Shown here: piece after piece, positions 1-40,625 of the stretch
Layout of the letters: each line of letters opens with the position of its first letter
How positions within the stretch are numbered: the first letter of the stretch is position 1
Source: a virus
Virus genome (UHGV): UHGV-0137877
Strand: one strand, 5' to 3'
Length of the DNA: 40,625 bases
Notes under the pieces: model-generated
Database searches by the model: none
Told to the model about the DNA's origin: nothing
What the model saw: only the letters and a program-made list of their open reading frames with translations
Translations under genes and position numbers: made by a program

Positions 1-49
1 ATGTTTGCAGTTTCAAGGCATTTTCTTAAATCTGCTGGTGATGCCCTGT

Positions 50-700
50 TCATGCAGCACGCTCCCGCCCCTGGTTGTCTGTTGGTGACAGCGGAGAATT
101 GCTGAATGCATTTGTTAATCTGGCAATATCCAACGCGTATCCAGGGTGTAGTTGCACTGCCGGGTCTTCGCACTGATTACCCCAAACATCGAAACCATGA
201 GACGACTGGCGGGCGAACAGTTCAATGCGAGAAACATCGCCTAACAATTGCACAAGTTTTTCACGAACGACATCTGGCTTTCTTGAATGCTCAAGCCGCG
301 GTGCGGTAAATGACTGAACGATCCCTGCATTAATGCGCGTAGGTAGTTTTCCCTTTACCGCAAACAGGCAATCTTCACTATTGGCGCGAGTCATGTGTCC
401 CATACCCATAACCAGTTTATCTGGTTGTCGACTACCACATTTTATCCACGTGAAGCCCTTCATCGTCATCAGACGGAATCCCCAGGCTTCAACAACTTTT
501 AGTGCTTCGAGTGGTTGTGTTGGCACCCACCACATGGCCAACAGACAGTTTTCATCGGCCAAATCCCACACAGGAAGGCGGCAGATATCCAGCACACTCA
601 TAACCGGATATTTAAAACCGGCACCGCGATTACCATCTGCGGCTTTATCCCGGTATACCCAGGGTGGATCTGCATAGATTAGCGTGTATTTCTTAGTCAT
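50..700 (-). CDS. N6-adenine DNA methyltransferase, MT-A70-like
   Basis: 216 aa; N-terminal LIYADPPWVY (DPPW motif); ATG at 700 preceded by GGGGTGG. Confidence 0.75.
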   Translation of the reverse strand: MTKKYTLIYADPPWVYRDKAADGNRGAGFKYPVMSVLDICRLPVWDLADENCLLAMWWVPTQPLEALKVVEAWGFRLMTMKGFTWIKCGSRQPDKLVMGMGHMTRANSEDCLFAVKGKLPTRINAGIVQSFTAPRLEHSRKPDVVREKLVQLLGDVSRIELFARQSSHGFDVWGNQCEDPAVQLHPGYALDIARLTNAFSNSPLSPTDNQGRERAA

Positions 701-992
701 AAACCACCCCGCAACATCCTATACCGCTATAGTCGCCACGGCGAAGGCCGTTACCTTTTGTGATACATTGGTCCCTGCGAACCGCGATCCTTGCACGCTC
801 AACATCACCAGAAGCAACATCCATACACTGAAGCCAAAGGTGGGCAGCAATGCGGAACTGCCCTTTTTTCTCTCTTTCAATCGCGCGTTTTTCGATCTCT
901 ATCGCCGCAGGAGTAACGGCAACAACCTTTGAAGGGCTGCGCATTGAAACCTTGTTCATGTGATATTTTTCAAGTCGGCTTAACTTTCTCAC
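693..992 (-). CDS. Hypothetical protein
   Basis: 99 aa; GTG start with AGAGGG Shine-Dalgarno; overlaps methyltransferase start by 8 nt; no recognisable motif. Confidence 0.35.
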   Translation of the reverse strand: MRKLSRLEKYHMNKVSMRSPSKVVAVTPAAIEIEKRAIEREKKGQFRIAAHLWLQCMDVASGDVERARIAVRRDQCITKGNGLRRGDYSGIGCCGVVYD

Positions 993-1101
993 TTAATCCA
1001 ACCCTCTCTGAAAATTAATGCCAGCAGATAAAGCCATGCTGAAACAGAGGCCAGGAATAAGTACCATCCTGACCATTTGCTCCAGTGCCTTAGCAGCACA
1101 C

Positions 1102-1350
1102 TCATGCCGCGTTGCTCACAGGACGATATACACGTTGCTGAACAGGAGGTTTTTTACCATGGAACTCTGCCGGGCTTGCTGCCTGACGTTCATCAAGCCA
1201 ACGCTCAACTTCATCACGGTTCCATGCGCAGCGTTTGTCAGTGATATACCAGCGTTTAGGAAATTCCCCTGCGCGCTCCATACGGTCGATAGTGCTCCAT
1301 GACAGTGGCACCACCGCCAGGAGTTCCTTCTTACCTAATGCACCTTTCAT
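1102..1350 (-). CDS. AlpA/excisionase-like HTH DNA-binding protein
   Basis: 82 aa; LSWSTIDRMERAGEFPK...CAWNRDEVERWL pattern typical of AlpA-family regulators; ATG with GAGAGG RBS. Confidence 0.6.
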   Translation of the reverse strand: MKGALGKKELLAVVPLSWSTIDRMERAGEFPKRWYITDKRCAWNRDEVERWLDERQAASPAEFHGKKPPVQQRVYRPVSNAA

Positions 1351-1399
1351 AAATACCTCTCTTGGTTGCAGTGCGGCGCGCGTGGCGCCGCGGTGGTGG

Positions 1400-2281
1400 T
1401 TACATAGATGTTTCGTTTAATTCTTCCCGACGAACGCTGTAAACGTCGGTGGCTTTTGCCAGCAGTTCGTCATCATCTGAAAGTTTTTGTGCAATGTATT
1501 TGTAAGCCTTATCCAGTTCGGAGACAGTGCTGTAATTCATCGCTGCGCTGGTAAAGGCCATCAGCATTTCTTCTGGATCACGGCTATCCGCTTTACGCGT
1601 TTGCTCATCAGGCTTTTTCGCTGGTTTAGCGTTGATCAGACTGTTCATTCCCGCAGCAGTGGTCGTTTGCGGAGTAATGTCTCGCTCAACGCGCGGTGCC
1701 GTTTCCTGTAATTCGTCAGGGGTGTAAACACCGAGAAGTACATCAGGAGCGTGCAGGCGAGCCCATCGTTTCGTGCAAAGATAGGCAAGCTGCTGGCGCG
1801 GATCCTGTTCCCACAATGGAGAGTTACGCACTCCGGCTTGCGCCATACTGATGGTAAGCTCACGGGGTTCTGCTTCTCCTTTAAGAACTGCTGACACAGT
1901 TACCGTCAGATTCGGTGATTTATCTGTTTTGCCGTTAACATTCGACCAGTCACCGCTCCAGCGATAATTCAGGCGTGTCGCTAGCAGGCTGGAAGAGGAT
2001 ACGACCGCGTTTACCAACTGTGCTTCGTAGCCTAACGTTCCGTTTACCACATGCGTTTTCTGCGCCACGGCGAAAGGATTCATTCCCCACTGTGCCGCCT
2101 GCATGGTCACCGCCAGACAATCGGCAGGTTTGCCTTCAAGATGTTTCGGTACAGTCGCTTTGCTTTGTGACATCAACTCCGCGAAACGCACCAGTTGATT
2201 CATGCCCTCCGGGCTGAAGATTGCCGCAGCAGTACCTACAGTTGCGCCTGGTTGTGATGTGATTGCGATATCATTGCTCAT
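1400..2281 (-). CDS. Single-strand annealing protein, Bet/RecT type
   Basis: 293 aa; conserved core and ERDITP motif recalled from lambda Bet; start overlaps exonuclease stop (ATGA), the usual SSAP-exonuclease pairing. Confidence 0.6.
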   Translation of the reverse strand: MSNDIAITSQPGATVGTAAAIFSPEGMNQLVRFAELMSQSKATVPKHLEGKPADCLAVTMQAAQWGMNPFAVAQKTHVVNGTLGYEAQLVNAVVSSSSLLATRLNYRWSGDWSNVNGKTDKSPNLTVTVSAVLKGEAEPRELTISMAQAGVRNSPLWEQDPRQQLAYLCTKRWARLHAPDVLLGVYTPDELQETAPRVERDITPQTTTAAGMNSLINAKPAKKPDEQTRKADSRDPEEMLMAFTSAAMNYSTVSELDKAYKYIAQKLSDDDELLAKATDVYSVRREELNETSM

Positions 2282-3099
2282 ACGTACATATCCTGTTTAC
2301 GTGCCCAGTCAGGGCGTTTAATAATTTCCACTCCGCCCCACTCATCGTTGATGCGGCATTCGTGATAGGTATTCAGATCCCGGCGGAACAGAGCGTGCCC
2401 GGCATCGACATCCGGCGCATCCAGCTCGAACACGCGTACCGGATACCGACCACAATCAATGCTTTCGCTCACGGCAAGAAAGAAAAAACCATGCGGCTGA
2501 CCAGTAACCTTCATTGCGCCTTCGCGGTACATTGCGTCCTGCACGTGGTAGCGGAATTCCTCGATGTGGCGTGCAAAACGGTCCATATCTGCAACCTTTT
2601 TCACGTCGACGATCACGTTGTGCTCGTTCAGCCATTTGTCTGGACGAATTCGGCACAACTCACCCGTATCTTCATCGTTCCAGTACATTGATGCTTCGCA
2701 GTAACCAGGTGCTTCCAACATCCAGCGTGCCGCTGGGTGAGCCATTGCGCTATCACGCATCAGCTCCAGTTTTCGCCACTGCTCTGCATCAAGTACCGAA
2801 ATCCCCATATCCGCTACATCACGAAGAAATGCTTCTTCGTCAGCTTTACCTTGTTTCGTCCGACGATCGAACTTTGGTGAAACAATGAAGCGTTTGTCGA
2901 ATTCTCCAGGTTCCAGAAGCAGACAGTGCAATGCAGTTCCCATATCTAGTGCAGACTTTTTCTCTTCGTCTTCTGGTGCTGCCTGAACCCATTTGAGAAG
3001 CGCCGGATTCTTGGCAACCATGTCCAGTTGCGACTTACTCACGCCGTCACCGGCGTGGTAGTCTTCGTTGCTGATGTCGAAATAAATTCCCGGTTTCAT
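2278..3099 (-). CDS. PD-(D/E)XK recombination exonuclease
   Basis: 273 aa; N-terminal ISNEDYH and D...IVDVKK signature; immediately upstream of the SSAP gene. Confidence 0.6.
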   Translation of the reverse strand: MKPGIYFDISNEDYHAGDGVSKSQLDMVAKNPALLKWVQAAPEDEEKKSALDMGTALHCLLLEPGEFDKRFIVSPKFDRRTKQGKADEEAFLRDVADMGISVLDAEQWRKLELMRDSAMAHPAARWMLEAPGYCEASMYWNDEDTGELCRIRPDKWLNEHNVIVDVKKVADMDRFARHIEEFRYHVQDAMYREGAMKVTGQPHGFFFLAVSESIDCGRYPVRVFELDAPDVDAGHALFRRDLNTYHECRINDEWGGVEIIKRPDWARKQDMYV

Positions 3100-3395
3100 G
3101 CCGCTTCCCTCTGCCCATCAATCCGATCCGCCAGATCCCAGCGGGCGATAATTGCCATTGCCTCGCGCCGGTAGGAATCTATCAGTTCTTCGAACTCAGG
3201 GCTGTCTTTAGCAGCCTCCAGCACTTCCTGACGAACGCCTTTGCCTGTTACAACGTCGAAAGTTGAGGACAGTTGATGAAGTCGGATGCTCTCAATCAGT
3301 TCAACTTGTCGGTCATATAGCTGTTCTGACAGGCGGTAGTCCTTGTCGAATGCCAGCATGATTTTTTGAAGATTTTTCTGCTGATTAACGTTCAT
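3096..3395 (-). CDS. Hypothetical protein
   Basis: ORF track 3096..3410; preferred ATG at 3395 preceded by GGGAGGG; no recognisable domain. Confidence 0.5.
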   Translation of the reverse strand: MNVNQQKNLQKIMLAFDKDYRLSEQLYDRQVELIESIRLHQLSSTFDVVTGKGVRQEVLEAAKDSPEFEELIDSYRREAMAIIARWDLADRIDGQREAA

Positions 3396-3397
3396 TA

Positions 3398-3550
3398 TCA
3401 GCCCTCCCATATCTCGTTATCGTTGGCTACATCGCGAGCTTCTTTGCTGACGAAAGCCCACTTAATGCCTTCCTGTAAGGTGCGGAACTTCCAGCTCATG
3501 AATCCGCATGCAGTAACGCAGTACCAACCGTTGATGATTTTCCACTGCAT
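3398..3550 (-). CDS. Small 50-aa protein, first gene of the leftward early operon (not in ORF track)
   Basis: ATG at 3550 with GAGG 9 nt upstream; TGA at 3398-3400 abuts the next gene's RBS; sits directly downstream of the operator pair at 3570-3646. Confidence 0.35.
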   Translation of the reverse strand: MQWKIINGWYCVTACGFMSWKFRTLQEGIKWAFVSKEARDVANDNEIWEG

Positions 3551-3569
3551 AACTTGTTACCTCGGTCTG

Positions 3570-3646
3570 TTACCGTTGAGGTAATAATTATGCTTATTTG
3601 GTTTGGTGTCAATAGATATGAGTTAAAAAAATTACCCGTAAGGTAA
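3570..3646. promoter_or_regulatory. Leftward early promoter with two operator sites (TTACC-N5-GGTAA at 3570-3584 and 3632-3646)
   Basis: Two perfect 15-bp palindromes flank a minus-strand TTGACA -35-like and ATAATT -10-like hexamer pair. Confidence 0.6.
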
Positions 3647-3656
3647 TCTATCTGGC

Positions 3657-3682
3657 AATAAAAAAGCCGCCATGAGGCGGCT
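3657..3682 (-). terminator. Rho-independent terminator after the repressor gene
   Basis: Hairpin AGCCGCC-atga-GGCGGCT followed by a U-run on the minus strand. Confidence 0.6.
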
Positions 3683-3703
3683 TACTTACTGAAAAATATA
3701 GTT

Positions 3704-4288
3704 TTATTGTTTGCTTTTTTCGTTCTGGTTGATGACAAATTCAATGTAACTTTCGATCTTTGCTTTCTCGGTTTCGGGTAACAATGCGTAGCGTGAGCGG
3801 TCATAGTTGATAGTCGCAGGGTCGTGCGGGTGAATCAGTAGTTCATATCCGTGACGCCCGAATGCGGATGCAACATTCTCCAGGGTGGAAATGGAAACGC
3901 TGACCTCATTGTTTAACAGGCGGCTGATTGTCACCTGGGCGACGCCGGATGCGCGGTGAAGTTTTCCCTGTGTTGAAAGGTCGCGGCTTTCGCTCATCCA
4001 GCGTTCCAGGTTGTGAGCCGCCAGCTGACCAATGTCGCTTGGGCCGACAGGCTGAAAACCTTCCTGAGAAAGCGAGCGATCGATATCAAGCCAGTTACGG
4101 GGTTTATTGGCGGCAGCTTCAATTTTTCGCGCAACCTGGTCGCCGATAACCTTCTTGCCAAGAGCCCAGCGGTTTACCAGATTTGCCTGAGTTCCAAGTT
4201 TTTCTGCCATCCGCGTCTGAACACCATTGAATTCACGGTCGATCAAGTCGTTGAGATTTTGCCTGCGGACGTCCTGGATACTTTTCAT
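3704..4288 (-). CDS. Prophage repressor (CI-like), two HTH domains, no S24 peptidase domain
   Basis: 194 aa; N-terminal HTH (QTRMAEKLGTQANLVNRWALGKK) and a second HTH-like segment (ASGVAQVTISRLLNNEVSVSISTLENVA); divergent from the cro-like gene. Confidence 0.7.
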   Translation of the reverse strand: MKSIQDVRRQNLNDLIDREFNGVQTRMAEKLGTQANLVNRWALGKKVIGDQVARKIEAAANKPRNWLDIDRSLSQEGFQPVGPSDIGQLAAHNLERWMSESRDLSTQGKLHRASGVAQVTISRLLNNEVSVSISTLENVASAFGRHGYELLIHPHDPATINYDRSRYALLPETEKAKIESYIEFVINQNEKSKQ

Positions 4289-4343
4289 TTTCTGGAAAAT
4301 CGCCTCATATATGAATCAGTAGATGATTCAATTTAAAGCAATA

Positions 4344-4406
4344 TTACCCAACAGGTAAATGCACCTCATAGGTAACTATCCTTGATTTTTGTTACCTTAT
4401 GGGTGA
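4344..4406. promoter_or_regulatory. Tripartite operator between repressor and cro-like genes
   Basis: TTACC-caaca-GGTAA (4344-4358), gcACC-tcata-GGTAA (4361-4375), TTACC-ttatg-GGTgA (4392-4406). Confidence 0.6.
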
Positions 4407-4442
4407 ATATTTATTATCTGAAATAAATATCAGGCAATAGCT

Positions 4443-4673
4443 ATGAGCGATAACGGACATTTCGATTTCAAAAAGCACTGGCTTGCACTTACTCCGGATG
4501 AGCGTGAAGCCTTCGCACAGGAAGCCGGAACGACGAGTCACTATATCCAGACTCACTTAACAGGCAAGCGCAAAATGCCAGGTAAGGTATTGATGAATGG
4601 GCTTTTTAAAGCCTGTAAAACAAGACAATGGCTGCGCTCAAAAGCAGAACTGGCATACTTCTTCTACTCATGA
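4443..4673 (+). CDS. Cro-like HTH regulator
   Basis: 76 aa; divergent from repressor; LTPDEREAFAQEAGTTSHYIQTHLTGKRKMP resembles YdaS/Cro-type HTH proteins. Confidence 0.6.
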   Translation: MSDNGHFDFKKHWLALTPDEREAFAQEAGTTSHYIQTHLTGKRKMPGKVLMNGLFKACKTRQWLRSKAELAYFFYS

Positions 4674-4695
4674 TATCCAGCTACAACCCTCTGTA

Positions 4696-4717
4696 GACCG
4701 CCACCCGGCGGTCTTTT
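4696..4717 (+). terminator. Rho-independent terminator after the cro-like gene
   Basis: GACCGCC-accc-GGCGGTC followed by TTTT. Confidence 0.55.
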
Positions 4718-4728
4718 CATATCTATTC

Positions 4729-4743
4729 GTACCTCAAAGGTAA
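4729..4743. promoter_or_regulatory. Operator site (gTACC-tcaaa-GGTAA) after the cro terminator
   Basis: 15-bp palindrome matching the operator family in 9 of 10 fixed positions. Confidence 0.5.
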
Positions 4744-4821
4744 TAAAAAACCAAATCTGGTTGATCAAATTTTCCAATTGTGCAAAATAGCCAATATCAA
4801 TAACAAAAAGGGGCGGAAAAA

Positions 4822-5034
4822 TTGAAGATAGTAACCAGAATGGAGGCCGCAAAAGCCGGGTTAAATCGCTATTTCACAGGAAAGCGGTGCCGTCACGGCC
4901 ATCTCTCTGAAAGGTATGTTCTGAACGGAACATGTGTTGAATGTGCAATGAATAGCGCCAACCGCCATCGTAATGAATTTGCTTGTGCACTAAAGAGTGC
5001 AAGAGGGGAAACCTATGGCAAGCAGCTGGATTAA
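4822..5034 (+). CDS. Small zinc-finger-like protein in the cII position
   Basis: 70 aa; probable TTG start with GGGG RBS; C-x4-H...C-x2-C cluster (CRHGH...CVEC). Confidence 0.4.
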   Translation: MKIVTRMEAAKAGLNRYFTGKRCRHGHLSERYVLNGTCVECAMNSANRHRNEFACALKSARGETYGKQLD

Positions 5035-5845
5035 GGTTGAAGTTATCACTCCTGATAAACCTGAAATTTTTCAGATAGCAGAAATTCTGGGTATTGATCC
5101 AGATGCTGTTCTTGGAAAGCTGGTTCGTATATGGGCATGGGCTGACCAGCAAACAATAGACGGTAACGCTGGCAGCGTTACAAAAGGAGTACTTGATAGA
5201 CTCGCTTTTATTACAGGATTTGCTGACGCCCTCATTAGCGTCGGATGGCTTGCTTATCATGACGGCAAACTAATTCTTCCAAACTTTGAGCGACATAATG
5301 GAGAATCATCGAAAAAACGTGCACTTACGAATAGAAGAGTGGCAGAGCATCGAAAACGAGTAACGCAAAAAGTAACGCCAACAGCGTTACAAAAGGAGTT
5401 ACCAGAGGAAGAGGAAGAGGAAGATATATATAAAACCCCACACATAGCGCACGTGCGCGAGGGTGCTCCGACCAGTGAAGCGAACAGTACGCCGTTGCAG
5501 GTGGCAGAACCTGAATTTCTGGATGGCCTGAGTGAACCCATCGGGAAATTTCCGATGACAGATGGCTGGCTACCGTCGCCAGATTTTCGGCGGCGTGCTG
5601 CGCTGTGGGGAACGGCCCTGCCGGAACCGGAATTTACACCTGCTGAACTTGCTGCATTCCGGGATTACTGGATGGCTGAGGGCAAAGTGTTCACGCAGGT
5701 TCAGTGGGAACAAAAATTCGCCAGGCACGTAAATCATATCAGGGGAAAATCAAAAAATGCCGGGAAAAGCGATGAGCTTGACTGGAATAACACTGACTGG
5801 ATAGAAGGGGTGTGGGATGAAATCAACTCCAGAACTTCTCAATGA
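5015..5845 (+). CDS. Replisome organiser (O-like) with DnaT-like C-terminal region
   Basis: ORF track 4997..5845; preferred ATG at 5015 with GAGGGG RBS; acidic linker (EEEEEED); C-terminal FRDYWMAEGKVFTQVQWEQKF resembles DnaT-type domains. Confidence 0.55.
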   Translation: MASSWIKVEVITPDKPEIFQIAEILGIDPDAVLGKLVRIWAWADQQTIDGNAGSVTKGVLDRLAFITGFADALISVGWLAYHDGKLILPNFERHNGESSKKRALTNRRVAEHRKRVTQKVTPTALQKELPEEEEEEDIYKTPHIAHVREGAPTSEANSTPLQVAEPEFLDGLSEPIGKFPMTDGWLPSPDFRRRAALWGTALPEPEFTPAELAAFRDYWMAEGKVFTQVQWEQKFARHVNHIRGKSKNAGKSDELDWNNTDWIEGVWDEINSRTSQ

Positions 5846-6593
5846 GTACGATCGCTTACGTGAGCATGGTGTTGCTGTGCATGAAGAGCGGCGTGACAGC
5901 AATGGCAAAAAGGAGCAGGTTGCTAGAATTTTCAATGAACTATTTGTCCAGTTACAGGCTGCATTTCCTGCAAGCGTTTCGACCATAAGGGAGCAGAACA
6001 AACTTAATGAATTCCGTAAGCAATGGATGCTTGCGTTTCTGGAGAATGGGATCACTACAATGGAACAGGTTAACGCTGGTATGCGCCACGCCCGCGCCAG
6101 TGAGTCTCCGTTCTGGCCGTCGCCAGGGCAATTCATCAAGTGGTGTAAAGACAGCAAGATGGTTCTTGGCGTCACCATTGACGATGTGATGGCGGAGTTT
6201 CACCGGTACAGCAAGGAAAAAAGTTTATATCCTGGTGGTCCCGAAAGATTCCCGTGGCGACATCCGGTTATGTACTGGGTCGTATGTGATACCCGCCGTG
6301 CAATGTATCAGCGCCAGCTTAGCGAGATTGAGGTTGAGAAACACGCGCGCAGGCTGCTCGATGATTGGGCGAAAAAGGTGGCTTCCGGACAGCAGATACC
6401 GGATCCGGTGATCAGCATACAGGCAAAGCCAGAACCCATGAGTACGCCTCCGGACACAGGGAGAGACGTTTACCATCCACCAGGGCGAAGTTTCGGGTGC
6501 ATGCCTAACGCCGCCACCCTTGGGGGAATAACACCGGCGCAGTGGCTGATGGAGGAATACAGGCGGGGAAAGGCGGCAGGATTTATCAAGTAA
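5817..6593 (+). CDS. P: Replication protein P-like helicase loader
   Basis: 258 aa; ENGITTMEQVNAGMRHARASESPFWPSPGQFIKWC closely matches the conserved core recalled from lambda P. Confidence 0.75.
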   Translation: MKSTPELLNEYDRLREHGVAVHEERRDSNGKKEQVARIFNELFVQLQAAFPASVSTIREQNKLNEFRKQWMLAFLENGITTMEQVNAGMRHARASESPFWPSPGQFIKWCKDSKMVLGVTIDDVMAEFHRYSKEKSLYPGGPERFPWRHPVMYWVVCDTRRAMYQRQLSEIEVEKHARRLLDDWAKKVASGQQIPDPVISIQAKPEPMSTPPDTGRDVYHPPGRSFGCMPNAATLGGITPAQWLMEEYRRGKAAGFIK

Positions 6594-6597
6594 TACC

Positions 6598-6618
6598 AGC
6601 GCGATAGCGCATTTTTTT
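6598..6618 (+). terminator. Weak terminator after the P-like gene
   Basis: Short GC hairpin (GCGC-gata-GCGC) followed by a T7 run. Confidence 0.4.
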
Positions 6619-6630
6619 ACGTCTCAATAA

Positions 6631-6707
6631 TTACCTATCAGGTAACAAAATATTCTAAACTCTATTGATTTCGTGTCTTATGTGGTTTTTAATTACCTTA
6701 GAGGTAA
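6631..6707. promoter_or_regulatory. Promoter region with two operator sites (6631-6645, 6693-6707) and an ATGTGGTT element (6680-6687)
   Basis: TTACC-tatca-GGTAA and TTACC-ttaga-GGTAA; TTGATT -35-like (6665-6670) and TTTAAT -10-like (6688-6693); second site overlaps the RBS of the 6711 gene. Confidence 0.55.
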
Positions 6708-6710
6708 ATC

Positions 6711-7064
6711 ATGAGAAAACAGATACAGGCTCTTGGTCGACTCAAAACAGGCCAGATGAACAAAACAGAATCTGCGTATTGCCAGCACCTTGAGCAGCGT
6801 AAACGTGCAGGGGAAATCGCCTGGTATCGATTCGAGGGTATCAAGCTGCGGTTAGCTGACAACTGCTTCCTGACTGTAGATTTTGCCGTGATGTTGGCTG
6901 ACGGGCAGTTGGTGATGGTGGACGTTAAGGGAAGTAAGTCAGTCTTTACTGACGATGCGAGAGTCAAGATGAAGGTTGCGGCAGACAGCTATCCGTTTGT
7001 CTTTCAGGTTGCTTATCCAAAACCTAAAAAGCTCGGTGGTGGATGGGAGGTTGAGGAACTATGA
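6711..7064 (+). CDS. DUF1064-like phage protein
   Basis: 117 aa; pattern (TESAYCQHLE...W..FEGIKLRLA...DFAV...VDVKG) recalled from the DUF1064 family. Confidence 0.5.
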   Translation: MRKQIQALGRLKTGQMNKTESAYCQHLEQRKRAGEIAWYRFEGIKLRLADNCFLTVDFAVMLADGQLVMVDVKGSKSVFTDDARVKMKVAADSYPFVFQVAYPKPKKLGGGWEVEEL

Positions 7065-7669
7065 GCGAGAAGCCCAATGCTGCGGGATTGATTGTATCCG
7101 GTGATAAAAACCCGAATTGGAAGGGTGGGAAAATCGAAAAGGTTTGTTCCGTATGTGGCAGGCAATATCAGGTTAAGCGAGCCAACTCATCTTCAAGGTT
7201 CTGCTCACTTCAGTGTGTAGGAATTTCACAGCGAGGCAAGACGGTAAATCGGGAACTAAAGCGAGTATTAAAAATATGCTGCGTATGCGGATCTTCGTTC
7301 TCCGTTTTCTTGAGTCATGAGAAGCGTCATAAATGCTGCTCGAAACAGTGTTCCAACATAATGCGTTCTTCTCTGATGAAGGGGGAAGGAAATCCAAACT
7401 GGTCTGGTGGATTATCGAGATTGCCGTATCCGTGGGATTTCCGAGAAACGAGCAAGAGGGTTATTGAGCGAGATGGTTTTACTTGTCAGAACCCAGGTTG
7501 TGATGGAACAGACAAAAGGCTAACAACTCATCACATCAATTACGACAAGCAAGACTGTCGTCAGGAGAACCTTATTTGCCTTTGTTCGAGCTGTAACTCG
7601 AAGGCTAATTTCGGTCGGCATAAGTGGCAAAAGTTTTATGAATCACTGATGAAAAATAGATCGGCATGA
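7061..7669 (+). CDS. HNH endonuclease
   Basis: 202 aa; HNH core (TTHHINYDK...NLICLCSSCN) plus repeated GxKNPNWxGG and Cys-rich segments. Confidence 0.75.
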   Translation: MSEKPNAAGLIVSGDKNPNWKGGKIEKVCSVCGRQYQVKRANSSSRFCSLQCVGISQRGKTVNRELKRVLKICCVCGSSFSVFLSHEKRHKCCSKQCSNIMRSSLMKGEGNPNWSGGLSRLPYPWDFRETSKRVIERDGFTCQNPGCDGTDKRLTTHHINYDKQDCRQENLICLCSSCNSKANFGRHKWQKFYESLMKNRSA

Positions 7670-7730
7670 ATCGACGATCTTTTTAGTTATCAATGTAATC
7701 AATAAGTTATGTGGATAAGCGAGGGTAAAG

Positions 7731-8267
7731 ATGGAAAGTAATATCAAAGGGTTAGTTGCCGCCGGGCATGAGATGGCTTCGGAACTGAAAGCAGAATGTG
7801 GTGCCGTTGATATGCGCAGTGTGGCAAAGCTGCTCAGCGATTTGGCAACGCAACTGGAAGTGCAACTGGTGCGTGCTAATGCGCTGGCTGTGGAGAATGC
7901 GGGGCTGAAGTCTGGCGCTATGGGCGAAATCAAGGTTATCAACCGTGGAGGTCAGGCATATTGCGTAAAAGATGGAGTGCAAGTTAATCCCATGTATGCA
8001 AGAGGGTGGAATGACTATCGCGCAAAGTCTCTGCAATCAGACACCCCAGCCACCGACGCTTTCCTTGCTGAAGTACGGGCGCAGGGCGTGGATGCTGCTA
8101 TAGAAGCTGCAAAAAATCTGGTGGCCCAAGAATATGAGTATAAGGATTTCAAAGCGGCGCAGAGTGATTGCTGTATGCACCCTGGTTCAGACCTGGTAGG
8201 GAAGGTTGAAATGACTGAGTGGTTAGTTGACTTTGCTGAACAGCTTCGCAAAGGAGGCAACCAGTGA
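7731..8267 (+). CDS. Hypothetical nin-region protein
   Basis: 178 aa; good RBS (GAGGGTAAAG); no confident family. Confidence 0.5.
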   Translation: MESNIKGLVAAGHEMASELKAECGAVDMRSVAKLLSDLATQLEVQLVRANALAVENAGLKSGAMGEIKVINRGGQAYCVKDGVQVNPMYARGWNDYRAKSLQSDTPATDAFLAEVRAQGVDAAIEAAKNLVAQEYEYKDFKAAQSDCCMHPGSDLVGKVEMTEWLVDFAEQLRKGGNQ

Positions 8268-8563
8268 CTGTATGTCTTATTGATAAACGTCGACGTGGAC
8301 AACAAATACCATCTGTTGAAATGCCGAATCACACATGGTTTTGCGTACTTGATATCGATGGTATGGATACGTTGATCGACACTCGTCATTACTGCGATAC
8401 CGCAACAGCTACTCCTGCAAAAGCAAAGAAAATGGCTGCTCTGATAGAAAACTGGACTCCACCTGATGGTTGGTGCAATGGGAATGATCGAGATTGGCAC
8501 GAAAAAATGAAGGGCTATATCTGCGATTTTTTACGTAAATGCAACGGCTTCAGGGTGATGTGA
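8264..8563 (+). CDS. Hypothetical protein
   Basis: 99 aa; GTG start with AGGAGG RBS, overlapping the upstream stop. Confidence 0.45.
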   Translation: MTVCLIDKRRRGQQIPSVEMPNHTWFCVLDIDGMDTLIDTRHYCDTATATPAKAKKMAALIENWTPPDGWCNGNDRDWHEKMKGYICDFLRKCNGFRVM

Positions 8564-8564
8564 C

Positions 8565-9233
8565 ATGAGCAAGATTGACTATCAGGCACTGCGTGAAAAG
8601 GCAGAGAAAGCAACGTGTGGTGTGTGGTCGCTCGAATATGGAGAGGGCCGATTTGATGGTGATGATGCACTAATTCATCGCGAGGCTGCTGGGTATATTC
8701 CCATTTGCAGAATTGAAGGAGCGCATCCAGAAAGCGGTTTCGATGAAGATTTCCAAATGGAACAGCAGGCCAATGCTGAATTCATCGCCGCAGCCAGTCC
8801 AGCTACCGTGCTGGCGCTGCTGGATGAACGGGAAAGAAACCAGCAATACATCAAACGCCGCGACCAGGAGAACGAGGATATTGCGCTAACGGTAGGGAAG
8901 CTGCGCGTTGAGCTGGAAGGCAAAGACAAGCTGATTGCAGAGCTTAGAAAACAATGCGCTGAATGGGAGCGAAAAGCATTAAGCAACTTTGAAGAGTGTG
9001 CTGCGATGGCTGAACGTATCGAAAAGATGAGTAAGCAAAGTTGCGAAGCCCGGGAGCGTGATTTGTTTGAATCATGGGTAATGCATTCAATTTGTATCTC
9101 CAAATCGACGCTTGAAGGATTGCGTACCGAAACTGGATACCGTAACGCAACCTTATCAGGCACAGACTTCAACCGCATGTGGGAACAATGGAAATCTATC
9201 CGCGCCGCTGGCATTCGCACTAAAGGAGAGTGA
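8565..9233 (+). CDS. Ead/Ea22-like protein
   Basis: 222 aa; N-terminal AEFIAAASPATVLALLDE segment plus coiled-coil middle, resembling the Ea22 family. Confidence 0.45.
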   Translation: MSKIDYQALREKAEKATCGVWSLEYGEGRFDGDDALIHREAAGYIPICRIEGAHPESGFDEDFQMEQQANAEFIAAASPATVLALLDERERNQQYIKRRDQENEDIALTVGKLRVELEGKDKLIAELRKQCAEWERKALSNFEECAAMAERIEKMSKQSCEARERDLFESWVMHSICISKSTLEGLRTETGYRNATLSGTDFNRMWEQWKSIRAAGIRTKGE

Positions 9234-9234
9234 T

Positions 9235-9750
9235 ATGGCGTTAACACACCGCGAACTCTGTCAGATTGCGTACAAGTTCCTTAAGCGCAACGGGTTCAAG
9301 GTTTGTTTTCATGACCGCTTTATAGCTGTAACCAGTACCGGAGAACAGCCAGATGCTATGGGGTTCAGAAATTCAGCATCATGCCTGATAGAGGCGAAGT
9401 GTTCTCGTGCTGATTTGTTGGCAGATAGAAAAAAGCGTTTTCGTAAAAATCCGTCTCTTGGAATGGGCGACTGGCGATTCTTTATTAGTGAGCCGGGAAT
9501 TATTTCAATTGAGGATTTACCACCTGGCTGGGGATTACTTCACGTTGTTAACGGAAGAGTACGGAAAGTACATGGGTGGCCCAAGGGTAATTGCTGTTGG
9601 GGTAACCCTGAAGATAAACCTTTTATTGGGAATAAGCAGGTTGAATGCGATTACATGTTATCTGCATTAAGGCGCATGGAGTTGAGAGGGCACCTTAATG
9701 AAATATATGACGGTGTAATTGTTAATAAGAAAGAAGGAAACGCGGCATGA
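9235..9750 (+). CDS. PD-(D/E)XK nuclease-fold protein (MmcB-like)
   Basis: ORF track 9112..9750; preferred ATG 9235 after AAGGAGAG; motif QPDAMGF...LIEAKCS. Confidence 0.5.
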   Translation: MALTHRELCQIAYKFLKRNGFKVCFHDRFIAVTSTGEQPDAMGFRNSASCLIEAKCSRADLLADRKKRFRKNPSLGMGDWRFFISEPGIISIEDLPPGWGLLHVVNGRVRKVHGWPKGNCCWGNPEDKPFIGNKQVECDYMLSALRRMELRGHLNEIYDGVIVNKKEGNAA

Positions 9751-10610
9751 TCACTATTACCAAAGAGCGACTGCTGACAATCAAGCAGTGGCGCGAAACA
9801 TACGGACCTGATAGCAACGTTGTACTGCCAGCAGAAGAAGCGGAAGAACTGGCGCGTATCGTGCTGGCATCGCTGGAAGCAGAGCCTGTTCTGTATCAGT
9901 CCTGCACTCGCCCCACCTGGAATAGCGGTGTTCCGTGGACGGAATGGAAAGAACGTAGTCGTGAGTGCTACGAAGACGATTTGCGTTTTACAGACACGCC
10001 TGACCATGCCGGTTGGATATACAAATGTCGAAAACTATATACCACTCCGCCAGCGCCGATAGCGTTAGAGGCCATTGAAAACGCAATTGAATACATTCGT
10101 AGTATCGCTTTTCACATCGATGAAGACGATTACCACGGCAAACATATTGCGTATTTCATGCGACAAGCATTGGCCTGGCTGGAAGGGCATTCATGCAGCG
10201 ACGACAGACTGGGTAAAGCCGACAATCAACCAGTACGCGGCAACCAGGCTGCCGAATCCAATCGCGGTAATGAGTGGACCGGCAATCCTGATATTGATAA
10301 CGCAATCATCATGCTCGACCGCATAGATACGGCGGAAAGTTACGATGATGACCGTATTGAGGCTGTTAAGGCTGTTTTGCGTAGACTGGCAGGCAACTCT
10401 CCGGTAACTCCGGATGGTTGGATAAGCTGTAGTGAGCGAATGCCCGCTCAAGATGATTGGATTTTAATTTATTCAAAGCACGGCGAGTATATGGCAGGAC
10501 AGGTACAAGGGGAATACGTGGAGTTGAGCGACGGCACTTTATCGTGGTTAGGGAACGCCTTGTACTGGATGCCTCTACCGGAACCGCCGCAGGAGGTTAA
10601 CCGTGGCTAA
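9747..10610 (+). CDS. Phage protein with DUF551-like C-terminal domain
   Basis: 287 aa; C-terminal GWISCSERMPAQDDWILIYS...WMPLPEPP. Confidence 0.5.
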   Translation: MITITKERLLTIKQWRETYGPDSNVVLPAEEAEELARIVLASLEAEPVLYQSCTRPTWNSGVPWTEWKERSRECYEDDLRFTDTPDHAGWIYKCRKLYTTPPAPIALEAIENAIEYIRSIAFHIDEDDYHGKHIAYFMRQALAWLEGHSCSDDRLGKADNQPVRGNQAAESNRGNEWTGNPDIDNAIIMLDRIDTAESYDDDRIEAVKAVLRRLAGNSPVTPDGWISCSERMPAQDDWILIYSKHGEYMAGQVQGEYVELSDGTLSWLGNALYWMPLPEPPQEVNRG

Positions 10611-10884
10611 CCTACAACTTGCCGTCAAAGGTGAATACTTCGATGCCATGATTCGCGGGGAGAAAACGGAAGAGTATCGCCTGTGCAATGACTACTGGAA
10701 TAAGCGAATTATGTTCCGGGAATATGACCGCCTGATTATCACAAAGGGATATCCGAAGCGCGACGATTCCAGTCGCAGAATTGATGTTCCGTATGGTGGA
10801 TATGAAATCAAGACAATCACACATCCGCACTTCGGTGATAAACCGGTAAAGGTGTTCGCGATAAAGGTGAATATTGATGGCTAA
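10603..10884 (+). CDS. ASCH/DUF3850-like small protein
   Basis: 93 aa; GTG start after GGAGG; LAVKGEYFDAMIRGEKTEEYR pattern. Confidence 0.4.
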   Translation: MANLQLAVKGEYFDAMIRGEKTEEYRLCNDYWNKRIMFREYDRLIITKGYPKRDDSSRRIDVPYGGYEIKTITHPHFGDKPVKVFAIKVNIDG

Positions 10885-11215
10885 ATCAGCAGCAGAGCGC
10901 AAAGCCGCGCAGCGCGCTCGGCAGTCCGCCGCCGGTGAGCGCAAAATTGAACTGGTGCTGGATAAGCAGGAGCAGGAAATGCTGGCGCGGAACTGCGCCG
11001 CCCGGCGCCCTGGTCACGATCCCTATGAAATGGCCGAGTACATCGCGCTGCTGATCCGCCAGGATGATGCACGTGTGCGCGGGCGTATAAAATCGATCAG
11101 CAGAAAACTTTGCGGTAAGTGCGGCGAGAGAGTTCCCGTTAATTCATGCCCGTGTAATGGTGACTCGCAATGCTGGGTGACTAAAGGCTGGCATGAAACG
11201 AAATTAATAGTGTGA
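10877..11215 (+). CDS. Hypothetical protein with C-terminal Cys cluster
   Basis: ORF track 10874..11215; ATG 10877 after AAGGTGA; basic N-terminus, CGKCGERVPVNSCPC. Confidence 0.45.
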   Translation: MAKSAAERKAAQRARQSAAGERKIELVLDKQEQEMLARNCAARRPGHDPYEMAEYIALLIRQDDARVRGRIKSISRKLCGKCGERVPVNSCPCNGDSQCWVTKGWHETKLIV

Positions 11216-11445
11216 CATGTCACGAAGGTGTTATGCCAAAAATACGCTACGACCTTGAAGATATGAGAGATAACTCAGCAAATTTTCCGAAAGAGGTTAA
11301 ATTTCTCATGCATAAGTATGGTTGCGCCAGGAGGGATATAGTTATCGACAGTCAGCACCCTTGCGGCGAGGATGTAATTTTCATTCGCGGTAAATGGGAA
11401 GGGTATCTTGACGAGAGTTTTTACGATGAATTTGATGGACTTTGA
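11212..11445 (+). CDS. Hypothetical protein
   Basis: 77 aa; track start is GTG at 11212 overlapping the upstream stop; alternative ATG at 11233. Confidence 0.4.
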   Translation: MTCHEGVMPKIRYDLEDMRDNSANFPKEVKFLMHKYGCARRDIVIDSQHPCGEDVIFIRGKWEGYLDESFYDEFDGL

Positions 11446-11519
11446 ATACTGCCGCCAACTATGGCGGCTTTATTTTGCATGGTACTATTACCACAACGGT
11501 AACTATTACCACGGTGGTT

Positions 11520-12116
11520 ATGATGCCTGCTGAACCTAAAACCTATAAACGCAAATCAACGCAATTTAAGCCGCTCACAGCAATGCAGGAGGCTTATTGC
11601 CAGTCATACATCAAAACGCCTGAAAACCAGACTCAGGCAGCGATTAACGCAGGATTCTCCCCAAATACAGCGGCAGTTAAAGCCAGTGTCATGATGCGCG
11701 ATGAACGCATTCAAAAACGGATTGCCGAGTTGATGGAGGAGCGCAACAAACGAATGCGCGTCAGTGCTGATTACGTTCTCATGCGCCTGGTGGAGATCGA
11801 CCAGATGGACGTGATCGACATCCTCAACGACGATGGGAGCCTTAAGCCAATCCGCGAGTGGCCGAAAATCTGGCGCACTACGCTTAGTGGCTTTGATCTG
11901 TCATCGACCATCATGAACATGAACGAGGATTCGATAGAGACAATCCTCAAAAAAATTAAATGGCCTGACAAGGTGAAGAACCTCGAACTGATTGGTAAGC
12001 ACGTCGACGTCAACGCATTCAAAGAACGCCTGGATGTTAATGTGAATGTGACAATTGCTGATCGCATAGCGGCAGCCAGGAAGAGACTGAAAGAACGTCA
12101 GGATGGCAATCAGTGA
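11520..12116 (+). CDS. Terminase small subunit
   Basis: ORF track 11442..12116; preferred ATG 11520; LTAMQEAYCQSYIKTPENQTQAAINAGFSPNTAAVKAS fits the small-terminase pattern; directly upstream of the large subunit. Confidence 0.6.
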   Translation: MMPAEPKTYKRKSTQFKPLTAMQEAYCQSYIKTPENQTQAAINAGFSPNTAAVKASVMMRDERIQKRIAELMEERNKRMRVSADYVLMRLVEIDQMDVIDILNDDGSLKPIREWPKIWRTTLSGFDLSSTIMNMNEDSIETILKKIKWPDKVKNLELIGKHVDVNAFKERLDVNVNVTIADRIAAARKRLKERQDGNQ

Positions 12117-13588
12117 CAGATACAGCGTTATCTCCTGAAGAGCAGTTAATCGAGGATATTGCAGGGTTCACTCACGATCCGCTTGGCTATGCCCTCTATG
12201 CGTTCCCATGGGGGGAAGAGGGGACTGAACTGGCACATGCCACCGGCCCACGTCAGTGGCAGGCTGATGCGTTCCGAGAGATACGTGATCACCTGCAGAA
12301 TCCAGAGACGCGCTATCAGCCGCTTATGCTGGCACGCGCTTCTGGTCACGGTATTGGTAAATCCGCATTCATCTCAATGCTGATCAACTGGGGCATGTCC
12401 ACTTGCGAGGATTGTAAGGTCGTGGTGACCGCCAACACCGACAACCAGCTACGAACGAAGACCTGGCCGGAAATTATCAAGTGGTCGAACCTTGCTATCA
12501 CGAAAGACTGGTTTACCTGTACCGCTACCGCGATGTACAGCAATGACCTAGGGCACGACAAGCGGTGGCGGGCTGACGCAATACCCTGGTCTGAGCACAA
12601 CACCGAGGCATTCGCCGGACTACACAACGAGCGCAAACGCATCATCGTGGTGTTTGATGAAGCGTCGAACATTGCGGATCTGGTGTGGGAAGTTGCCGAG
12701 GGTGCGCTTACGGACGAAGACACTGAGATTATTTGGGTGGCGTTCGGAAACCCTACACGTAACACCGGGCGTTTTCGCGAATGTTTCCGCAAATATAAAC
12801 ACCGCTGGAAAACTGCGCAGATTGACAGCCGGACGGTGGAAGGCACTAACAAACAGCAGTTGCAGAAATGGGTTGATGACTACGGGGAAGACAGCGACTT
12901 CGTTAAAATCCGTGTGCGTGGCATATTCCCTGATGCATCTGAATTGCAGTTTATCCCTACCGGTCTTACTGACGAGGCAATGAAACGGGTGGTAACCGCT
13001 GCGCAGGTTGCACATGCTCCGGTGATAATCGGCGTTGACCCGGCATACTCCGGCGTTGATGACGCTGTGATATACCTGCGGCAGGGGCTACACAGTAAGG
13101 TGCTGTGGACTGGCAACAAGACTACCGACGATCTGATTATGGCGAAGCGTATCGCTGACTTTGAAGACCAGTATCAGGCTGACGCGGTGTTCATCGACTT
13201 CGGTTACGGAACCGGTTTGAAGTCAATCGGTGACGGCTGGGGTCGTACATGGCAACTTGTTCCGTTCGGTGGCGCGTCTACTGACCCGCAGATGCTCAAC
13301 AAGCGTGGGGAGATGTTCAATTCATGCAAGACATGGCTGAGGCTGGGCGGCATGCTGGATGACCAGGAAACAGCAGACGACCTGTCGGCGGCAGAGTACA
13401 AAGTTCGAGTGGACGGTAAAATCGTTATCGAACCGAAGGAAGATATCAAGGAGCGGCTTGGGCGTTCACCGGGTAAAGGCGATGCGCTACTGCTGACGTT
13501 TGCGTTCCCTGTGTCTAAGCGTCTGCGAATTCCCGGGCAGCAGAACCAGCAAGGCAAGGCCATCACAGATTACGATCCCTATGCTTAA
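12113..13588 (+). CDS. Terminase large subunit
   Basis: 491 aa; Walker A-like ASGHGIGKS, Walker B-like VVFDEAS, C-terminal nuclease-like region. Confidence 0.85.
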   Translation: MTDTALSPEEQLIEDIAGFTHDPLGYALYAFPWGEEGTELAHATGPRQWQADAFREIRDHLQNPETRYQPLMLARASGHGIGKSAFISMLINWGMSTCEDCKVVVTANTDNQLRTKTWPEIIKWSNLAITKDWFTCTATAMYSNDLGHDKRWRADAIPWSEHNTEAFAGLHNERKRIIVVFDEASNIADLVWEVAEGALTDEDTEIIWVAFGNPTRNTGRFRECFRKYKHRWKTAQIDSRTVEGTNKQQLQKWVDDYGEDSDFVKIRVRGIFPDASELQFIPTGLTDEAMKRVVTAAQVAHAPVIIGVDPAYSGVDDAVIYLRQGLHSKVLWTGNKTTDDLIMAKRIADFEDQYQADAVFIDFGYGTGLKSIGDGWGRTWQLVPFGGASTDPQMLNKRGEMFNSCKTWLRLGGMLDDQETADDLSAAEYKVRVDGKIVIEPKEDIKERLGRSPGKGDALLLTFAFPVSKRLRIPGQQNQQGKAITDYDPYA

Positions 13589-13638
13589 TCCGCTTGAGGG
13601 GATAATGTTGTTGATATCCTCTGATGAGGATAAAACAA

Positions 13639-13658
13639 AGCCAGCTCATAGGCTGGCT
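13639..13658. terminator. Bidirectional terminator between the terminase gene and the convergent 124-aa ORF
   Basis: AGCCAGC-tcatag-GCTGGCT hairpin flanked by A-run upstream and T-rich downstream. Confidence 0.6.
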
Positions 13659-13678
13659 GTTTGTGATATGTCACGGTG

Positions 13679-14053
13679 TTATTGCTCGCTTAACTTCTGC
13701 TTCAGCAAGTAACCTTCAAGCATCCAGATTTTGTTTACAGCATTCTGTCGGGCAATCTTCCGACCAATTTCTGCATCAAAGTTTTCCGGGCTTGCACAGG
13801 CGCTCTCTCCGGTGACGGTGAAGCCGTTGCGCAGCACCAGGACGCAGAAAGTGAGAAGGTGCAGAGCATCAGGGGTGGCTTCGACATAAGGCTCTGGATT
13901 ATAAATAAGGTCATCTTCTTTAGCCTGATGATCCCCCTGCGCAGCAGTAAAAAAATGCTCACTGCAAATGAGACCTTCAATTTTCTCAGGAGTTACACGA
14001 GGTGCCGTTTTACCTTTCTCAACGATTTCTTTTTCGATTTGCTGGTCGTTCAT
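13679..14053 (-). CDS. Hypothetical protein (inverted insert between terminase and portal)
   Basis: 124 aa; ATG at 14053 with AAGGTGA RBS; opposite strand to all flanking virion genes. Confidence 0.6.
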   Translation of the reverse strand: MNDQQIEKEIVEKGKTAPRVTPEKIEGLICSEHFFTAAQGDHQAKEDDLIYNPEPYVEATPDALHLLTFCVLVLRNGFTVTGESACASPENFDAEIGRKIARQNAVNKIWMLEGYLLKQKLSEQ

Positions 14054-14063
14054 AATCTCACCT

Positions 14064-14088
14064 TAAAAAAATGCCCGGCGAACCGGGC
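14064..14088 (-). terminator. Rho-independent terminator between the tRNA and the 124-aa ORF
   Basis: GCCCGG-cgaa-CCGGGC hairpin followed by a U7 run on the minus strand, ending 10 nt before the ORF's RBS. Confidence 0.6.
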
Positions 14089-14257
14089 GAACTGGAAGCA
14101 ATGAGTTATGCCTTCCGTGGCTGTACTGGTTTACAGCATGAAGTCATCGCAATGGCGTCCTGCTGTAAAAAGGGCAAGGGCGGTGATAGTCCTTCAAGGG
14201 AAACCATCACCGCCAAGCACCTGGAACTTCTGGCATCACGGTCCTTAGGCGTGATTC

Positions 14258-14334
14258 TGGCGTGGCATGCAGGATTCGAACCTGCGACCAACCGCTTAGA
14301 AGGCGGTTGCTCTGTCCAACTGAGCTAATGCCAC
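14258..14334 (-). tRNA. tRNA-Arg (anticodon UCU)
   Basis: 77-nt cloverleaf folded by hand: 7-bp acceptor stem, D-arm GCTC/GAGC, anticodon stem ACCGC/GCGGT with loop CTTCTAA, T-arm GCAGG-TTCGAAT-CCTGC, discriminator G, encoded CCA. Confidence 0.9.
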
Positions 14335-14656
14335 AACGCTGAGAGCACTTAGCCTGTTAAGGCGCCACACTTTGTCGCGGCTCCATAAATGCTCTCATCG
14401 TTGTACCCTCGTCTCTTCCGAGGCGTCACACCGAATCGCCGGGATGGTGAATCCCCGTGCGCGGAATAAAACCGCTCGACTTGCACATTCCGGCTACCTG
14501 GTTCGTTTGCCACAGCCAGGGAGGGTGCCCCTTAAACGTATCCAGACCGCTATCGGCGCATGTGCCATACGCCGTACTGCTCAAAATAAAAGCTCACTCC
14601 ACCTGTTTAATTTAACGACAAGCCAGTCAGGTTAGTAACCAGAATGAGCCCTTTGG

Positions 14657-14734
14657 TTACCTGAAAGGTAATAATTAACGCGTTAAATGTCAACCTTCTA
14701 CGATAAATAAATCATATGTGGTTAAATTGGTAAT
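14657..14734. promoter_or_regulatory. Late-operon promoter region: operator (14657-14671), ATGTGGTT (14716-14723), GGTAAT (14729-14734)
   Basis: Perfect TTACC-tgaaa-GGTAA, then the same ATGTGGTT-N5-GGTAA arrangement seen at 33323-33340. Confidence 0.55.
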
Positions 14735-14761
14735 AATTTAATTGCGTACGGAGTCATTGAT

Positions 14762-14968
14762 ATGTGCATGGGTAGCTCACCATCAGTGCCTGCAACACCA
14801 GAAGTTCAGGCAGCACCACAGGAGCAGGATGCCGCCGTTGTTGATGCCCGCGACGAAGAAACACGTCGCCGTCGCGCTGCTGCTGGTCGTAGTTCTACGC
14901 TGCTTACCGGTTCTCAGGGCGACACATCAACCGCTAATACCAGCGGTAAAACGCTGCTTGGTCAGTAA
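14762..14968 (+). CDS. Small hypothetical protein upstream of portal
   Basis: 68 aa; GGAG RBS; its initiation region is almost identical to the portal gene's. Confidence 0.45.
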   Translation: MCMGSSPSVPATPEVQAAPQEQDAAVVDARDEETRRRRAAAGRSSTLLTGSQGDTSTANTSGKTLLGQ

Positions 14969-14982
14969 CCGGAGTCATTGAA

Positions 14983-16662
14983 ATGGCGGAAACAACTAAA
15001 GAGCGATTGAACAAACAGTTCGCACAACTTGAAAGCGAGCGTCAGTCGTTCGAGCCGCACTGGCGCGAGTTGAGTGATTACATCAACCCGCGTGGTTCCC
15101 GCTTTCTGACTTCTGAAGTCAACCGTAACGATCGACGCAATACACGCATTATTGATTCGACCGGGACTATGGCGGCGCGCACTCTCGCCAGCGGCATGAT
15201 GTCAGGCATCACAAGCCCTGCGCGTCCGTGGTTTCGCCTGGCTACGCCAGATCCTGAAATGATGGATTATGGTCCTGTTAAGTTGTGGCTCGAGGCGGTG
15301 CAGAACCGCATGAACGATATGTTCAATAAGTCGAATCTCTACCAGTCTCTTCCGCAGTTATACGGAAGCCTCGGCACATACAGCACTGGTGCAATGGCGG
15401 TGCTGGAGGATGACGAGGACATCATTCGCACAATGCCATTCCCGATAGGCAGTTACTACCTGGCTAACTCACCTCGTGGCAGTGTGGACACCTGTTTTCG
15501 CAAGTTCTCTATGACTGTTCGTCAGCTTGTTCAGGAGTTCGGGCTAAATAACGTCAGCGAATCCGTAAAAAGCATGTGGGAAAGCGGCACCTACGAGAAG
15601 TGGATTGAAGTGATGCATTCGGTTTACCCGAACATTGACCGCGATACATCGAAGCTGGATAGCAAGAACAAGCCATTCAAATCGGTTTATTACGAGGTTG
15701 GTGGCGATAACGACAAGTTGTTGCGTGAGTCCGGATTCGATGAGTTTCCAATTATGGCTCCGCGCTGGGAAGTTAACGGCGAAGATGTTTATGGATCATC
15801 ATGCCCGGGTATGCTGGCGCTTGGACCTGTTAAGGCATTGCAGCTTCTCCAGAAGCGCAAGTCGCAGTTGATTGATAAAGCCACCAATCCGCCGATGGTT
15901 GCTCCGACTTCCCTCAAGAATCAGCGCGCCTCCCTTCTTCCTGGCGACATCACGTATATCGATCAGATTACTGGTCAGGATGGTTTCAGGCCTGCTTATC
16001 TGGTTAACCCCAGTACAGCAGATTTGGTGGCAGACATTCAGGACACTCGTCAAATCATTAACAGCGCCTACTTTGTCGATCTGTTCATGATGTTGCAGAA
16101 CATCAATACCCGCTCGATGCCTGTGGAAGCGGTGATCGAAATGAAAGAAGAAAAACTTCTGATGTTGGGGCCGGTTCTGGAGCGCCTGAACGACGAATGT
16201 CTTAATCCTCTCATTGATCGCTCTTTCTCGATGATGGTGCGTAAAAACATGCTGCCGCCACCGCCTGACGCGATGGAAGGCATGCCCCTGAAGGTCGAAT
16301 ACATTTCCGTCATGGCTCAGGCGCAGAAGTCTATCGGCCTGTCCAGTCTGGCGTCCACGGTTAACTTCATTGGTCAACTTGCGCAAGCGAAACCAGAAGC
16401 TCTCGACAAACTCAACGTTGATCAGGCGATCGATGCATTCGCTGATATGTCCGGAGTGTCTCCAACCGTCATTGTTCCGCAGGAACAGGTTGAGCAGGCT
16501 CGCCAGCAACGGGCACAGCAACAACAGCAGCAACAAATGATGGCGATGGGGATGGCGGCGGCACAGGGTGCCAAGACGCTAAGCGAAGCTAAAACTTCGG
16601 ATCCGAGTGTTTTGTCAGCTATGGCGAATGCAGTTAGTGGTCAGGGTGGGCAATCACAATGA
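14983..16662 (+). CDS. Portal (head-to-tail connector) protein
   Basis: 559 aa; sits between terminase and scaffold/capsid; N-terminal region resembles podovirus connectors; Q-rich C-terminal tail. Confidence 0.75.
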   Translation: MAETTKERLNKQFAQLESERQSFEPHWRELSDYINPRGSRFLTSEVNRNDRRNTRIIDSTGTMAARTLASGMMSGITSPARPWFRLATPDPEMMDYGPVKLWLEAVQNRMNDMFNKSNLYQSLPQLYGSLGTYSTGAMAVLEDDEDIIRTMPFPIGSYYLANSPRGSVDTCFRKFSMTVRQLVQEFGLNNVSESVKSMWESGTYEKWIEVMHSVYPNIDRDTSKLDSKNKPFKSVYYEVGGDNDKLLRESGFDEFPIMAPRWEVNGEDVYGSSCPGMLALGPVKALQLLQKRKSQLIDKATNPPMVAPTSLKNQRASLLPGDITYIDQITGQDGFRPAYLVNPSTADLVADIQDTRQIINSAYFVDLFMMLQNINTRSMPVEAVIEMKEEKLLMLGPVLERLNDECLNPLIDRSFSMMVRKNMLPPPPDAMEGMPLKVEYISVMAQAQKSIGLSSLASTVNFIGQLAQAKPEALDKLNVDQAIDAFADMSGVSPTVIVPQEQVEQARQQRAQQQQQQQMMAMGMAAAQGAKTLSEAKTSDPSVLSAMANAVSGQGGQSQ

Positions 16663-16955
16663 CAGATTACGAAGACGATCAACTGAAAGAAGAAAACGCC
16701 CGTAAGCAACGTGACATGGCACAGCGTGAAATTGATGACATTCGCTTTGTCATGAGCAGTGAACAGGGGCGTCGCGTTGTCTGGTCGGTGCTGGAGAAAG
16801 GCCGGGTGTTTTCCGCTATCTCTCCGATGGATGCTATGGCAATGGCATTTAATGAGGGGCAACGCAATCTGGCGCTGGAACTGTTTCAGCGCGTTATGGC
16901 GCATTGCCCTGAACAGTATTTGAAGATGGCCAAAGAGGCCAGTGAACAGGAGTGA
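16659..16955 (+). CDS. Hypothetical head-module protein
   Basis: 98 aa; start overlaps portal stop (ATGA). Confidence 0.5.
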   Translation: MTDYEDDQLKEENARKQRDMAQREIDDIRFVMSSEQGRRVVWSVLEKGRVFSAISPMDAMAMAFNEGQRNLALELFQRVMAHCPEQYLKMAKEASEQE

Positions 16956-16957
16956 TC

Positions 16958-17653
16958 ATGAATTTATTTGAGCGTTTGCTGTATCGCCGTCTTTGCAATG
17001 AGCAACCAGTCGATGGTGGAGCAGCTCCGGCTGCGTCAGAACCGTCAGCGCCTGCAGGTGATAACCCTGCTCCAGTTGGTGATCCATCACAACAGGAAGG
17101 TGATAAGCCACAACCTGTTGCTGATGGCGATAAACCTGCTGATGACAAAAAGCCTGAAAACGATAAGCAGGATGAAAAAAAGGACGGCGATAAACCAGAG
17201 GGTGCGCCTGAGAAGTACGAGTTTCAGGCAGCCGAAGGCGTAGAGCTGGATACAGAAGCGTTGAAGGAATTCGAGCCGGTGGCGCGAGAACTTAACCTGA
17301 CCAACGAGCAAGCGCAAAAGCTGGTTGATGCTTATCCGAAGATTCTGGCAGGTGTTCAGCAGCGCCAGGCAGAAGCCTGGCAGAAAACAACCGAGCAGTG
17401 GGCTGCGGATGTAAAAGCTGACAAAGAAATCGGTGGCGACAAGTTGATTTCTAACCTTAGCGCCGCACAGCGTGCGCTTGACCAGTTCGGGACACCTGAA
17501 CTCAAAGAATATCTGAACACCACCGGGCTGGGTAATCACCCTGATCTGGTCAAAACGTTCGTGAAAATTGGAAAGGCGATGTCTGAAGATGGCATGGTCA
17601 CCGGTGGTAATGAAGGCCAGCGTAGTGCGGCCGAAGTGCTCTATGGCAAATAA
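16958..17653 (+). CDS. Scaffolding protein (putative)
   Basis: ORF track 16952..17653; preferred ATG 16958 after CAGGAG; acidic, Pro/Ala/Lys-rich N-terminus; sits between portal and capsid. Confidence 0.5.
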   Translation: MNLFERLLYRRLCNEQPVDGGAAPAASEPSAPAGDNPAPVGDPSQQEGDKPQPVADGDKPADDKKPENDKQDEKKDGDKPEGAPEKYEFQAAEGVELDTEALKEFEPVARELNLTNEQAQKLVDAYPKILAGVQQRQAEAWQKTTEQWAADVKADKEIGGDKLISNLSAAQRALDQFGTPELKEYLNTTGLGNHPDLVKTFVKIGKAMSEDGMVTGGNEGQRSAAEVLYGK

Positions 17654-17667
17654 GAGAGGAAATGACA

Positions 17668-18654
17668 ATGGCTGTTAAAGGCTTAACTGCGCTAACGCTG
17701 GCTGACTGGGGTAAGCGCGTCGATCCAAACGGGAAAGTCGATAAGATTATCGAGCTTCTCGGTCAAACTAACCCGATCCTTCAGGATATGCCTTTTGTCG
17801 AAGGGAACCTTCCTACCGGACACCGAACCACCATTCGTTCTGGTTTACCTTCAGCTACCTGGCGTTTGCTGAACTATGGCGTACAGCCAAGCAAATCAAC
17901 CACAGTGCAGGTAACCGATTCCGTTGGCATGCTGGAAACCTATGCTGAAGTCGATAAGTCACTGGCTGATCTGAACGGCAATACCGCCGAATTCCGCCTG
18001 TCTGAAGACCGCGCATTTATTGAAGCGATGAATCAGCAGATGGCGCAGACGCTGTTTTATGGTGATTCCAGCGTTAACCCTCAGCAGTTTATGGGACTGT
18101 CCTCCCGCTATTCCAGCATGTCTGCGGGTAATGCTCAGAACATCATTGATGCTGGTGGCACGGGTACAGATAACACCTCAATCTGGTTAGTGGTGTGGGG
18201 CGAAAACACCGTGCATGGCATCTTCCCGAAAGGGCAGAAGGCTGGCATCCAGATGGAAGATAAAGGCCAGGTGACACTGGAAGATGCTAATGGCGGCAAG
18301 TACGAAGGCTATCGCACCCATTACAAATGGGACAACGGACTTGCTCTGCGTGACTGGCGTTATGTTGTTCGCATTGCAAATATCGATGTCAGCAATCTTT
18401 CAGAACCTTCCTCTGCCGCAAATATTGCGAAGTTGATGGTTAAAGCACTACATCGCATTCCAAACCGTGGCATGGGCCGCCCGGTGTTCTACATGAACCG
18501 CACTGTAGGCCAGGCTCTTGATCTGCAGTCTCTGGAGAAAACATCTCTGGCTATCAGCGTAAAAGAGACTGAAGGCGAGTGGTGGACTTCATTCCGTGGT
18601 GTACCAATCCGTGAAACTGATGCGCTTCTGGAAACAGAATCCCGCGTGGTGTAA
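17668..18654 (+). CDS. Major capsid protein (putative)
   Basis: ORF track 17662..18654; preferred ATG 17668 after AGAGAGGAA; about 330 aa, directly after the scaffold gene and followed by a hairpin at 18671-18690. Confidence 0.6.
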   Translation: MAVKGLTALTLADWGKRVDPNGKVDKIIELLGQTNPILQDMPFVEGNLPTGHRTTIRSGLPSATWRLLNYGVQPSKSTTVQVTDSVGMLETYAEVDKSLADLNGNTAEFRLSEDRAFIEAMNQQMAQTLFYGDSSVNPQQFMGLSSRYSSMSAGNAQNIIDAGGTGTDNTSIWLVVWGENTVHGIFPKGQKAGIQMEDKGQVTLEDANGGKYEGYRTHYKWDNGLALRDWRYVVRIANIDVSNLSEPSSAANIAKLMVKALHRIPNRGMGRPVFYMNRTVGQALDLQSLEKTSLAISVKETEGEWWTSFRGVPIRETDALLETESRVV

Positions 18655-18705
18655 CGCCTGTTATTAACCTGTGGGTCGTAACAGACCCACTAATGGAGAA
18701 AGAAG

Positions 18706-19143
18706 ATGATCACCGACAAACTGTTGATGTTCTCCGAAGCTCAGGCGGTTACGAATACCGCGGCTTCTACTGACGTAATCGATCTCGGTCCAATTGACGG
18801 AAAACGTCGTGATATCGGCGTGGGTTACCCGCTTGAGTTTTGGGTGCTGGTTAACGAAGCCGCCACGGCAAGTGGTGAGGCAACTGTAAACATCCAGTTG
18901 CAGACGAGTGAGAATAACAGCTCATGGACCACTATTTATGATAGTGGCGCACTGGCAAAGGCCACCCTGACAGCAGGTAAGCGAGTTGTTTCTGCAAAGG
19001 TGCCAGCCGGTGTTCAGCGATATCTGCGTGTTAACTACTCCGTCGCAACTGGCCCACTAACGGCTGGCAAATTCACTGCGGGTATCAATCTTGATGTTGA
19101 TGCCAATACGCCGTATCCGATCCGCTCAAAAGTAACTGGTTAA
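18706..19143 (+). CDS. Possible capsid decoration or minor head protein
   Basis: 145 aa; beta-rich composition; position directly after the capsid gene. Confidence 0.35.
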   Translation: MITDKLLMFSEAQAVTNTAASTDVIDLGPIDGKRRDIGVGYPLEFWVLVNEAATASGEATVNIQLQTSENNSSWTTIYDSGALAKATLTAGKRVVSAKVPAGVQRYLRVNYSVATGPLTAGKFTAGINLDVDANTPYPIRSKVTG

Positions 19144-19153
19144 GGTGATATCG

Positions 19154-19489
19154 ATGTCAGGTGAGAAACCAAGATACCGCGTTCTGCGCCTCTCTCATAT
19201 CCATAACACACTGTGGCCGGAGGGGGCAGAAATCGAATACGAAGGTGAGCCTGGTAGCGCACTGGAACCTGTTAACGATGCAGCCAGACAGGCAAAAGCA
19301 AAGGTAGCAGGAAAGGTGTCTATGGCAGCAACCAGCACCAAAATCATCAACGATGTGTCAGATGATGGTGAACTGGATAAGCTCCGTGAAGAGTACGAAT
19401 TGCTCTTTAACGAGAAGCCACACCATAACGCCAAAGCCGAAACGCTCCGCGAGAAGATCGCAGATAAGCGTAAAGAACTGGGCGTGTAA
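19154..19489 (+). CDS. Hypothetical virion-module protein
   Basis: ORF track 19145..19489; preferred ATG 19154 after AAGGTGA. Confidence 0.45.
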   Translation: MSGEKPRYRVLRLSHIHNTLWPEGAEIEYEGEPGSALEPVNDAARQAKAKVAGKVSMAATSTKIINDVSDDGELDKLREEYELLFNEKPHHNAKAETLREKIADKRKELGV

Positions 19490-19507
19490 GCCTCGCGAAT
19501 CAGACAA

Positions 19508-19527
19508 GGGGCTTCGGCCCCTTTATT
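19508..19527 (+). terminator. Intra-operon rho-independent terminator
   Basis: GGGGC-ttcg-GCCCC followed by TTTATT. Confidence 0.55.
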
Positions 19528-19545
19528 GCAGGAGTATAGAAACTT

Positions 19546-20151
19546 ATGGCCTCTGTAGTAGAGATCTGCAATCGTGCGCTGTCCAATATTGGCAACAGCC
19601 GCAGCATTAACAGCCTGACGGAAGCCAGCAAGGAAGCGGGGGAATGTTCGCTGCACTTTGAGGCCTGCCGTGATGCTGTGCTTTCTGATTTTGACTGGAA
19701 CTTTGCTACCAAACGCGTGGCGCTTGCAGATACGAGCAATCCACCGCCTGACTGGGAATATGCGTATCAGTACCCGTCCGATTGTCTGCGCATTACTGAA
19801 ATTATGCTTCCTGGTGTACGCAATCCAACAGCAGCAATGCGCGTTCAGTACGAAGTAGGTGTAGACACCAACGGAACAGGAAAGTTGATCTACACAGACC
19901 AGCCTCAGGCATGGCTCAAGTATGTCTCTCGCGTTACAGATGTGAACATGTTTGATGCCATTTTTATGGAGGCGTTGGCCTGGCGTCTTGCGGCAGCTAT
20001 TAACATGGCGCTGACTGGGAATGCAGACCTCGGTACGTTTGCCCTCAATATGTACAATCGCGTGATTCTTAGTGCTGGCTCGCATAGCCAGAATGAATCA
20101 CAGGAACCACAGCCACCGGTTGACGAGTTTACCATTGCGAGGTTGTCCTGA
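19546..20151 (+). CDS. Tail tubular protein A / adaptor (T7 gp11-like)
   Basis: 201 aa; N-terminal ICNRALSNIGNSRSINSL...DFDWNF follows the pattern recalled for gp11; immediately upstream of a gp12-sized gene. Confidence 0.55.
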   Translation: MASVVEICNRALSNIGNSRSINSLTEASKEAGECSLHFEACRDAVLSDFDWNFATKRVALADTSNPPPDWEYAYQYPSDCLRITEIMLPGVRNPTAAMRVQYEVGVDTNGTGKLIYTDQPQAWLKYVSRVTDVNMFDAIFMEALAWRLAAAINMALTGNADLGTFALNMYNRVILSAGSHSQNESQEPQPPVDEFTIARLS

Positions 20152-22604
20152 TGGCTATCAGTTGGATCCAGCCCAGCTTTGCCGGTGGTGAGATTGGACC
20201 GTCGTTGTACGGTCGTATCGACATGGCGAAGTACCAGGTGGCATTGCGCAAGTGCGATAACTTTATCGTGCGGCAGTATGGCGGCGTTGAGAGTCGACCT
20301 GGTACGCGTTTTGTCGGTGCCGCCAAATACCCAAATCGGAAATGCCGCCTGATCCCGTTCCAGTTCTCGACGGTTCAGACTTATGCTCTGGAGTTCGGAC
20401 ACCAGTACATGCGCGTTATCAAAGATGGTGCGTTGGTGCTGAACAGCAGCAATGTTATTTATGAAATTGCCACGCCATATACTGAAGCCGATCTGTTCCG
20501 AATTAAATTCACGCAAAGCGCCGACGTGCTTACGCTGGTTCATCCGGCATACCCGCCGAAAGAGTTGCGTCGCTATGCGCATGACAACTGGCAACTGGTT
20601 GATGTGGTAACGAAGAACGGGCCATTTGAAGATATCAATATTGACGAGTCAGTGACGGTTTATGCCAGCGCCAGCACCGGGACAATTACGTTAACGGCAA
20701 GCGCCTCTATTTTTGGCGCGGAGCAGGTAGGCAAATTGTTCTATCTGGAACAGCCTGCAGTGGATTCAGTGCCGGTATGGGAAACCAGTAAGAGTACGTC
20801 GATTGGCGATATTCGCCGTGCAGACAGTAACTACTATCGCGCCGTTACAGCAGGCAAAACAGGTACTTTGCGCCCTTCGCATACAGAAGGCACATCATGG
20901 GATGGCTGGGGCGGATCCGGTGATGATGATACTGGCATTGAGTGGGAATATCTGCACAGTGGTTTTGGCATTGCCCGTATCACTGCTGCAAATGGAACTA
21001 CTGCAACTGCCGAGGTGATTTCCTATATCCCTTCGCAGGTCGTTGGCGAGGATAATGCCAGCTATAAATGGGCTAAATATGCCTGGAACAGTGTTAATGG
21101 TTATCCTGGCACTGTTGTTTATTATCAACAGCGTCTTTACTTCGCCGCATCGACTGCGTTCCCTCAGACTATCTGGGCCAGCCGTACTGGGGATTATAAG
21201 GATTTTGGCAAAAGCAATCCTACGCAGGATGACGATAGAATTATCTACACCTATGCCGGGCGTCAGGTTAATGAGATCCGCCACCTGATTGATGTTGGTT
21301 CGCTGGTGGCGCTGACTTCCGGAGGTGAGTACGTCATCACCGGCGACCAGAACAAAGTGTTAACCCCATCATCATTTGCATTCAGCTCTCAGGGATCAAA
21401 TGGCTCAAGCAACGTCCCACCAATTGCCGTGGCGAATATTGCTCTGTTCGTCCAGGAGAAAGGCAGTGTTGTCCGTGATCTGGCCTATTCATTCGATGTT
21501 GACGGCTATCAGGGGAACGACCTTACTATCCTTGCCAATCATCTTTTTCAGAAGCACAGCATTGTTGACTGGTGCTTCTCTATTGTCCCTTACTCCAGCG
21601 CCTTCTGCATTCGTGATGACGGTAAATTACTGGTGATGACCTATCTGCGTGATCAACAGGTTTTTGCATGGGCACCACAGTCCAGTACCGGAAAATATGA
21701 AAGCACATGCAGTATCAGCGAAGGCAATGAAGATGCGGTGTATTTCGTCGTTAACCGAACCGTTAACGGGCAAACAGTGAGATACATCGAGCGACTGTCC
21801 AGCCGTTTATTTACCAGCGATGAAGATGCTTTCTTTGTTGATTCTGGCCTTAGCTATGATGGAAGAAATACGTCTGACAGAACGATGACCATCACTGGTG
21901 GTTCTGGTGAATGGGATTACCGCGCGGAATATACAATCAGTGTTTCTGGTGGTGCGTACTTCACCAGTAGTGATGTCGGTGCGCAACTACAGTTCCCTTA
22001 TACCGGCGATGAAGTGTCAAAAGAATTACGTTGCGACATTATTTCTGTAACCAGCAATACCGCAGTAGTGGTTCGTGCTAACAGGAACGTCCCGCCATCC
22101 CTCAGGAATGTGGCTACCACAAACTGGCAGATGGCGCGCCGGACATTTGGCGGCTTGTCTCATCTTGAAGGCCAGACCGTAAACATCCTCTCTGATGCGA
22201 ACGTGGAACCACAAAAAGTGGTTTCCGGAGGTGCCGTCACGCTGGAATCACCGGGGGCTGTTGTGCACATCGGCCTGCCAATAACTGCTGAATTCGAAAC
22301 ACTGGATATCAACATTAACGGACAGGAAACGCTGCTGGACAAAAAACAGGTGATCCCGTCCGTTACTCTGGTTGTGAATGCCAGTCGCGGCATCTGGGCG
22401 ACTACGCCCGGCGGTAAATGGTACGAATATCCACAGCGTGAATTCGAGTTCTACGATGATCCTGTTGATGACGCTACCGGAAAAGTAGAAGTGAAACTGG
22501 ACAGTAACTGGGGCAAAAACGGACGTGTAAAAATCCGTCAGCTTGACCCGTTGCCGCTGTCTGTTCTTGCCGTTATTCCTCGCCTTACTGTTGGGGGATT
22601 CTGA
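20151..22604 (+). CDS. Tail tubular protein B / nozzle (T7 gp12-like)
   Basis: 817 aa; size and position match gp12; N-terminal GGEIGPSLYGR. Confidence 0.55.
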   Translation: MAISWIQPSFAGGEIGPSLYGRIDMAKYQVALRKCDNFIVRQYGGVESRPGTRFVGAAKYPNRKCRLIPFQFSTVQTYALEFGHQYMRVIKDGALVLNSSNVIYEIATPYTEADLFRIKFTQSADVLTLVHPAYPPKELRRYAHDNWQLVDVVTKNGPFEDINIDESVTVYASASTGTITLTASASIFGAEQVGKLFYLEQPAVDSVPVWETSKSTSIGDIRRADSNYYRAVTAGKTGTLRPSHTEGTSWDGWGGSGDDDTGIEWEYLHSGFGIARITAANGTTATAEVISYIPSQVVGEDNASYKWAKYAWNSVNGYPGTVVYYQQRLYFAASTAFPQTIWASRTGDYKDFGKSNPTQDDDRIIYTYAGRQVNEIRHLIDVGSLVALTSGGEYVITGDQNKVLTPSSFAFSSQGSNGSSNVPPIAVANIALFVQEKGSVVRDLAYSFDVDGYQGNDLTILANHLFQKHSIVDWCFSIVPYSSAFCIRDDGKLLVMTYLRDQQVFAWAPQSSTGKYESTCSISEGNEDAVYFVVNRTVNGQTVRYIERLSSRLFTSDEDAFFVDSGLSYDGRNTSDRTMTITGGSGEWDYRAEYTISVSGGAYFTSSDVGAQLQFPYTGDEVSKELRCDIISVTSNTAVVVRANRNVPPSLRNVATTNWQMARRTFGGLSHLEGQTVNILSDANVEPQKVVSGGAVTLESPGAVVHIGLPITAEFETLDININGQETLLDKKQVIPSVTLVVNASRGIWATTPGGKWYEYPQREFEFYDDPVDDATGKVEVKLDSNWGKNGRVKIRQLDPLPLSVLAVIPRLTVGGF

Positions 22605-23068
22605 TGATCGACGTTCAAATTATTCCCGCTACCGAAGAGCATCTTCAGATGATTTTGCCGGATGTTCGTCAGGCTGATATTGACGAACTGTATGCGGTAT
22701 CGCTGATGACTACCGAAGATGCGCTGCGTGTTGGTCTGCGTACTGCGACTATGGCCTGGTCAGGATTTGCGAACGGAGAACTGGTAACCATGTTTGGCGT
22801 ATCTCCGGCGTCAATGATCGGTGGCAATGGTACGCCCTGGCTGGTCGGAACCAGCCGTATCGAAAAATATCAGAAGACATTTCTTCGCCACTGCCGCCCT
22901 GTATTGCAGCAGATGCTGGCAGTTTATCCGCGCCTGGAAAACTATGTCGACGAGCGAAACCATGTTGCCAAAGCATGGCTGCACTGGCTTGGATTCAGGC
23001 TTGAAGAAGCCGCGCCTTATGGTGCTCTTGGTCTTAATTTCCACAGATTTCACATGGAGAGAAAATAA
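22604..23068 (+). CDS. Hypothetical virion protein (gp13 position)
   Basis: 154 aa; assigned by position only. Confidence 0.4.
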   Translation: MIDVQIIPATEEHLQMILPDVRQADIDELYAVSLMTTEDALRVGLRTATMAWSGFANGELVTMFGVSPASMIGGNGTPWLVGTSRIEKYQKTFLRHCRPVLQQMLAVYPRLENYVDERNHVAKAWLHWLGFRLEEAAPYGALGLNFHRFHMERK

Positions 23069-23613
23069 TGTGCGATCCGGTTATTGCTGGTGGCGCAATG
23101 CTCGCCATGAGTGGCATTCAGGCATACACCCAGTACCAACAGGGAAAGTATGCCTCGAAGGTTGCAGAAGCGAACGCAGATATAGCCACAGCTCAGGCAA
23201 ATGATGCAATAAACAGGGGTAACGCTGAAGCTGAGCAACGGCGCAGAGAGACCCGACAGCGGCTTGGTACACAGGCGGCGACAATGGGGGCTACCGGCGC
23301 CGATTTATCTACAGGTAACGCGCTGGATATATTTGGTGACACTGCTCAGTTTGGCGCTCTTGATTCGCTGACGACGGTGAATAACGCGCAACGCGAGGCT
23401 TACGGTTATCAGGTTCAGGCTGCCAACTATAAAGCAGAAGCCAGTTCAGCCCGTAAACAGGGGAATGTGGGAGCAGCAACAACATTGCTCACTGCGCCTC
23501 TGAAGGCATACGGTGCGTACCAGATGTTTGGTGGGACGTGGAGTCCGTTTACTCAAAGCACCCCTGCGCCAATCGGGGCAGCAGCAGGAACCAGATTACC
23601 CGGAGGATTATAA
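23068..23613 (+). CDS. Internal virion/ejection protein (gp14-like)
   Basis: 181 aa; starts MC, with Ala/Gln-rich N-terminus as in gp14-type proteins. Confidence 0.5.
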   Translation: MCDPVIAGGAMLAMSGIQAYTQYQQGKYASKVAEANADIATAQANDAINRGNAEAEQRRRETRQRLGTQAATMGATGADLSTGNALDIFGDTAQFGALDSLTTVNNAQREAYGYQVQAANYKAEASSARKQGNVGAATTLLTAPLKAYGAYQMFGGTWSPFTQSTPAPIGAAAGTRLPGGL

Positions 23614-26126
23614 TGCCAGTCGTACCAACAGTATCCGGCCGTCAGGTTCAGAGCCGTGGAGTTCAGTCAGCAGGCTTGCAGACGTTTTCTCAGCCAGGTA
23701 TTGGTGATGCTTTTGTTCGGGCAGGGACAGAGGCAATTGATGTTTTTGGTCAGGCAAAACAGCGTGCCAATATCGCTCTGGCTCAGGAGGCATCTCTTAA
23801 CCTCAGTCAGATAAGCAGTGATCTGCTGAATAATCCTGAAACAGGATTGCTTAACCTGAAAGGGAAAAATGCTATTGGAAAAGGTCAGGAGTATACGCAG
23901 CAGTTTGATGCTCAGGTCGAACAACTGGCTATGTCGCTGCCGGATGAACAGGCTCGTAATGCTTTCATGCAGCAGGCGCAGCAGCAGCGCATTCAGTTCA
24001 CTACGCAGGCAGGGCGGCACGAGATAGGGCAAATAAATGCCTACGAAGAAGGCCAGTTTCAGGCTACGCTGCTGAACAATGGTAAAAATGCCGCAGCATT
24101 GTATGGCGACAACGTCGCATACGTATTGGCTAATAAGCAAACTTTCCAGCAAATTGAGGATTACGGCATTGCACATGGCTGGAGTGACGAGCAAATCCAG
24201 GCCAAGAAAATCGAGTTTAAAGAAGCAACAGCAAAAGCAACTGCTCAAAATGCTATTGGAGCAAACTATCTTCAGGTAAGACAGCAAAACGGCGAGTTAA
24301 GCGATACTGCTGCTGGATCTCGCCGTGCTGTAGCAGATAGTGGCTCTTCCGATCGTACCCGCGGTATACGCAACAATAACCCCGGCAATCTTGAATACAG
24401 CAAAACTAATCCGTGGGTTGGGCAGACTGGTGATGATGGTCGCTTTGCCAAATTCGAAACCCCTGAACACGGTATTCGTGCATTAGGGCGGAACCTGATG
24501 TCGTATCAGCGGCAGGGTATTGATACCGTCAGCGAGATAATTAATCGCTGGGCACCGCCTACTGATAAAAATGACACTATGTCGTATATCAAAGCAGTGT
24601 GCGAACAACTTGGCGTTTCTGCTGATGAGCCTCTCGATGCATCAAATCCTGATACCCTGAAGGCGCTTTGTGCAGCCATTATCCATCATGAAAACGGTAG
24701 CCAGCCATACAGTGATCAGCAGTTAACTGCAGGTGTTAGTGCTGCGCTGGGGCTTTCTCAGCTACCGACAAAAAATAAACGTTATACCGGTGTAGCCTGG
24801 TTCGATGCTTTAAGTGAATCAGATCAGGCCAGCGTGTTGCGACAGACTGATGCACTAGCCAGACAACAGCAGGCTGAATATAAAACGATGCTCGACAGCC
24901 GGGTTCGCGATGCGACGGCTGCGTATATGCGTGGCGTTGAATTTCCTAACCCACCTGGTGAGGATGATTTTATTGCAGCTTATGGAGTCAGAGAAGGAAA
25001 CCTGCGATATACCGAGTTTAAGAATACGCAGATCGCCGGACAGTATATCGGCTCTTTCCGCAACATGCCGACAAGCAGCATTACAGCATATGTTGAGCAA
25101 TTACGCCCGGATACTGGTGAAACAGGGGAGGGGTATGCGGCACGCGCAGCTCTTTATGACAACGTTGTTTCGGCTGCAAATCAGGTGATAAAGCAGCGGC
25201 AGTCGGATCCTGTGCAGTTCTCTCTTGCCTCCGGACAGACAAAGCCTATCGACATGAGCAATAAGGATAACTTTGGACAGAGCGTTGCCTTGCGTGCCGC
25301 TCAGGTCAGTGACCTTGCTAAGTCATATGGCACTCCACTGACGTTCTTTTCCAAAGACGAGGCCAATCAGATCGGTGTTTTCTTTCGTGATGCTCCAGTT
25401 TCCCAACAGGCAGCATATCTCGATACCATCAGGCAGAGCACTGGTGGTGGGCAGGTGTATATGTCAGCACTACAGCAGATCAGTGCCAACGCTCCATCTG
25501 CTGCCGTTGCCGGGATACTGATGGACAAGCCTGGTGGTATTTTGGCAGAAAAAAACTGGTTTAATCCGGATGTTTCCGTGTCTCCTGAAACCGCTGCGCA
25601 GACAATTCTTGCTGGCGCGGCGGCTCGTAAAGGTACTGATGATGCGAAAGGTATTCCGATGCCTAAAGATGCTGATCTTCGCCTTGAGTTTTCTGACATG
25701 GTGAAGGATGCATTTGCTGGTGATGCTCAGGGGGCATCAATGGCATACGAGATCGCAAAGGACTATTACGCTGGTGTGATGGCGAAAAAAGGCGTGATAT
25801 CAGGTGAAATTGACACTGATATCTGGAAACAGGCTGTTAACGTAGCTACAGGTGGCGTGCATGACTATAACGGAATGGGGAATGTCCTTTTGCCGTGGGG
25901 AATGTCTGCAGAGCAATTCGATAAGCAGGTTAATCAGGCTTGGAATGAACAAGTTGTCGGCACTGGGATAAAAACACCGCCTGGTCAGTATGGTTTGCAA
26001 AGTTACGGCGATAGTCAGTATCTGGTGAAACTTGGTACTGGTTATCTGCTGAAAGATGATGGTTCTCCTGTTGTTCTTGATCTGACACAGAAGCGTCAGA
26101 GATTCTCCGGAGATATTCCGCAATGA
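23613..26126 (+). CDS. Internal virion/ejection protein (gp15-like)
   Basis: ORF track 23538..26126; preferred ATG 23613 after GGAGG; 837 aa; contains RGIRNNNPGNL...AIIHHENG segment. Confidence 0.5.
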   Translation: MPVVPTVSGRQVQSRGVQSAGLQTFSQPGIGDAFVRAGTEAIDVFGQAKQRANIALAQEASLNLSQISSDLLNNPETGLLNLKGKNAIGKGQEYTQQFDAQVEQLAMSLPDEQARNAFMQQAQQQRIQFTTQAGRHEIGQINAYEEGQFQATLLNNGKNAAALYGDNVAYVLANKQTFQQIEDYGIAHGWSDEQIQAKKIEFKEATAKATAQNAIGANYLQVRQQNGELSDTAAGSRRAVADSGSSDRTRGIRNNNPGNLEYSKTNPWVGQTGDDGRFAKFETPEHGIRALGRNLMSYQRQGIDTVSEIINRWAPPTDKNDTMSYIKAVCEQLGVSADEPLDASNPDTLKALCAAIIHHENGSQPYSDQQLTAGVSAALGLSQLPTKNKRYTGVAWFDALSESDQASVLRQTDALARQQQAEYKTMLDSRVRDATAAYMRGVEFPNPPGEDDFIAAYGVREGNLRYTEFKNTQIAGQYIGSFRNMPTSSITAYVEQLRPDTGETGEGYAARAALYDNVVSAANQVIKQRQSDPVQFSLASGQTKPIDMSNKDNFGQSVALRAAQVSDLAKSYGTPLTFFSKDEANQIGVFFRDAPVSQQAAYLDTIRQSTGGGQVYMSALQQISANAPSAAVAGILMDKPGGILAEKNWFNPDVSVSPETAAQTILAGAAARKGTDDAKGIPMPKDADLRLEFSDMVKDAFAGDAQGASMAYEIAKDYYAGVMAKKGVISGEIDTDIWKQAVNVATGGVHDYNGMGNVLLPWGMSAEQFDKQVNQAWNEQVVGTGIKTPPGQYGLQSYGDSQYLVKLGTGYLLKDDGSPVVLDLTQKRQRFSGDIPQ

Positions 26127-27925
26127 GTTACTTTGGCCTTAATCCAGTAAACCAGAATCAGCAGCTTGACGAAGCAGCATCAAATCCAGCGGGCTTTAAC
26201 AGCGATGTTGGTTTTTTCGACAATGCTGTAGGAGCGGCATTGTCTGGTTTGTACTCCGGGCTGGTGGCAAAGCCAGACCAGTTGCTATGGGCAGGAATGG
26301 ATAAAATCGTATCCCCGATTGCTCAGTTTGTTAACGAAAACACCTCGTTCAATGATACTTCAGTTTCATACATTGCCGAGCAGAGAAAACTAGCAGAGCA
26401 GCAGGTTAAGCGGTTGACGCCTGATGCCGCGACAACCGGAACCGCCGGGCAGGTTCTTTATGGGTTGTTCGATATGGGCGGACAGGCTGTTGTCGGTTCA
26501 GCATTAGCAGGGCCGATTGGTGGCGCAGCCGCAGTTACCTCTCTTCAGGGATTCTCTGAATTTGAGCGCCTGTCCGCTCAGGGTGTTGATTTCAGGACGG
26601 CGCAGGAAGCGGGATTAGTGCAGGGTATTACTGCTGGTGCCGGAACACTGATCCCTATGAGCCTCGGGTTACGTGCTGGTGGTGCGCTGGCGGAAGGTGT
26701 GGCGGCCCAGCTTGCGCGGACGGGTGAAAGTTCAGTGCGACGCGCCGCAGCAACAGCAGTACGTGCAACGCCAGATATTGCCTATGCCACAGGTACAAAT
26801 ATTGCGTTCGGTATGGCACAGCGTGGGCTTACTGCAAAAACGCTTCGTGATGGTGGCTATAGCGAAATGGCTAACCAGTATGATGTGTTGGATCGACAGG
26901 CAATTGCTATTGATGCTGTTCTTGGGGTGGCGTTTGGTGGTGTCGGCAGATTTATGAACTCTCGCGGCGAGTCTACAAGCGCACCAAATTTTGCACCAGT
27001 TGATATCGATGCTGCACTGGCGGCGAATGCCGCTCATCATGCTGAAATTGATATTGCTCCCGGCGTTCCGATCAACGTGCTTTCGCGTAATTCGCACATT
27101 CAGGCTCTGCGAAAAGCCATGTCTGATGTTAGCCAGGGGAGACCTGTAGACGTTGCCAGCATTGTTGAGTCTGCATCTTTCAGTGAAATTCCTGGGCGCA
27201 AGAGTCTGCTGTCTCAGGCAGTTAATGAGGCTCTGTCATCTGTAGATGATGGAGTAACGGCGCGCGCTATAGAAAATCGGTTGCTTGAAGAACAGGCCGC
27301 GCAGCTTTTGCCGCGTGGCGATAGACAGGTTTACCAGTCTGAAATCGCTAATAGCCAACGAATTATTGAAAATCTCACTGAACAGCGCGCACAAATTCTT
27401 GCAGAAGAGCCAACCGGTAGCGGTAAGGCTTTATCTCGTGCTCGATCAGATAAACAGGCCAGACTTCGCGATATTGACCAACGAATCCGGCAGGCACAAG
27501 AACGCTTGGAATTTTCCCGTAACGCGTTGGCACCGCATGAGCCTGGCGGTCAGTTTTTTGAAGCTCGAGCAGAACTGGCACGGCGACAGCAGGCAGAAAG
27601 TGAACTTAATGCTCAGGCTGTTTCATTCTATAAAACAGCAGAGGTCAGGACGCCAGACGAAGTAGCTCCTTTTGAGCCCGGTAAGATATTGCAACAGACA
27701 GAACAAAAAATGATGTCAGATCAGGCAGGAGATATTGATCTGCGCATAGCTGAAGACTCGCTGCTTGAATCACCTGACATGATAATCACCGTGCTGGATG
27801 ATGATGGTAATCCACAATCGCGCAGTGCGCGTGAAGTACTGGATGAAACGAACAGGGAAAGTGAGCAGGCAATACAGGATTCCAGCCTGTTTGATGTCGC
27901 TGTGGCGTGTTTCTTGAGAGGTTAA
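26123..27925 (+). CDS. Internal virion/ejection protein (gp16-like, first part)
   Basis: 600 aa; start overlaps upstream stop; Gly/Ala-rich N-terminus, coiled-coil C-terminus. Confidence 0.45.
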   Translation: MSYFGLNPVNQNQQLDEAASNPAGFNSDVGFFDNAVGAALSGLYSGLVAKPDQLLWAGMDKIVSPIAQFVNENTSFNDTSVSYIAEQRKLAEQQVKRLTPDAATTGTAGQVLYGLFDMGGQAVVGSALAGPIGGAAAVTSLQGFSEFERLSAQGVDFRTAQEAGLVQGITAGAGTLIPMSLGLRAGGALAEGVAAQLARTGESSVRRAAATAVRATPDIAYATGTNIAFGMAQRGLTAKTLRDGGYSEMANQYDVLDRQAIAIDAVLGVAFGGVGRFMNSRGESTSAPNFAPVDIDAALAANAAHHAEIDIAPGVPINVLSRNSHIQALRKAMSDVSQGRPVDVASIVESASFSEIPGRKSLLSQAVNEALSSVDDGVTARAIENRLLEEQAAQLLPRGDRQVYQSEIANSQRIIENLTEQRAQILAEEPTGSGKALSRARSDKQARLRDIDQRIRQAQERLEFSRNALAPHEPGGQFFEARAELARRQQAESELNAQAVSFYKTAEVRTPDEVAPFEPGKILQQTEQKMMSDQAGDIDLRIAEDSLLESPDMIITVLDDDGNPQSRSAREVLDETNRESEQAIQDSSLFDVAVACFLRG

Positions 27926-27930
27926 ATTAA

Positions 27931-30405
27931 ATGAGACAGGAATGTATACAAGCGGTCCAGCAGGCGGCGCAGCGCACGTTAACGGCGCGAGAAATACAGA
28001 ACATTGAAGACCGCATTTATCGCAATATGCGCTCCATTGCTCGTGATGACCCTATGTCGTGGCGACAACTTTCCGAGTCAGAGCGGCTGTATCGTGCAGC
28101 ACAATTGGCATCTGAAGAATTACAGCGAGAAGCGGCATTAAAGAAACGTCGTGTGGCTCTTACTATAGCCGCACGTCAGAGATTGGATAAATTTATCAAT
28201 AGCTATCAAGGGGCTGATGGGAAACTTGGCGCTCTTAACCGTACTATTGCTTTTAATGCAGACGGTAAATCGAATTTCCTCTCTGTTGAGTCCAGAACAA
28301 AAGCCACTCGTGATTATGCATTGAGTCAATTGCAGGAGGCATTCGAAGCAGTTGATCCTCGCTTTTTTGGCCTGTTTGAAGATGAAGCGGGCGTGCGTGA
28401 CCTGGTATATGAAATGCGAGGGCAAAATACTGGCAATGCTAAAGCAAGAAAAGGTGCTAAGGCGTGGAGAGAAGTGACAGATCTACTCCGCCGCCGGTTT
28501 AATGATGCTGGTGGGGACATTGGCTATCTCGAAAACTGGGGGATCCCTCAACATCATTCTATGGAAAAGGTTGGGGCGGTATCAAAAGATAAATGGGTTA
28601 GCGATGTTATAGGTAAGCTGGATCGCAAATATTATACCCGAGCCGATGGACAACTGATGAACGATGCCGAGTTGTCTGCATTTCTTGGAGAGGCTTATAA
28701 CACGATCGCTACTGGTGGGCTGAATAAGCTTACTGATACCGGAATGCGAATTTCCGGCGCACGTGCTAACCGTGGTAATGCATCACGACAGATACATTTC
28801 AAAGATGCAGATTCCTATCTGCAATATCAGCAACTTTATGGCGATCGCTCTCTATGGGAAATCATGGTCGGTCACCTGGAAGGTATCAGTAAAGATATTG
28901 CACTGGTGGAAACATATGGCCCAAACCCCGATCATGTTTTCCGCTCCCTTCTTGATCTGGTTAAGGCAGAAACGGCAACAGCTAACCCGAGTAAAACCGG
29001 TAAAGTCGAGCGGCTGGCGAACAACACAGAGAATCTGTACAACTTTATTTCTGGAAAGACACAGCCTGTAGCGAATCCGCACATCGCGCGATGGTCTGAC
29101 AATATCCGCAACTGGCTGGTTGCCAGCAGACTCGGATCCGCGTTGCTGTCATCGTTCTCTGATCTTGGAACCATGTATCTGTCTGCGAAGGTTACCAACC
29201 TTCCAATGAACCAGTTATTCCGCAACCAGCTTGAAGCTATGGACCCAACGAACCGTACAGAACTTGCGCGGGCGCGCCGCGCTGGTCTGGCGATGGAATC
29301 TCTACTTGGCAGCGTTAACCGCTGGGCGATGGATAATATGGGGCCGTCAGTGTCTCGTTGGGCGGCAACGGCCGTAATGCGTGCCAGTGGGCTTACAGCA
29401 TGGTCAGATGCGCACAAGCGCGCCTATGGCGTAACCATGATGGGAAGCCTGGGAGAAGTAGTGTCACGGACACCAGACCTTCGTAGCCTCGATGACTCTG
29501 ATTTTCGTATCCTGAAAAGCAAAGGGATTACTGACACAGACTGGAGCGTATGGAAGCTGGCGCAACAGGAGGACTGGGGGAACGGTAATAATACGATGCT
29601 GACACCGGAAAGCATTATGCGTATCCCTGATTCAGCAGTTAAACATCTTGGTGAGCCTGAACGAGTGAAATTTGAGGCAATGCGTAAACTGCTCGGTGCC
29701 GTAACTGAAGAAGTTGATATGGCTGTTATTACACCGGGAGCACGTGAGCAACTGATAACCGGTTCTGGTATTCAGCGTGGAACATGGAAAGGTGAATTAA
29801 CGAGAAGTGTTTTCCTGTTTAAATCGTTCCCTATCTCGGTTGTTATGCGTCACTGGTCACGCGCTATGGGTATGCCGTCTGCTGGTGGGCGTGCGGCATA
29901 TATTGCGACGTTTATTGCCAGTACGACCATTCTTGGCGCTTTGTCGCAGCAACTTAACGACCTTGCGTCTGGTCGTAATCCTCGAGAGATGACAGGAGAA
30001 GGTGCCGCAAAATTCTGGCTTGGTGCTCTACTGAAAGGTGGTGGCCTTGGCCTTTACGGTGACTTTTTATTGTCAGATCACACTAGGTACGGAAGCGGCG
30101 CGCTGGCGTCGATGCTTGGCCCGGTAGCTGGTCTGGTTGATGACGTAGTGAAGATTGCTCAGGGCATACCGTTAAATGCTGTGGAAGGGAAGAGTGAGCA
30201 GACTGGTGGTGATCTGGTGAAGCTGGGGAAAGGTTTGATGCCAGGTGCGAATCTCTGGTACTTAAAGGCGGCTCTCGATCATATGATCTTTAACCAGATG
30301 CAGGAGTATTTTTCACCAGGCTATTTGCGTAAAATGGAGCAACGTTCGAAGAAAGAGTTTAATCAGACATACTGGTGGCGACCTCAGGATGTCACTCCGC
30401 AATAA
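27931..30405 (+). CDS. Internal virion/ejection protein (gp16-like, second part)
   Basis: 824 aa; GAGAGG RBS; last large gene of the ejection block. Confidence 0.45.
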   Translation: MRQECIQAVQQAAQRTLTAREIQNIEDRIYRNMRSIARDDPMSWRQLSESERLYRAAQLASEELQREAALKKRRVALTIAARQRLDKFINSYQGADGKLGALNRTIAFNADGKSNFLSVESRTKATRDYALSQLQEAFEAVDPRFFGLFEDEAGVRDLVYEMRGQNTGNAKARKGAKAWREVTDLLRRRFNDAGGDIGYLENWGIPQHHSMEKVGAVSKDKWVSDVIGKLDRKYYTRADGQLMNDAELSAFLGEAYNTIATGGLNKLTDTGMRISGARANRGNASRQIHFKDADSYLQYQQLYGDRSLWEIMVGHLEGISKDIALVETYGPNPDHVFRSLLDLVKAETATANPSKTGKVERLANNTENLYNFISGKTQPVANPHIARWSDNIRNWLVASRLGSALLSSFSDLGTMYLSAKVTNLPMNQLFRNQLEAMDPTNRTELARARRAGLAMESLLGSVNRWAMDNMGPSVSRWAATAVMRASGLTAWSDAHKRAYGVTMMGSLGEVVSRTPDLRSLDDSDFRILKSKGITDTDWSVWKLAQQEDWGNGNNTMLTPESIMRIPDSAVKHLGEPERVKFEAMRKLLGAVTEEVDMAVITPGAREQLITGSGIQRGTWKGELTRSVFLFKSFPISVVMRHWSRAMGMPSAGGRAAYIATFIASTTILGALSQQLNDLASGRNPREMTGEGAAKFWLGALLKGGGLGLYGDFLLSDHTRYGSGALASMLGPVAGLVDDVVKIAQGIPLNAVEGKSEQTGGDLVKLGKGLMPGANLWYLKAALDHMIFNQMQEYFSPGYLRKMEQRSKKEFNQTYWWRPQDVTPQ

Positions 30406-30414
30406 GGAAGTGTT

Positions 30415-30588
30415 GTGTTTTTAATTATTTTGAGTGTGATAATTTCTGGTGGGTTGTTATTTATTGACCGCTACAAATATTTTCTTAACCCTCAGACTCA
30501 AGCTATTTGCTGGTTCATCTTTGTTGTGCAGGGAATAGTTCTTGTTGCAAGCCTTATTGAGGGGAGGCCTCTGATTTTTACTGGGTAA
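30415..30588 (+). CDS. Small hydrophobic protein (57 aa, GTG start; not in ORF track)
   Basis: GTG at 30415 just after AAGGAAG; two predicted transmembrane segments; open frame to TAA at 30586-30588. Confidence 0.25.
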   Translation: MFLIILSVIISGGLLFIDRYKYFLNPQTQAICWFIFVVQGIVLVASLIEGRPLIFTG

Positions 30589-30600
30589 ATAGGTGACTAC

Positions 30601-30897
30601 ATGCAAGCGATAGGATTCATTGTTTATATCGTCGTTGGCCTTTTTCAGTTGGCAGCAATTATGGCTGGGCTTGAATCATGGTGGGGATTGCACTGGATAA
30701 TTGCAGCCCCCATTGCTTTCATCGTGAGCTATATTCCATTTGTTGGAGCGATTGTTGGTATGGTTGGCGCTGTGGATGTATGGCGGTGGGAGTGGTGGCA
30801 GGCTGGCCTTCTCTTCTTTGGTGGGATCATCTTTGCTATTGTCTGCGGTGGAATGTCATCATTTTTCGAATGGCTATCATTCAGAAAAGGGACGTGA
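30601..30897 (+). CDS. Trp-rich integral membrane protein
   Basis: 98 aa; AGGTGA RBS; three or four hydrophobic helices; last gene of the late operon. Confidence 0.55.
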   Translation: MQAIGFIVYIVVGLFQLAAIMAGLESWWGLHWIIAAPIAFIVSYIPFVGAIVGMVGAVDVWRWEWWQAGLLFFGGIIFAIVCGGMSSFFEWLSFRKGT

Positions 30898-30905
30898 CAT
30901 GTCAC

Positions 30906-30930
30906 AGGCCGCTTTCGCGGCCTTGTTTTT
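30906..30930 (+). terminator. Rho-independent terminator ending the late operon
   Basis: AGGCCGC-tttc-GCGGCCT followed by TGTTTTT. Confidence 0.65.
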
Positions 30931-30970
30931 AACGAATGCCACCGCCACCCGGGCGGGAATCCGCAGACAC

Positions 30971-30992
30971 AAAAAAGCCCGCAGAGCGGGCT
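30971..30992 (-). terminator. Rho-independent terminator after the DUF2335-like gene
   Basis: AGCCCGC-aga-GCGGGCT followed by a U6 run on the minus strand; overlaps the stop codon. Confidence 0.6.
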
Positions 30993-31540
30993 TACTTTTC
31001 TTCAGGTTTATTGTCTTCAGATTTCTTCTTGATGCTTGGTTTTTGTCTAAGAACGAAAATACCAGCCACTGCAACAACTGTACCGATCACTGTGCCTGCT
31101 AGAACTTCATGACCTGTTAAACCTAATAATGTTGCACAAGCTACTGTAAAAATAGTTGCACTCAGGCCAAACCACTGCCCACGTTTATCTCTATTAATAG
31201 CCCCGTCAAGTGCCTTTTCCTCCATTTTCTGGCGGTGAGCAAACTCCTTCTCCGTCAGCTGGAAGATGCGTTCGGGGGCATCAGGTAAAATATCCTGATA
31301 CCCGCGAAGCAGATAGGGGGGAGGAAGCGGACCCTGAAACGCATGGTGAGCGACAACTATCTCCTGAATTTCAGGGCGATCAAGAACTCTTGTGAAGGCA
31401 TCTGGGTGTTGAATGATCTCGTTACTTAGCCCTTCCTCAACTTCCTCGAACTCAGTTTCTTCGTTATCACTTGGTTGCCCAATAGATTTTTGCATATTTG
31501 TCGAAGGACATTCCTTTAGCTTCTGGTTTTCCTCTTGCAT
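30992..31540 (-). CDS. DUF2335-like membrane protein
   Basis: 182 aa (167 if it starts at the internal ATG 31495); acidic N-terminus, PPPYLL...ERIFQLTEKEFAHRQ core, two C-terminal transmembrane helices, Lys-rich tail. Confidence 0.55.
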   Translation of the reverse strand: MQEENQKLKECPSTNMQKSIGQPSDNEETEFEEVEEGLSNEIIQHPDAFTRVLDRPEIQEIVVAHHAFQGPLPPPYLLRGYQDILPDAPERIFQLTEKEFAHRQKMEEKALDGAINRDKRGQWFGLSATIFTVACATLLGLTGHEVLAGTVIGTVVAVAGIFVLRQKPSIKKKSEDNKPEEK

Positions 31541-31793
31541 TTGAGTTTTTCCCTGTCACTATTGCCCATTTTCCGCCAGCAGGCGCTGCAATTTTTTTTC
31601 CGTTCTTTACTATATATTCAGCATAAACACGATTTTCTGACCGTCTGAGATCGTCTCCGACCATATTCATGTCTCTTGATATAACTTTGACGACAGAGTC
31701 TCTGTTTAAAGCCTTGGCATAGTTGGAGCCAGGAACGATACCCAAAGGGGTGCCAGACTCTATAGCCAGCTCCTTGACATATCTTCTGCTCAT
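31467..31793 (-). CDS. Small basic protein, overlaps the DUF2335-like gene
   Basis: 108 aa from ATG 31793 (GAGG RBS 6 nt upstream); overlaps the next ORF by 29-74 nt in another frame; own promoter with operator. Confidence 0.4.
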   Translation of the reverse strand: MSRRYVKELAIESGTPLGIVPGSNYAKALNRDSVVKVISRDMNMVGDDLRRSENRVYAEYIVKNGKKIAAPAGGKWAIVTGKNSNARGKPEAKGMSFDKYAKIYWATK

Positions 31794-31813
31794 ATGAACC
31801 TCAACCAATCGAC

Positions 31814-31847
31814 TTTACCAATCGGGTAATTTTAAACATGAGTATAA
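31814..31847 (-). promoter_or_regulatory. Promoter with operator site for the 108-aa/DUF2335-like pair
   Basis: Perfect TTACC-aatcg-GGTAA (31814-31828) 14 bp downstream of a minus-strand TATACT -10-like hexamer (31842-31847). Confidence 0.5.
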
Positions 31848-31914
31848 TGCTTTTAACTGCAACGAGTGTAAACAATTATTGATAATTGTAGGCACATCCC
31901 TGTGCCGCCGCCCG

Positions 31915-32625
31915 TCAGAAGAACCCTGCCTTGTCGTTGATGTACTCCGCGTGAGTCTGGATATCACGCAGGCATTTGCTCACACCAACGATGTAGCAGA
32001 ACATGCTGGTCAGCTCCGCCGCCGCGCCCGATACATCGTGCCCGTCTTCCTGCAACTGGTTCAGCAAATTCATCAGCAGTGAGTTCTCCGTCAGGCCGAG
32101 AACACCAGACGGCGAATGAATCAGGCTACGGTAGCCGGGCTTCAGTGGGGCGCTGTAGGTTTTGTTCTCTATCTTCATTGCCTGCATCACTGCTGATGCT
32201 GTGGCGTTGGCTACCTGGTCGGCAACCATCTTTATGCGTTCTTCCTGCGGGAGCGAGTTTTTAATGTAACTTCCGGTGCGGCGGATCTGAGGAAGAACCT
32301 CACCTGTAACCCATTTACGAAAGCGGTAGGGGATAGTGCCTGGTGTCACCGCATCGCGGCAGCGGAGGATCAGTGTGTAGAGGCCTGACTCGGAGATGAT
32401 GTTGATCTCTTTTACTCGGCTGTCAAAAATTGCACGATGTTCATGCCCTATGTTGAACATAGACCTTTCATCATCATCCAGTTTTTCAAGTGCTTGGGTG
32501 ACGTTTTGGATACGCAGCGCACTACAAACGTCTTGGGCTACAAACCATGGTTGGCCATCGATAATGATGGAACGGATAGGGTTAACAGATTCAAATTTGA
32601 AGATGGCAGTTTGAGCATTAGCCAT
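31915..32625 (-). CDS. Antirepressor (BRO-N domain plus Ant-type C-terminal domain)
   Basis: ORF track 31915..32640; preferred ATG 32625 after GGAGAT; N-terminal FKFESVNPIRSIIIDGQPWFVAQDVCSAL is a classic BRO-N start. Confidence 0.8.
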   Translation of the reverse strand: MANAQTAIFKFESVNPIRSIIIDGQPWFVAQDVCSALRIQNVTQALEKLDDDERSMFNIGHEHRAIFDSRVKEINIISESGLYTLILRCRDAVTPGTIPYRFRKWVTGEVLPQIRRTGSYIKNSLPQEERIKMVADQVANATASAVMQAMKIENKTYSAPLKPGYRSLIHSPSGVLGLTENSLLMNLLNQLQEDGHDVSGAAAELTSMFCYIVGVSKCLRDIQTHAEYINDKAGFF

Positions 32626-32781
32626 GGTGGTTATCTCCACTTAGTGATTTTAATCACCACCGCAACGCCAATTACTGGTGGTGAACTGGACAAGGTTGGC
32701 GTACCGGCCTAAGTGGTACCGGCGTCCTTTCGGACCCCTGCCCAGCCCACCATAATTCGGATATAGCTGTGCTTAACGCAT

Positions 32782-32803
32782 AAAAAAACCACGTCTGGCG
32801 TGG
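32782..32803 (-). terminator. Rho-independent terminator between the two antirepressor genes
   Basis: CCACG-ccaga-CGTGG followed by a U7 run on the minus strand. Confidence 0.6.
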
Positions 32804-32894
32804 TATGCGCCACTTAGTAACTCGGGACGCCAATCCCGGCACTGGATTTTGCCAGTGCTCAATTACTATGGCACAAGAGGAGTGCGATGTAAAT

Positions 32895-32909
32895 TTACCG
32901 CAAAGGTAA
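32895..32909. promoter_or_regulatory. Operator site (TTACC-gcaaa-GGTAA) downstream of the small antirepressor gene
   Basis: Perfect 15-bp palindrome of the operator family. Confidence 0.5.
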
Positions 32910-32940
32910 ATATAAGCACTCCACTTGGTAATTGCAAACC

Positions 32941-33198
32941 TTATCTGGTTTGTTTTCGTAATTGTTCGGCACAATAGTCGAGATGTGTTTGCAGATCCTG
33001 CATAGACATCTGTGAGCTGGTGACGTAGTTAATCAGTGCAGTCAGTTCGGCAAGTGGGCCATCGACATTAAATCCATCCTTATCGAGATCCCGGAGTAAT
33101 TTCATCAAGTGCGATCCCTCCACCAGTGACCTGACGCCTCCCGGCGTGTGAATCCTTTCGGTAAATCCGTCTTCCAGTGGATAGTGATACTGCTGCAT
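32941..33198 (-). CDS. Small antirepressor-like protein (Ant C-terminal domain only)
   Basis: ORF track 32941..33213; preferred ATG 33198 after GGAGAAG; roughly half its residues are identical to the C-terminal 85 residues of the 31915-32625 antirepressor (IHTPGGV...LMKLL..L...G..V.G..AELT...). Confidence 0.65.
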   Translation of the reverse strand: MQQYHYPLEDGFTERIHTPGGVRSLVEGSHLMKLLRDLDKDGFNVDGPLAELTALINYVTSSQMSMQDLQTHLDYCAEQLRKQTR

Positions 33199-33220
33199 CT
33201 TAATCTTCTCCATGCAATAA

Positions 33221-33236
33221 CTGTATATTTATACAG
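33221..33236. promoter_or_regulatory. LexA (SOS) box
   Basis: CTGTATATTTATACAG, a perfect CTGT-N8-ACAG palindrome with AT-rich centre, 8 bp upstream of the small antirepressor ORF. Confidence 0.8.
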
Positions 33237-33275
33237 TAGCAAATAATTTGTTTGCTATCCAGCACGTTTTGCAAA

Positions 33276-33347
33276 TTACCTGAAAGGTAATATCTATTCG
33301 TATTCACAGTCTTTCTATCCATATGTGGTTTTTCAGGTAATAGAATA
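33276..33347. promoter_or_regulatory. Tailspike promoter region: operator (33276-33290), ATGTGGTT (33323-33330), GGTAAT/TAGAAT -10-like
   Basis: Perfect TTACC-tgaaa-GGTAA; same layout as the 14657-14734 region. Confidence 0.55.
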
Positions 33348-33394
33348 ACCAGATATGCGGCGCAACGGGTGCTGCGACTATCTGGAGATTTAAC

Positions 33395-36300
33395 ATGACG
33401 GTCTCAACCGAAGTTGACCACAACGAATACACAGGTAACGGCGTTACGACATCGTTTCCGTATACTTTTCGAATTTTCAGAAAATCAGACCTGGTTGTTC
33501 AGGTGTCTGACCTGAACGGGAACGTAACAGAATTGGTTCTGGATACCGGTTATACGGTAACTGGGGCGGGAACTTATAGTGGCGGTTCTGTGGTTCTTCC
33601 GTCGCCGCTTGCTACTGGATGGCGAATTACGATAGATCGTGTGCTTGATGTAGTGCAGGAGACAGACCTTCGCAATCAGGGAAAATTTTTCCCCGAAGTG
33701 CATGAAGATGCTTTTGACTACCTGACGATGCTGATCCAGCAATGTTTTGGGTGGTTCAGACGTGCATTGATGAAACCATCTTTGCTTGCAAAATATTACG
33801 ATGCAAAGCAAAACAAAATTTCTAACCTTGCAGATCCATCACTTGAACAGGACGCTGTAAATAATCGCTCAATGCGTAATTATGTCGATGCTGCAATCGC
33901 CGGGGTTGTTGGTGGTTTTGGTTGGTTTATTCAGTATGGTTCTGGGGCTGTGTACCGAACGTTCCAGGATAAAATGCGTGATGCTATTAGCCCCAAAGAT
34001 TTTGGAGCTGTTGGTGATGGTATAAATGACGATTCCACTGCAATAAGCGCGTGCCTTGAAGCCTCATCTCCAGGTTATAAAATTGACGGATTAGGGCTTA
34101 CTTTTAAAGTATCAACTCTTCCGGATGTCAGCCGATTTAAAAATGCTCGTTTTTTATTTGAGAGAATACCGGGTCAGCCTCTTTTTTATGCTTCTGAAGA
34201 TTTTATCCAGGGAGAGTTATTTAAAATTACAGATACACCGTGGTACAACGCCTGGACGCAGGATAAAACGTTTGTATATGACAATGTCATCTATGCGCCT
34301 TTTATGGCTGGAGACCGCCATGGTGTAAATAACCTCCATGTTGCATGGGTTCGCTCAGGAGATGACGGGAAGACCTGGACAACGCCGGAATGGCTTACAG
34401 ATTTACATGAAAACTATCCCACAGTTAACTATCACTGCATGAGTATGGGGGTTGTCAGAAATCGCCTTTTTGCTGTAATTGAGACGCGGACCGTGAGCGG
34501 AAATAAACTGCAGGTTGCAGAGTTGTGGGATCGCCCAATGAGTCGCAGCCTTCGCGTTTATGGTGGTATAACGAAAGCAGCAAATCAGCAAGTCGCTTAT
34601 ATTCGCATTACTGATCACGGATTATTTGCTGGTGATTTTGTCAACTTCTCAAACTCTGGTGTTACAGGTGTTACCGGGAATATGACGGTGACTACTGTTA
34701 TTGATAAAAATACTTTTACAGTTACGACGCAAAATACCCAGGATGTGGATCAGAATAACGAGGGTAGATACTGGAGTTTTGGTACATCATTTCACTCGTC
34801 ACCATGGAGAAAAACCAGTCTTGGAACTATTCCTTCTTTTGTTGACGGAAGCACTCCTGTTACTGAGATTCACAGTTTTGCGACGATTAGCGATAACAGT
34901 TTTGCTGTTGGCTACCATAATGGTGATATTGGTCCACGCGAGCTTGGGATACTCTATTTCTCTGATGCTTTCGGTTCTCCTGGTAGCTTTGTTCGCAGAC
35001 GCATACCTGCAGAATATGAGGCGAATGCATCTGAGCCATGTGTAAAATATTATGATGGCATTCTGTATCTGACGACCAGGGGGACATTAAGTACTCAACC
35101 CGGTAGTTCATTGCACAGAAGCTCTGATTTAGGTACATCATGGAATTCTCTTCGCTTCCCAAATAATGTTCATCACTCAAACCTTCCTTTTGCCAAAGTT
35201 GGCGATGAGCTGATTATTTTTGGCAGTGAGCGCGCATTTGGTGAGTGGGAAGGAGGAGAACCTGATAACCGTTATGCAGGAAATTATCCAAGAACATTTA
35301 TGACCAGAGTTAACGTCAATGAGTGGAGTCTGGATAATGTAGAGTGGGTTAATGTTACTGATCAGATTTATCAGGGCGGAATAGTTAACTCTGCGGTTGG
35401 TGTTGGTTCAGTTTGTATCAAAGACAACTGGCTGTACTACATTTTCGGTGGGGAAGACTTTCTAAACCCATGGAGCATAGGGGATAACAACAGAAAATAT
35501 CCTTATGTTCACGATGGTCACCCGGCTGATTTGTATTGTTTCAGGGTGAAAATTAAACAGGAAGAATTTGTTTCAAGGGATTTTGTCTACGGAGCCACTC
35601 CTAACAGAACGCTTCCTACTTTTATGTCGACGTCAGGCGTGAGGACGGTTCCTGTACCCGTTGATTTCACAGATGATGTTGCCGTCCAGTCACTGACTGT
35701 CCATGCAGGTACATCAGGACAAGTTCGCGCGGAAGTCAAACTTGAGGGTAATTACGCCATTATTGCGAAGAAAGTACCGTCTGATGATGTTACCGCTCAG
35801 AGATTAATCGTTAGCGGAGGTGAAACAACGTCTTCAGCAGATGGTGCAATGATAACGTTGCATGGTTCCGGAAGCAGTACTCCACGTCGCGCGGTATATA
35901 ACGCACTCGAACATCTTTTTGAGAACGGAGATGTTAAACCTTATCTTGATAATGTAAATGCTCTTGGTGGTCCGGGAAACAGGTTCTCGACAGTTTATCT
36001 TGGCTCCAATCCTGTGGTTACCAGTGACGGAACATTAAAGACAGAGCCGGTCTCTCCTGACGAAGCATTGCTGGATGCCTGGGGTGACGTCAGGTATATC
36101 GCTTATAAATGGCTGAACGCTGTCGCTATAAAGGGGGAAGAAGGGGCGAGGATACATCATGGTGTAATCGCGCAGCAACTTCGTGATGTTCTTATTTCTC
36201 ACGGACTCATGGAAGAAGAAAGCACAACATGCCGCTATGCCTTTCTTTGCTATGACGATTATCCCGCAGTATATGATGACGTCATTACTGGCCAAAGGGA

Positions 36301-36514
36301 AATGCCGCTGACTGATAATGACGGGAGCATCATTGTTGATGAGGATGATAATCCAGTGATGGTAATGGAAGACATCATTGAGCGCGTTGAAATAACGCCA
36401 GCAGGATCTAGATGGGGGGTCAGACCTGATCTCTTATTCTATATCGAGGCGGCATGGCAGCGCAGAGAAATGGATAAGATAAAAGAGCGGATTCAGTCTC
36501 TGGAAGAACGTTAA
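33395..36514 (+). CDS. Tailspike: endosialidase with gp17-like N-terminal anchor and C-terminal self-cleaving chaperone domain
   Basis: 1039 aa; N-terminus resembles the particle-binding domain of T7 gp17; two Asp-box motifs (SGDDGKTW, SSDLGTSW); C-terminal NPVVTSDGTLKTEP...HHGVIAQQLRDV resembles S74-type chaperone domains. Confidence 0.75.
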   Translation: MTVSTEVDHNEYTGNGVTTSFPYTFRIFRKSDLVVQVSDLNGNVTELVLDTGYTVTGAGTYSGGSVVLPSPLATGWRITIDRVLDVVQETDLRNQGKFFPEVHEDAFDYLTMLIQQCFGWFRRALMKPSLLAKYYDAKQNKISNLADPSLEQDAVNNRSMRNYVDAAIAGVVGGFGWFIQYGSGAVYRTFQDKMRDAISPKDFGAVGDGINDDSTAISACLEASSPGYKIDGLGLTFKVSTLPDVSRFKNARFLFERIPGQPLFYASEDFIQGELFKITDTPWYNAWTQDKTFVYDNVIYAPFMAGDRHGVNNLHVAWVRSGDDGKTWTTPEWLTDLHENYPTVNYHCMSMGVVRNRLFAVIETRTVSGNKLQVAELWDRPMSRSLRVYGGITKAANQQVAYIRITDHGLFAGDFVNFSNSGVTGVTGNMTVTTVIDKNTFTVTTQNTQDVDQNNEGRYWSFGTSFHSSPWRKTSLGTIPSFVDGSTPVTEIHSFATISDNSFAVGYHNGDIGPRELGILYFSDAFGSPGSFVRRRIPAEYEANASEPCVKYYDGILYLTTRGTLSTQPGSSLHRSSDLGTSWNSLRFPNNVHHSNLPFAKVGDELIIFGSERAFGEWEGGEPDNRYAGNYPRTFMTRVNVNEWSLDNVEWVNVTDQIYQGGIVNSAVGVGSVCIKDNWLYYIFGGEDFLNPWSIGDNNRKYPYVHDGHPADLYCFRVKIKQEEFVSRDFVYGATPNRTLPTFMSTSGVRTVPVPVDFTDDVAVQSLTVHAGTSGQVRAEVKLEGNYAIIAKKVPSDDVTAQRLIVSGGETTSSADGAMITLHGSGSSTPRRAVYNALEHLFENGDVKPYLDNVNALGGPGNRFSTVYLGSNPVVTSDGTLKTEPVSPDEALLDAWGDVRYIAYKWLNAVAIKGEEGARIHHGVIAQQLRDVLISHGLMEEESTTCRYAFLCYDDYPAVYDDVITGQREMPLTDNDGSIIVDEDDNPVMVMEDIIERVEITPAGSRWGVRPDLLFYIEAAWQRREMDKIKERIQSLEER

Positions 36515-36520
36515 AAAAAA

Positions 36521-36540
36521 GCCCGCAATATTTTGCGGGT
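36521..36540. terminator. Hairpin terminator after the tailspike gene
   Basis: GCCCGCAA-tatt-TTGCGGGT with A8 upstream; the U-run lies on the minus strand, so plus-strand termination may be weak. Confidence 0.45.
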
Positions 36541-36820
36541 ATCAAAAACGGAGTTTGTGAAAAGTTATCTTTGAATTCTATCATGAATCAGTACGTATTT
36601 TAAATACATGTTCAGGTTTATTACACCATAGCATTATTAAATACAAAATTAAGTCTATGGTTCCTGTACAACTGCCCCCACTCTGCTGGCTCGTTCTGTA
36701 AAATCATTAGTACTTTTATTGAGATATATGATACGGAACAATAATGATTCATATATGGTTTACTATGCGGGTTTAGTCATCAATAATTGACTGGCTTATA
36801 GATAGTAAACAGGAGAAAGT

Positions 36821-37225
36821 ATGTCTGCTCAAGTAACAAGTGAGCAATTAAATCAGTTGCTTAGTTTTGGTTCTCTTGCTGCGGTTATTGCAGGTGTCCC
36901 TCCGGAGGTTGCTTTAGGGGCTTTGGCTGGGGCGGTAATTTTTGTTACCTCTGCAGTAGAGTACCCCATCCGTCGCCGGGTGCTCCTGTCGATGCTCAGC
37001 TTTCTTTGCGGCCTTCTCTTTTACAAACCAGCAGCATCAATTCTTATCGGCATAGCCAGCCTGATCCCTACCATCACGCAGGACTCTTTTGAAAAAGGGA
37101 TTGTTTTCTCTGCAGGCGCATTCGTGTCAGCAATTGTCGCTGTGCGTATTGGTATATGGCTCTATCACCGTTCCGATAATCCACGCGAGTTAATTCCGGG
37201 GAGAAAAGACGATGGTAACGCATGA
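36821..37225 (+). CDS. Membrane protein, putative holin or lysis regulator
   Basis: 134 aa; AGGAGA RBS; three or four transmembrane segments; first gene of the lysis cluster. Confidence 0.45.
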   Translation: MSAQVTSEQLNQLLSFGSLAAVIAGVPPEVALGALAGAVIFVTSAVEYPIRRRVLLSMLSFLCGLLFYKPAASILIGIASLIPTITQDSFEKGIVFSAGAFVSAIVAVRIGIWLYHRSDNPRELIPGRKDDGNA

Positions 37226-37520
37226 GTTTTTTTTGCTTATCACCAATGCAGTTATTTGCACTGGCATAGCAATTCGCGTTGTCACATTCCGGCGTAACGG
37301 CTCTCAACATCGAAGGTGGGGAGGATGGCTTGCTTATTTCCTGATTGTTGCTGCGGCCAGTATTCCTGTTCGAGTCGCCTATGCAATCTGGTTACGTACG
37401 CCAATGGCTGTGGATTTATCCGAGGTCATTATCAACGCTGTCATGCTTGCTGCGGTTATTAAAACGCGCGGTAACGTCGTTCAAATTTTCAAAGTATCGA
37501 GGTCTAAACATGGAGATTAA
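37212..37520 (+). CDS. Holin-like membrane protein
   Basis: 102 aa; three hydrophobic helices, charged C-terminus; overlaps the endolysin start. Confidence 0.5.
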
Positions 37521-38139
37521 ACAATTCCAGCGAGCTGCTGGTATCAGCGAGGCACTGGCCGCACGCTGGTTCTCGCATATAACTTCTGCGATGAAAGAGT
37601 TTGGTATCAGCAAACCAGAAGATCAGGCTATGTTTATTGCTCAGGTCGGGCATGAGTCTGGAGGCTTCACCCGGTTGCAGGAGAATTTCAACTACAGCGT
37701 CAGCGGACTGGCTAACTTTGTTCGGGCTGGGCGTCTCACTCAGGGACAGGCCAACGCATTGGGGCGCCGTGCTGGTGAACCACCATTGCCACTTGAGCGC
37801 CAGCGCGCGATCGCAAATCTGGTATACAGCAAACGCATGGGGAACAATGCCCCTGGTGATGGCTGGAATTACCGAGGGCGCGGACTTATCCAGATTACCG
37901 GTTTGAATAACTATCGTGATTGCGGAAACGGTCTGAAGGTTGACCTGCTGGAGAGCCCTGAACTGCTGGCGCAGGACGAATATGCGGCTCGTAGCGCGGC
38001 GTGGTTCTTTGCCAGCAAAGGATGCATGAAGTATACCGGCGATATTGCACGTGTAACTCTGATTATCAATGGTGGCCGGAACGGCATCGACGACCGGCGC
38101 GCGCGATACATCAATGCCAGTAAGGTGCTGGCGGTATGA
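37510..38139 (+). CDS. Endolysin, GH19 chitinase-like
   Basis: ORF track 37345..38139; preferred ATG 37510 after GAGG; motifs [10 protein letters not shown] and [15 protein letters not shown]. Confidence 0.75.
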
Positions 38140-38633
38140 TCCTGACATTCGTAAAAGCATATTGGAAACAGCTGCTTATCGTGTTGATGCTTGCTGCTCT
38201 GTTCATCGTCGGAGTGGTTGCCTGGAATATACACGGCAGCCGCCAGTACGATGCCGGGTATGCGCAGGCACAGGAAGATCAGAAACAGGCTGATGATAAG
38301 GCCAGGTCACAACGTGATCAGGAGAAAACACAAATTGAACGTGAAGCACAATCCCGTATCGATGTGGCGCGTGTTGATGCTGAGCATGCTAATGCCGCTG
38401 CTGACAGCCTGCGCGCCGAGCTTGACAAAACCAAGCGACTCGCCGAACACTATACCGGATCTTTCCCCACTGGCACGCCAGCCAGCAAGGTCATCGGTGT
38501 GCTCGCCGACATGCTTGAAGAAAGCAATCGAGTTTACAACGCAACAGCAGCTGAGGCTGAAAAGTATCGGATTGCAGGAGAATCCTGCGAACAGCAATAC
38601 GATTCACTGAAGAAGCAAAAATCGTGGCACTGA
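38136..38633 (+). CDS. i-spanin (Rz-like)
   Basis: 165 aa; N-terminal transmembrane helix then charged coiled coil; directly after the endolysin. Confidence 0.6.
38362..38610 (+). CDS. o-spanin (Rz1-like), embedded in the +1 frame of the i-spanin gene
   Basis: ORF track 38191..38610; proposed start at an internal ATG giving [17 protein letters not shown] (lipobox LTAC) then a Pro-rich mature region. Confidence 0.5.
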   Translation: MWRVLMLSMLMPLLTACAPSLTKPSDSPNTIPDLSPLARQPARSSVCSPTCLKKAIEFTTQQQLRLKSIGLQENPANSNTIH

Positions 38634-38765
38634 TTTCCGGCGACGGTATATAAAACGGTACGGTGAAAATCATGTTGCAGAAAGTTGTTATCAATCAATT
38701 GTTTATGGTATCCGTAAATAATTGAGTGGGAATGATTTTGATCCCTGCACTATGAATGAACAAAA

Positions 38766-38791
38766 CCCTCTGTTACTACAGAGGGTTTTTT
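38766..38791. terminator. Bidirectional rho-independent terminator near the prophage right end
   Basis: CCCTCTG-ttacta-CAGAGGG followed by TTTTT on plus and a short U-run on minus. Confidence 0.65.
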
Positions 38792-38829
38792 ATCTTCAAG
38801 AATTATAGGCTTGAAGTTACTTACATCGA

Positions 38830-39369
38830 TTAATTAAACCAGCTGTCCGATTTGTTCTCTTCTGCTTTGCCCACGCTTTTCATCAGATCGCGACCGCCTT
38901 CAGTCATATTTCTGTTTGCGTCAGCTTCAGATTGCACCACATCGGTTTGCGCAGCTTTGTGCTTCAGTTCCTGATCGATAAATTCGTTTTCGCGCTTGAC
39001 GCGGGCTTCTTCTTTCGCCAGCGCCAGTTTTTGTTTCTGAATCTCTAAGCTACGTAGCTCATCTTCATAACTTTGATCGCGTTTTTTGTCCGCAGTGGCT
39101 TCGGCGTCCAGTTTATCCTGACGAGCTTTCTTATTCGCTGCTGCCGTTGCCGCTCTTTTATTAGCCGCGGCCTGGGCGTTTGCGCGACGTTGCTTCTCTT
39201 GCTGGATTTCCCTGTTGCGCTCCGCGACCCATTCGTCATGCTGCCTTTGCTCTTCATTTTTACCTTGCTGTTCCGCTTCTGCGACAGCCGAGAGTTGATC
39301 CTGCAATGATGAGGCGATAGCCGGATAGCTTAAGGAGGCTAAGATGGCGCAAAGAAAAACTTTCTTCAT
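38830..39369 (-). CDS. Secreted Lys/Ala/Glu-rich coiled-coil protein
   Basis: 179 aa; signal peptide MKKVFLCAILASLSYPAIA; strong AGGAGG RBS; 15-nt gap from the upstream gene. Confidence 0.55.
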   Translation of the reverse strand: MKKVFLCAILASLSYPAIASSLQDQLSAVAEAEQQGKNEEQRQHDEWVAERNREIQQEKQRRANAQAAANKRAATAAANKKARQDKLDAEATADKKRDQSYEDELRSLEIQKQKLALAKEEARVKRENEFIDQELKHKAAQTDVVQSEADANRNMTEGGRDLMKSVGKAEENKSDSWFN

Positions 39370-39384
39370 GACTCCTCCTGATTA

Positions 39385-39900
39385 TTAGCTCTTTTCAGGA
39401 CATTTGGTATTTGGCTGAATACGCGTTTCGTTATACGTCGTGGTAATAACAACGGCTAAACCTGTCGTAAACTGGCACTCTTTACCCACCTGGGTGGAGG
39501 TATACACTTTGGTGCCTTCCTTATATGTTAAAGAAACACCTTCCACTAAGGTTTTATCATTCACCATCGAACCCGCTGCCGCGCCTACAGCTCCGCCGCC
39601 AACTGCACCTGCCGTCGTTCCGGAATTGCTGCCAGACCCGACGTTGTGGCCGATAACACCGCCAGCGACAGCGCCAATAAGCGCGCCGAAGGCTTGTGCG
39701 TTCCGTTTATTTTGGGCGTTGTCTACGGCAACTTTTGCGGGAAGAATGGAAATAATATTAACGGTTTTAGTTTCTTGTTTGGTATTCAGTTGATCGGTTT
39801 GATAAACATCGGCGGCATGATCATCAGCATTTGACTGGCATCCTGCCAGAGTGAATGACGCTAACATTGCCACAGGCAGAAGACATTTTTTAAATTTCAT
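39385..39900 (-). CDS. Glycine-zipper lipoprotein (SlyB/YcfJ-like)
   Basis: ORF track 39385..39903; preferred ATG 39900; lipobox LAGC; Gly-zipper segment GALIGAVAGGVIGHNVGSGS...AVGGGAVGAAAG. Confidence 0.65.
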   Translation of the reverse strand: MKFKKCLLPVAMLASFTLAGCQSNADDHAADVYQTDQLNTKQETKTVNIISILPAKVAVDNAQNKRNAQAFGALIGAVAGGVIGHNVGSGSNSGTTAGAVGGGAVGAAAGSMVNDKTLVEGVSLTYKEGTKVYTSTQVGKECQFTTGLAVVITTTYNETRIQPNTKCPEKS

Positions 39901-40213
39901 CACTATTCCTTGTTATACACATTACGAAAAATGAGACATTTAAGATCATCAAAAGAGGAAAGTAAATGTATTGCGTATAAAGGAATAGATTAAATTTATT
40001 AAAATTCATGCGGGAAATAATTTATAAAAATACATCATCACAACATATGTATTAATGATGTATTTATTTCGCAGCCGAACAGGATGAACTTCAGTCAGAA
40101 CAAAGACGTAAAATTTAAGATGAAAGAATATCTGCCGCTTTGATAATCTCAAAGAGCAAAAGCATCCGACAGCGAGGTGCCGTTATGTTCTGTGAGAGTG
40201 GAGAAGGTAACCG

Positions 40214-40405
40214 CTAACGTTGTACCGGTGATTCGACGGAGAGTGTGGATTGCTGAGCTTCTTTTTTGCTCTGATGGTGCTGCCAGGCACCGACGGACGA
40301 GTAGATAAAACGGCCAAAGAAGAAGATAAAGCTGATGAGCAGTACGATACGGGTCATGCGACTGTTAAATCGGTGTCGTTTTCGCATACTGGTTGCCTGA
40401 CTCAC
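40214..40405 (-). CDS. Small single-pass membrane protein
   Basis: 63 aa; GTG start after AAGGAA; basic N-terminus then one hydrophobic helix. Confidence 0.35.
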   Translation of the reverse strand: MSQATSMRKRHRFNSRMTRIVLLISFIFFFGRFIYSSVGAWQHHQSKKEAQQSTLSVESPVQR

Positions 40406-40625
40406 AAAAGGTTCCTTGAAGTATGTCCCACGCCGTGGACGGTACTTACATTAAGGCACAACAGGACAAAATGGTCAATTCTTCGTTATGTAAAAAAGCG
40501 TCAGTTGATACATATTTTAATGTTATGAAAGTTAATTTAATTATTTACAATGATGATGTAATAATGATGAGTTAACATGATAAACGTAATAATTCATTAA
40601 TCAGGGTTATTTTGTTTGATATATA

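Follow-up and report, generated by a model that had tools for sequence, protein, structure and literature searches.

Immunity region and antirepressor genes

The window, i.e., the whole stretch of DNA analysed (UHGV-0137877, 40,625 nucleotides), is an epsilon15/phiV10-like (Uetakevirus) prophage of E. coli, the end of which is marked by attR (38721-38737). In the repressor encoded by its rep gene (3704-4288, minus strand), a helix-turn-helix DNA-binding domain at the N-terminus is followed by a dimerisation domain and, at the C-terminus, by a tetramerisation domain (domain layout taken from PMC9986798). Rep is homologous over its full length to SPC32H Rep (PDB 5D50_A, E 3.5e-42, residues 1-190) and shares 99.5% identity with the ZX5/phiV10 repressor; overexpression of the ZX5 repressor blocks lytic growth. 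An S24/LexA-like autocleavage domain was not found in Rep, the only Pfam matches of which are helix-turn-helix families. The divergent cro-like gene (4443-4673, plus strand, 76 aa) matches phrog_35, «transcriptional repressor», and a gp49-like gene (10874-11215) is labelled «transcriptional regulator». No member of the Q or N families was found among the 16 proteins scanned (regulators and early-right proteins; Pfam or PHROGs).

Copies of the palindrome TTACC-N5-GGTAA flank rep in an OL/OR layout. On the left, OL1 (3570-3584, perfect) spans approximately -7 to +8 of the predicted leftward early promoter PL (-35 TTGACA, 3612-3607; -10 AATTAT, 3589-3584), and this geometry is the same in epsilon15, Tyrion and BUCT711. 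OL2 (3632-3646, perfect) is localized 62 bp upstream of OL1, centre to centre, a spacing kept in four genera; it follows the rep terminator (3683-3664) at a distance of 17 nt. Three sites lie in the divergent rep/cro region: (i) a perfect OR3-like site on the rep side (4344-4358); (ii) 17 bp from it, an OR2-like site with two mismatches, GCACC-N5-GGTAA (4361-4375), which is perfect at the matching position in epsilon15, SPC32H and BUCT711; (iii) an OR1-like site with one mismatch (4392-4406), within the spacer of the predicted rightward promoter PR (-35 TTGATT, 4382-4387, or TTGTTA, 4389-4394; -10 TATTAT, 4412-4417).

Far from this region, the ant gene (32941-33213, minus strand) encodes a small SPC32H-type antirepressor (5D50_E, E 4.4e-47) and adjoins the tailspike gene, as does ant in KC911856.1. 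It is preceded by a perfect LexA box of the form CTGT-N8-ACAG, AACTGTATATTTATACAGTA (33219-33238), kept in epsilon15, Tyrion and BUCT711, i.e., in four genera with the window.

Occurrence and conservation of the palindrome

An exhaustive scan of both strands gave ten perfect sites, starting at 3570, 3632, 4344, 6631, 6693, 11488, 14657, 31815, 32895 and 33276. Dinucleotide shuffles contained 0.01 perfect sites on average and the number of ten was reached in none of 100, so that the repeat is far above chance, as the original prediction had held. The nine perfect copies listed there are real, except that the one placed at 31814 starts at 31815; the copy at 11488 had been missed. One-mismatch sites are three (4392, 4729 and 11506), i.e., 13 sites with at most one mismatch against 0.6 expected. 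The two-mismatch matches number 26, counting 4361, which is taken as real because it is perfect at the same place in epsilon15 and BUCT711; the remaining 25, mostly intragenic, are background. The degenerate copies proposed earlier (4361, 4392 and 4729) are thus retained, the first with two mismatches, and 11506 has to be added to them. As a control, 29 permuted half-sites gave 0-1 perfect, 0-3 one-mismatch and 2-30 two-mismatch matches, vs. 10, 3 and 26 for the real motif.

All 14 sites are non-coding, as had been claimed, and a comparable density in coding DNA was not seen. Non-coding DNA is 6.9% of the prophage, and the chance of ten perfect sites all being non-coding is ~2.5e-12. It must be noted that 11488 and 11506 fall inside a mechanical TTG-start ORF (11442-12116); ZX5 and epsilon15 annotate the start of terS as the ATG at 11523, 3' of both sites.

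The same palindrome, with a free spacer, is found at matching loci in epsilon15, SPC32H, Enterobacter phage Tyrion and Klebsiella phage BUCT711. The 49 perfect sites of five genomes have 36 different spacers, the centre base of which is A or T in 96 of 98 symmetrised counts. The half-sites are invariant and without compensatory changes over these 49 sites, a pattern of protein recognition and not of a helix. In principle, folding into a stem of 5 bp with a loop of 5 nt is conceivable, and the sites lie within AT-rich regulatory DNA, which would suit a hairpin signal in RNA or DNA or the binding of a host factor. Such an origin is nevertheless very improbable: in addition to the invariance of the half-sites, the sites occupy either side of divergent promoters, the motif accompanies the phage across four host genera, and cI/cro of a Psychrobacter phage is flanked by a variant form of the motif.

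In the RefSeq record of epsilon15 (NC_004775.2), seven such sites are labelled «protein_bind, repressor, lysogeny», including those upstream of terS, gp3/portal and tailspike; the equivalents of the 14657 and 33276 sites are among the annotated ones. Since the sites are already annotated in epsilon15, the array is ordinary for Uetakevirus and is a known feature, not a novel one.

Dispersed sites and predicted promoters

Nine of the 14 sites lie beyond the immunity region (4729, 6631, 6693, 11488, 11506, 14657, 31815, 32895 and 33276). All the promoters described are consensus predictions. The one-mismatch site at 4729-4743 begins 15 nt past the terminator of cro (4695-4714); downstream of the site comes a conserved promoter (-35 TTGATC, 4761-4766). 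The post-replication promoter (-35 TTGATT, 6665-6670; -10 TTTAAT, 6688-6693) has a distal operator (6631-6645), ~10 nt past a hairpin that resembles a terminator and has a T run (6598-6618), and, 62 bp from it, a proximal one (6693-6707), which is conserved in four genera and overlaps the Shine-Dalgarno sequence of the DUF1064 gene. Upstream of terS, a perfect site (11488-11502) lies directly past an extended -10 (TG, 11480-11481; TACTAT, 11483-11488); a one-mismatch site (11506-11520), 18 bp from the former, ends 2 nt before the ATG, and an intrinsic terminator (11451-11468) is localized 5' of both.

The perfect site at 14657-14671 separates the leftward tRNA-Arg unit from the rightward gp3/portal unit. 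The -10 (TACCTT, 14670-14665) of a conserved leftward promoter (-35 TTGACA, 14693-14688) falls within this site, and downstream of that promoter is the tRNA-Arg gene (anticodon TCT, 14258-14334, minus strand); 62 bp downstream of the operator, a GGTAA half-site lies within the predicted portal promoter. The perfect site at 31815-31829 lies directly past the -10 (TAAAAT, 31834-31829) of a leftward promoter serving a 113-aa gene and a DUF2335 gene. Another perfect site, 33276-33290, is found between the leftward ant promoter and the predicted tailspike promoter (-35 TCCATA, 33318-33323; -10 TAGAAT, 33341-33346).

The perfect site at 32895-32909 occupies -7 to +8 of a leftward promoter (-35 TTGCAA, 32937-32932; -10 TATATT, 32914-32909), which is predicted to drive an isrK-like sRNA (32782-32858, minus strand), a C4 antisense-like RNA (RF01695, 32674-32757, minus strand), both above the Rfam gathering score, and, downstream of these RNAs, an antirepressor gene with a Bro-N domain (31915-32640). 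This RNA-antirepressor unit resembles P1 immI. A second conserved promoter motif is present besides the operators.

Five or six predicted sigma-70 promoters are covered from -7 to +8, including PL, the post-replication promoter, terS and the two leftward accessory promoters. At PL, the post-replication promoter and the 32895 promoter, the first T of TTACC is also the last base of the -10, and the -35 is placed 17 bp upstream, in all genera (for 32895, in Tyrion and BUCT711 as in the window); the 31815 promoter has this geometry in the window, and the extended -10 of terS is at the equivalent position. For this geometry, the background pass rate is 2.8%. PL and the post-replication promoter each have a further operator exactly 62 bp upstream of the first, a spacing conserved in 11 of 12 cases and 63 bp in the remaining one.

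These positions bear on the possibility that the dispersed sites are chiefly roadblocks to elongating RNA polymerase, which would stop read-through between operons, in the manner of L5 stoperators, and not initiation. Four sites lie 10-20 nt past intrinsic terminators (3632 after rep, 4729 after cro, 6631 and 11488), and 4729 and 33276, off the predicted core promoters, are compatible with such a role. On the contrary, five or six sites coincide exactly with positions -7 to +8 of promoter-like elements that are conserved, the terminator-proximal sites, 4729 excepted, also belong to promoter-associated pairs, and the sites, being palindromic, have no orientation, which counts against a roadblock. 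We consider this explanation quite improbable.

The palindrome repeat is real and is very probably an operator of the prophage's own repressor, present on almost every promoter. Against this reading, the predicted core promoter is left free at 14657 (for the rightward unit), 33276 and 4729. The earlier wording, an operator at every transcription unit, goes slightly too far: the scan gave no site at the lysis cassette (36821 onward) of the window prophage, whereas epsilon15, SPC32H and Tyrion have one there, in front of the lysis genes in the case of epsilon15 and SPC32H.

Reader of the sites and proposed control

We hold it highly likely that the palindromes are operators of the prophage Rep, a member of the SPC32H/epsilon15 Rep family. 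The assignment of the motif as a repressor operator, and of 3704-4288 as the repressor gene, was already part of the original prediction and is borne out, as far as comparison can tell, by the 5D50 homology, the epsilon15 annotation, the OL/OR layout and the promoter overlap. The recognition helix of Rep, NLVNRW, is invariant in four genera, though the overall identity drops to 43%, and the invariant F184 aligns with the tetramer-interface Phe190, i.e., an aromatic residue is kept (interface residues from PMC9986798). Rep was expected to be a dimeric helix-turn-helix repressor; the helix-turn-helix is present, whereas the family is described as a tetramer on palindromic sites, with pairs of DNA-proximal domains ~100 A apart, and not as a simple dimer (PMC9986798).

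The Cro-like protein possibly binds the same sites. The helix-turn-helix of this protein, AGTTSHYIQxHLTG, does not vary across four genera, and the protein matches a repressor PHROG; its conservation is no less than that of Rep and the two always co-occur, thus the comparative data cannot tell which of them reads the sites. It could be that this protein (4443-4673), or another conserved phage regulator, is the main reader, its role being to switch off transcription or change its order during lytic growth, and that Rep acts only at OL/OR. In Psychrobacter phage pOW20-A, the Cro recognition helix and the operator core are similar while the repressor helix is different, which would agree with it. 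Against this, the epsilon15 curators gave the dispersed sites to the repressor, the paired sites fit a tetramer with two DNA-binding pairs, and Cro is absent in the lysogen, where silence of the late and accessory promoters is required. Cro as the main reader is therefore unlikely. It would moreover not exclude reading by Rep, since Cro and repressor share operators in the classical switch.

The prophage comes closest to the SPC32H/epsilon15 Rep-Ant-LexA switch (PDB 5D50, 5D4Z). Rep and Ant are clear homologues (Rep only 43% identical overall), the LexA box before ant is shared, and the palindrome ATTACC-N5-GGTAAT is identical at matching loci in SPC32H and epsilon15, for OL, OR and the dispersed sites. 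The window prophage differs by two OL sites instead of three and by its two extra leftward accessory units with operators (31815 and 32895).

With lambda it shares the divergent rep/cro pair with three operators between, further operators at the leftward early promoter and palindromic half-sites one helical turn apart; a lambda-like cooperative binding to paired sites is expected. It differs by eight further sites on replication-distal, packaging, head, tailspike and accessory units, and by a Rep that lacks the S24 autocleavage domain, so that induction would pass via an antirepressor. A lambda-type confinement of operators to OL/OR is ruled out by the 9 of 14 sites found elsewhere, so that the coverage of late, tailspike and accessory units, described earlier as unlike lambda, is real. 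On the contrary, pOW20-A, in which the repressor DNA-binding domain, Cro and the operator core are homologous, keeps the classical layout: ATACC-N5-GGTAT flanks its repressor/Cro pair and is found only there (OL/OR), and the phage carries a Q-like gene.

A likeness to mycobacteriophages had also been proposed. It holds for the many copies of one repressor site dispersed in short intergenic regions genome-wide; the logic is nearer to the P1 C1 operators than to the L5 stoperators. The stoperators of L5 gp71 are asymmetric 13-mers in one orientation, which block elongation. The window sites are palindromic and mostly on predicted promoters; an asymmetric one-orientation site of the L5 type is ruled out, the motif being a perfect palindrome. 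As in the P1 C1 regulon, one repressor would have operators dispersed over separate operons (nine loci in the window prophage). The P1 immI operon consists of a C1-controlled promoter, the C4 antisense RNA, icd and ant, and here too a C4-family RNA and an antirepressor gene come after a promoter that bears an operator (32895). However, C1 operators are asymmetric 17-mers and P1 late genes are controlled indirectly via Lpa, whereas the window operator is a 15-bp palindrome, its repressor is of the 5D50 family, unrelated to C1, and the packaging promoter itself bears operators.

The sites, how they are conserved, where they stand relative to the predicted promoters, and the homologies are observed; from them we infer Rep binding, tetramer bridging and the promoter activities as follows. 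Two N-terminal helix-turn-helix domains of Rep would read the TTACC half-sites, the centres of which are 10 bp apart. The Rep tetramer would consist of two DNA-binding pairs, thus one tetramer could hold two operators: either neighbours 17-18 bp apart (OR3/OR2, the terS pair) or 62-bp partners (OL, the post-replication promoter), bending or looping the DNA between. With an operator on the -10/+1 or the promoter spacer, as predicted for PL, PR, the post-replication promoter, terS and the two leftward accessory promoters, bound Rep would keep RNA polymerase off. For portal and tailspike, the palindrome lies 50-62 bp upstream of the predicted promoter, the spacer of which contains a GGTAA half-site, and repression may require bridging. 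In the lysogen, nearly all lytic units would thus be shut directly. Upon DNA damage, LexA would leave its box before ant, and Ant would dismantle the Rep tetramer, so that all units may be released together.

Probable operator sites in the prophage and its relatives

Bases 1 to ~38737 of the window belong to a Uetakevirus prophage (epsilon15/phiV10 group); along most of it, identity is 97-98% to Escherichia phages HEMP4, ZX5, TL-2011b, phiv142-3 and phiV10. The prophage ends with the attR core ATTGAGTGGGAATGATT at 38721-38737, i.e., the attachment core as published (ZX5 paper). The remainder (38738-40625) is E. coli chromosome (yfgG, yfgH, yfgI), found in all 5426 complete genomes searched. 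On the other side, the left edge of the window cuts off the integrase end of the prophage.

The probable operator, the 15-bp palindrome TTACC-N5-GGTAA, occurs without mismatch at 10 sites vs. 0.01 expected, and none of 100 shuffled sequences comes close. The nine perfect sites of the original prediction are all recovered by the scan (31814 should read 31815); the list was not complete, since a tenth site, 11488, had been overlooked. Three more operators have one mismatch (4392, 4729 and 11506). The first two of these had been predicted as degenerate sites, together with 4361, which has two mismatches in the window and is perfect at the equivalent place in epsilon15, SPC32H and Klebsiella phage BUCT711. 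When, as a control, the half-site letters were reordered in 29 other ways, perfect hits numbered 0-1, one-mismatch hits 0-3 and two-mismatch hits 2-30 per motif, vs. 10, 3 and 26, respectively, for the real motif. The two-mismatch class is thus background except for 4361, and its other members were rejected as operators. The confinement of the sites to non-coding DNA, also predicted, holds for 14 of 14 sites, the non-coding share of the prophage being 6.9%.

The palindrome is found at equivalent loci in ZX5, epsilon15, SPC32H, Enterobacter phage Tyrion and BUCT711. The shared loci are the leftward early promoter PL (two or three sites), the rep-cro interval (three), the regions after cro (one) and after the replication genes (two), those before terS (two) and before gp3/portal (one), the interval between ant and the tailspike gene (one), and the leftward accessory units (one or two). 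Some phages have, in addition, one site before the lysis genes and a one-mismatch site before int. A Rep site before the lysis genes is present in epsilon15, SPC32H and Tyrion, and an acetylase gene occupies the tailspike-lysis gap in phiV10, SPC32H and Tyrion. The 306-bp gap of the window (36515-36820) contains neither a Rep site nor an O-antigen modification gene.

The int region is outside the window. Upstream of int, a one-mismatch site (TTACC-N5-GGTAT) is kept in all relatives examined (8026, 26882, 28568, 12620 and 26960 in five relatives), which suggests that Rep may also contact the int/attP region.

The 49 perfect sites of five genomes have 36 different spacers, and their half-sites do not vary at all. 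A or T occupies the centre in 96 of 98 symmetrised counts, with a preference for A...T in the flanks. Judged from these sequences, invariant halves with a free spacer are the pattern of a protein-binding site and not of an RNA helix. A hairpin signal or a site read by a host factor is unlikely, and the RNA hairpin reading was rejected, since covariation between the half-sites is never seen.

Seven features in the RefSeq record of the type phage, epsilon15 (NC_004775.2), are labelled «protein_bind, repressor, lysogeny»; their sequences are ATTACC-N5-GGTAAT. Three of them are at OL, and the others precede terS, gp3 and the tailspike gene or follow the replication genes. The curators of the type phage had therefore already recognised the motif as a repressor site, and its presence also at late units (packaging, head and tailspike). 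The records of phiV10, ZX5 and SPC32H have no operator features, and literature text searches for the motif strings returned unrelated primer sequences only. In the ZX5 paper the operators are not defined and the mode of repression is left open. The original observation of the palindrome is real and its interpretation correct, but already known for the genus.

Geometry of the probable operators at predicted promoters

All promoters considered are consensus predictions. At PL (TTGACA-17-AATTAT) the first T of TTACC is also the last base of the -10 hexamer, and the -35 lies 17 bp upstream. The same geometry is found at the promoter following the replication genes (TTGATT-17-TTTAAT; operators 6631 and 6693) and at the leftward promoter of operator 32895 (TTGCAA-17-TATATT). 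For these three it is kept in the other genera, with a chance rate of 2.8% per position. It is found in the window at the 31815 promoter (-10 TAAAAT). Before terS, an extended -10 (TGgTACTAT) followed by the operator is kept in all four genera. The operator thus spans ~-7 to +8 at five predicted promoters (PL, post-replication, 32895, 31815 and terS). At PR it fills the spacer between -35 and -10, and operators 33276 and 4729 do not overlap a predicted core promoter. A different palindrome, CTGAAATAAATATCAG (4418-4437), lies between the -10 of PR and the cro start codon; it is kept in Tyrion and ZX5, not in epsilon15 or BUCT711.

A second operator is located 62 bp upstream (centre to centre) at PL and at the post-replication promoter. 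Of 12 such pairs in six genomes, 11 have exactly this spacing and one is 63 bp apart. The spacing is 17 bp for the rep-side pair of OR (the sites between rep and cro) and 18 bp for the terS pair. At the portal locus, a conserved leftward promoter (TTGACA-17-TACCTT) has its -10 inside the palindrome; 62 bp downstream of the palindrome, the predicted portal promoter contains a GGTAA half-site. Downstream of the conserved leftward promoter overlapped by operator 14657, a tRNA-Arg gene (anticodon TCT; 14258-14334, minus strand) was found by both ARAGORN and Rfam; the plus-strand ORF 14071-14328 (phiV10 p04) is doubtful because the tRNA overlaps it.

On the likeliest reading, Rep tetramers bound to the operators in a lysogen would block initiation at nearly all lytic promoters, and paired operators would probably be bridged by a single tetramer. 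The analysis itself establishes where the sites lie, how well they are kept, how they are placed at predicted promoters and which proteins are homologous; binding, bridging and promoter activity are inferred from these. A roadblock role is possible for operators 3632, 4729, 6631 and 11488, which come after terminators; it leaves the exact promoter overlap elsewhere without explanation.

Operators 11488 and 11506 lie within a long TTG-start ORF, where they are preceded by a terminator and followed by ATG 11523. The annotations of ZX5 and epsilon15 start terS at this ATG, and the phiV10 RefSeq record has the long form from TTG 11442. Since the TTG start would put a terminator and two operators inside terS, ATG 11523 is the likely start, and the terS start in long-ORF annotations is thereby corrected.

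Repressor, antirepressors and known systems

The protein encoded by 3704-4288 is a full-length match to SPC32H Rep (PDB 5D50 chain A; E 3.5e-42) and is 99.5% identical to the repressors of ZX5 and phiV10. Overexpression of the ZX5 repressor stopped free phage production and lowered lysis-gene transcripts by >99.9% (ZX5 paper). In the secondary literature (PMC9986798 among the sources), Rep is a tetramer on palindromic sites and Ant breaks the tetramer; Rep has an N-terminal DNA-binding, a middle dimerisation and a C-terminal tetramerisation domain, and its repression mechanism «has not been extensively characterized» (PMC9986798). Pfam finds only helix-turn-helix families in Rep of the prophage, and no S24 peptidase domain. 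Across four genera the overall identity of Rep falls to 43% and the stretch NLVNRW is invariant. This stretch is taken to be the recognition helix, and its invariance would explain why the operator is the same across genera.

The rep and cro-like genes are found together in 35 Uetakevirus-type records, identical for the two, which leaves no mosaic phage to separate them. As both proteins are also conserved, comparative data cannot tell which of them reads the sites. By analogy with other switches, Rep and the Cro-like protein may share operators. NCBIfam and Pfam gave no match for the Cro-like (4443-4673), gp40-like and gp49-like (10874-11215) proteins. A PerC-like protein is encoded at 693-992.

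The small antirepressor Ant (32941-33213, minus strand) matches the SPC32H antirepressor (5D50 chain E) with E 4.4e-47. Just upstream of ant, a perfect LexA box, AACTGTATATTTATACAGTA, is located at 33219-33238 and kept in relatives. Given this box before a close homologue of SPC32H Ant, induction is expected via LexA and Ant, not through repressor cleavage: DNA damage would remove LexA from the ant promoter, Ant would disassemble Rep, and all units would be released together.

A second candidate antirepressor system follows a predicted, Rep-controlled leftward promoter. Rfam matches above the gathering score are isrK Hfq-binding sRNA (32782-32858, minus strand) and C4 antisense RNA (32674-32757, minus strand), both located between that promoter and a Bro-N antirepressor gene (31915-32640, minus strand). 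The layout resembles the immI operon of P1. The prophage thus seems, from its gene content, to carry two antirepressor systems, i.e., this unit and the LexA-controlled Ant.

The system belongs to the SPC32H/epsilon15 Rep-Ant family on every testable feature, and the structure of the Rep-Ant-LexA switch of SPC32H has reportedly been solved. The OL/OR core is in common with lambda, in which, unlike here, the operators are confined and the repressor is autocleaving. No counterpart of lambda Q or N was recognised among the prophage proteins scanned, nor had one been in the original prediction. The dispersed C1 regulon of P1 is the closest in logic, and the resemblance extends to a promoter of the prophage under predicted repressor control, behind which lie isrK-like and C4-like RNAs and the gene of a Bro-N antirepressor. 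L5 stoperators differ in being asymmetric and oriented.

In Psychrobacter phage pOW20-A, the N-terminal domain of the repressor shares 38% identity with that of Rep; the C-terminal half is a putative S24-type cleavage domain and cannot be aligned with Rep. The Cro-like protein has 48% identity over the helix-turn-helix. The operators (ATACC-N5-GGTAT), whose OR pair is likewise 17 bp apart, are restricted to the vicinity of cI and cro; a Q-like gene is present in this phage. The operator/repressor/Cro cassette is thus old, and the genome-wide spread is a feature of the Uetakevirus group, in agreement with the predicted unusual character of such coverage. Pseudomonas phage PseuP_224, with weak similarity to the N-terminal domain of Rep, was dropped, as it lacks comparable palindromes near cI.

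A second conserved motif and the significance of the sites

A second conserved motif, ~CATATNTGGTT (near-palindrome AACCATATATGGTT in Tyrion), adjoins most Rep sites (3593-3603, 4752-4762, 6677-6687, 14713-14723, 32940-32950, 33320-33330, 33347-33357 on the minus strand, and 36750-36760). At one mismatch or less, 11 copies are found vs. 2.6 expected, nine of them in regulatory DNA. At PL and the post-replication promoter the motif sits in the spacer; at the post-cro and 32895 promoters it covers or adjoins the -35, and its place at the portal, tailspike and lysis promoters is upstream of the -10. Four genera have kept it; pOW20-A lacks it. No description was found in the literature searched, and it seems undescribed so far. 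By eye, it does not fit the consensus sites of IHF, DnaA, CRP, sigma-54, sigma-32 or extended -10 elements.

A speculative and rather improbable reading is that Uetakeviruses would run a flat two-motif promoter code. The Rep tetramer would itself occupy nearly every promoter (early, replication-distal, packaging, head, tailspike and immI-like) in fixed geometries (-7 to +8, plus the 62-bp partner upstream). The CATATNTGGTT/AACCATATATGGTT element, which occupies the early-promoter spacer and, at the portal, tailspike and lysis promoters, the -35 region, would be the target of a second phage protein, e.g., the Cro-like or the gp49-like regulator, by which early promoters would be damped and late ones activated. 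If true, no Q-type antiterminator would be needed.

The motif and the switch being already known, the discovery value is small. Experiments could still be worthwhile on the second motif, on the constant 62-bp spacing of paired operators and on the apparent lack of a late activator. The full list of sites, together with their promoter geometry and the pairing at 62 bp that the relatives share, could guide work on the bridging of operators by tetramers, and what is known of epsilon15 and SPC32H now extends to E. coli prophages of the phiV10/ZX5 group.

Follow-up and report, generated by a model that had tools for sequence, protein, structure and literature searches.

A conserved 14-bp near-palindrome in the leaders of a phiV10/epsilon15-type phage, a probable docking site for a second phage regulator

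Several activators bind sites that take the place of a missing -35 element: lambda CII at PRE, PI and PaQ, T4 MotA at the MotA boxes, Lpa at the P1 late promoters and the restriction-modification controller proteins at their C-boxes. Other operators lie in the spacers of early promoters or at start sites and serve to shut off early transcription, as do the lambda and P22 Cro sites, the P22 Arc site at Pant and the P2 Cox sites. Some proteins combine both activities. Controller proteins activate at one position and repress at another, the small P2 Cox protein represses one promoter and activates another, and phi29 p4, depending on site position, represses early promoters or activates a late promoter that lacks a -35.

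The window analyzed here, the 40,625-nucleotide stretch UHGV-0137877, is the genome of a phiV10/epsilon15-type (Uetakevirus) temperate phage. In this group, Rep operators (epsilon15/SPC32H-type, ATTACC-N5-GGTAAT) precede most transcription units. The same genomes and the same leaders carry another motif, an imperfect 14-bp palindrome with the consensus A-w-C-C-A-T-A-T-r-T-G-G-T-T, which was unannotated in every GenBank record examined. Both motifs are palindromic with an ACC...GGT core, occur many times per genome and are usually neighbors. However, the palindrome has a conserved 6-bp centre (ATATrT) and the arms AwCCA/TGGTT, whereas the Rep operator has a free 5-bp centre and the arms TTACC/GGTAA. 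The relevant features of the window are as follows.

3590 to 3603, plus strand: degenerate copy filling the -35/-10 spacer of the leftward early promoter, ATGCTTATTTGGTT
3704 to 4288, minus strand: Rep, the prophage repressor, which binds TTACC-N5-GGTAA operators; rival candidate binder, with the palindrome as an auxiliary site
4443 to 4673, plus strand: cro-position gene for a 76-aa homologue of epsilon15 gp39; putative leading candidate binder
4749 to 4762, plus strand: copy downstream of the cro-position gene, AACCAAATCTGGTT, 5 nt 3' of operator 4729-4743
6631 to 6707, no strand: two Rep operators (6631-6645 and 6693-6707) flanking the DUF1064 promoter and its element
6665 to 6693, plus strand: predicted sigma-70-like promoter frame of DUF1064, consisting of TTGATT (6665-6670), 3 nt, the 14-mer and TTTAAT (6688-6693)
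6674 to 6687, plus strand: DUF1064 (middle-operon) promoter copy, TGTCTTATGTGGTT, with the octamer at 6680-6687
14657 to 14671, no strand: Rep operator paired with the portal element, TTACCTGAAAGGTAA, centres 52.5 bp apart
14710 to 14723, plus strand: portal/head-operon leader copy, AATCATATGTGGTT
14728 to 14737, plus strand: predicted portal -10-like box of extended -10 form, TGgTAATAAT (TTGGTAATAAT), 7 nt past the element, invariant
32937 to 32950, plus strand: copy 5' of the leftward isrK/C4/ant promoter, AACCTTATCTGGTT, abutting its -35
33276 to 33290, no strand: Rep operator paired with the tailspike element, TTACCTGAAAGGTAA, centres 40.5 bp apart
33317 to 33330, plus strand: tailspike leader copy, ATCCATATGTGGTT
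33336 to 33346, plus strand: predicted tailspike -10-like box, GGTAATAGAAT (TAATAG or TAGAAT), 7 to 10 nt past the element
36747 to 36760, plus strand: lysis-cassette leader copy, ATTCATATATGGTT, followed by TACTAT

The initial annotation had described an octamer, ATGTGGTT, at the heads of three rightward operons, 5 nt upstream of either a full operator or a GGTAA half-site. Its positions (6680, 14716 and 33323, all on the plus strand) and the 5-nt gaps are exact: 6680-6687 is followed after 5 nt by the operator TTACCTTAGAGGTAA (6693-6707), 14716-14723 by AAATT and GGTAA, and 33323-33330 by TTTCA and GGTAA. The number of octamers is at chance level (3 versus 1.45 expected, with at least 3 in 16 of 100 shuffles). 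The element is nevertheless real, as indicated by the exact composite ATGTGGTT-N5-GGTAA (2 found versus 0.0013 expected), by the location of all three copies in leaders, 31, 46 and 72 nt ahead of start codons, by the enrichment of the 14-mer AACCATATATGGTT (7 matches with up to 3 mismatches in the window versus 1.7 expected; 0 of 100 shuffles), and by conservation at orthologous sites. Its tie to the heads of rightward lytic units is likewise supported. The octamer itself is not the unit. It reads as the right, best-kept arm of the 14-bp near-palindrome.

The window contains six or seven copies. The list of three had missed those at 36747-36760, 4749-4762 and 32937-32950, and the element is not specific to middle and late units, since copies lie in the DUF1064, portal, tailspike and lysis leaders and also 3' of the cro-like gene and 5' of the isrK/C4/ant promoter, and the leftward early promoter holds a degenerate one. 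The reported absence from this last promoter is true of the exact octamer but not of the palindrome.

A motif search in relatives, as had been proposed, showed the palindrome enriched in 8 of 8 Uetakevirus genomes (4-9 copies each versus about 1-2 expected). Three phages without Rep and Rep operators showed no such enrichment, and among the genomes compared the palindrome was found only alongside the Rep/cro-position module. Orthologous sites are kept in Escherichia, Salmonella, Enterobacter and Klebsiella phages whose flanks have diverged, and the palindrome is almost variant-free among 49-75 prophage haplotypes. Among 24 palindromes, the conserved columns are A (23/24), C (22/24), G (24/24), G (23/24), T (23/24) and T (24/24), and the central ATAT is conserved as well. 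The gap between CC and GG is 6 bp versus 5 bp in the Rep operator, two positions ahead of CC, 23 of 24 palindromes have A whereas 76 of 84 operators have T, and the centre of these 84 operators is unconserved. By these differences, the palindrome is a second class of site, distinct from TTACC-N5-GGTAA. Its neighborhood is fixed: except for the lysis leader (36747), every well-matched copy has an operator at a stereotyped distance. The centres are 19.5, 19.5, 21.5, 40.5, 41.5, 42.5, 42.5, 43.5 and 52.5 bp apart, all nine within 1.5 bp of a multiple of 10.5 bp, which has a naive chance of ~1e-5 to 1e-4 in a test that was picked post hoc.

In the portal leader, ATATGTGGTTAAATTGGTAATAATTTAA is invariant in 8 genomes, and TGGTT with the next 16 nt shows no variation in 49 haplotypes. 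The supposed GGTAA half-site is part of the portal -10-like box and is better read as gg followed by TAATAn. No -35 was found 16-18 bp upstream of this box, and the promoter scan returned zero sigma-70-like promoters in 13500-14800. The operator at 14657-14671, whose epsilon15 orthologue is annotated in GenBank as a repressor binding site, overlaps the -10 and the start of a possible leftward promoter (TTGACA, the reverse complement of 14688-14693, then 17 nt and TACCTT). The tailspike copy has the orthologues ATTCATATAAGGTT (epsilon15 and SPN1S), ATTCATATATGGTT (Klebsiella phages) and ATACATATACGGTT (Tyrion). The -10-like box of the tailspike leader is invariant in 7 genomes, and the next 15 nt differ. 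Neither leader contains anything -35-like, and the sole invariant blocks are the operator, the element and the -10-like box. The layout of these two leaders would fit the earlier suggestion of a late-activator site or a special promoter element.

The lysis leader copy is a perfect AACCATATATGGTT over all 14 bp in phiV10 and Tyrion. In the window, no Rep operator lies within 230 bp upstream of it, and this leader is shared with the viable temperate phage ZX5. The element is probably transcribed here because a conserved RNA hairpin begins within it, at the second G of GGTT.

The early and middle copies are arranged differently. Good conservation of the DUF1064 copy is confined to its right half (tTGTGGTT, TTATGGTT or AACCGTATATGGAT in 7 genomes); cTTATGTGGTT is nearly constant in a set of 75 E. 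coli prophage haplotypes, in which two nucleotides of the left arm vary freely. In the predicted promoter, 7 genomes keep TTGAww and the A/T-rich box unchanged, and the final T of TTTAAT is base 1 of operator 6693-6707. The promoter scan does not list it, as its -10 has no A at position 2. The leftward early promoter, which scored 10/12 in the scan, reads on the minus strand TTGACA (3612-3607), 3 nt, the 14-mer and AATTAT (3589-3584), with an operator at 3570-3584. Its copy is nearly perfect in Tyrion (ATCCATATATGGTT), reads ATGCGTATATGGTT in some E. coli prophages and is missing in epsilon15/SPN1S. The location between -35 and -10 at both promoters would be a repressor position.

The copy at 4749-4762 follows the terminator of the cro-position gene, ahead of the gp40/replication genes, and is kept in 8 of 8 genomes (AACCATATACGGTT, ATCCATATATGGTT or ATCCAAATACGGTT). 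The copy at 32937-32950, also present in phiV10 and Tyrion, adjoins a leftward promoter, TTGCAA-17-TATATT (32937..32909), that carries operator 32895-32909 and is predicted to drive isrK, the C4 RNA and a Bro-type antirepressor.

A second phage regulator probably docks at the palindrome. A literature search found no binding or start-site mapping for the element, and we infer the binder and the sign of its effect from site positions and from the distribution of candidate proteins. Our leading, still tentative, reading is that the phage encodes a helix-turn-helix protein that binds the palindrome as a dimer, the cro-position protein being the likeliest candidate, helping late promoters without a -35 and hindering early ones. 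This protein belongs to phrog_35 ('transcriptional repressor'). Its AlphaFold model (pLDDT 86) has five helices and a lambda-repressor-like domain, with YdaS, the 434 and P22 c2 repressor domains and restriction-modification controller proteins as the nearest folds (TM 0.5-0.66). The family is restricted to phiV10/epsilon15-type phages, and its AGTTSHYIQTH stretch is nearly invariant (one cluster has SNY for SHY, one Y for L). The helix-turn-helix is weakly related to that of Rep, with a different recognition helix. Rep was found in 40 phage records, where the SPC32H record labels its homologue 'rep: repressor', and the cro-position protein in 37 records, with 48 clusters among 5.8 billion proteins. 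The two proteins are as narrowly distributed as the two motifs and occur in the same phages. Two other candidates fit worse. The gp49 homologue also occurs in Pantoea phage AH07 (N-terminal half highly conserved, 63% identity overall), which has no such palindromes, and many unrelated phages carry the gp40 zinc ribbon.

The cro-position gene (4443-4673) would be the first transcribed from the rightward early promoter, isolated by its own terminator. A dimer of its small lambda-repressor-like product would bind the copies, which lie within or right beside the predicted core of most lytic transcription units under Rep control. At tailspike and portal, the site would replace the missing -35, 7 nt before the -10-like box, and the bound protein would recruit or stabilize host RNA polymerase and switch these units on. 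At DUF1064 and the leftward early promoter, the same protein, bound in the -35/-10 spacer, would lower transcription.

This arrangement partly matches the systems described above. The tailspike and portal leaders resemble promoters with -35-replacing activator sites in lacking a -35 and in pairing a -10-like box with a conserved site, here predicted at about -36 to -20, but the palindrome also occurs in spacers and possibly at a start site, and CII sites, unlike the palindrome, are direct repeats. The candidate's modeled fold resembles both controller proteins and phage repressor domains. As with the Cro, Arc and Cox sites, the palindrome occupies the -35/-10 interval at early promoters (DUF1064 and leftward early), and like Cro, the candidate is a small helix-turn-helix protein encoded in the cro position. 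In contrast, classical Cro shares the operators of the repressor and should act at the rightward early/rep promoter region, where we found no copy of the element, and copies at the heads of late genes are unexpected for it. Any resemblance to phi29 p4 would be functional only and is hypothetical; the protein and the host are unrelated, and p4 sites lie further upstream. Also against the cro-position protein, element placement relative to promoter features is non-uniform (in the spacer, 5' of the -35, or in the lysis transcript), most positions appear to fit a repressor better than an activator, and activation of 'late' genes by the first-made lytic protein would be unusual timing. In addition, the terminase promoter has no copy of the element, and the module as a whole is so nearly invariant that protein and site offer no covariation to compare.

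The stereotyped operator spacing raises the main rival, namely that Rep itself could be the partner. Here the palindrome would be a weak, non-canonical site for the second DNA-binding pair of a Rep tetramer that is anchored by a strong operator on the same face, 2, 4 or 5 turns away, and the palindrome, over the promoter core, would be filled by cooperativity or a small loop, silencing each lytic unit in the lysogen. We consider this possible but rather doubtful. Rep is a tetramer with two DNA-binding pairs according to a review, and work by Kim and colleagues from 2016 reportedly came to the same view. The late-leader operators lie ~65-80 bp upstream of the likely start, too distant to block polymerase alone, the ACC...GGT core is common to both motifs, and placement in spacers or at start sites fits repression. 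GGTT may even be tolerated by Rep, as the right arm of the terminase-leader operator is GGTTA in E. coli phages and Tyrion versus GGTAA in Salmonella phages. However, the arms, spacing and centre of the palindrome are systematically unlike the 84 operators, a third Rep site seems superfluous at a DUF1064 promoter already flanked by two canonical operators, and the lysis leader of the window and ZX5 has the palindrome without an operator. The portal operator is also explained by the leftward TTGACA-17-TACCTT promoter, which weakens the phasing argument.

It is unlikely that the element acts as RNA, at the 5' end or in the 5' untranslated region of lytic mRNAs, as the base of leader hairpins that guide RNase III processing, affect mRNA stability or mask the ribosome-binding site. 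Several features of the lysis leader fit this. Its 24-bp stem (-32 to -35 kcal/mol, z = -6.1), with the second G of GGTT as first base, is retained at the same place in the divergent leader of the window. Five pairs show compensatory changes, the stretch is marked as an RNase III site in the epsilon15 GenBank record, and an outer helix, CAUA...UAUG, would occlude the start codon. Yet this hairpin needs neither two-fold DNA symmetry nor a conserved left arm, and the 14-mer alone would form only a 5-bp stem as RNA. The 14-pair hairpin of the portal leader takes in TATGTGGTT, and the only two variable columns of the region change with pairing kept or improved, but this hairpin is weak (z = -1.8) and lacks any double compensatory change. 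The tailspike element lies outside any conserved structure, upstream of a strong hairpin, and the DUF1064 and leftward early elements, between -35 and -10, would not be transcribed from those promoters.

An unusual core promoter, with spacer or upstream contacts for the host sigma-70 holoenzyme and no dedicated regulator, is improbable. It would account for the constant 7-nt gap to the -10-like boxes of the three late leaders and for the exact fit of the element into the 17-bp spacer of two promoters. However, the distance to the -10 varies by class (0-2 nt versus 7 nt), polymerase would have no use for dyad symmetry, ATGTGG matches TTGACA at 2/6 positions, and the terminase promoter is a plain extended -10 without the element.

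We regard a host-factor site (DnaA, CRP, IHF or another nucleoid protein) as very improbable. The portal octamer at 14716 does read TTAACCACA, an 8/9 match to the DnaA box, but the orthologous variants ATATGGTT, ATAAGGTT and ATACGGTT break the DnaA core CACA. The CRP right arm TCACA is absent, the IHF sites predicted near operators in the epsilon15 record do not coincide with the element, and the motif occurs only where the Rep/cro-position module does.

Least probable of all is a lack of function, through chance matches (the octamer count being at chance level) or a duplicated leader cassette (with ATGTGGTT-N5-GGTAATA in common, the portal and tailspike copies may be paralogues). The element persists in phages of four host genera although their flanks have diverged, is enriched in every Uetakevirus genome examined and is constrained among prophage haplotypes.

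The variant ATGTGGAT, earlier listed as a further copy, is present at 7709..7716 on the plus strand, as well as at 34743, but was rejected as a family member: at 7709 it departs from the 14-mer at 6 positions, and no operator is close by. On the opposite strand the 7709 copy matches the DnaA-box consensus TTATCCACA perfectly, and in phiV10 this variant accompanies an eae-like gene.

A 14-bp near-palindrome recurs in the leaders of the middle, head, tailspike, and lysis genes. The initial annotation had described part of it, an octamer at 6680, 14716, and 33323, placed 5 nt upstream of either a GGTAA half-site or a full operator, and these coordinates and 5-nt gaps were all correct when checked on the sequence. 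All three octamers lie on the coding strand, 31-72 nt 5' of start codons, and the exact composite ATGTGGTT-N5-GGTAA was found twice (0.0013 expected). The octamer alone was found three times versus 1.45 expected, with three or more copies in 16 of 100 shuffles; its count being at chance level, it was dropped as the unit in favor of the 14-mer. A scan of eight Uetakevirus genomes (the window, phiV10, epsilon15, SPN1S, Tyrion, and three Klebsiella phages) identified the octamer as the right half of this near-palindrome, and phiV10 and Tyrion have a perfect version (AACCATATATGGTT) in their lysis leaders. At three or fewer mismatches, the 14-mer was found 7 times in the window (1.7 expected; none of 100 shuffles reached this count) and 4-9 times per genome in all eight genomes, versus about 1-2 expected. 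In AH07, zth2-2, and phiSG1, all without Rep, the prophage repressor, and its operators, it did not exceed background. Among 24 distinct copies, the column counts were A(23) w C(17) C(22) A(20) T(21) A(21) T(23) r T(20) G(24) G(23) T(23) T(24). In every copy, the better-kept arm is the right one, and it is directed toward the late genes. The copies in the window are:

6674-6687, DUF1064 leader (middle operon)
14710-14723, portal leader (head operon)
33317-33330, tailspike leader
36747-36760, lysis leader
4749-4762, 3' of the terminator of the cro-position gene
32937-32950, upstream of the leftward isrK/C4/ant promoter
3590-3603, degenerate copy in the leftward early promoter

The orthologous sites in epsilon15 read ATGTGGTT (portal), ATAAGGTT (tailspike), and TTGTGGTT (resolvase leader), and the epsilon15 lysis leader carries ATGTGGTT as a fourth copy at the head of the lysis cassette. 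The relatives thus show that the feature is real, although only half of the unit had been seen and a wrong site had been named as the fourth copy. That site, the ATGTGGAT "variant" at 7709, has six mismatches and no operator and does not belong to the family. A second ATGTGGAT at 34743, inside the tailspike gene, was also rejected. Matches at 8327 and 33774 are chance-like (three mismatches, intragenic, no nearby operator). The rep/rightward early promoter region contains three operators and no copy of the element; CCTCATATATGAAT at 4303 in this region was discarded as it is not conserved.

The 40.6-kb window represents a temperate Uetakevirus podophage. In aligned parts it is ~97% identical to the Escherichia phages EC.W1-9, TL-2011b, ZX5, and phiV10, and it is ~79% identical to Salmonella phage epsilon15. 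Its gene order agrees with the annotated phiV10 and epsilon15 records:

First in window order, leftward early operon
3704-4288, minus strand, rep repressor gene
4443-4673, rightward, cro-position gene (small helix-turn-helix protein, homologue of epsilon15 gp39), then a terminator
After the cro-position gene, gp40 and replication genes, then a terminator
After the replication genes, DUF1064 gene and accessory genes through the gp49 homologue, then a terminator
After the gp49 homologue, terminase genes, then a terminator
Between terminase and portal, leftward, tRNA-Arg and small genes
After the tRNA-Arg region, portal/head/virion operon, then a terminator
Before the tailspike gene, leftward, antirepressor genes
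Last in window order, tailspike gene, then lysis cassette

A minus-strand terminator (36522-36539) directly follows the tailspike stop codon and has no leftward gene to serve. It probably remains from an O-antigen conversion module, which in relatives separates the tailspike gene from the lysis cassette; the operator-like site of this module is also missing in the window.

In alignments of the four leaders, the element stands out as an invariant island. In the portal leader, ATATGTGGTTAAATTGGTAATAATTTAA is the same in all eight genomes and the flanks are unalignable. The conserved blocks of the tailspike leader are the LexA box of the divergent ant gene, the operator, TCATATnnGGTTT, and GGTAATAGAAT. 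The window version of the lysis leader shares with the others only TCATATATGGTTTAyTrTG and the bases immediately 5' of the start codon and is otherwise unrelated to them. Retrieval of related loci returned solely 99-100% identical E. coli prophages. Among 49 portal-leader haplotypes of these close relatives, TGGTT and the following 16 nt are free of variants. In the DUF1064 leader (75 haplotypes), cTTATGTGGTT is nearly invariant, with two left-arm positions varying freely.

Promoter positions relative to the element were all predicted from the sequence. In the tailspike, portal, and most lysis leaders, a -10-like hexamer starts exactly 7 nt after GGTT: TAATAG (or TAGAAT) for tailspike, TAATAA preceded by TG for portal, and TATAAT or TATGAT for lysis. 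What had been taken for a GGTAA half-site is this -10-like box. No -35 was found in these leaders, and a promoter scan was blank for the portal leader and for the plus strand of the tailspike leader. ATGTGG matches the sigma-70 hexamer TTGACA at 2 of 6 positions, which argues against a -35 box. Conservation ends just beyond the -10-like box, as expected of a core promoter. If transcription began ~6-8 nt past GGTAATAGAAT and TGGTAATAAT, the element would span roughly -36 to -20, a position suited to an activator site.

The DUF1064 and leftward early promoters are arranged differently. Each has a -35 (TTGATT and TTGACA, respectively) followed by 3 nt, the 14-mer, and an A/T-rich -10, so that the element forms the spacer, and the operator begins on the final T of the -10. 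The leftward early promoter had been described as lacking the element; the copy that fills its spacer is degenerate. The gap between the element and the -10 is 0-2 nt in these two promoters and in the window lysis leader versus 7 nt in the portal, tailspike, and most lysis leaders. The copy at 32937 abuts the -35 of a leftward sigma-70-like promoter, which has its own operator and drives the IsrK and C4 RNAs and a Bro-type antirepressor. The terminase leader (11450-11520) has a terminator, then a promoter with a plain extended -10 (TGgTACTAT), then two overlapping operators, and no 14-mer; the right arm of its second operator is GGTTA in the E. coli phages and Tyrion and GGTAA in the Salmonella phages. 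Leftward promoters beside the late-leader copies were rejected, as the left flanks are unconserved and the right flanks conserved. In phage ZX5, four promoters were predicted and none mapped (PMC9782041).

The lysis leader also contains an RNA hairpin (-32 to -35 kcal/mol, z = -6.1) that starts at the second G of GGTT and includes the TATAAT in its stem. It is conserved between two unrelated leader versions, with the window's different leader keeping a stem at the same place, and five pairs show compensatory changes:

36758-36811, lysis-leader hairpin in the window (24747-24801 in relative L003 and 24759-24813 in relative L002)

Because the hairpin begins inside the element, some lysis transcripts, if not all, probably have their 5' ends in the element or upstream of it. 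A long conserved RNA stem that includes the element is present in the lysis leader, weak in the portal leader, and absent from the tailspike leader. The RNA-level role is real for the lysis leader and does not generalize to the others. The first lysis gene would have its start codon masked by an outer CAUA...UAUG helix, the 3' arm in relatives contains a 6-codon mini-ORF (ATG CAC AGT AAA CGG TGG TAA), and the epsilon15 record labels the hairpin stretch as an RNase III site.

The element was then compared with the Rep operator. The operator palindrome TTACCTnnnAGGTAA, the "operator" of the initial annotation, was found 15 times in the window with up to two mismatches (0.85 expected), and its epsilon15 orthologues are annotated in GenBank as repressor binding sites. 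The 84 distinct operators have TTACC/GGTAA arms around five unconserved central bases, whereas the element has AwCCA/TGGTT arms around six conserved ones (ATATrT). The base two positions before CC is A in 23 of 24 element copies and T in 76 of 84 operators. The element thus lies outside the Rep-operator family in both its arms and its spacing.

Nearly all copies have an operator at a stereotyped distance. The operator-to-element start-to-start offsets are -53 (portal), -41 (tailspike), -42 (isrK/C4/ant promoter), -44 (lysis), -43 and +19 (DUF1064), and -20 (post-cro copy and leftward early promoter, the latter also +42). Centers are 19.5-21.5, 40.5-43.5, or 52.5 bp apart, each no more than 1.5 bp away from 2, 4, or 5 turns of the helix. 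This phasing, examined by a test picked post hoc, is suggestive of protein contacts on the same face of the DNA. The element could then be an auxiliary Rep site, occupied via the phased operator. As the main rival, such a site would explain the spacing and the repressor-like positions more readily, and the distinct sequence and the window lysis leader, which has no operator, less readily; we consider it doubtful. The viable temperate phage ZX5 has the same operator-less lysis leader (PMC9782041). The portal-leader operator can alternatively be accounted for by a leftward promoter in the 14657-14693 region, TTGACA (reverse complement of 14688-14693, invariant in eight genomes)-17 nt-TACCTT, which overlaps it and points toward tRNA-Arg(TCT) (14258-14334, minus strand, between the terminase and portal genes). 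This may be a Rep-controlled tRNA-Arg promoter.

Both classes of palindromic motif occur together with, and only with, two helix-turn-helix proteins encoded in the immunity region. Rep was found in 40 phage records and the cro-position protein in 37; among 5.8 billion proteins, only 48 clusters belong to the latter, none below 61% identity. No distant relatives of Rep or gp39 were found in the phage collection. The helix-turn-helix regions of the two proteins are weakly related and read differently, and their recognition helices are almost unchanged. Because these helices and both motifs are nearly invariant, covariation of the sites with either protein could give no signal. The AlphaFold model of the cro-position protein (pLDDT 86) is a five-helix lambda-repressor-like domain, with YdaS, the 434 and P22 c2 DNA-binding domains, and restriction-modification controller proteins as the nearest folds (TM 0.5-0.66, weak E-values). 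Proteins with the lambda-repressor-like fold often act as dimers on palindromes of 14-17 bp.

The operator class is assigned to Rep on the basis of the GenBank annotation, review text, and work by Kim et al. in 2016, which reportedly supports this binding. Since the operators are assigned to Rep, and gp49 and gp40 fit worse, the cro-position protein, a candidate picked for its fold and distribution, appears by elimination to be the best candidate binder of the second site class, with Rep in a second binding mode as a less likely one. A promoter/regulator reading of the element is reasonable as a hypothesis. Our tentative proposal, short of an even chance, is that the element serves as the DNA target of a dimeric regulator encoded by the phage, most likely the cro-position protein, whose effect would depend on register. 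The bound regulator would help the polymerase at the -35-less tailspike and portal promoters and hinder it at the DUF1064 and leftward early promoters, where the element is the spacer. In a bolder and rather unlikely form of this proposal, the cro-position protein would be a master timing switch, with its own palindrome, rather than the repressor's operators, in nearly every lytic unit. The spacer site would shut the early promoters, the site over the -35 position would fire the -35-less head, tailspike, and lysis promoters, and Rep at operators 2, 4, or 5 turns away would counteract. This would explain a late program without a Q-type antiterminator or a late sigma factor.

Sites that replace the -35 (lambda CII, the T4 MotA box, P1 Lpa, the C-boxes of controller proteins) would be comparable to the element in the tailspike and portal leaders, which by sequence have a -10-like box without a -35, and not to that in the DUF1064 and leftward early promoters with their -35 hexamers. 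The latter would be closer to the spacer operators of Arc, Cro, and Cox. Single proteins that both activate and repress include phi29 p4, P2 Cox, and controller proteins. Unlike Cro, which shares the operators of the repressor, the cro-position protein as a timing switch would have its own palindrome.

The gp49 homologue (10874-11215; phrog_536; putative ribbon-helix-helix with a Cys-rich tail), the last gene before terminase, fits worse as the late activator. Its homologue in Pantoea phage AH07, which lacks the palindromes, is 63% identical (58% by tblastn), with the N-terminal half most similar; homologues also occur in N15, phiKO2, and Vibrio phages, and no Pfam, NCBIfam, or PDB match was found. 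The gp40 zinc-ribbon protein was rejected as binder, being widespread in unrelated phages, including lytic ones. The DnaA box TTATCCACA is matched at 9/9 positions at 7709, 8/9 at 14716, and 6/9 at 6680 and 33323, and the orthologues ATATGGTT and ATAAGGTT lose CACA, which argues against the element being a DnaA box. By eye, neither a sigma-54 -24/-12 pattern nor a CRP site fits.

The element is a regulatory site of a familiar kind and involves no new principle. It is annotated in none of the fetched phage records, and a literature text search for the motif returned unrelated primer sequences only, an earlier description being possible in subscription papers outside this search. No late regulator or late promoter is defined in the accessible records and papers; the repressor/antirepressor switch has been studied. 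phiV10, epsilon15, SPN1S, and SPC32H serve as models of temperate podophages and as reporter and typing phages. The presence of a second, strongly conserved class of site in the leaders of the head, tailspike, lysis, and middle operons offers an entry to late-gene control and gives a phage group without a recognized late regulator a direct experimental handle. With about six sites, a single short motif, and two proteins as candidates, the question is tractable. When these phages are engineered, inserting a reporter or deleting sequence close to the leaders could abolish the element.

Several further features were observed. The hybrid contig L076 (1-12700; IMGVR_UViG_3300045988_054982), which is a natural mosaic or else a chimeric assembly, fuses a lambda-type early region (Gam, Kil, N, SieB, CI, Cro, CII, O, P, Ren, NinB) to a Uetakevirus gp49-terminase-portal region that retains its operators and the element in the portal leader. 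As a single metagenome contig, in which lambda N read-through could replace late promoters, it is uninformative about the required protein. At 7709-7717, ATGTGGATAA reads on the minus strand as a perfect DnaA-box consensus (TTATCCACA), 22 nt before an eae-like ORF (7731-8267), and this arrangement is repeated in phiV10 at 35534. A 12-bp palindrome, GTGACATGTCAC (11212-11223), lies at the stop codon of the gp49 homologue and is conserved across phiV10, epsilon15, SPN1S, and Tyrion; it resembles a CRP site except that its center spans 4 bp instead of 6 bp. The 5' leader of the cro-position gene contains an inverted repeat, ATATTTAT...ATAAATAT (4405-4435), common to the window and Tyrion and different in sequence in the Salmonella and Klebsiella phages.

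A LexA box, CTGTATATTTATACAG (33221-33236), invariant in seven genomes, precedes the leftward SPC32H-type antirepressor gene (32941-33213, minus strand). This box agrees with the SOS control of the antirepressor that was reportedly described for SPC32H. A P1-like immunity-I module (31915-32950, minus strand) has a TTGCAA-17-TATATT promoter with a Rep operator, followed by IsrK, C4, and an antirepressor:

32782-32858, minus strand, IsrK RNA
32674-32757, minus strand, C4 antisense RNA
31915-32640, minus strand, Bro-N antirepressor gene

With this module and the SPC32H-type gene, the phage therefore has two antirepressor systems.

Follow-up and report, generated by a model that had tools for sequence, protein, structure and literature searches.

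The window, that is, the whole 40,625-nt stretch of the viral genome UHGV-0137877 that was analysed, corresponds to a phiV10/epsilon15-like Uetakevirus prophage. Within its packaging module, the initial annotation had singled out a tRNA gene and a 124-aa open reading frame (ORF) placed on the opposite strand between the terminase and portal genes. Both flanks were found as described. Over its C-terminal 150 aa, the large terminase (TerL, 12113-13588), for which a Pfam search gave no match, shares 99% identity with the protein annotated as large terminase in phiV10; the portal gene (14983-16662) matches PF12236 with an E value of 3e-187 in Pfam. The description of the interval itself was incomplete, as the tRNA and the portal gene are also separated by the 68-aa gp3 gene (14762-14968, plus strand) and around 430 nt of non-coding DNA. 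A scan of the window with ARAGORN called one tRNA, a complete tRNA-Arg(UCU) at 14258-14334 on the minus strand, with the anticodon tct at position 35 and an encoded CCA (3′ end ...GCCACGCCA); it matches the full Rfam tRNA model (RF00005, positions 1-71), scoring 73.3 bits where the gathering score is 29. The 124-aa ORF, which starts with ATG, is present on the same strand at 13679-14053, and the terminator scan recovered the two terminators said to bracket the module, one on the minus strand (14088-14073) and a bidirectional hairpin (13639-13658). The view that the tRNA is not the remnant of an attachment site was also borne out: the tRNA is intact and its position is conserved across the Uetakeviruses of E. 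coli, Salmonella and Klebsiella, and an attP site has been reported elsewhere, beside the integrase gene, in phage ZX5 (PMC9782041). The tRNA-Arg and the ORF, a member of the gp49/66 family, are already annotated in public records of phiV10-like phages and the same tRNA is annotated as tRNA-Arg by PGAP in about 500 E. coli records, so that the finding as first stated is routine. Upstream of the tRNA lie three elements that the initial annotation did not mention: a predicted promoter, an operator-like palindrome and a conserved structured leader RNA.

The 124-aa protein had been considered of unknown nature, and the homology search proposed for it changes this assignment. The protein matches PF13876, the family of Acb4 anti-CBASS sponges, along the complete profile (positions 1-82 of 82; E 1.8e-34; 118.5 bits against a cutoff of 27). 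The only significant match of the single sequence in the PDB is the Acb4 protein of phage SPO1 (9E4W, phmmer E 0.0025), and when a profile of seven alleles was compared with the PDB sequences, the same entry was recovered with an E value of 4.3e-5, the next match having an E value of 0.24. PF13876 has been linked to the Acb4 anti-CBASS function, and eight out of eight purified homologues bound 3′3′-cGAMP (bioRxiv 10.1101/2024.12.30.630793). On these grounds, the protein is predicted to be a cyclic-nucleotide sponge directed against CBASS. Like the Acb4 of the Bacillus phage SPO1, it is a small phage protein with a full-length match to the N4 gp49/Sf6 gp66 family model; it differs in being about 28 residues longer. 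Comparison of the SPO1 ligand contacts (K36, F48, E49, V56, Y57, F62, N63, I66, T70 and K81) showed that about three of the ten are identical in the window (F48, F62 and I66, corresponding to F78, F92 and I96). Two others are conservative changes (V56 to C86 and N63 to D93). In place of E49, Y57 and T70 the protein has T79, A87 and I100, and the residue aligned with K36 is D62, which borders a hypervariable segment. This central segment (aa 23-65) exists as at least six alleles among near-identical phages and it is the sole region in which the alleles differ, which offers a natural series for the study of ligand specificity.

The region between the tRNA and the cargo gene had been described as a structured trailer that contains a stem at 14179-14214 and ends in a terminator. 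The stem exists, with around 14 bp in the minimum-free-energy fold, and the 198-nt trailer folds better than shuffled sequences (z = -3.3). What does not hold is the view of the stem as a mere part of the trailer. It is contained in a minus-strand element (14167..14214) made up of the hairpin GGCGGUGAUGG...CUAUCACCGCC, a 6-nt duplication and CUUUUU. The duplication, which displaces the U-run from the stem, is specific to this window; in the relatives, CUUUUU directly follows the stem, the sequence after the stem is always CCUUUUUAC and the stem covaries (UGAUGG/CUAUCA, UGGCAG/CUGACCA, UACCAG/CUGGUA). Judged from this sequence pattern, the stem is itself the first terminator (T1). The second one, T2 (14065..14088, minus strand), consists of GCCCGG-UUCG-CCGGGC followed by A and seven U, and was called by the terminator scan as GCCCGGTTCGCCGGGC followed by AT7 at 14088-14073. 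It was found in the Uetakevirus-type loci compared, being weaker or absent in one of them (L007), and its stem shows compensatory variants (GCCCAC/GUGGGC, GCCCGC/GCGGGC). T2 directly abuts the ribosome binding site (RBS) of the ORF. This leaves no space past T2 for a promoter of the ORF, which hence depends on read-through. Promoter scanning and inspection of the trailer detected no sigma-70 consensus promoter able to drive the ORF. A terminator abutting the cargo RBS is also present in several Uetakevirus variants that have no tRNA. The interval between T1 and T2 (14089..14166, minus strand) is conserved across genera, and in one relative (L005) an extra ORF has been inserted exactly between T1 and this segment. 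At the other end of the module, the bidirectional intrinsic terminator (13639..13658) was called on both strands, ending terL on the plus strand and the cargo gene on the minus strand, and presents compensatory changes in the relatives (AGCCAGC../..GCTGGCT versus AGCCCGC../..GCGGGCT). Assignment of the trailer or the leader to a known RNA family was discarded, because Rfam yielded chance-level matches alone, such as a RyhB-like match to the terminator hairpin.

Comparison with 85 related phages or loci, in which TerL is mostly 99-100% identical, led to a different picture from the one-off insertion first proposed. The sequence from gp3 through the terminator at 14065-14088 is constant among these phages and the gene located beyond the terminator and the RBS varies, which identifies the locus as an accessory slot that is conserved in the genus and whose cargo can be exchanged. 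The length of the slot ranges from 1041 to 2203 bp in the 85 loci and the cargo includes Acb4, phrog_4846, phrog_4780, phrog_3163 and a Tad2-like protein, or is absent. Acb4 is the cargo in approximately 41 loci, a count that excludes five loci with an unrelated 113-aa protein that a spurious N-terminal extension had joined to them; the Tad2-like cargo was found in a Klebsiella relative (PF11195, E 4e-26). Alignment of the 65 unique variants of the slot revealed that constancy extends through the T-run and AAGGTGAGAT and that the variants diverge from the ATG on. The cargo junction thus lies exactly past T2 and its RBS, AAGGTGAG (14057..14064, minus strand), which is common to several unrelated cargo genes. 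In phage epsilon15, the Acb4 gene and T2 remain but the tRNA is gone, as is the greater part of the leader RNA, implying that the leader RNA is not indispensable to this phage. The Uetakeviruses, then, maintain a site into which counter-defence genes can be plugged, preceded by a promoter, leader RNA, tRNA and terminator-RBS that these phages share, and as a consequence phrog_4846, phrog_4780, phrog_3163 and the 113-aa protein become candidates for new anti-defence or exclusion functions.

The tRNA reads AGA, a codon that accounts for 6.8 per 1000 codons in the ORFs of the window, with 16 AGA in the tailspike gene. The comparison of codon usage that the initial annotation had suggested indicated that the phage uses AGA about three times as often as E. 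coli. AGA is absent from the head genes with the highest expression and, consequently, the tRNA may bring a modest benefit. A small conserved hairpin (AUCACG/CGUGAU; 14235..14255, minus strand), immediately 3′ of the tRNA, is kept in tRNA-less relatives; covariation was looked for in the relatives and none was seen. Because the tRNA stands beside genes for sponges, Acb4 here and the Tad2-like protein in the Klebsiella relative, it might chiefly serve counter-defence by replacing a host tRNA-Arg cut by an anticodon nuclease, so that the whole unit would be an anti-defence island. The closest host tRNA-Arg is 85.9% identical to that of the phage and differs from it in the acceptor and anticodon stems, as would suit such a replacement. 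Nevertheless, this reading is highly improbable: in some relatives without the tRNA, non-tRNA elements take its place, we know of no E. coli defence that targets tRNA-Arg(UCU) besides colicin D, and the anticodon loop, CUUCUAA, is presumably the same as that of argU.

Leftward transcription probably starts at a promoter predicted from conserved boxes (14665..14693, minus strand) with a -35 box TTGACA (14693-14688), a 17-nt spacer and a -10 box TACCTT (14670-14665) overlapping a repressor operator. Both boxes and the 17-nt spacing are kept in the relatives from E. coli, Salmonella and Klebsiella, whereas the sequence of the spacer is not. A consensus promoter scanner called no sigma-70 site at this position because the -10 box is weak. 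The operator-like palindrome, TTACCTGAAAGGTAA (14657..14671), overlaps the predicted -10 box. The window contains 13 such sites where 0.6 are expected, they lie on both sides of the gene for an HTH repressor, and the record of epsilon15 lists the homologous site as one of repressor binding. Moreover, a PL-like promoter at 3570 is arranged in the same way, with TTGACA-N17 and then the operator. The operator at 14657..14671 could instead serve a rightward promoter for gp3 and the portal gene.

Between this promoter and the tRNA, about 80 nt from the predicted transcription start, lies a conserved structured leader RNA of around 180 nt (14400..14576, minus strand), modelled by covariance with five helices and two possible pseudoknots. 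It is followed by a long hairpin (14335..14403, minus strand), CAACG-UGAGAGCA ... UGCUCUCA-CGUUG, which closes at the 5′ end of the tRNA and carries the junction CGUUGUGG, present in about 135 of the 166 unique copies irrespective of the downstream sequence. The covariance model (R1) gave 145 bits for the leader RNA of the window. In the alignment, 96.5-97.2% of the paired cells were compatible with the structure, compared with 27-46% when the partners were slid, and two-sided changes occur at 12-13 pairs. Rfam 15 yielded no match at 14335-14660 on the minus strand even at E values up to 10, none at E values up to 1 for the copies of P1, mEp460 and Stx2c, and none for the copies of the Klebsiella loci L006 and L007. 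A search of the literature for discussion of the phiV10/epsilon15 tRNA, for put-like prophage RNAs and for the invariant strings of the leader retrieved nothing relevant. The same leader RNA is present in 34% of complete E. coli genomes, where it has never been annotated. In many lambdoid phages, it lies 10-50 nt past predicted early-left (PL-position) promoters, downstream of cI and its terminator; the genes that follow it code for an excisionase-like protein, a ParB-HTH protein, DUF2303 and RdgC and none for an N-like protein, and the untranslated stretch past it measures 350-1000 nt and contains a reverse-oriented gene in two loci. In P1, it is located in the ban operon, about 2.3 kb in and 15 nt after a tRNA-Ile. 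The leader RNA is not adjacent to a tRNA as a rule, since such adjacency holds solely in the Uetakeviruses and P1; elsewhere, the leader RNA precedes GUGGUG...CACCAC-A-CCA elements that form an acceptor-like stem. Overall, three groups of phages that are unrelated to one another carry, where their early transcripts begin, an undescribed RNA supported by covariation and without an Rfam family.

These observations also bear on two other readings of the interval. One holds that plus-strand ORFs are the real genes and that the RNA features are coincidental, the candidates being an 85-aa ORF (14071-14328), whose homologue phiV10p04 is annotated in NC_007804, and an 87-aa ORF (14372-14635). This is scarcely credible. 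The former runs antisense to a high-scoring tRNA; the latter has a TTG start, overlaps the covarying helices and is interrupted in the relatives by indels that are not multiples of three. Indeed, covarying helices and frame-breaking indels rule out coding potential in the leader region on either strand, and the locus tags of the phiV10 record skip PhiV10p05 in this interval. The other makes the leader RNA the main product, either as a stable RNA acting in trans (a binder of a host protein or RNA, or a decoy for a defence system or a global regulator) or as a riboswitch gating early transcription. A double-pseudoknot-like architecture with invariant loops does resemble a binder of a ligand or protein, and the tRNA or acceptor-like elements that flank the leader in P1, here and elsewhere suggest its excision by RNase P. 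Contrary to this, there is no identifiable ligand, partner or target and no match to an Rfam riboswitch or sRNA family, and the near-constant position of the leader right past early promoters fits a role in cis better, all of which makes a trans-acting or sensor RNA unlikely.

Taken together, the segment 13639-14334 would be the 3′ two-thirds of one leftward accessory unit, an operator-controlled early unit for counter-defence and tRNA supply whose cargo is expressed by terminator read-through, an interpretation with about an even chance of being right. Transcription would start at the operator-overlapped promoter and, because a repressor operator overlaps this promoter, the unit should be silent in the lysogen and become active upon infection or induction. 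The tRNA, freed by RNase P and 3′ processing, would supplement AGA decoding, and the polymerases that continue past T1 and T2 would express Acb4, whose product would sequester CBASS cyclic-nucleotide signals early in infection. In the least certain step, the leader RNA may promote this read-through by modifying the polymerase during transcription, in functional analogy with the put RNA of HK022. A point against the read-through unit is that an antiterminated polymerase must still stop at the ordinary-looking terminator at 13639-13658, since otherwise it would generate an antisense transcript of terL. A simpler account is an ordinary moron accompanied by a codon-supplement tRNA, in which the transcript ends at T1/T2, the ORF is expressed by passive leak or otherwise, and the leader, whether a processed 5′ leader or some unrelated sRNA, has no effect on elongation. 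Phage tRNA-Arg genes reading AGA are common and AGA use is elevated here, T1 and T2 look canonical and the leader RNA shows no detectable homology to put. Even so, this account is rather unlikely, because different genera, unrelated cargos and several tRNA-less variants all keep the terminator fused to the cargo RBS, which is hard to explain as the mere end of a tRNA transcript, and because, in phage families unrelated to each other, the leader RNA maintains single-stranded blocks that do not vary and helices that covary.

As regards known systems, the proposed read-through unit resembles the morons and anti-defence hot spots of temperate phages in being a strand-inverted, terminator-bounded cargo between conserved core genes. 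As in these systems, phages that are nearly identical carry different cargo, and two known sponge families are represented in it, Acb4 and the Tad2-like proteins. In contrast to them, the cargo has no promoter of its own and plugs in past a common terminator and RBS, which are preceded by a promoter, a leader RNA and a tRNA that are likewise shared. The tRNA itself can be compared with the ileZ-argN-argO tRNAs of Stx phages and the ban tRNAs of P1, which also read rare codons; here, it is a tRNA-Arg reading AGA in a temperate coliphage with elevated AGA usage. The similarity with P1 goes further, as its tRNAs also belong to a repressor-controlled early operon (ban) that holds the same leader RNA. 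By contrast with both, the tRNA of the window lies between a structured RNA and two terminators, on the strand opposite to that of the packaging/head module in which it is embedded, and in relatives it is swappable with non-tRNA elements.

The closest functional parallel for the leader RNA may be found in the antiterminator RNAs putL and putR of HK022 and the putL-like RNA of HK639. In lambdoid carriers, the leader RNA is likewise placed just downstream of the early-left promoter with no N gene after it; the window shares this put-like position, which fails for P1, and as in HK639 there is one copy, on the left side. The base of the first hairpin of the leader RNA, CGGCG...CAUG-CGUCG with a G.U wobble, equals C10-G14/C26-G34 of putL, including the essential U28. 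Beyond this local motif of around 19 nt, the only one shared, the two RNAs differ: the leader RNA has around 180 nt and five helices compared with around 70 nt and two stems in put, G35 of put is not conserved in it and the R1 model found no match in the HK022 and HK639 loci. Homology between them was not supported, since local alignment of the leader RNA with put gave z scores of -0.4 to 1.8, as opposed to 7-10 among put RNAs. If the leader RNA modifies RNA polymerase, it would explain early-left expression in many N-less lambdoid prophages. It is tentatively proposed, as a possibility that we still consider doubtful, that the leader RNA represents a new class of nascent-RNA, factor-independent processive antiterminator, acting on the early-left transcripts of N-less lambdoid phages, in the ban operon of P1 and in the Uetakeviruses, where it would carry the polymerase past the two terminators into the exchangeable counter-defence cargo; such an antiterminator would be put-like in function, distinct in structure and far more widespread than put.

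The window comes from a podovirus of the phiV10/epsilon15 type, genus Uetakevirus, and its 13300-15100 segment shares 97% identity with phiV10 and with O157 typing phages 9 and 10. The neighbouring genes encode the small terminase (PF03592), the large terminase (TerL), gp3 (68 aa), the portal (PF12236) and the major capsid protein (PF20911). The initial annotation had placed a complete tRNA and a 124-aa ORF on the opposite strand of this module, bracketed by terminators, and these features were recovered. ARAGORN called tRNA-Arg(UCU), anticodon TCT, at 14258-14334 (-) as the sole tRNA of the window (Rfam tRNA model, 73.3 bits), with the 3' CCA encoded in the gene; the ORF runs from 14053 to 13679 (-); and a terminator scan returned T2 at 14088-14073 (-), reading GCCCGGTTCGCCGGGC and then AT7, as well as a hairpin at 13639-13658 that is bidirectional (both strands). 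Neither gene is new. The tRNA-Arg is annotated in several GenBank records of related phages, and the ORF is phiV10p03 in the phiV10 record, labelled "similar to gene 66 of Sf6". About 500 E. coli records contain the phage-type tRNA-Arg, to which the nearest host tRNA-Arg is 85.9% identical. An 85-aa plus-strand ORF (14071-14328), counterpart of the annotated phiV10p04, lies antisense to the tRNA and its trailer and is most likely a spurious public gene call.

The extent of variation at this place was analysed by extracting the slot between the terL stop and the portal start from 85 loci (phiV10, epsilon15, SPN9TCW, four Klebsiella phages and 80 IMG/VR contigs), whose TerL proteins are mostly 99-100% identical. 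The slot measured 1041-2203 bp and occurred as 77 unique sequences. The distance from tRNA to portal was constant at 648 nt, and the variation was confined to the part bounded by the terL stop and the 3' end of the tRNA. The minus-strand cargo was an Acb4-family protein in about 41 of the 85 loci, phrog_4846 (140 aa) in 19, phrog_4780 (246-296 aa, membrane/coiled-coil) in 14 and, elsewhere, a 113-aa protein, phrog_3163 (115 aa) or, in SPN1S-type phages, an SPFH-like protein; some loci carried no cargo at all. In Klebsiella phage ST512-KPC3phi13.3 (L004), a Tad2-like anti-Thoeris sponge homologue (2468-2989, minus strand; PF11195, E 4e-26) replaces Acb4, and two different sponge families thus share one locus. 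The tRNA-proximal alignment stays constant through tRNA, trailer and terminator, even across AAGGTGAGAT, and diverges from the cargo ATG onwards. These comparisons showed that the slot is conserved and the cargo exchangeable, with a cassette-like junction. A palindrome, GTGATATGTCAC (GTGACATGTCAC in most relatives), at 13663-13674, with the bidirectional terminator on one side and the cargo stop codon on the other, forms the second constant edge of the slot in nearly all variants. One locus, L005, has an additional ORF with its own RBS immediately behind the first terminator.

The 124-aa ORF, initially described as unknown, matches the whole of Pfam model PF13876 (E 1.8e-34). Two papers (bioRxiv 10.1101/2024.12.30.630793 among them) equate this family with Acb4, whose tetramers act as a sponge for the cyclic dinucleotides of CBASS; each of the eight homologues that were purified bound 3'3'-cGAMP, and the homologues of phages with Gram-negative hosts bound 3'3'-cAA too (bioRxiv 10.1101/2024.12.30.630793). 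The only significant match to a solved structure was SPO1 Acb4 (9E4W), with E 0.0025 for one sequence and 4.3e-5 for a profile of seven alleles. Together, the PF13876 and 9E4W matches make the predicted membership of the Acb4 family solid. The window protein keeps the SPO1 ligand contacts F48, F62 and I66 and has other residues in place of E49, Y57 and T70. Comparison of phages whose TerL is almost identical showed constant ends of the protein (its first 22 and last ~58 residues) around a stretch, residues 23-65, that exists as at least six unrelated-looking alleles of differing length. The hypervariable segment (codons 23-65) stops at the position of the guanine-reading K36 of SPO1 Acb4.

The structured trailer behind the tRNA, also part of the initial annotation, was borne out: its stem at 14179-14214 is real, and the whole trailer folds better than shuffled sequence (z = -3.3). 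Because relatives carry CCUUUUUAC directly behind this hairpin and its stem covaries between the E. coli, Salmonella and Klebsiella versions, the hairpin was identified as a terminator, T1 (minus strand). A 6-nt duplication, GCCCTT (14173-14178, minus strand), intervenes between stem and U-run of T1 and may weaken this terminator; it is confined to the window and a few identical loci. The T2 stem shows compensatory changes among variants. Nearly all of the Uetakevirus variants examined, several tRNA-less ones included, have T2 ahead of the cargo RBS; it is weaker or missing in locus L007. Two conserved terminators stand between tRNA and cargo. The U-run of T2 reaches directly up to the Shine-Dalgarno sequence, so that transcription of the cargo must start upstream and cross both terminators.

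The tRNA itself occupies a position with several alternative contents. A conserved hairpin closes with CGUUGUGG at the 5' end of the tRNA, and in tRNA-less Uetakeviruses and in lambdoid phages this junction is kept with other sequence behind it. Epsilon15 (L002) has no tRNA but retains the ORF with its upstream terminator. The replacement elements begin with GUGGUGAAUGCGCAGG and end with CACCAC-A(A)-CCA, forming an acceptor-like stem; by Rfam they are not tRNAs, nor do they match any other Rfam family. They are predicted to be tRNA-like or tRNA-derived RNAs, and their acceptor-like stems suggest that the RNA ends would be set by tRNA-type processing, the occupant in the window being a true tRNA. 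Elements of 110-300 nt follow CGUUGUGG in loci L007, L154, L179, L184, L123 and L165, some tRNA-slot elements opening with AGCUCA, which is D-arm-like; in locus L089 the junction likewise leads, from about 2740, into a GUGGUGAAUGCGCAGG...CACCAC-A(A)-CCA element.

E. coli uses AGA about 2 and AGG about 1 time per 1000 codons. In a greedy ORF set of the window (12,566 codons, some doubtful ORFs included) the values were 6.8 and 5.4; no AGA was counted in the portal, scaffold and capsid genes. AGA peaks in the early genes (8.7 per 1000) and in the tail genes, with 16 AGA in the tailspike. A role of the tRNA in codon supplementation is plausible, and its effect is probably modest.

Upstream of the tRNA, the interval towards the promoter contains near-invariant blocks across genera, tRNA-less relatives included. 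BLAST found this leader (14400-14576, minus strand) in unrelated phages, in DNA without annotation and at ~80% identity: in P1 and P7, in lambdoid phages (mEp460, cdtI, Ayreon, 2H10, Stx2c- and Stx2a-converting phages) and in others. It occurs in 1840 of 5426 complete E. coli genomes, the annotation beneath the match being 'none' in 39 of 40 among the matches listed, and exact-pattern scans located copies in IMG/VR contigs and in prophages of many Enterobacteriaceae and Erwinia. In a MAFFT alignment of 33 sequences less than 97% identical to each other, 96.5% of cells were paired, compared with 27-41% when partners were slid, and 13 pairs changed on both sides; in a model-guided alignment of 78 distinct sequences the values were 97.2% and 28-46%, with 12 of 22 pairs changed on both sides. 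No copy searched matched Rfam 15. The leader was shown to be a structured RNA of an undescribed family. Five helices and two possible pseudoknots make up the proposed fold. It comprises hairpin P1 (CGGCG/CGYCG), whose 11-nt loop, UAUGGCACAUG, is invariant; a long-range stem with a variable apical insert; an invariant block, CCGGAAUGUGCAAG, that can pair with the P1 loop, neither side varying; a 4-bp hairpin whose CACC loop pairs with a downstream GGUG, with one covarying position; and the hairpin CCUCG-GAAGAGA-CGAGG. Model searches found one copy in the window and a truncated remnant in epsilon15, where a deletion relative to the phiV10 type (L002 about 2218-2292) extends from within T1, of which half is gone, across the tRNA and through most of the leader; in the leader that remains, the epsilon15 record marks one 'RNaseIII' and one IHF site. 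Another locus, L107, has two leader RNAs on the same strand (3993-4154 and 4800-4959, minus), about 650 nt apart.

Transcription of the unit would start at a predicted leftward promoter consisting of TTGACA (14693-14688), a 17-nt spacer and TACCTT (14670-14665), all on the minus strand. The -35 box, the spacing and TACCTT are kept in Salmonella and Klebsiella relatives and the spacer sequence is not, which is a promoter signature; a scan for consensus promoters did not call the site 14693-14665 (-). The predicted -10 box falls within the palindrome TTACC-N5-GGTAA, present 13 times in the window against 0.6 expected (starts 3570, 3632, 4344, 4392, 4729, 6631, 6693, 11488, 11506, 14657, 31815, 32895 and 33276). 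The HTH repressor gene (3704-4288) has copies on either side, copies also head early and late operons, terS and the tailspike gene among them, and the homologous site is annotated as a repressor binding site in the epsilon15 record. This distribution suggests one repressor with predicted operators scattered over the genome. The 14657 operator might instead serve a rightward promoter; the leftward promoter beside the repressor gene has the same arrangement, TTGACA-N17 and then the operator, as the one proposed here. With the leftward assignment, we infer that the unit is off in the lysogen and on early in infection or after induction. The motif (A/T)TATGTGGTT occurs at 14714-14723, 6678-6687 and 33321-33330 (+), each time 45-57 nt downstream of an operator site; the genes ahead of which the three copies lie are gp3/portal, the ORF at 6711 and the tailspike gene. 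The gp3 copy lies in a ~45-nt block almost invariant from E. coli to Klebsiella phages, and the motif may be a late-promoter or activator site.

Lambdoid phages have a cro-like gene followed by a cI-like one (LexA/S24 type), then an intrinsic terminator and a predicted promoter with operators; the leader RNA comes next, 10-50 nt from the predicted start. The genes behind it (excisionase-like, ParB-HTH, DUF2303, RdgC) include no N-like protein and are preceded by 350-1000 untranslated nt, which in two loci contain a reverse-oriented gene and, behind that gene, a terminator-like hairpin identified by eye. In phage P1 the leader RNA is part of the C1-controlled ban operon, at a distance of 15 nt behind tRNA-Ile and 72 nt ahead of ban. 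Adjacent Rfam matches to isrK (67 bits) and C4 antisense RNA (66 bits) at 32674-32858 (-) of the window mark a predicted immI-like antirepressor control region of the P1/P7/P22 kind; the same pair lies about 2 kb upstream of cI in lambdoid leader-RNA carriers.

A mechanism can be proposed in which the unit would be expressed early under repressor control, the tRNA-Arg would supplement AGA decoding, the cargo would be reached by terminator read-through and Acb4 would act as an early anti-CBASS sponge. The most speculative step is that the leader RNA might render RNA polymerase terminator-resistant, an idea favoured by the leader position, the N-less carriers, the long untranslated stretches and the terminators ahead of the cargo.

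Antiterminator RNAs are known from HK022 as put. The leader-RNA model detected neither HK022 put nor the HK639 putL-like RNA, and local alignment of leader and put RNAs was not significant (z at most 1.8, against 7-10 among put RNAs). The base of hairpin P1, CGGCG...CAUG-CGUCG with a G.U wobble, matches putL C10-G14/C26-G34, including U28, which is essential for RNA polymerase binding by putL; this resemblance is a lead and not evidence of homology. The scattered operators of the window resemble the C1 pattern of phage P1. In lambdoid phages the leader RNA takes the position of lambda nutL or HK022 putL, and in HK639 a "putL-like antiterminator RNA" is annotated at the equivalent place.

Follow-up and report, generated by a model that had tools for sequence, protein, structure and literature searches.

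A tail and genome-injection operon of a Uetakevirus-type prophage with a probable two-chain equivalent of T7 gp16

We wondered how a temperate phage that carries lambda-like early genes might deliver its DNA with tail and ejection proteins that recall those of T7. The DNA analyzed here, a stretch of 40,625 nucleotides representing the virus genome UHGV-0137877 (the window), contains such a gene set at positions 19546-30405. According to the list of open reading frames, this region is filled exactly by seven genes on the plus strand encoding proteins of 201, 817, 154, 181, 837, 600 and 824 aa, hereafter p1 to p7. Because neighboring start and stop codons overlap (TGATG, TAATG, ATGA) or lie 5 nt apart, we regard the seven genes as one operon. 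We consider it probable that this operon encodes the tail and the genome-injection apparatus of a temperate podophage of the Uetakevirus type, present as a prophage beside E. coli yfgI, in which p3-p7 are internal proteins and p6 and p7 together form a disulfide-tethered equivalent of gp16. An initial annotation had listed gp11-, gp12-, gp14- and gp15-like genes followed by two large open reading frames; it had omitted the 154-aa gene of p3, which is gp13-like.

Nucleotide comparison showed that the region is already known as a module of the long-known genus Uetakevirus, to which epsilon15 and phiV10 belong. It was 96.7-97.9% identical to phiV10, HEMP4, ZX5, PAS61 and other Uetakevirus phages over 100% of its 10,860 bases. 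In phiV10 the module comprises the seven genes PhiV10p14-p20 in the same order, with a p7 protein that is 99.2% identical, and RefSeq annotates them as two tail proteins, two internal virion proteins, a head protein, a hypothetical protein and a virion structural protein. The same module is found in the phiV10 relatives HEMP4, ZX5, phiv142-3, PAS61 and TL-2011b. phiV10 and the window phage have a temperate life style and lambda-like early genes in common but differ in their tailspikes, an O157 tail fiber in phiV10 and a K1 endosialidase in the window. The early region is closest to TL-2011b, and positions 1-20000 were covered to 72-82% at ~97-98% identity by ZX5, HEMP4, PAS61 and TL-2011b. Positions 30000-40625 were covered to only 31-66%, in part because ~1.9 kb of them are host DNA. 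By ICTV convention, genera are delimited at ~70% whole-genome nucleotide similarity. In the comparison with epsilon15-like phages that the initial annotation had called for, gp11-gp17 of Salmonella phage epsilon15, the type of the genus, have the same gene order, and DNA identity is ~74% from p1 to the start of p5, whereas p6 and p7 differ strongly from their epsilon15 counterparts. As p7 shares ~28% identity with its counterpart in the epsilon15-like VB_ST_E15 but 94% with that of Salmonella phage SPN1S, the sequences suggest that modules have been exchanged within Uetakevirus.

The gene order extends well beyond this genus. It was identical in 11 further phages, among which p7 identity falls to ~21%, and it is common to many podophages, temperate as well as lytic; the p7 family comprises 6662 cluster representatives. 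Within E. coli, the same block is present in 324 of 5426 complete genomes. In RefSeq E. coli genomes the genes of p5, p6 and p7 are still labeled 'hypothetical protein', and the 600-aa protein goes under the name 'keratin' in a few source records. We also noted that the ejection protein sizes listed for 'Epsilon 15' in a review table do not fit epsilon15-type genes.

None of the module proteins directly matched T7, SP6 or phiKMV in phmmer searches, and T7 has no single-sequence similarity to the window proteins. Initial homologue searches returned only sequences that were 98-100% identical, and alignments of distant phage homologues were then used as queries. Compared by hhalign with profiles built from T7, SP6, phiKMV, KP34 and P-SSP7, the module gave a clean diagonal consisting of gp11, gp12, gp13, gp14 and the C-terminal half of gp16, with every off-diagonal pair below 1%. 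The order of functions is the same as in T7, and the homology to gp11-gp14, like that to the C-terminal half of gp16, lies at the profile level.

p1 (19546-20151, plus strand, 201 aa) is a head-to-tail adaptor of the T7 gp11 or 'tail tubular protein A' type. Its gene lies directly upstream of the nozzle gene, and the protein matched the gp11 profile (hhalign 93.6%, E 2e-7), phrog_394 'tail protein' (E 6e-87) and the solved connector of phage Carin-1 (PDB 8ck1_E, E 8e-26), but no Pfam family. p2 (20151-22604, plus strand, 817 aa) is a tail nozzle of the T7 gp12 type that matched the gp12 profile over 398 columns (98.3%, E 2e-14) and the Carin-1 'Tail Nozzle' over its full length (8ck1_A, E 4e-220). 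Both proteins were also matched by their counterparts in Legionella phage LME-1, orf17 for p1 (9efk_T, 12 chains, E 3e-5) and orf18 for p2 (9efk_M, 6 chains, E 9e-16), and p1 is accordingly expected to assemble as a dodecamer and p2 as a hexamer. LME-1 is a temperate Legionella element with a T7-like virion and the T7 structural gene order but without sequence similarity to T7 (PMC12407071); it was through the LME-1 paper that PDB 8CK1 was identified as Cobetia marina phage Carin-1. While the solved adaptors and nozzles of Carin-1 (PDB 8CK1) and LME-1 (PDB 9EFK) match p1 and p2 directly by sequence, the ejection proteins of these phages were not matched by p5-p7 in PDB sequence searches.

The two small genes that follow encode p3 (22604-23068, plus strand, 154 aa), a gp13-like internal virion or assembly protein, and p4 (23068-23613, plus strand, 181 aa), a gp14-like ejection protein. 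p3 matched phrog_308 'internal virion protein' (E 9e-63) and the gp13 profile (96.2%, E 2e-9, 134 columns), but its score against Pfam Phage_T7_Gp13 (PF11090) was 13.6 bits (E 0.088), under the cut-off of 25. Judged by these profiles, p3 is a distant gp13 homologue that falls outside the Pfam family. p4 matched Pfam T7_gp14 (PF24072) with residues 1-160 and above the cut-off (31.2 bits versus 27, E 2.5e-7), and the gp14 profile at 55-79%. Its lone cysteine is residue 2, as in gp14 of T7 and P-SSP7. T7 gp14 forms a pore in the outer membrane. The identification of gp11-, gp12- and gp14-like genes by the initial annotation thus held at the level of profiles.

The same cannot be said of the gene described as gp15-like. 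p5 (23613-26126, plus strand, 837 aa) occupies the position of T7 gp15 as the first of the large ejection proteins; its open reading frame would encode 862 aa from a start at 23538, and we used the ATG at 23613 that is used by phiV10. It matched phrog_992 (E 0), but hhalign found no match to the gp15 (<1%) or gp16 profiles. The likeness to gp15 is by position only, namely its place after the gp14-like gene, together with its size. p5 contains an inserted peptidoglycan hydrolase domain (24357-24821, plus strand, approximately aa 249-403, motif RGIRNNNPGN) that matched residues 3-151 of Gp29 (PDB 9vvp_L, E 2e-40) and the endolysin 7q47 (E 4e-19) but no Pfam family. This domain was the sole match of p5, p6 and p7 to Pfam, NCBIfam and PDB sequences, and PDB profile searches from deeper alignments of the ejection-protein families matched no ejection protein. 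The sampled relatives were without this domain; elsewhere in their p5 or p6 they carried SLT, GH108 or phage-lysozyme domains instead. A match of aa 209-415 of p5 to phrog_2276 'tail length tape measure protein' is explained by the shared hydrolase domain and does not point to a siphovirus tail. T7 differs in having two large ejection proteins instead of three, and in carrying a lytic transglycosylase at the N-terminus of gp16, which is one polypeptide, whereas the hydrolase of the window phage is of a different type and lies in p5. No gp16-type transglycosylase was found in p6 or p7, both of which are without a hydrolase domain here.

We then asked what stands in the place of gp16. p6 (26123-27925, plus strand, 600 aa), the second large ejection protein, which we propose as the N-terminal part of a gp16 equivalent made of two chains, matched phrog_1145 but nothing in PDB, Pfam or NCBIfam, and had no detectable similarity to gp16 or to the gp15 profile (hhalign <1%). 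A recurring weak signal between p6 and the N-terminal region of gp16 (E 0.03-0.05) was gone with a five-sequence gp16 profile and was discounted. p6 is all-helical, and hydrophobic stretches rich in Gly and Ala occupy aa 123-141 and 260-278. Although its AF2 model is of low quality (pLDDT 51.5), a long helix is predicted at the C-terminus (569-599). As for p5, the role of p6 is assigned from position and size. In contrast, p7 (27931-30405, plus strand, 824 aa), of the internal virion protein D or tetrameric ejection protein class, matched the C-terminal half of T7 gp16 over 543 columns (97.2%, E 3.4e-11) and shares with gp16 the QFKSF motif and a hydrophobic helix ~170 residues from the C-terminus. 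Its model is confident, with Foldseek matches in BFVD to predicted gp16-class proteins (E 1e-5 to 1e-9) and a weak match to the solved PhiM1 gp48. By profile and by predicted fold, the homology of p7 to the C-terminal half of gp16 is genuine. The proposal that the 600- and 824-aa proteins replace gp16 was therefore supported for p7, and for p6 and p7 as one unit, but p6 taken by itself did not match gp16.

The evidence that p6 and p7 belong together comes from their cysteines and from natural fusions. p4-p7 and T7-type gp14-gp16 are nearly cysteine-free, the T7 ejected proteins are without cysteine like those of the window, and the positional orthologues of p5 in 11 other phages lack cysteine, while the cysteine content of external tail proteins is normal. 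The sole cysteine of p6, Cys596 (codon 27908-27910, plus strand), lies 5 residues from the C-terminus, and the sole cysteine of p7, Cys5 (codon 27943-27945, plus strand), lies at its start (MRQEC). Exactly one cysteine, at the C-terminal end, is present in 239 of 240 p6 homologues. The N-terminal cysteine of p7 is present in 116 of 120 close homologues and in 139 of 150 diverse representatives, and those without it are all either truncated gene calls or p6-p7 fusions. All 12 phages sampled had the lone C-terminal cysteine in p6 together with the lone N-terminal cysteine in p7. Natural p6-p7 fusions (P0390, P0391, P0406 and P0461) were free of any cysteine in four of four cases. From the fusions and the conserved cysteine pair, p6 and p7 appear to behave as a single unit.

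A structural precedent is provided by the cyanophage A4, in which cryo-EM showed gp27 to insert its C-terminal helix into gp26, with a disulfide between Cys1715 and Cys5 (PMC12002296; PDB 9K2V). The A4/A-4L pre-ejectosome (gp29, gp28, gp27 and gp26) is likewise made of four ejection proteins encoded in the order seen here after adaptor and nozzle, with a hydrolase in the first large protein. The placement of the cysteines is also comparable, residue 1715 of 1717 in A-4L gp27 and residue 5 in gp26, against 596 of 600 in p6 and residue 5 in p7. However, the A4 proteins (1058, 1717 and 1114 aa) are far larger than p5-p7, A4 is lytic with its own DNA polymerase whereas the window phage is temperate, and the A4 core has a fivefold symmetry that the core of the window phage may or may not share. 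gp27 and gp26 gave no hmmsearch match to p6 and p7 and hhalign values below 5%; among the A4 proteins only the nozzle matched the window-family profiles (94%), and nothing beyond adaptor and nozzle matched p6, p7 or T7 profiles. As there is no profile similarity to gp27 and gp26, the disulfide is carried over from A4 by pattern and not by homology. Given the lone-cysteine pattern, the cysteine-free fusions and the solved A4 disulfide, our analysis indicates that p6 and p7 are most likely the two parts of a split gp16 that a disulfide holds together. We lean slightly towards a broader reading, in which the Cys596-Cys5 tether is a general and previously unremarked trait of a vast group of podophages with T7-type tails and no RNA polymerase, whose split gp16 chains would be joined head to tail. 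This group would take in Uetakevirus, BcepC6B/KL4-like, VP2/VP5-like, Pelagibacter and Liberibacter phages, and lineages with fused p6-p7 would have given up both cysteines.

In the mechanism that we propose, a p1 dodecamer and a p2 hexamer would form a short tail of the T7 type on the portal, and p3-p7 would be packed in the capsid of this phage as an internal core above the portal. Upon infection, the core proteins would exit through the nozzle before the DNA and reassemble as a channel through the envelope. The gp14-like p4 would go to the outer membrane, p5 would supply the peptidoglycan hydrolase, and p6 and p7 would jointly do the job of T7 gp16, reaching and crossing the inner membrane. 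p6 would be the upstream chain and most likely dock in p7 through its C-terminal helix, a Cys596-Cys5 disulfide locking the joint, so that both might leave the capsid as a single head-to-tail chain. p7 is the positional counterpart of epsilon15 gp17. In epsilon15, an ordered internal core above the portal was assigned to gp17, and a tube was seen during infection (review PMC5850374).

Two other readings of the large proteins were considered. p6 and p7 might be functionally independent, with their lone cysteines serving homo-oligomeric disulfide rings, metal binding or acyl modification. This would sit well with the lack of sequence homology between p6/p7 and A4 gp27/gp26, with the poor p6 model and with the lone cysteine at residue 2 of some p4/gp14 proteins, which has no known partner. 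Yet both cysteines vanish together exactly upon chain fusion in all four fusions, in each of the examined phages they lie at the facing ends of the two neighboring genes, and the sole solved system with this pattern, A4, has an inter-chain disulfide, which makes independence unlikely. The other reading concerns location: p5, p6 and p7 could form an external adsorption apparatus of tail hub and central tube instead of being internal ejection proteins, as proposed for epsilon15 gp15, gp16 and gp17. Attachment of epsilon15 gp17 is said to have been found by Guichard in 2013 to depend on gp15 and gp16. This dependence on gp16 would equally fit a p6-p7 tether. As summarized in PMC12391199, the genetics of Guichard et al., 2013 place gp15, gp16 and gp17 in the tail hub or tube, and the tail packaging and injection device of epsilon15 is given there as gp4, gp20, gp15 and gp17/16. 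Adaptor and nozzle are, however, already covered by p1 and p2, whose solved homologues have 12 and 6 copies; p7 is a homologue of gp16, which belongs to the internal core of T7 and PhiM1; epsilon15 gp17 itself was reported as internal core (PMC5850374); and p4-p7 avoid cysteine, like proteins forced to unfold and thread a channel. We thus hold an external hub to be quite improbable and prefer internal ejection proteins.

The lambda-like part of the genome, as noted by the initial annotation, is real. It includes a lambda P replication protein (Pfam Phage_lambda_P, E 2e-55), a DnaT-domain initiator, an HTH_3 repressor and a Bro-N antirepressor, as well as RecT and exonuclease VIII, which were recognized by identity to TL-2011b. 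At its right end the window runs into E. coli chromosomal DNA (yfgI-yfgG), the prophage being integrated beside yfgI. Unlike T7, this temperate phage is without a phage RNA polymerase, which agrees with the earlier claim: the open reading frames of at least 400 aa in the window are all assigned (terminase, portal, nozzle, p5, p6, p7 and endosialidase tailspike), and tblastn of the window with 730 aa of the KP34 enzyme gave nothing better than E 0.06, on the wrong strand. About 1.6 kb of the prophage, at the integrase end, lie outside the window and are too short for an RNA polymerase gene. The description of the genome as a mosaic with a lytic-type machine proved misleading, as the combination defines Uetakevirus. 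That a lambdoid temperate genome recently acquired a T7-like structural module of lytic type could be read from the different relatives of the two halves, since the early region is ~97% identical at the DNA level to sequences of lambdoid and Stx phages and positions 1-20000 match 669 phage records, many of them Stx-converting, while the structural module matches only 38. But the missing phmmer matches to T7, SP6 and phiKMV imply that the divergence is ancient, and the similarity to T7 at the profile level only leaves no sign of recent transfer from a lytic phage. Burkholderia KL4, Pseudomonas Ab31, Ralstonia RpY1 and Acinetobacter 4316 carry the same module together with integrases, att sites and repressors, the temperate LME-1 is reported with the T7 structural gene order (PMC12407071), and the phage portion of the window is uniform in G+C content. 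A recent import therefore seems extremely improbable to us; the mosaicism that is present stems from temperate phages swapping early genes with one another.

The region itself is a re-identified part of a known phage genus, and the value of the analysis lies in what it yields for annotation and mechanism. The 824-aa protein is now anchored to gp16. If the tether is real, the joint between p6 and p7 would be redox-sensitive and, in an injection machine that has to pass from the oxidizing periplasm into the reducing cytoplasm, might serve as an intrinsic release step. With p6 and p7 as an apparent functional unit, a concrete and testable picture emerges of the injection channel in a widespread class of temperate phages.

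Seven plus-strand genes (p1 to p7) fill positions 19546-30405 exactly in the ORF listing of the window and encode proteins of 201, 817, 154, 181, 837, 600 and 824 aa, with p5 starting at the ATG at 23613 (the start used by phage phiV10) and p7 spanning 27931-30405. As each gene overlaps the next or is separated from it by 5 nt, p1-p7 form one operon. The initial annotation had the coordinates and sizes of the block right, with just the 154-aa p3 left out. Directly after p7, a short plus-strand ORF with a GTG start (30415 onward, ~57 codons) encodes a highly hydrophobic peptide (VFLIILSVIISGGLLF...), the positional counterpart of PhiV10p21, a 'putative integral membrane protein'.

Over 100% of its length, the region shares 96.7-97.9% identity with Escherichia phages HEMP4, ZX5, phiv142-3, phiV10 and PAS61 and likewise with O157 typing phages; its identity to Enterobacter phage Tyrion and to Salmonella epsilon15-type phages is 74-80%. 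RefSeq phage records annotate the module, albeit thinly: the phiV10 counterparts of p1-p7 (PhiV10p14-p20) are named, in order, tail protein (twice), internal virion protein (twice), head protein, hypothetical protein and virion structural protein. TL-2011b, HEMP4 and ZX5 are the nearest relatives of the leftmost 20 kb, which carries genes for an MT-A70 methylase, RecT, exonuclease VIII, an HTH repressor, a DnaT-domain initiator, lambda P, terminase, portal, protease and capsid. The last ~1.9 kb (from about 38.7 kb to 40625) consists of yfgI (DUF5384; 38830-39369, minus strand), yfgH (glycine-zipper lipoprotein; 39385-39903, minus strand) and yfgG. These are E. coli core genes, found in 5426/5426 complete E. 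coli genomes, and the window therefore represents a prophage plus its right-hand host flank. The right junction lies directly beyond the Rz-type lysis genes, and the integrase end falls outside the window. In 324 of the 5426 genomes the p6-p7 segment is present, annotated as hypothetical proteins only.

As had been proposed, the window holds no phage RNA polymerase gene: all ORFs of at least 400 aa are accounted for by terminase, portal, p2, p5, p6, p7 and tailspike, and tblastn of the window with a T7-type polymerase gave no match. Calling the element a mosaic with a lytic-type machine was an overstatement. It belongs to a known genus, its gene block is ordinary and already known, and temperate elements with T7-like virions lacking an RNA polymerase, such as LME-1, have been described before (PMC12407071). 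The tailspike (33395-36514, plus strand, 1039 aa) is a K1-capsule endosialidase with Pfam matches to End_beta_propel (E 1e-233), End_tail_spike, End_N_terminal and the Peptidase_S74 chaperone, whereas phiV10 has an O157-specific fibre. O1:K1:H7 APEC strains are among the best chromosomal matches.

Searches with single sequences found no link between the module and T7, SP6 or phiKMV; p4 alone scored above the Pfam cut-off, as T7_gp14, and NCBIfam recognised none of the module proteins. We collected the corresponding gene block of eleven further phages, each with a full-length p7 homologue (Pseudomonas MPK9 and Ab31, Yersinia YeP5, E. coli vB_EcoM_APEC, Burkholderia KL4, Ralstonia RpY1, Acinetobacter 4316, Vibrio VP5 and K298, Pelagibacter Skadi-1 and Liberibacter SC1), and compared the family alignments with those of T7, SP6, phiKMV, KP34 and P-SSP7 proteins using hhalign. 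Against T7, a clean diagonal emerged: p1 matched gp11 (probability 93.6%, E 2e-7), p2 gp12 (98.3%, E 2e-14), p3 gp13 (96.2%, E 2e-9), p4 gp14 (55%, E 1e-4) and p7 gp16 (97.2%, E 3.4e-11, 543 columns). All off-diagonal pairs stayed below 1% and thus serve as an internal control. Residues 172-798 of p7 aligned to about 747-1308 of gp16, with a common motif (GELTRSVFLFKSFPI in p7, GALGKMVMQFKSFTI in gp16) followed by a hydrophobic helix in both. Neither p5 nor p6 had a T7 match in this comparison. The proposed gp11-, gp12- and gp14-like genes were accordingly borne out and the gp15-like one was not; of the two large ORFs placed at the gp16 position, only p7 is a recognisable homologue. p4 begins with MC (Cys2, 23071-23073), as do T7 gp14, P-SSP7 gp14 and YeP5 p4 (loci L002, L098 and L087); most other gp14-like members have no cysteine.

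An AlphaFold2 model of p7, built with a 69-sequence alignment (30-53% identity to the window protein), was all-helical and confident (pLDDT 84, pTM 0.86). In Foldseek searches of predicted viral structures its own family ranked first, followed by Autographiviridae gp16-class proteins of 1260-1340 aa (E 1e-5 to 1e-9, query TM 0.4-0.58), including Ralstonia RSB3 'internal core protein', the gp16-class proteins of Pseudomonas Ab05 and LKA1, 'internal virion protein D' of Providencia PSTRCR_120 and Erwinia pEp_SNUABM_12, and Bordetella BB8 'internal protein D'. p7 is thus a gp16 homologue. For the tail itself, p1 matched the Carin-1 connector (8CK1, E 8e-26) and p2 the Carin-1 nozzle (8CK1, E 4e-220); Legionella LME-1 orf17 and orf18 (9EFK), also matched by p1 and p2, are present in 12 and 6 chains. 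An older genetic study, as cited in PMC12391199, assigned epsilon15 gp15, gp16 and gp17 to the tail hub or tube, a placement that is unlikely because p1 and p2 already explain the tail and p7 is homologous to gp16. Published work on epsilon15 agrees with a gp16-like p7: its virion has an internal core that is ordered, lies above the portal and is attributed to gp17, and a tube forms during infection (PMC5850374).

p5 carries a wall hydrolase domain at ~249-403 (motif RGIRNNNPGN) that matched the N-terminus of the 1295-aa 'Gp29' in PDB 9VVP (E 2e-40) and endolysin 7Q47 (E 4e-19); Pfam has no family for it. None of the eleven relatives (0/11) has this domain type. Instead, KL4 has an SLT domain in p6 (302-397), Acinetobacter 4316 a lysozyme/transglycosylase, also in p6 (327-407), RpY1 a GH108 domain in p5 (257-332) and Skadi a C-terminal phage lysozyme in p5. 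As relatives carry other hydrolases at other positions, the wall-cutting enzyme behaves as a swappable cassette in p5 or p6. In T7, gp16 carries this enzyme at its N-terminus. p6 of vB_EcoM_APEC (L088, 2946-5558) has no wall hydrolase and carries a ddrB-like ParB domain (PF18763, E 2e-26, residues 533-658), an unexpected passenger for an ejection protein.

Three large proteins follow the gp14-like gene in 12/12 phages, so this layout is not peculiar to the window. In all twelve, p6 and p7 each contain a single cysteine, located 5-10 residues before the C-terminus of p6 (window: Cys596 of 600, ...VAVACFLRG, codon 27908-27910) and at residue 4-12 of p7 (window: Cys5, MRQEC..., codon 27943-27945). 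For vB_EcoM_APEC p7 the annotated start is placed too far downstream, and beginning at the GTG at position 5561 (L088) restores the N-terminus MRKEC. Cysteine is absent from p5 in the relatives and from gp15 and gp16 in five Autographiviridae, and its content is ordinary in the external tail proteins. The p6 pattern held in 239 of 240 homologues (the exception is a fragment) and the p7 pattern in 116 of 120 (three truncated gene calls, one extra cysteine). A p7 profile search of 1.84 billion cluster representatives yielded 6662 family members, and 139 of the best 150 had the N-terminal cysteine. The other eleven were seven truncated calls and four cysteine-free proteins of 1707-2913 aa with an N-terminal p6-like part (E 1e-22 to 1e-43) and, at the C-terminus, an almost complete p7-like part. 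These four are natural p6-p7 fusions; separate chains therefore carry both cysteines and a fused chain neither.

The sole solved structure that we found with the p6/p7 layout is that of cyanophage A4 (PNAS 2025, PMC12002296), whose four ejection proteins (gp29, gp28, gp27 and gp26) are encoded after adaptor and nozzle, in an order that agrees with the window. The C-terminal helix of gp27 inserts into gp26, the two are linked by a Cys1715-Cys5 disulfide, and cryo-EM places both inside the capsid as pre-ejectosome parts (PMC12002296). As encoded by Anabaena phage A-4L, gp27 (1717 aa) and gp26 (1114 aa, MSKHC...) contain solely the paired cysteines, one each, matching the pattern of p6/p7. Sequence-profile comparison detected no similarity of p6/p7 to gp27/gp26; transfer of the disulfide thus rests on the common pattern and gene order rather than on homology. 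The main text of PMC12002296 is silent on conservation of the pair in other phages. RefSeq lists A-4L gp26 as 'tail fiber protein; host specificity' and gp27 as 'tail protein' (L100, 16766-25269).

Salmonella SPN1S, SPC32N and PAT1 encode a p7 that is 94% identical, compared with ~28% for epsilon15-like VB_ST_E15, and DNA similarity to epsilon15 ends within p5; members of the genus seem to have exchanged the distal half of the injection module. In Salmonella phage VB_ST_E15 (L083, OR757455.1, 5567-10001) the gp15/gp16 equivalents are split among overlapping ORFs of 511, 491, 222 and 523 aa, which suggests frameshift errors in this record; only 32 features are annotated. Some NCBI records name the 600-aa protein 'keratin'. 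Table 1 of PMC8954989 lists gp11 (229 aa), gp12 (499 aa) and gp13 (708 aa) as 'Epsilon 15' ejection proteins. Since these sizes disagree with epsilon15-type genes (201/817/154 aa in the window, 201/825/154 in VB_ST_E15) and resemble a P22-type set, the row was probably meant for another phage.

For protein locations and exit order we infer that p1 and p2 would form a T7-type adaptor and nozzle, with p3-p7 packed as the internal core. Adsorption via the tailspike would expel this core, p4 inserting into the outer membrane, p5 opening the peptidoglycan and p6-p7 lengthening the channel to and across the inner membrane. p6 and p7 would probably leave as a head-to-tail disulfide-linked pair equivalent to gp16. 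Our analysis adds that the 824-aa protein can be assigned to gp16, together with evidence that it forms, with the 600-aa protein, a split and probably disulfide-tethered gp16 equivalent in a very large group of phages.

What the first reader, a model, noticed from the sequence alone, without database searches (positions are those of the whole stretch)
30415..30930. Two small membrane proteins at the end of the late operon
A 57-aa GTG-initiated hydrophobic ORF (absent from the track) and a 98-aa Trp-rich membrane protein follow the ejection genes and precede a strong terminator. Small membrane proteins in this position are often superinfection-exclusion or surface-modification factors.
Basis: inference. 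Interest (0 to 1): 0.5.

Follow-up and report, generated by a model that had tools for sequence, protein, structure and literature searches.

The report
Swappable small membrane-protein genes in prophage
Two real but uncharacterised small inner-membrane protein genes sit in a swappable cargo slot just after the DNA-ejection genes of an epsilon15/phiV10-like E. coli prophage; they are accessory genes that most plausibly act on the cell envelope, perhaps by blocking entry of rival phage DNA, and no function has been shown.

Summary
ORF57 (30415-30588, GTG) and ORF98 (30601-30897, 8 Trp) follow the 824-aa ejection protein, a homologue of epsilon15 gp17 / T7 gp16. Each has a Shine-Dalgarno site, and an intrinsic terminator follows (30906-30930).

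Both are coding. ORF98 has dN/dS 0.02-0.06, matches phrog_3075 over its full length and gives an AF2 model with pLDDT 90. ORF57 is intact in 25 distinct full-length DNA variants, with dN/dS 0.17-0.24 against about 0.9-1.7 in the other frames.

They are not a fixed pair and are not core genes. Among 80 prophages with a nearly identical ejection-gene end:
- about 41 carry ORF57+ORF98;
- 27 carry an unrelated 46-aa two-helix protein;
- 9 carry a lipoprotein.

All sit between the same ribosome-binding site and the same terminator.

ORF98 belongs to a large unnamed membrane-domain family (748 clusters). Members occur on phages, plasmids and integrative elements, and some are fused to other membrane domains.

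Neither protein resembles P22 SieA, HK97 gp15, epsilon15 gp22 or the holins. Neither tracks tailspike type, which argues against receptor-specific surface modification.

Superinfection exclusion remains the best guess (about 0.35), resting only on position and architecture. Overall this is an ordinary kind of locus carrying an uncharacterised family.

The parts
27931..30405 (+). Context: last ejection (internal virion) protein gene, 824 aa, homologue of epsilon15 gp17 / phiV10 gp20 / T7 IVP-D. Its 3' end forms the conserved left flank of the cargo slot.
   Evidence: phrog_684 full-length match. 99% identity to phiV10 gp20. epsilon15 gp17 = T7 IVP-D family (PMC4819975). The conserved flank ends at the Shine-Dalgarno site.
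30404..30410 (+). Shine-Dalgarno site AAGGAAG for ORF57, overlapping the TAA stop of the ejection gene. This is the left boundary of the exchangeable cassette.
   Evidence: Sequence. The alignment with phiV10 and Klebsiella phage BUCT711 is conserved up to TAAGG and diverges after it.
30415..30588 (+). ORF57: a 57-aa two-helix hairpin membrane protein with a GTG start (TTG in Klebsiella/Salmonella relatives). The gene is accessory and often unannotated.
   Evidence: ORF. Hydropathy. 25 distinct full-length (174-nt) DNA variants keep the frame intact; one more ends in a 60-aa frameshift variant and one copy is truncated. dN/dS is 0.17-0.24 against 0.87-1.68 in the other two frames; 17 of 31 substitutions are synonymous, binomial P = 1e-4. 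13 homologue clusters, all Enterobacteriaceae, at least 74% identical.
30591..30596 (+). Shine-Dalgarno site AGGTGA for ORF98. The spacer TAAATAGGTGACTACATG is identical in the E. coli and Klebsiella phages.
   Evidence: Sequence. Alignment.
30601..30897 (+). ORF98: a 98-aa Trp- and Gly-rich integral membrane protein. It belongs to phrog_3075 and to a large unnamed membrane-domain family. Family-wide conserved residues: Q16, Y44-I-P46, G49xxxG53xxG56-A57, W61xW63, A68, L71-F72.
   Evidence: ORF. phrog_3075 E = 1.6e-54. No Pfam or NCBIfam family. dN/dS 0.02-0.06. AF2 pLDDT 90.4 with helices 2-28, 32-42, 46-59 and 65-97. Conservation. 748 family clusters.
30894..30905 (.). Perfect 12-bp palindrome GTGACATGTCAC overlapping the ORF98 stop codon. 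It starts the conserved right flank of the cassette. Function unknown.
   Evidence: Sequence. Conserved in phiV10 and BUCT711 whatever cassette precedes it.
30906..30930 (+). Intrinsic terminator: a 7-bp stem with 6 G-C pairs, loop TTTC and tail TGTTTTT. It closes the head/ejection transcription unit.
   Evidence: Scan. Fold -14.3 kcal/mol, z = -3.1. Annotated as a terminator in phiV10. In the 80-locus sample it was found within 1.5 kb after the cassette in 68 loci, including most loci of each main cassette type.

Best explanation
ORF57 and ORF98 are two separate accessory ('moron'-type) genes for small inner-membrane proteins. They sit in a recombination-prone cargo slot between the ribosome-binding site at the end of the last ejection-protein gene and the terminator that closes that transcription unit, in an epsilon15/phiV10-like (Uetakevirus) prophage.

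**Shown here.**
- Both are under purifying selection in their own reading frames.
- Both are predicted helical membrane proteins.
- The slot holds alternative, unrelated small envelope proteins in otherwise near-identical prophages.
- ORF57 and ORF98 each occur without the other.
- ORF98 belongs to a large unnamed membrane-domain family carried by phages, plasmids and integrative elements.

**Inferred.**
- Both are transcribed as the tail of the late operon, because they share its strand, abut the preceding gene and have no promoter-like site upstream.
- They insert into the inner membrane. ORF98 has its C-terminus in the cytoplasm and probably forms a homo-oligomer, since one relative carries the domain three to four times in tandem.
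- They act at the envelope against incoming DNA of competing phages or other mobile elements. This would be superinfection exclusion at the DNA-entry step, analogous to but not homologous with P22 SieA and HK97 gp15.

**My estimates.**
- Real membrane-protein genes: about 0.9 for ORF98 and 0.8 for ORF57.
- Accessory cargo rather than core phage functions: about 0.85.
- Exclusion of incoming DNA as the function: about 0.35.
For: **Coding.**
- ORF98 has dN/dS 0.02-0.06, and variable columns by codon position are 54/28/87.
- ORF57 has dN/dS 0.17-0.24 against 0.87-1.68 in the other frames. The start codon switches GTG/TTG at the same position. 25 intact full-length variants were found.

**Membrane.** Hydropathy and the AF2 helices agree. 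Across the family, K+R averages 2.4 per sequence at the C-terminus and about 0.2 in each loop.

**Cargo slot.**
- In 80 IMG/VR loci with at least 97% identical ejection-gene ends, about 41 have ORF57+ORF98, 27 have a 46-aa two-helix protein, 9 have a lipoprotein and 3 have none. The shared terminator motif was found within 1.5 kb in 68 of the 80 loci.
- Further variants are seen.
- Cassette boundaries fall at the Shine-Dalgarno site and at the stop codon/palindrome.

**Independence.**
- ORF57 occurs without ORF98 (L106, L108).
- ORF98 occurs without ORF57.

**Mobile-element spread of ORF98.**
- Directly after the last ejection gene in Cronobacter and Salmonella prophages, and downstream of it in a Yersinia prophage.
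- Next to an integrase at a prophage end.
- On plasmid-like contigs.
- In a phage early region.
- In alphaproteobacterial islands.
- 748 clusters in total.

**Analogy.**
- P22 sieA lies between ejection gene 16 and the tailspike, encodes a three-helix inner-membrane protein and blocks DNA injection (PMC10883804).
- HK97 gp15 is a small membrane 'moron product' inside a late operon, followed by a terminator.

**Oligomer hint.** P0060 matches the domain in four stretches.
Against: - There is no sequence or fold link to any known exclusion protein.
- No promoter-like site lies upstream, and the genes are on the late-operon strand. P22 sieA is on the opposite strand with its own promoter. Expression from the prophage, usual for exclusion genes, is therefore not evident.
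- ORF98 is more conserved (93-100% amino-acid identity between E. coli and Klebsiella phages) than the neighbouring ejection proteins at 72-87%. That is unusual for a conflict gene.
- ORF98 stays 94-100% identical next to ejection proteins only 24-27% identical to the one here. It does not co-vary with a specific ejection apparatus.
- Fusions to DUF805, RDD and zinc-ribbon modules fit a general membrane module as well as they fit a defence function.
Confidence: 0.4

Rival explanations
1. Host-physiology cargo. The proteins change envelope properties of the lysogen, such as stress, serum or ion tolerance or membrane homeostasis, rather than blocking other phages. ORF98 would be a general small-membrane module that happens to travel on mobile elements.
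For: - The ORF98 domain is fused to generic membrane modules of unknown function (DUF805, RDD, zinc ribbon, MORN) and also stands alone in chromosomal islands.
- It is under very strong purifying selection.
- The related prophage phiv142-3 is reported to raise serum survival of its APEC host, although that paper credits orf6 and orf10 and does not mention the homologue of ORF98, Orf12 (PMC7724020).
- 205 of 5426 complete E. coli genomes carry the pair.
Against: - No promoter-like site for expression in the lysogen.
- Alternative cassettes in the slot are unrelated in sequence and type, including lipoproteins and secreted proteins. That turnover is more typical of conflict genes than of a physiological function.
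Confidence: 0.15
2. Lysis-related or membrane-permeabilising proteins. ORF98 (three helices, about 100 aa, basic C-terminus) and/or ORF57 would act as a holin, pinholin or antiholin-type lysis-timing factor, or as an abortive-infection pore.
For: - Size and helix count resemble class I holins.
- Weak Pfam match to Phage_holin_5_2: E = 0.027, 15.2 bits.
- A Gly-zipper-like GxxxGxxG and an invariant Gln in helix 1 suggest oligomeric helix packing.
- Co-transcription with late genes is likely (inference).
Against: - The Pfam match is well below the 29.2-bit cut-off.
- The phage already has a complete lysis cassette at 36821-38633 with two holin-family genes, an endolysin and a spanin.
- ORF98 is absent from phiV10, epsilon15 and SPN1S, which lyse normally.
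- Family members sit on plasmids and are fused to other membrane domains.
Confidence: 0.12
3. Accessory factors of the ejection apparatus. The proteins would be packaged with, chaperone or dock the ejection proteins, making them virion or assembly components rather than cargo.
For: - ORF98 homologues (54-61% identical) lie directly after the last large ejection-protein gene in Cronobacter and Salmonella podophage prophages and downstream of it in a Yersinia one. In Cronobacter the spacing is 1 nt.
- Same strand and close spacing here.
- Strong conservation.
- A small two-helix ORF follows gp17 in epsilon15, phiV10 and SPN1S.
Against: - In prophages with at least 97% identical ejection-gene ends, the slot holds unrelated proteins or nothing.
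- ORF98 is 94-100% identical beside ejection proteins only 24-27% identical to this one.
- It also occurs on plasmids and beside integrases, away from any ejection genes.
- BcepC6B, of the same structural group, has no such gene after gp17.
- The two-helix ORFs of epsilon15, phiV10 and this phage share no detectable similarity.
Confidence: 0.1
4. Surface-polysaccharide modification. The small hairpin protein (ORF57) or ORF98 would inhibit or redirect a host O-antigen or capsule enzyme, as the 66-aa two-helix epsilon15 gp22 inhibits the alpha-polymerase. That would change the receptor used by this phage.
For: - Uetakeviruses are classic serotype converters, and epsilon15 gp22 is a two-helix 66-aa inhibitor (annotation).
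- This window has no conversion genes between tailspike and holin, so a conversion function might lie elsewhere.
Against: - Of 42 loci with the E. coli-type ORF57+ORF98 pair, 35 share only the N-terminal head-binding part of the tailspike and only 3 share the endosialidase. The pair therefore does not track receptor specificity.
- No similarity to epsilon15 gp22.
- The genes are not located in the conversion module beside the tailspike 3' end.
Confidence: 0.07
5. ORF57 is not a gene. It would be a chance open frame in an AT-rich spacer between the ejection gene and ORF98, and only ORF98 would be real.
For: - It is short and starts with GTG.
- PGAP and the depositors of phiv142-3 and BUCT711 did not call it.
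- There is no family hit beyond a weak PHROG match at E = 0.064.
- Short ORFs are abundant here.
Against: - The frame is intact in 25 distinct full-length DNA variants across E. coli, Klebsiella, Salmonella, Citrobacter and Enterobacter.
- dN/dS is 0.17-0.24 in this frame only, with an excess of synonymous changes at P = 1e-4.
- It has a consensus Shine-Dalgarno site at 6 nt.
- The GTG/TTG start is at a fixed position.
- It has coherent two-helix hairpin hydropathy, like the positional analogues in other Uetakeviruses.
Confidence: 0.1

Closest known systems
P22 SieA (superinfection exclusion A; Leavitt et al. 2024, PMC10883804)
   Same: - Encoded between the last ejection-protein gene (P22 gene 16, the counterpart of gp17 here) and the tailspike gene, beside a Bro/Ant antirepressor block.
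- A small inner-membrane protein with three predicted transmembrane helices.
- Present in only some relatives of the phage, in several sequence types.
   Different: - No sequence relationship (hhalign probability 0.2%).
- SieA is 162-164 aa and has a cytoplasmic FxRYPxEAxxFNK motif that is absent here.
- sieA is on the opposite strand with its own promoter and is expressed from the prophage. ORF57 and ORF98 are on the late-operon strand with no promoter-like site.
- Exclusion by ORF57 or ORF98 is untested.
HK97 gp15 moron (small membrane protein inside the tail operon; reported as a superinfection-exclusion protein by Cumby et al. 2012, cited from my own knowledge)
   Same: A roughly 60-aa membrane protein gene inserted on the same strand within a late structural operon and closed by its own terminator. 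The record annotates it as 'moron product'.
   Different: - No sequence similarity.
- gp15 has one hydrophobic helix plus a charged tail, whereas ORF57 is a hairpin and ORF98 has three helices.
- HK97 is a siphovirus, and gp15 lies next to the tape-measure gene.
Positional analogues in other Uetakeviruses: epsilon15 gp18 (64 aa), phiV10 gp21 and SPN1S_0020 (46 aa)
   Same: - Same slot: they start about 10 nt after the gp17-type gene (overlapping its end in epsilon15), on the same strand, and a terminator follows in epsilon15 and phiV10.
- All are two-helix hairpins.
- All are uncharacterised: phrog_29212 and phrog_7892, both unknown function.
   Different: - No detectable similarity to ORF57.
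- They are not strict alleles: an ORF57-type gene and an epsilon15 gp18-type gene sit side by side in a Salmonella prophage (L106).
- None of these three phages has ORF98.
phrog_3075 and the wider unnamed ORF98 membrane-domain family
   Same: - ORF98 matches phrog_3075 end to end at E = 1.6e-54.
- It shares the family-wide residues Q16, YIP, GxxxGxxGA, WxW and LF with 325 clusters at E <= 1e-10.
   Different: The family has no name, no Pfam or NCBIfam model, no solved or similar structure and no tested function. Membership therefore says nothing about mechanism.
Class I holins (three helices, about 100 aa, for example lambda S; Pfam Phage_holin_5_2)
   Same: Similar size, helix count, basic C-terminus and likely late expression.
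   Different: - The Pfam score of 15.2 bits is below the 29.2-bit cut-off.
- ORF98 is not adjacent to an endolysin or spanin. The real lysis cassette is 6 kb downstream.
- Family members are found on plasmids and in fusion proteins.

Membership tests
P22 SieA family | Sequence homology to SieA types A-C, including the cytoplasmic FxRYPxEAxxFNK motif (PMC10883804) | tested here: not met
   hhalign of the ORF98 alignment against P22 SieA gave probability 0.2% over 8 aligned columns. No such motif appears in either sequence.
P22 SieA family | Inner-membrane protein with about three transmembrane helices | tested here: met
   ORF98 only, by prediction: three hydrophobic stretches and AF2 helices at pLDDT 90. 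Localisation has not been measured.
P22 SieA family | Gene lies between the last ejection-protein gene and the tailspike gene | tested here: met
   gp17-type gene ends at 30405 and the tailspike starts at 33395. P22 layout.
P22 SieA family | Own promoter and expression from the prophage | tested here: inconclusive
   No promoter-like site on the + strand upstream of 30415 within 29800-30415. The genes share the late-operon strand, whereas P22 sieA is on the opposite strand with an annotated promoter. A consensus scan cannot exclude a weak or non-sigma-70 promoter.
P22 SieA family | Blocks DNA injection by related phages | not testable with these tools
   Needs plating and DNA-entry assays.
HK97 gp15-type moron | Sequence homology to HK97 gp15 | tested here: not met
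   ORF98 alignment against gp15: hhalign probability 0.2%. ORF57 against gp15: no BLASTP alignment.
HK97 gp15-type moron | Promoter-gene-terminator unit inserted in a late operon | tested here: inconclusive
   Terminator present. Insertion and replacement are shown by alternative cassettes between fixed flanks. No promoter-like site was found.
Holins (Pfam Phage_holin_5_2 / class I) | Profile match above the curated cut-off | tested here: not met
   15.2 bits against a cut-off of 29.2, E = 0.027. ORF57 has no match.
Holins (Pfam Phage_holin_5_2 / class I) | Gene adjacent to endolysin and spanin genes | tested here: not met
   Holin-family genes at 36821-37520, endolysin to 38139 and spanin at 38136-38633 lie about 6 kb away.
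epsilon15 gp22-type polymerase inhibitor (serotype conversion) | Sequence similarity to gp22, or location in the conversion module beside the tailspike 3' end | tested here: not met
   No alignment with ORF57. ORF98 alignment: hhalign probability 0.5%. The conversion module of epsilon15 lies after the tailspike, not here.
epsilon15 gp22-type polymerase inhibitor (serotype conversion) | Co-variation with receptor (tailspike) specificity | tested here: not met
   35 of 42 loci with the same ORF57+ORF98 pair have a different tailspike receptor-binding part.
phrog_3075 (ORF98) | Full-length profile match | tested here: met
   E = 1.6e-54, residues 1-98 on profile positions 1-98 of 98. The family function is unknown.
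Known anti-phage defence proteins (PADLOC-DB) | Match to any defence-system profile | tested here: not met
   No family for ORF57 or ORF98 at E <= 1.

The most novel reading that the evidence does not exclude
ORF98 would define a large, unnamed family of oligomeric small membrane proteins, with at least 748 clusters at 50% identity. The family is spread by phages, plasmids and integrative elements. It would form a new class of envelope-level entry-exclusion or channel-type factor that acts on a conserved host membrane component rather than on a particular phage's ejection proteins. On this reading the slot after the Uetakevirus ejection genes is a dedicated 'envelope-defence cassette' site in which two-helix hairpins, ORF98 and lipoproteins are shuffled.
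Probability: 0.2. Interest if true: 0.6.

Novelty: new variant of a known kind. Interest (0 to 1): 0.35.

Why it matters
If ORF98 or ORF57 blocks DNA entry, they would add new and very small protein families to the short list of mechanistically understood superinfection-exclusion factors of podoviruses. P22 SieA is the main example so far.

ORF98 would also give a functional handle on a widespread unnamed membrane domain found on many mobile elements.

There are practical angles too:
- The prophage carries a K1-specific endosialidase tailspike, and nearly identical ORF57-ORF98 cassettes occur in extraintestinal pathogenic and avian pathogenic E. coli genomes. Prophage-encoded exclusion could therefore affect phage therapy against K1 strains.
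- The fixed-flank cassette slot is a convenient natural site for studying or engineering cargo exchange.

If neither protein does anything of the kind, the locus is an ordinary example of small phage hypothetical membrane genes.

Tried and rejected
1. **Pfam, NCBIfam and PADLOC scans** of both proteins gave nothing usable. The only hit was a sub-threshold holin match.
3. **Domain fusions** as a functional clue gave only DUF805, RDD, zinc ribbons and MORN, which are uninformative.
4. **Homology to known small phage membrane effectors** was absent for P22 SieA, HK97 gp15 and epsilon15 gp22.
5. **ORF57 as a diverged allele of phiV10 gp21 or epsilon15 gp18** was rejected. There is no similarity, and ORF57-type and gp18-type genes co-occur.
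6. **ORF57 and ORF98 as an obligate pair** was rejected, since each occurs alone.
7. **A small transmembrane gene after IVP-D as an ancient conserved feature** was rejected. BcepC6B lacks one.
8. **RNA elements.** Only two sub-threshold Trp_leader matches were found (E = 0.22 and 0.81, about 20 bits against a gathering score of 41). They were caused by the terminators plus Trp-rich or T-rich sequence and are treated as chance.
9. **Repeats.** Nothing notable was found.
10. **Literature.** No paper mentions these proteins by accession or PHROG number. The phiv142-3 paper does not mention Orf12.
11. **Five loci that seemed to have ORF98 without ORF57** turned out to have an intact ORF57. A 1-nt spacer indel makes ORF callers extend ORF98 upstream.
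Full report
**What the window is.** The region is part of an epsilon15/phiV10-like podovirus (genus Uetakevirus) of E. coli. The 700 bases around the finding are 98-100% identical to Escherichia phages Phi05_2388 B, HEMP4, phiv142-3 and YDC107_2. Only the flanks match phiV10, SPN1S and others. At least 80% of 30380-30935 is present in 205 of 5426 complete E. coli genomes, essentially always on the chromosome.

The upstream genes are the ejection (internal virion) protein set. The 824-aa protein ending at 30405 matches phrog_684 over its full length and is 99% identical to phiV10 gp20. Its epsilon15 counterpart gp17 was assigned to the T7 internal virion protein D family by Hardies et al. (PMC4819975). 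Downstream lie, in order:
- a minus-strand block holding a DUF2335 membrane protein, an unknown protein, a Bro-N/Ant antirepressor and a phrog_450 protein;
- the tailspike at 33395-36514;
- a complete lysis cassette at 36821-38633.

**Observation.**
- ORF57 (30415-30588, GTG) has two hydrophobic segments around the turn D18-R19-x-K21.
- ORF98 (30601-30897) has three hydrophobic stretches and 8 Trp.
- Each has a good Shine-Dalgarno sequence: AAGGAAG at 30404-30410 and AGGTGA at 30591-30596.
- The terminator at 30906-30930 has a 7-bp stem, 6 G-C pairs and a TGTTTTT tail. It folds at -14.3 kcal/mol, z = -3.1. The same sequence is annotated as a terminator in phiV10.

This is the end of the head/ejection unit, not of all late genes.

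**Are they genes?**

ORF98 clearly is.
- It matches phrog_3075 end to end at E = 1.6e-54.
- It has 52 homologue clusters in the 5.8-billion-protein set, down to 48% identity, in Escherichia, Klebsiella, Cronobacter, Dickeya, Kosakonia, Yersinia and Salmonella.
- Variable columns by codon position are 54/28/87, and dN/dS against Klebsiella-type copies is 0.02-0.06.

ORF57 alone would not exceed chance, since 49 ORFs of at least 30 aa overlap this 5 kb. The comparative evidence supports it.
- 25 distinct full-length DNA variants keep the frame open. One further copy has a C-terminal frameshift. One is truncated in a record whose neighbouring gp17-type gene is annotated only as short fragments.
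- The start codon alternates GTG/TTG at the same position.
- dN/dS against Klebsiella-type copies is 0.17-0.24 in this frame and 0.87-1.68 in the other two.
- Seventeen of 31 substitutions are synonymous where about 7 are expected, binomial P = 1e-4.
- Its family is narrow: 13 clusters, all Enterobacteriaceae, at least 74% identical.
- PGAP and several depositors do not call it.

**The slot.** The key result is that these genes sit in an exchangeable cargo slot. An alignment of the window with phiV10 and Klebsiella phage BUCT711 is conserved up to the Shine-Dalgarno site after the ejection gene. It is conserved again from the last few bases of ORF98, through a 12-bp palindrome GTGACATGTCAC (30894-30905), into the terminator. 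Between those points phiV10 has a completely different 46-aa gene.

I took an unbiased sample of 80 IMG/VR loci chosen only for an ejection-gene 3' end at least 97% identical. The slot contents were as follows.

| Slot content | Loci |
|---|---|
| ORF57+ORF98 | about 41, counting 5 loci first scored as ORF98 alone (an ORF-calling artefact: ORF57 is intact there) |
| phiV10 gp21-type 46-aa two-helix protein | 27 |
| 126-138-aa lipoprotein (phrog_3716) | 9 |
| No recognisable gene | 3 |

The shared terminator motif was found within 1.5 kb in 68 of the 80 loci, including most loci of each main cassette type.

Loci retrieved through ORF98 show further partners upstream of it:
- a 103-aa two-helix protein;
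- a 54-aa two-helix protein;
- 102-123-aa signal-peptide proteins;
- a 175-aa secreted protein.

Loci retrieved through ORF57 show it followed by one of three arrangements:
- an epsilon15 gp18-type 64-aa hairpin;
- a lipoprotein;
- a 93-aa membrane protein plus ORF98.

ORF57 and ORF98 are therefore independent modules, not an obligate pair. Every occupant of the slot is a small envelope protein. BcepC6B, in the same structural group, has no such gene after its gp17, so the slot is a lineage-specific accessory site.

**ORF98's family.** An exhaustive profile search found 748 clusters at E <= 0.001 and 325 at E <= 1e-10. Most are stand-alone proteins of 85-130 aa. Some carry the domain at one end of a larger membrane protein, and one carries it in four matched stretches. 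Fused partners include DUF805, RDD, zinc ribbons and MORN repeats.

Gene contexts are those of mobile elements of many kinds:
- directly after the last ejection gene in Cronobacter and Salmonella prophages, and downstream of it in a Yersinia prophage;
- beside an integrase at a prophage end;
- on plasmid-like contigs with Replicase/PriCT, RepL, ProQ, RecT and SSB genes;
- in a phage early region;
- in alphaproteobacterial islands with serine recombinases, and beside umuDC in Buttiauxella.

Conserved residues across the family are Q16, Y44-I-P46, G49xxxG53xxG56-A57, W61-x-W63, A68 and L71-F72. AF2 gives a confident all-helical model with pLDDT 90.4 and helices at 2-28, 32-42, 46-59 and 65-97.

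Basic residues cluster at the C-terminus (2.4 per sequence), while both loops are acidic or neutral at about 0.2. This places the C-terminus in the cytoplasm. It leaves open whether the middle segment crosses the membrane or re-enters it; that is inference. The tandem-repeat relative suggests the unit works as an oligomer, which is also inference.

No Pfam, NCBIfam or PADLOC family and no solved or viral predicted structure resembles it.

**Mechanism.** Comparative data constrain the options in four ways.
1. *Not core.* Prophages with near-identical structural genes do without either protein.
2. *Not tied to receptor specificity.* Of 42 loci with the same pair, 35 share only the N-terminal head-binding part of the tailspike. 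This disfavours the surface-modification idea. There is also no similarity to the two-helix serotype-conversion inhibitor epsilon15 gp22.
3. *Not tied to one ejection apparatus.* ORF98 is 94-100% identical beside ejection proteins only 24-27% identical to this one.
4. *Probably not lysis.* A full lysis cassette lies elsewhere, and the only holin signal is sub-threshold.

What remains is an accessory envelope function carried by many kinds of mobile element. The closest organisational precedents are:
- P22 sieA, a three-helix inner-membrane protein encoded between ejection gene 16 and the tailspike that blocks DNA injection (PMC10883804);
- the HK97 gp15 moron, a small membrane protein gene on the late-operon strand with its own terminator.

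I therefore keep exclusion of incoming DNA as the single most likely function, at about 0.35. The argument is positional only. There is no homology to SieA or gp15.

The genes also differ from sieA in orientation and in lacking any promoter-like site. They may be made only late in lytic growth. In that case, exclusion would protect the infected cell or spare progeny from adsorbing to doomed cells, rather than protect the lysogen.

ORF98's very strong conservation, higher than that of the adjacent ejection proteins, fits a target that is a conserved host membrane component.

**Rivals.** The rival explanations and my rough probabilities are:
- host-physiology cargo, 0.15;
- lysis or pore function, 0.12;
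- ejection or virion accessory, 0.10;
- surface modification, 0.07;
- for ORF57 only, a spurious ORF, 0.10.

**Novelty and verdict.** The locus type, small membrane-protein cargo at the end of a phage structural operon, is well known. Two things are new:
- the slot is a fixed-flank cassette site with at least three common alternative contents in E. coli prophages;
- ORF98 belongs to a large, unnamed, uncharacterised membrane-domain family spread across mobile elements.

No literature mentions these proteins. I rate this a new variant of a known kind with modest interest (0.35). Function is still open and is cheaply testable by expression and plating experiments.

Noticed in passing
window 33395-36514 (+): The tailspike is a complete endosialidase: End_N_terminal, End_beta_propel, End_beta_barrel, End_tail_spike and the S74 chaperone domain. 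This Uetakevirus prophage therefore targets the K1 polysialic-acid capsule. Only 3 of 42 related loci share this tailspike; the others keep only the N-terminal head-binding part.
   Followed up: partly
window 30992-31540 (-), terminator 30975-30993: A 182-aa DUF2335 membrane protein (phrog_3996, category 'moron') converges on the ORF98 terminator and has its own bidirectional terminator. Only a minority of related loci carry it; others have a 53-aa 'transmembrane anchored protein' instead. It, rather than ORF57/ORF98, has the orientation of P22 sieA.
   Followed up: partly
window 30894-30905: A perfect 12-bp palindrome GTGACATGTCAC overlaps the ORF98 stop codon just 5' of the terminator stem. 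It is conserved in phiV10 and Klebsiella phage BUCT711 whatever cassette precedes it, and it marks the right boundary of the cassette. Whether it is a protein-binding or recombination site is unknown.
   Followed up: no
L001 4243-4599 (phiv142-3 Orf12); L134, L145, L153, L162, L170: A 1-nt indel in the ORF57-ORF98 spacer opens an in-frame TTG upstream. ORF98 is then annotated as 118 aa overlapping ORF57, and ORF57 goes uncalled, although it is intact. This is probably an annotation artefact.
   Followed up: yes
P0060 (427 aa) and other proteins: The ORF98 domain occurs in four matched stretches within one polypeptide. It is also fused to DUF805, RDD, zinc-ribbon and MORN modules. The tandem form hints that the free domain works as an oligomer.
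   Followed up: partly
L007 6308-6646, L009 6304-6594, L006 6276-7526: In alphaproteobacterial islands (two Microvirga genomes and an uncultured alphaproteobacterium), the ORF98 homologue is immediately followed by another small membrane protein. In the Microvirga loci it carries an N-terminal LPRFVWIIPA motif, and in L007 and L009 a 'KxPYGYYxxLRIV' motif. The loci lie close to serine-recombinase genes. This may be a recurring gene pair.
   Followed up: no
L109-L188 slot after the gp17-type gene; L108 4279-4659: An alternative cassette encodes a 126-138-aa lipoprotein with lipobox LLVGC (phrog_3716, unknown function, no Pfam). It is found in 9 of 80 near-identical E. coli prophages and next to an ORF57-type gene in Citrobacter. 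Lipoproteins in such slots are also candidate exclusion factors.
   Followed up: partly
window 30813-30930 (+) and 30969-31082 (-): Rfam gives two sub-threshold Trp_leader matches (19-21 bits against a gathering score of 41). They are explained by terminator hairpins next to Trp-codon-rich or T-rich sequence and are treated as chance.
   Followed up: yes

Follow-up and report, generated by a model that had tools for sequence, protein, structure and literature searches.

The question raised by this locus is whether two overlapping genes of a temperate phage, encoding a small basic protein and a membrane protein of the DUF2335 family, form a functional pair and, if so, what that pair might do for its carrier. 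The window—the whole 40,625-nucleotide stretch of DNA that was analysed, UHGV virus genome UHGV-0137877—is an epsilon15/phiV10-like (Uetakevirus) temperate phage genome from Escherichia coli. As proposed in the initial annotation, the genes lie in an accessory island, with ejection-protein genes on one side and the tailspike on the other, and appear to have a transcription unit of their own in which promoter, operator-like palindrome and terminator are all predicted. On the minus strand the order is promoter, palindrome, small ORF, overlapping DUF2335 ORF and intrinsic terminator, and the features read from the sequence are as follows.

31844-31872, minus strand: predicted sigma-70-like promoter, TTTACA-17-CATTAT (consensus scan and sequence read).
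31856-31829, minus strand: predicted alternative promoter, TTAAAA-16-TAAAAT (consensus scan).
31815-31829, no strand assigned: perfect operator-like palindrome, TTACC-N5-GGTAA (motif count and comparison with epsilon15/phiV10).
31467-31793, minus strand: small partner gene, 108 aa, basic product (ORF, Shine-Dalgarno, dN/dS, synteny).
31592-31599, minus strand: A8 homopolymer within the small ORF, codons G-K-K-I (sequence read).
30992-31540, minus strand: DUF2335 membrane-protein gene, 182 aa (PF10097, phrog_3996, dN/dS).
31175-31324, minus strand: DUF2335 domain, residues 73-122 (Pfam match).
31046-31174, minus strand: C-terminal two-helix membrane hairpin, residues ~123-141 and 145-165 (AlphaFold2 helices).
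30975-30993, no strand assigned: predicted intrinsic terminator, hairpin and T-run (terminator scan and sequence read).
30929-30967, minus strand: 3' remnant of a 53-aa signal-peptide ORF (two-piece alignments, junction read).

Two details of the promoter region differ from the initial annotation. The palindrome is indeed present and reads TTACCCGATTGGTAA, but it lies at 31815-31829, one base away from the 31814-31828 given previously. The TATACT hexamer that had been singled out as the -10 element exists (31841-31846), but the consensus scan favours TTTACA-17-CATTAT or TTAAAA-16-TAAAAT; the palindrome and the -10-like hexamer TAAAAT share one base, the T that closes the hexamer and opens the palindrome. 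At the other end, the terminator is a bidirectional G+C-rich hairpin (AAGCCCGC-TCT-GCGGGCTT) followed by a T-run, which overlaps the TAA stop codon of the DUF2335 ORF. In relatives the pair is followed by the 53-aa signal-peptide ORF, which is intact in eight loci (L003-L010) and in Rahnella (L023/L024); in the window, ~190 bp including its 5' part are deleted, as seen from a gap of that size in two-piece alignments.

Is the small ORF a gene at all? It runs from an ATG at 31793 to a stop at 31467, with a good Shine-Dalgarno sequence (GAGG) 5 nt upstream, and encodes the 108-aa basic protein already described (pI 10.0), which has neither a transmembrane segment nor a signal peptide. It is very improbable that the frame codes for nothing and simply happens to be open within the leader of DUF2335. 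Such a reading would account for the many source records in which no gene is annotated there (L011, L013-L022), for the lack of a curated family and for a low-confidence AlphaFold2 model (pLDDT 55). However, the frame is intact at every locus over a range of 34-100% identity, with dN/dS of 0.11-0.43 and two protein motifs common to different phyla. A conserved core (residues ~9-52) is followed by a clade-specific basic extension with the terminal tail FDKYAKIYWATK, and the pattern of this tail, KYA..Y..TK, is retained even where the overlapping ATG has been lost, with TAC in place of TAT. The A8 run within the ORF varies in public assemblies, in a manner consistent with A9 and A6, which shortens the protein to 91-92 aa (P0005, P0006).

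The two genes are tightly coupled, as noted from the outset, the frame of the soluble protein overlapping that of the membrane protein. The DUF2335 ORF starts at an ATG at 31540 and ends with the TAA at 30992 (182 aa), and a second in-frame ATG at 31495, the start used by two phage GenBank records, would give 167 aa; the out-of-frame overlap is 74 nt from the first ATG and 29 nt from the second. Homologues (73-100% identity) are mostly 179-183 aa long and have the first Met in common, several of them with Thr instead of Met16. Both overlapping frames are under purifying selection, and the location of the DUF2335 start codon inside the 3' end of the small gene suggests co-translation of both. 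Selection is tighter on the DUF2335 gene (dN/dS 0.02-0.10), the small partner evolving about five times faster (dN 0.41 vs 0.08). A programmed frameshift joining both frames, considered on account of one fused ORF (P0004), was rejected: it needs a one-base deletion in an A5 run, in the +1 direction, and was found on a single 1.4-kb contig.

The main finding is that this arrangement extends far beyond the window. We defined the pair as a small same-strand ORF that carries the motifs G.GS.L[DN]I.P and DW..VG.D[MI] and ends inside or just before the start of a DUF2335 gene. In the window the small ORF has both motifs, lies on the same strand and ends inside the DUF2335 start, with residues 12-21 (ESGTPLGIVP) and 41-52 (DMNMVGDDLRRS) aligning to the partner profile. 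All 22 loci that were first examined have an intact small ORF directly 5' of the DUF2335 gene (48-100% identity), and three distant small homologues only 34-41% identical (P0044, P0050, P0052) each overlap a DUF2335 gene by 32 nt. With an iterated profile, an adjoining partner was found at 97 of the 113 loci, corresponding to 33 of the 46 DUF2335 clusters (defined at 70% identity), with just one non-adjacent match among 6,691 ORFs. In these 33 clusters the partner is 60-110 aa long, directly upstream of and overlapping the DUF2335 gene; a pattern search revealed the DW..VG.D motif in an overlapping upstream ORF in a further 8 clusters, and looser variants were seen by eye in 3 more. Partnered clusters range from enterobacterial prophages to Prevotellaceae, Planctomycetota and gut-virome contigs. 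Judged from gene order and profile matches, the small partner and DUF2335 are thus a conserved, near-obligate pair across bacterial phyla. That homologues co-occur in other genomes had been proposed as a check on the locus and is borne out by these counts; that the pairing is, on the same comparative grounds, family-wide for DUF2335 is new and had been missed. The partner is often skipped by gene callers and has no Pfam or NCBIfam model, nor is it included in the Pfam PF10097 model or in the searchable curated models. The exhaustive representative search with the small protein also returned, beside true small homologues, several large repeat proteins that we rejected. Among them were giant proteins of 2,121-3,245 aa with 13-17 matching stretches; two that were scanned, P0039 and P0042, align as scattered domains only, no single stretch passing alone. 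A further one, P0045 (838 aa), consists of bacterial Ig/cadherin repeats. We take all of these for weak matches to one short strand-turn-strand segment (GKKIAAPAGGKWAIVTG) that add up, and not for homology.

The membrane protein is a clear member of PF10097 and of PHROG 3996, with a full-length domain and two C-terminal membrane helices. Its likeness to DUF2335, previously noted by inspection, is supported by a Pfam score of 57.2 bits against a cut-off of 25 (E 1.6e-15, profile positions 1-50 of 50) and by a match to phrog_3996, labelled "membrane protein." The domain has the motif GPLPPP..L..Y ... E.E..HR...E., and G70, P71, L72, P73, P75, Y81, H102, R120, Q122 and G125 are invariant in the aligned homologues. 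The two transmembrane helices that had been proposed are predicted as hydrophobic helices at residues 123-141 and 145-165, both by the model and throughout the homologue alignment. AlphaFold2 gives helices at residues 88-141 and 145-165 with pLDDT ~72-84, within a model of low overall confidence (pLDDT 62.5). The membrane hairpin is rich in small residues and flanked on both sides by basic residues, which by the positive-inside rule points to an N-in/C-in topology, and the acidic N-terminal ~120 residues (pI 4.75) would then be cytoplasmic.

What the pair does is not given away by homology. Neither protein matched a characterised function in Pfam, NCBIfam, PHROGs, PADLOC or PDB sequence and fold searches, in agreement with the earlier assessment, and the HMM searches proposed at that stage retrieved only DUF2335 (PF10097) and PHROG families labelled as membrane protein or unknown function. 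The small protein falls in phrog_10654 (labelled unknown function) and has no match in Pfam, NCBIfam or PADLOC; 13 members of its family had none in these three databases at E up to 10, and small-partner proteins matched only unknown-function families in PHROGs. In PADLOC-DB v2 the small protein had 0 matches and the DUF2335 protein only a chance-level match to a methyltransferase model (E = 0.039). Sequence-profile searches of the PDB returned nothing or chance-level matches only, and Foldseek against the PDB gave one meaningless match (E = 3.2). Searches with both proteins found no homology to characterised exclusion, abortive-infection, toxin-antitoxin or holin proteins; for exclusion proteins of the SieA, Imm and gp15 types in particular, no similarity was seen, PHROG and Pfam returning only "membrane protein" or DUF labels. 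The literature on DUF2335 yielded a Dickeya mutant list without mechanism, and that on PF10097 and COG5346 nothing informative. The "DUF2335 phospholipase" of papers on type VI/IV secretion, by which DUF2235/Tle1 is presumably meant, is a secreted lipase effector with a lipase domain and is irrelevant here. In a study of the phage ZX5, the ORFs of the pair are labelled hypothetical, and lysogeny had no effect on the host phenotypes examined, among which phage resistance did not figure (PMC9782041).

The pair is present in 68 of 5,426 complete E. coli genomes, at 14 loci in a set of one genome per species and on only 7 of 72,556 plasmids, and IMG/VR contains 105 confirmed relatives; by these counts it is mostly phage-borne. 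It occurs in Uetakevirus-like prophages bearing many different tailspikes and, in lambdoid phages, after the Q antiterminator; it is missing from phiV10 and epsilon15 at the corresponding genome position. It also persists intact in prophage remnants or IS-flanked sites (L013, L015-18). Flanking genes vary—HTH regulators, integrases, terminases, Rha and two neighbours with a Panacea antitoxin domain—and no consistent third gene adjoins the pair among the loci examined. This heterogeneity fits a stand-alone module residing in variable regions. The Panacea-domain ORFs, which by eye directly follow the pair in L074 and L122, we read as parts of separate adjacent toxin-antitoxin pairs. Morons are autonomous promoter-gene-terminator inserts of lambdoid and P22-like phages that are expressed from the repressed prophage. 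The cassette resembles them in having its own predicted promoter and terminator, in being inserted between conserved virion genes, and in its absence from close relatives combined with its presence in unrelated phage backbones. It differs in the operator-like site on its promoter, which argues against expression from a repressed prophage.

This site deserves closer attention. The window has 13 copies of the palindrome pattern where 0.6 would be expected, including sites at 3570, 3632, 4344 and 4392 that flank the repressor gene (3704-4288), and like the site of the pair the others overlap predicted promoters. By sequence, the palindrome matches the ATTACC-N5-GGTAAT sites annotated "protein_bind: repressor" in the epsilon15 reference record, a motif found at 14 sites in phiV10: the minus strand reads AATTACCCGATTGGTAAAG, in which the TTACC-N5-GGTAA core is perfect and the outer A/T agrees on just one side. 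Nearly all enterobacterial loci have it upstream of the pair, and the promoter/palindrome region is kept in relatives from other contexts (L015, L029, L054). The proposal of repressor control is supported in so far as the motif is an annotated epsilon15 repressor site, but it is weakened by the lambdoid phages, where the same palindrome accompanies the cassette only. Among 42 lambdoid loci (574 kb) the palindrome is present in just three, which are those with the pair and have it always immediately upstream; in one of them it is still there although the pair has diverged to 39% identity and has a partner of 71 aa. No epsilon15-type repressor is detectable in these lambdoid loci. Since the palindrome is there confined to the pair, control by the main repressor of the phage is not secure in every context. 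Two other roles for the palindrome were rejected. As an RNA hairpin (with the geometry of lambda boxB, a stem of 5 bp and a loop of 5 nt), its loop is not conserved and its stem is weak; as a recombination boundary, it is at odds with homology between contexts that reaches ~60 nt further upstream.

The same observations bear on an addiction module, in which DUF2335 would be the toxin and the small protein both antitoxin and autorepressor acting via the palindrome. Gene order, overlap and coupling of these adjacent, co-transcribed small genes are typical of toxin-antitoxin systems, the faster evolution of the small partner and persistence in remnants and IS-flanked sites speak for the same reading, and autoregulation would account both for a lambdoid palindrome found solely upstream of the pair and for the different strong palindromes at the same place in other lineages (L077, 22 bp; L092, 18 bp). 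We nevertheless consider this explanation unlikely. In phiV10 and epsilon15, neither of which has the pair, the palindrome stands at the head of many operons; distant pairs have no significant general inverted-repeat excess upstream (p = 0.17); in most lineages the partner has a non-basic conserved core, which matched no DNA-binding family; the pair is rare on plasmids; and no toxin-antitoxin match was found in PADLOC or Pfam.

An operator that implies expression only when the repressor is absent would equally suit a helper of the lytic cycle, active early after derepression in lysis timing (in a holin/antiholin-like manner), membrane energetics or DNA entry. The abundance of small residues in the hairpin, a trait of oligomerising membrane proteins, is compatible with this role, and some relatives adjoin peptidoglycan-binding (endolysin-like) or terminase genes. 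However, the pair lies outside the lysis-cassette region, which according to the annotation of phiV10/epsilon15 is beyond the tailspike; its position varies between phages; neither protein matched a holin family in Pfam; and its absence from phiV10 and epsilon15 indicates that it is dispensable for the lytic cycle. A lytic helper is thus distinctly doubtful. We regard as improbable an auxiliary regulator of the lysis-lysogeny switch acting with the antirepressor cassettes, for instance a membrane-tethered factor that sequesters a regulator. The pair does share its island and operator type with a Bro-N antirepressor and a stand-alone copy of the C-terminal domain of the latter, and the ZX5 antirepressor from this island influences the switch (PMC9782041). 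Elsewhere, however, the pair occurs without antirepressor genes and at unrelated genome positions, and no DNA-binding or repressor-binding domain is recognisable in it.

The original proposal of an abortive-infection, exclusion or toxin-antitoxin module was drawn by analogy from layout, and as neither protein has a known match we infer function. We tentatively favour, with somewhat less than even confidence, a self-contained accessory ("moron") operon that probably has a membrane conflict function (exclusion/abortive, or of a toxin-antidote kind), with the small protein as regulator or antidote. In such an operon transcription would start from a sigma-70-type promoter with its -10 region next to the ATTACC-N5-GGTAAT operator typical of the genus; the small cytoplasmic protein would be translated first and the DUF2335 protein second, and the intrinsic terminator directly after the DUF2335 stop would end the unit. 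The DUF2335 protein would reside in the inner membrane via its C-terminal helical hairpin, exposing its conserved acidic N-terminal domain to the cytoplasm, where the small partner may bind it and control or neutralise it. The operon would be silent in the lysogen and come on after induction or infection, along with the neighbouring antirepressor cassettes. Its most likely role would be to exclude or abort competing phages, the membrane hairpin being the effector and the small protein its regulator/antidote.

Known systems provide both parallels and contrasts. RexA/RexB of lambda and gp30/gp31 of mycobacteriophage Butters are two-component prophage defences, each combining one cytoplasmic and one membrane protein. 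Like these and like toxin-antitoxin systems, the pair has a small upstream gene coupled to a membrane-protein gene, a faster-evolving partner and a mobile distribution; unlike them, it is seldom found on plasmids and is likely to be repressed in a lysogen. In P22-like phages superinfection exclusion is mediated by SieA, whose gene lies between the ejection genes and immI; this protein needs no partner and is made in the lysogen. It parallels the pair as an inner-membrane protein encoded between ejection and tailspike genes, near antirepressor genes, and differs in having no homology to it. There is a counterpoint to the accessory conflict operon that we favour: if the prophage repressor binds the putative operator, the operon is off in the lysogen, which is a poor fit with a defence expressed from a prophage, and protection of the lysogen would require leaky or induced expression.

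A broader reading, which is possible but which we hold to be rather doubtful, is that DUF2335 and its partner are a new cross-phylum two-component system, mostly phage-borne, in which a cytoplasmic sensor or antidote controls a membrane-hairpin effector in conflicts between phages or between phage and host, and whose palindrome in Enterobacterales mimics or shares the epsilon15-type operator. The palindrome may then tie expression of the cassette to the immunity circuits of resident phages, or make it interfere with them. Should the two proteins indeed work as one system, a widespread DUF gains an obligate partner and a testable job, and a small gene comes to light whose overlap with its neighbour often causes annotation pipelines to leave it out. 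The pair would also add a candidate to the membrane accessory genes that temperate phages deploy against competitors or hosts. Finally, the 15-bp site, annotated as an operator all through epsilon15-like genomes, goes with this cassette alone in lambdoid phages; solving that puzzle could reveal how mobile cassettes retain or borrow their regulatory inputs as they move between backbones.

The main finding of this study is that the pairing of DUF2335 genes with a small, overlapping upstream partner is, on sequence comparison, a family-wide arrangement. The initial annotation had proposed an operator-controlled pair of a soluble and a membrane protein, and everything it described (genes, overlap, membrane segments and palindrome) is present in the sequence:

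31793-31467, minus strand: small ORF (the partner), ATG 31793 to the stop at 31467, 108 aa, pI 10.0, GAGG Shine-Dalgarno 5 nt upstream
31540-30992, minus strand: DUF2335 ORF, ATG 31540 to TAA 30992, 182 aa, in another frame than the small ORF
31815-31829: palindrome TTACCCGATTGGTAA
30993-30975: hairpin plus T-run, overlapping the DUF2335 stop codon

The two ORFs overlap by 74 nt from ATG 31540 and, because they overlap, would be co-translated, within a two-gene unit delimited by a predicted promoter, operator and terminator. The longer ORF clearly matches DUF2335 in Pfam (57 bits, cut-off 25), and its protein has two C-terminal hydrophobic helices, seen in both model and alignment. An alternative in-frame ATG at 31495 is the start used in phage GenBank records; with it the protein would have 167 aa and the overlap 29 nt. 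The first ATG is common to most 179-183-aa homologues (73-100% identity), several of which have Thr for Met16; in more distant relatives the only start is the one corresponding to Met16, and the overlap is 32 nt. The likelier start in the window is probably 31540. Shine-Dalgarno sequences are weak at 31540 (AGGGA, 9 nt before), and there is nothing suitable before 31495.

An exhaustive search with the small protein returned few true homologues, all small (P0038, P0044, P0050 and P0052), and the three distant ones that were looked up (P0044, P0050 and P0052) are each followed directly by an overlapping DUF2335 gene, one of these loci lying in a lambdoid Rahnella prophage, behind its Q antiterminator. 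The initial annotation had raised the question of whether homologues co-occur in other genomes. With 94 further DUF2335 loci added (IMG/VR supplied 80, and genomes representing species of diverse phyla the other 14) and a small-protein profile run iteratively over the full set of 6,691 ORFs, an adjacent upstream partner was found in 97 of the 113 loci with enough upstream sequence and in 33 of 46 clusters at 70% identity. Exactly one profile match was non-adjacent, and there was none elsewhere. Eight more clusters have the motif DW..VG.D in the overlapping upstream ORF, and three more show looser variants by eye; among the 46, the only ones left without a partner are locus L036 and an actinobacterial cluster (L114/L116) that has an HTH protein upstream. 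Co-occurrence across phyla thus appears near-obligate. The shared partner core comprises ~55 residues with two motifs, G.GS.L[DN]I.P and then DW..VG.D[MI]..A, both of which fit the small protein of the window (ESGTPLGIVP and DMNMVGDDLRRS), whose basic ~55-residue extension is a feature of the enterobacterial clade and of locus L071. Neither Pfam nor NCBIfam has a model of the small partner, which is split in PHROGs over families of unknown function. Databases already list the two genes, as "hypothetical protein", and the libraries and literature searched gave no description of DUF2335 with a conserved, overlapping, often unannotated partner across phyla.

Both frames are genes under purifying selection. 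A full-length, intact homologue of the small protein (48-100% identity, by tblastn) lies directly upstream of DUF2335 in 22 of the 22 loci first collected, even where the source annotation called no gene. Pairwise dN/dS is 0.11-0.43 for the non-overlapping part of the small ORF and 0.02-0.10 for DUF2335, the amino-acid sequence of the small protein evolving about five times faster. Its tail, F-D/E-K/R-Y-A-x-L-Y-x-x-T-K, is kept in lineages that have lost the overlapping ATG and encode the Tyr by TAC, and is therefore selected as protein rather than as start-codon context. That the small ORF is non-coding is a reading to which we give almost no credence. Source gene callers left the small partner uncalled in many loci (L011 and L013-L022, ~3742-4077 in each), presumably because of the 74-nt overlap, and such genomes will display DUF2335 as a solitary gene.

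Two further features of the window concern differences from other sequences:

31592-31599, minus strand: A8 run inside the small ORF
30929-30967, minus strand: remnant of the 3' end of a 53-aa ORF, ~190 bp including its 5' part being deleted in the window

Two public-assembly variants (P0005 and P0006) are consistent with A9 and A6 at the first of these, the shifted frame yielding 91-92-aa proteins that retain the conserved core but not the basic extension; either real polymorphism or an assembly error could account for them. In P0004 (168 aa, from a 1.4-kb Logan contig) the small protein is fused to the DUF2335 N terminus, which is accounted for by a one-base deletion in an A5 run (~31546-31550) and the loss of one Lys codon; given that deletion, we rejected programmed frameshifting in favor of mutation or error. 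Relatives have, beyond the terminator of the pair, the separate 53-aa ORF (intact in L003, 4643-4804, and L023, 4933-5094), with a signal peptide and two cysteines (MKKAFAALFVLLSLVASTQAFAGRCQHD...). It is ~80% identical by eye, conserved even in the lambdoid Rahnella context, and without a match in Pfam.

The 1-kb region around the pair is 99% identical to the temperate E. coli podophages EC.W1-9 and vB_EcoP_ZX5 of the genus Uetakevirus (epsilon15/phiV10 group), in whose records both ORFs are hypothetical, and at least 80% of it is found, in prophages, in 68 of 5,426 complete E. coli genomes. The pair lies on the minus strand, with the large virion/ejection-protein genes on one side ending at 30405, among these neighbors:

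30415-30588, plus strand: small, very hydrophobic membrane ORF after the gene for an 824-aa virion protein, converging on the pair
30601-30897, plus strand: 98-aa, very hydrophobic membrane ORF, phrog_3075 (unknown function) with a sub-threshold holin-like match, converging on the pair
31915-32640, minus strand: Bro-N antirepressor gene, matching phrog_450 and phrog_15539
32674-32757, minus strand: C4 antisense RNA (Rfam, 66 bits, above gathering score)
32782-32858, minus strand: isrK Hfq-binding RNA (Rfam, 67 bits, above gathering score)
32941-33213, minus strand: 90-aa ORF adjoining the tailspike gene, matching phrog_450 and phrog_15539, with its own operator at 33276
33395-36514: endosialidase tailspike gene

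The 90-aa ORF duplicates, as a stand-alone gene, the C-terminal domain of the Bro-N antirepressor. The two RNA matches lie between an operator/promoter (~32895-32938) and the antirepressor gene, a layout resembling the c4-ant arrangement of phage P1 immI; this likeness suggests that the antirepressor may be controlled at the RNA level. That the pair is linked to these antirepressors as an accessory to the lysis-lysogeny switch seems to us improbable. Elsewhere in the window, a tRNA-Arg gene (anticodon TCT; 14258-14334, minus strand) is found in the region upstream of the portal gene. Close to the window's end are two more genes that look accessory (38830-39369 and 39385-39903, both minus strand), one encoding a DUF5384 protein and the other a glycine-zipper protein with weak TraT-like similarity, under the Pfam curated threshold.

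The regulation proposed for the pair centers on the palindrome TTACC-N5-GGTAA, which with at most one mismatch occurs 13 times in the window against 0.6 expected:

3570-3584, 3632-3646, 4344-4358, 4392-4406, 4729-4743, 6631-6645, 6693-6707: sites 1-7
11488-11502, 11506-11520, 14657-14671, 31815-31829, 32895-32909, 33276-33290: sites 8-13

These sites flank the HTH repressor gene (3704-4288) on both sides, lie after a cro-like gene, before a DUF1064 gene, at the small-terminase gene and before the portal region, and head each of the three cassettes (31815, 32895 and 33276) of the island between ejection-protein and tailspike genes. They head most operons of the window, terminase and portal regions included. 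The layout recurs in phiV10 and epsilon15. PhiV10, reported in the ZX5 study (PMC9782041) to have the same repressor, has 8 exact and 6 one-mismatch sites at places equivalent to those of the window, many near annotated terminators and often just downstream. The epsilon15 reference record labels seven ATTACC-N5-GGTAAT sites "protein_bind: repressor, lysogeny", and its genome has eleven exact matches. The "operator" of the initial annotation therefore agrees with the published annotation for the genus, with binding predicted. The hexamer just upstream is often -10-like, its last T doubling as the palindrome's first T (in the window, TAAAAT|TACC; TAAGAT, TATTAT, TACATT and TAATCT in relatives).

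Among 42 lambdoid loci (L123-L164, 574 kb) collected by the Q antiterminator shared with the Rahnella prophage, exactly three contain the palindrome (L124, site 10980; L131, 8935; L144, 833). These are the three with a DUF2335 gene, and each time the site lies just upstream of the pair, one variant having a DUF2335 39% identical to that of the window and a short, 71-aa partner. No homologue of the epsilon15-type window repressor was detectable in the lambdoid loci, including 10 kb upstream of Q in L124, and in prophage remnants and at IS-flanked sites the palindrome of the pair is the sole copy within 8 kb. Self-regulation of the cassette through the palindrome is one possible explanation; another is binding by a factor of the host or of a widespread prophage. 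A third is that an epsilon15-like pool has recently and repeatedly exported cassettes that had diverged in different ways. Upstream inverted repeats are not in general enriched at distant pairs (p = 0.17); two of these pairs do carry a striking perfect palindrome, one of 22 bp and one of 18 bp. In outline, the evidence supports the regulatory reading, repressor binding being a prediction. A true toxin-antitoxin module that regulates itself is, in our view, unlikely; the pair resembles such modules and two-component prophage defence modules in layout only, and family, PDB sequence and fold searches gave no match to them. The same searches found no characterized function for either protein, as the initial annotation had stated. 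That the pair is a lytic-cycle helper is a slightly less likely reading than the toxin-antitoxin one.

The DUF2335 family is mostly phage-borne, with 105 confirmed relatives in IMG/VR versus 14 loci from one genome per species, and the pair on 7 of 72,556 plasmids. Named phage isolates with the gene infect Klebsiella, Leptospira, Streptococcus, Ralstonia and Arthrobacter, and annotate it at most as "membrane protein". The genes that flank 44 distant representatives of the pair differ from locus to locus, among them HTH regulators, integrases, terminases (small and large), peptidoglycan-binding proteins, Rha and two proteins with a Panacea antitoxin domain, and no recurrent third partner was found there. 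The two Panacea (SocA-like) ORFs, identified by eye (L074, 4568-5173; L122, 4369-4752), lie directly downstream of the pair, each followed by another small ORF, and look like separate toxin-antitoxin pairs in the same variable spot. At the map position that it occupies in the window, the pair is absent from phiV10 and epsilon15, and is thus dispensable. In sum, it is a self-contained module in variable regions of many kinds of phage.

How might it act? Because basic residues flank both helices, a membrane hairpin would anchor the DUF2335 protein with both ends in the cytoplasm. Its acidic N-terminal half (pI 4.75), bearing invariant GPLPxP...Y...HR...RGQ residues, would be the cytoplasmic domain on which the small partner acts, since the latter has no membrane or signal segment. 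With neither DUF2335 ATG preceded by a strong Shine-Dalgarno, synthesis would probably be sub-stoichiometric and hinge on translation of the partner. We tentatively favor an accessory role in conflict—for example in exclusion or in abortive killing at the membrane, where the small protein would be regulator or antidote—because the module is dispensable, mobile between unrelated phages and located in variable regions, its partner evolves faster and no third gene is needed. As to known families, the downstream gene simply belongs to DUF2335, to which no function has been assigned, and the pair has the structure that defines a moron but differs by the operator-like site on its promoter. The module, widespread and with an odd regulatory twist, is a clean lead that can be pursued by experiment.
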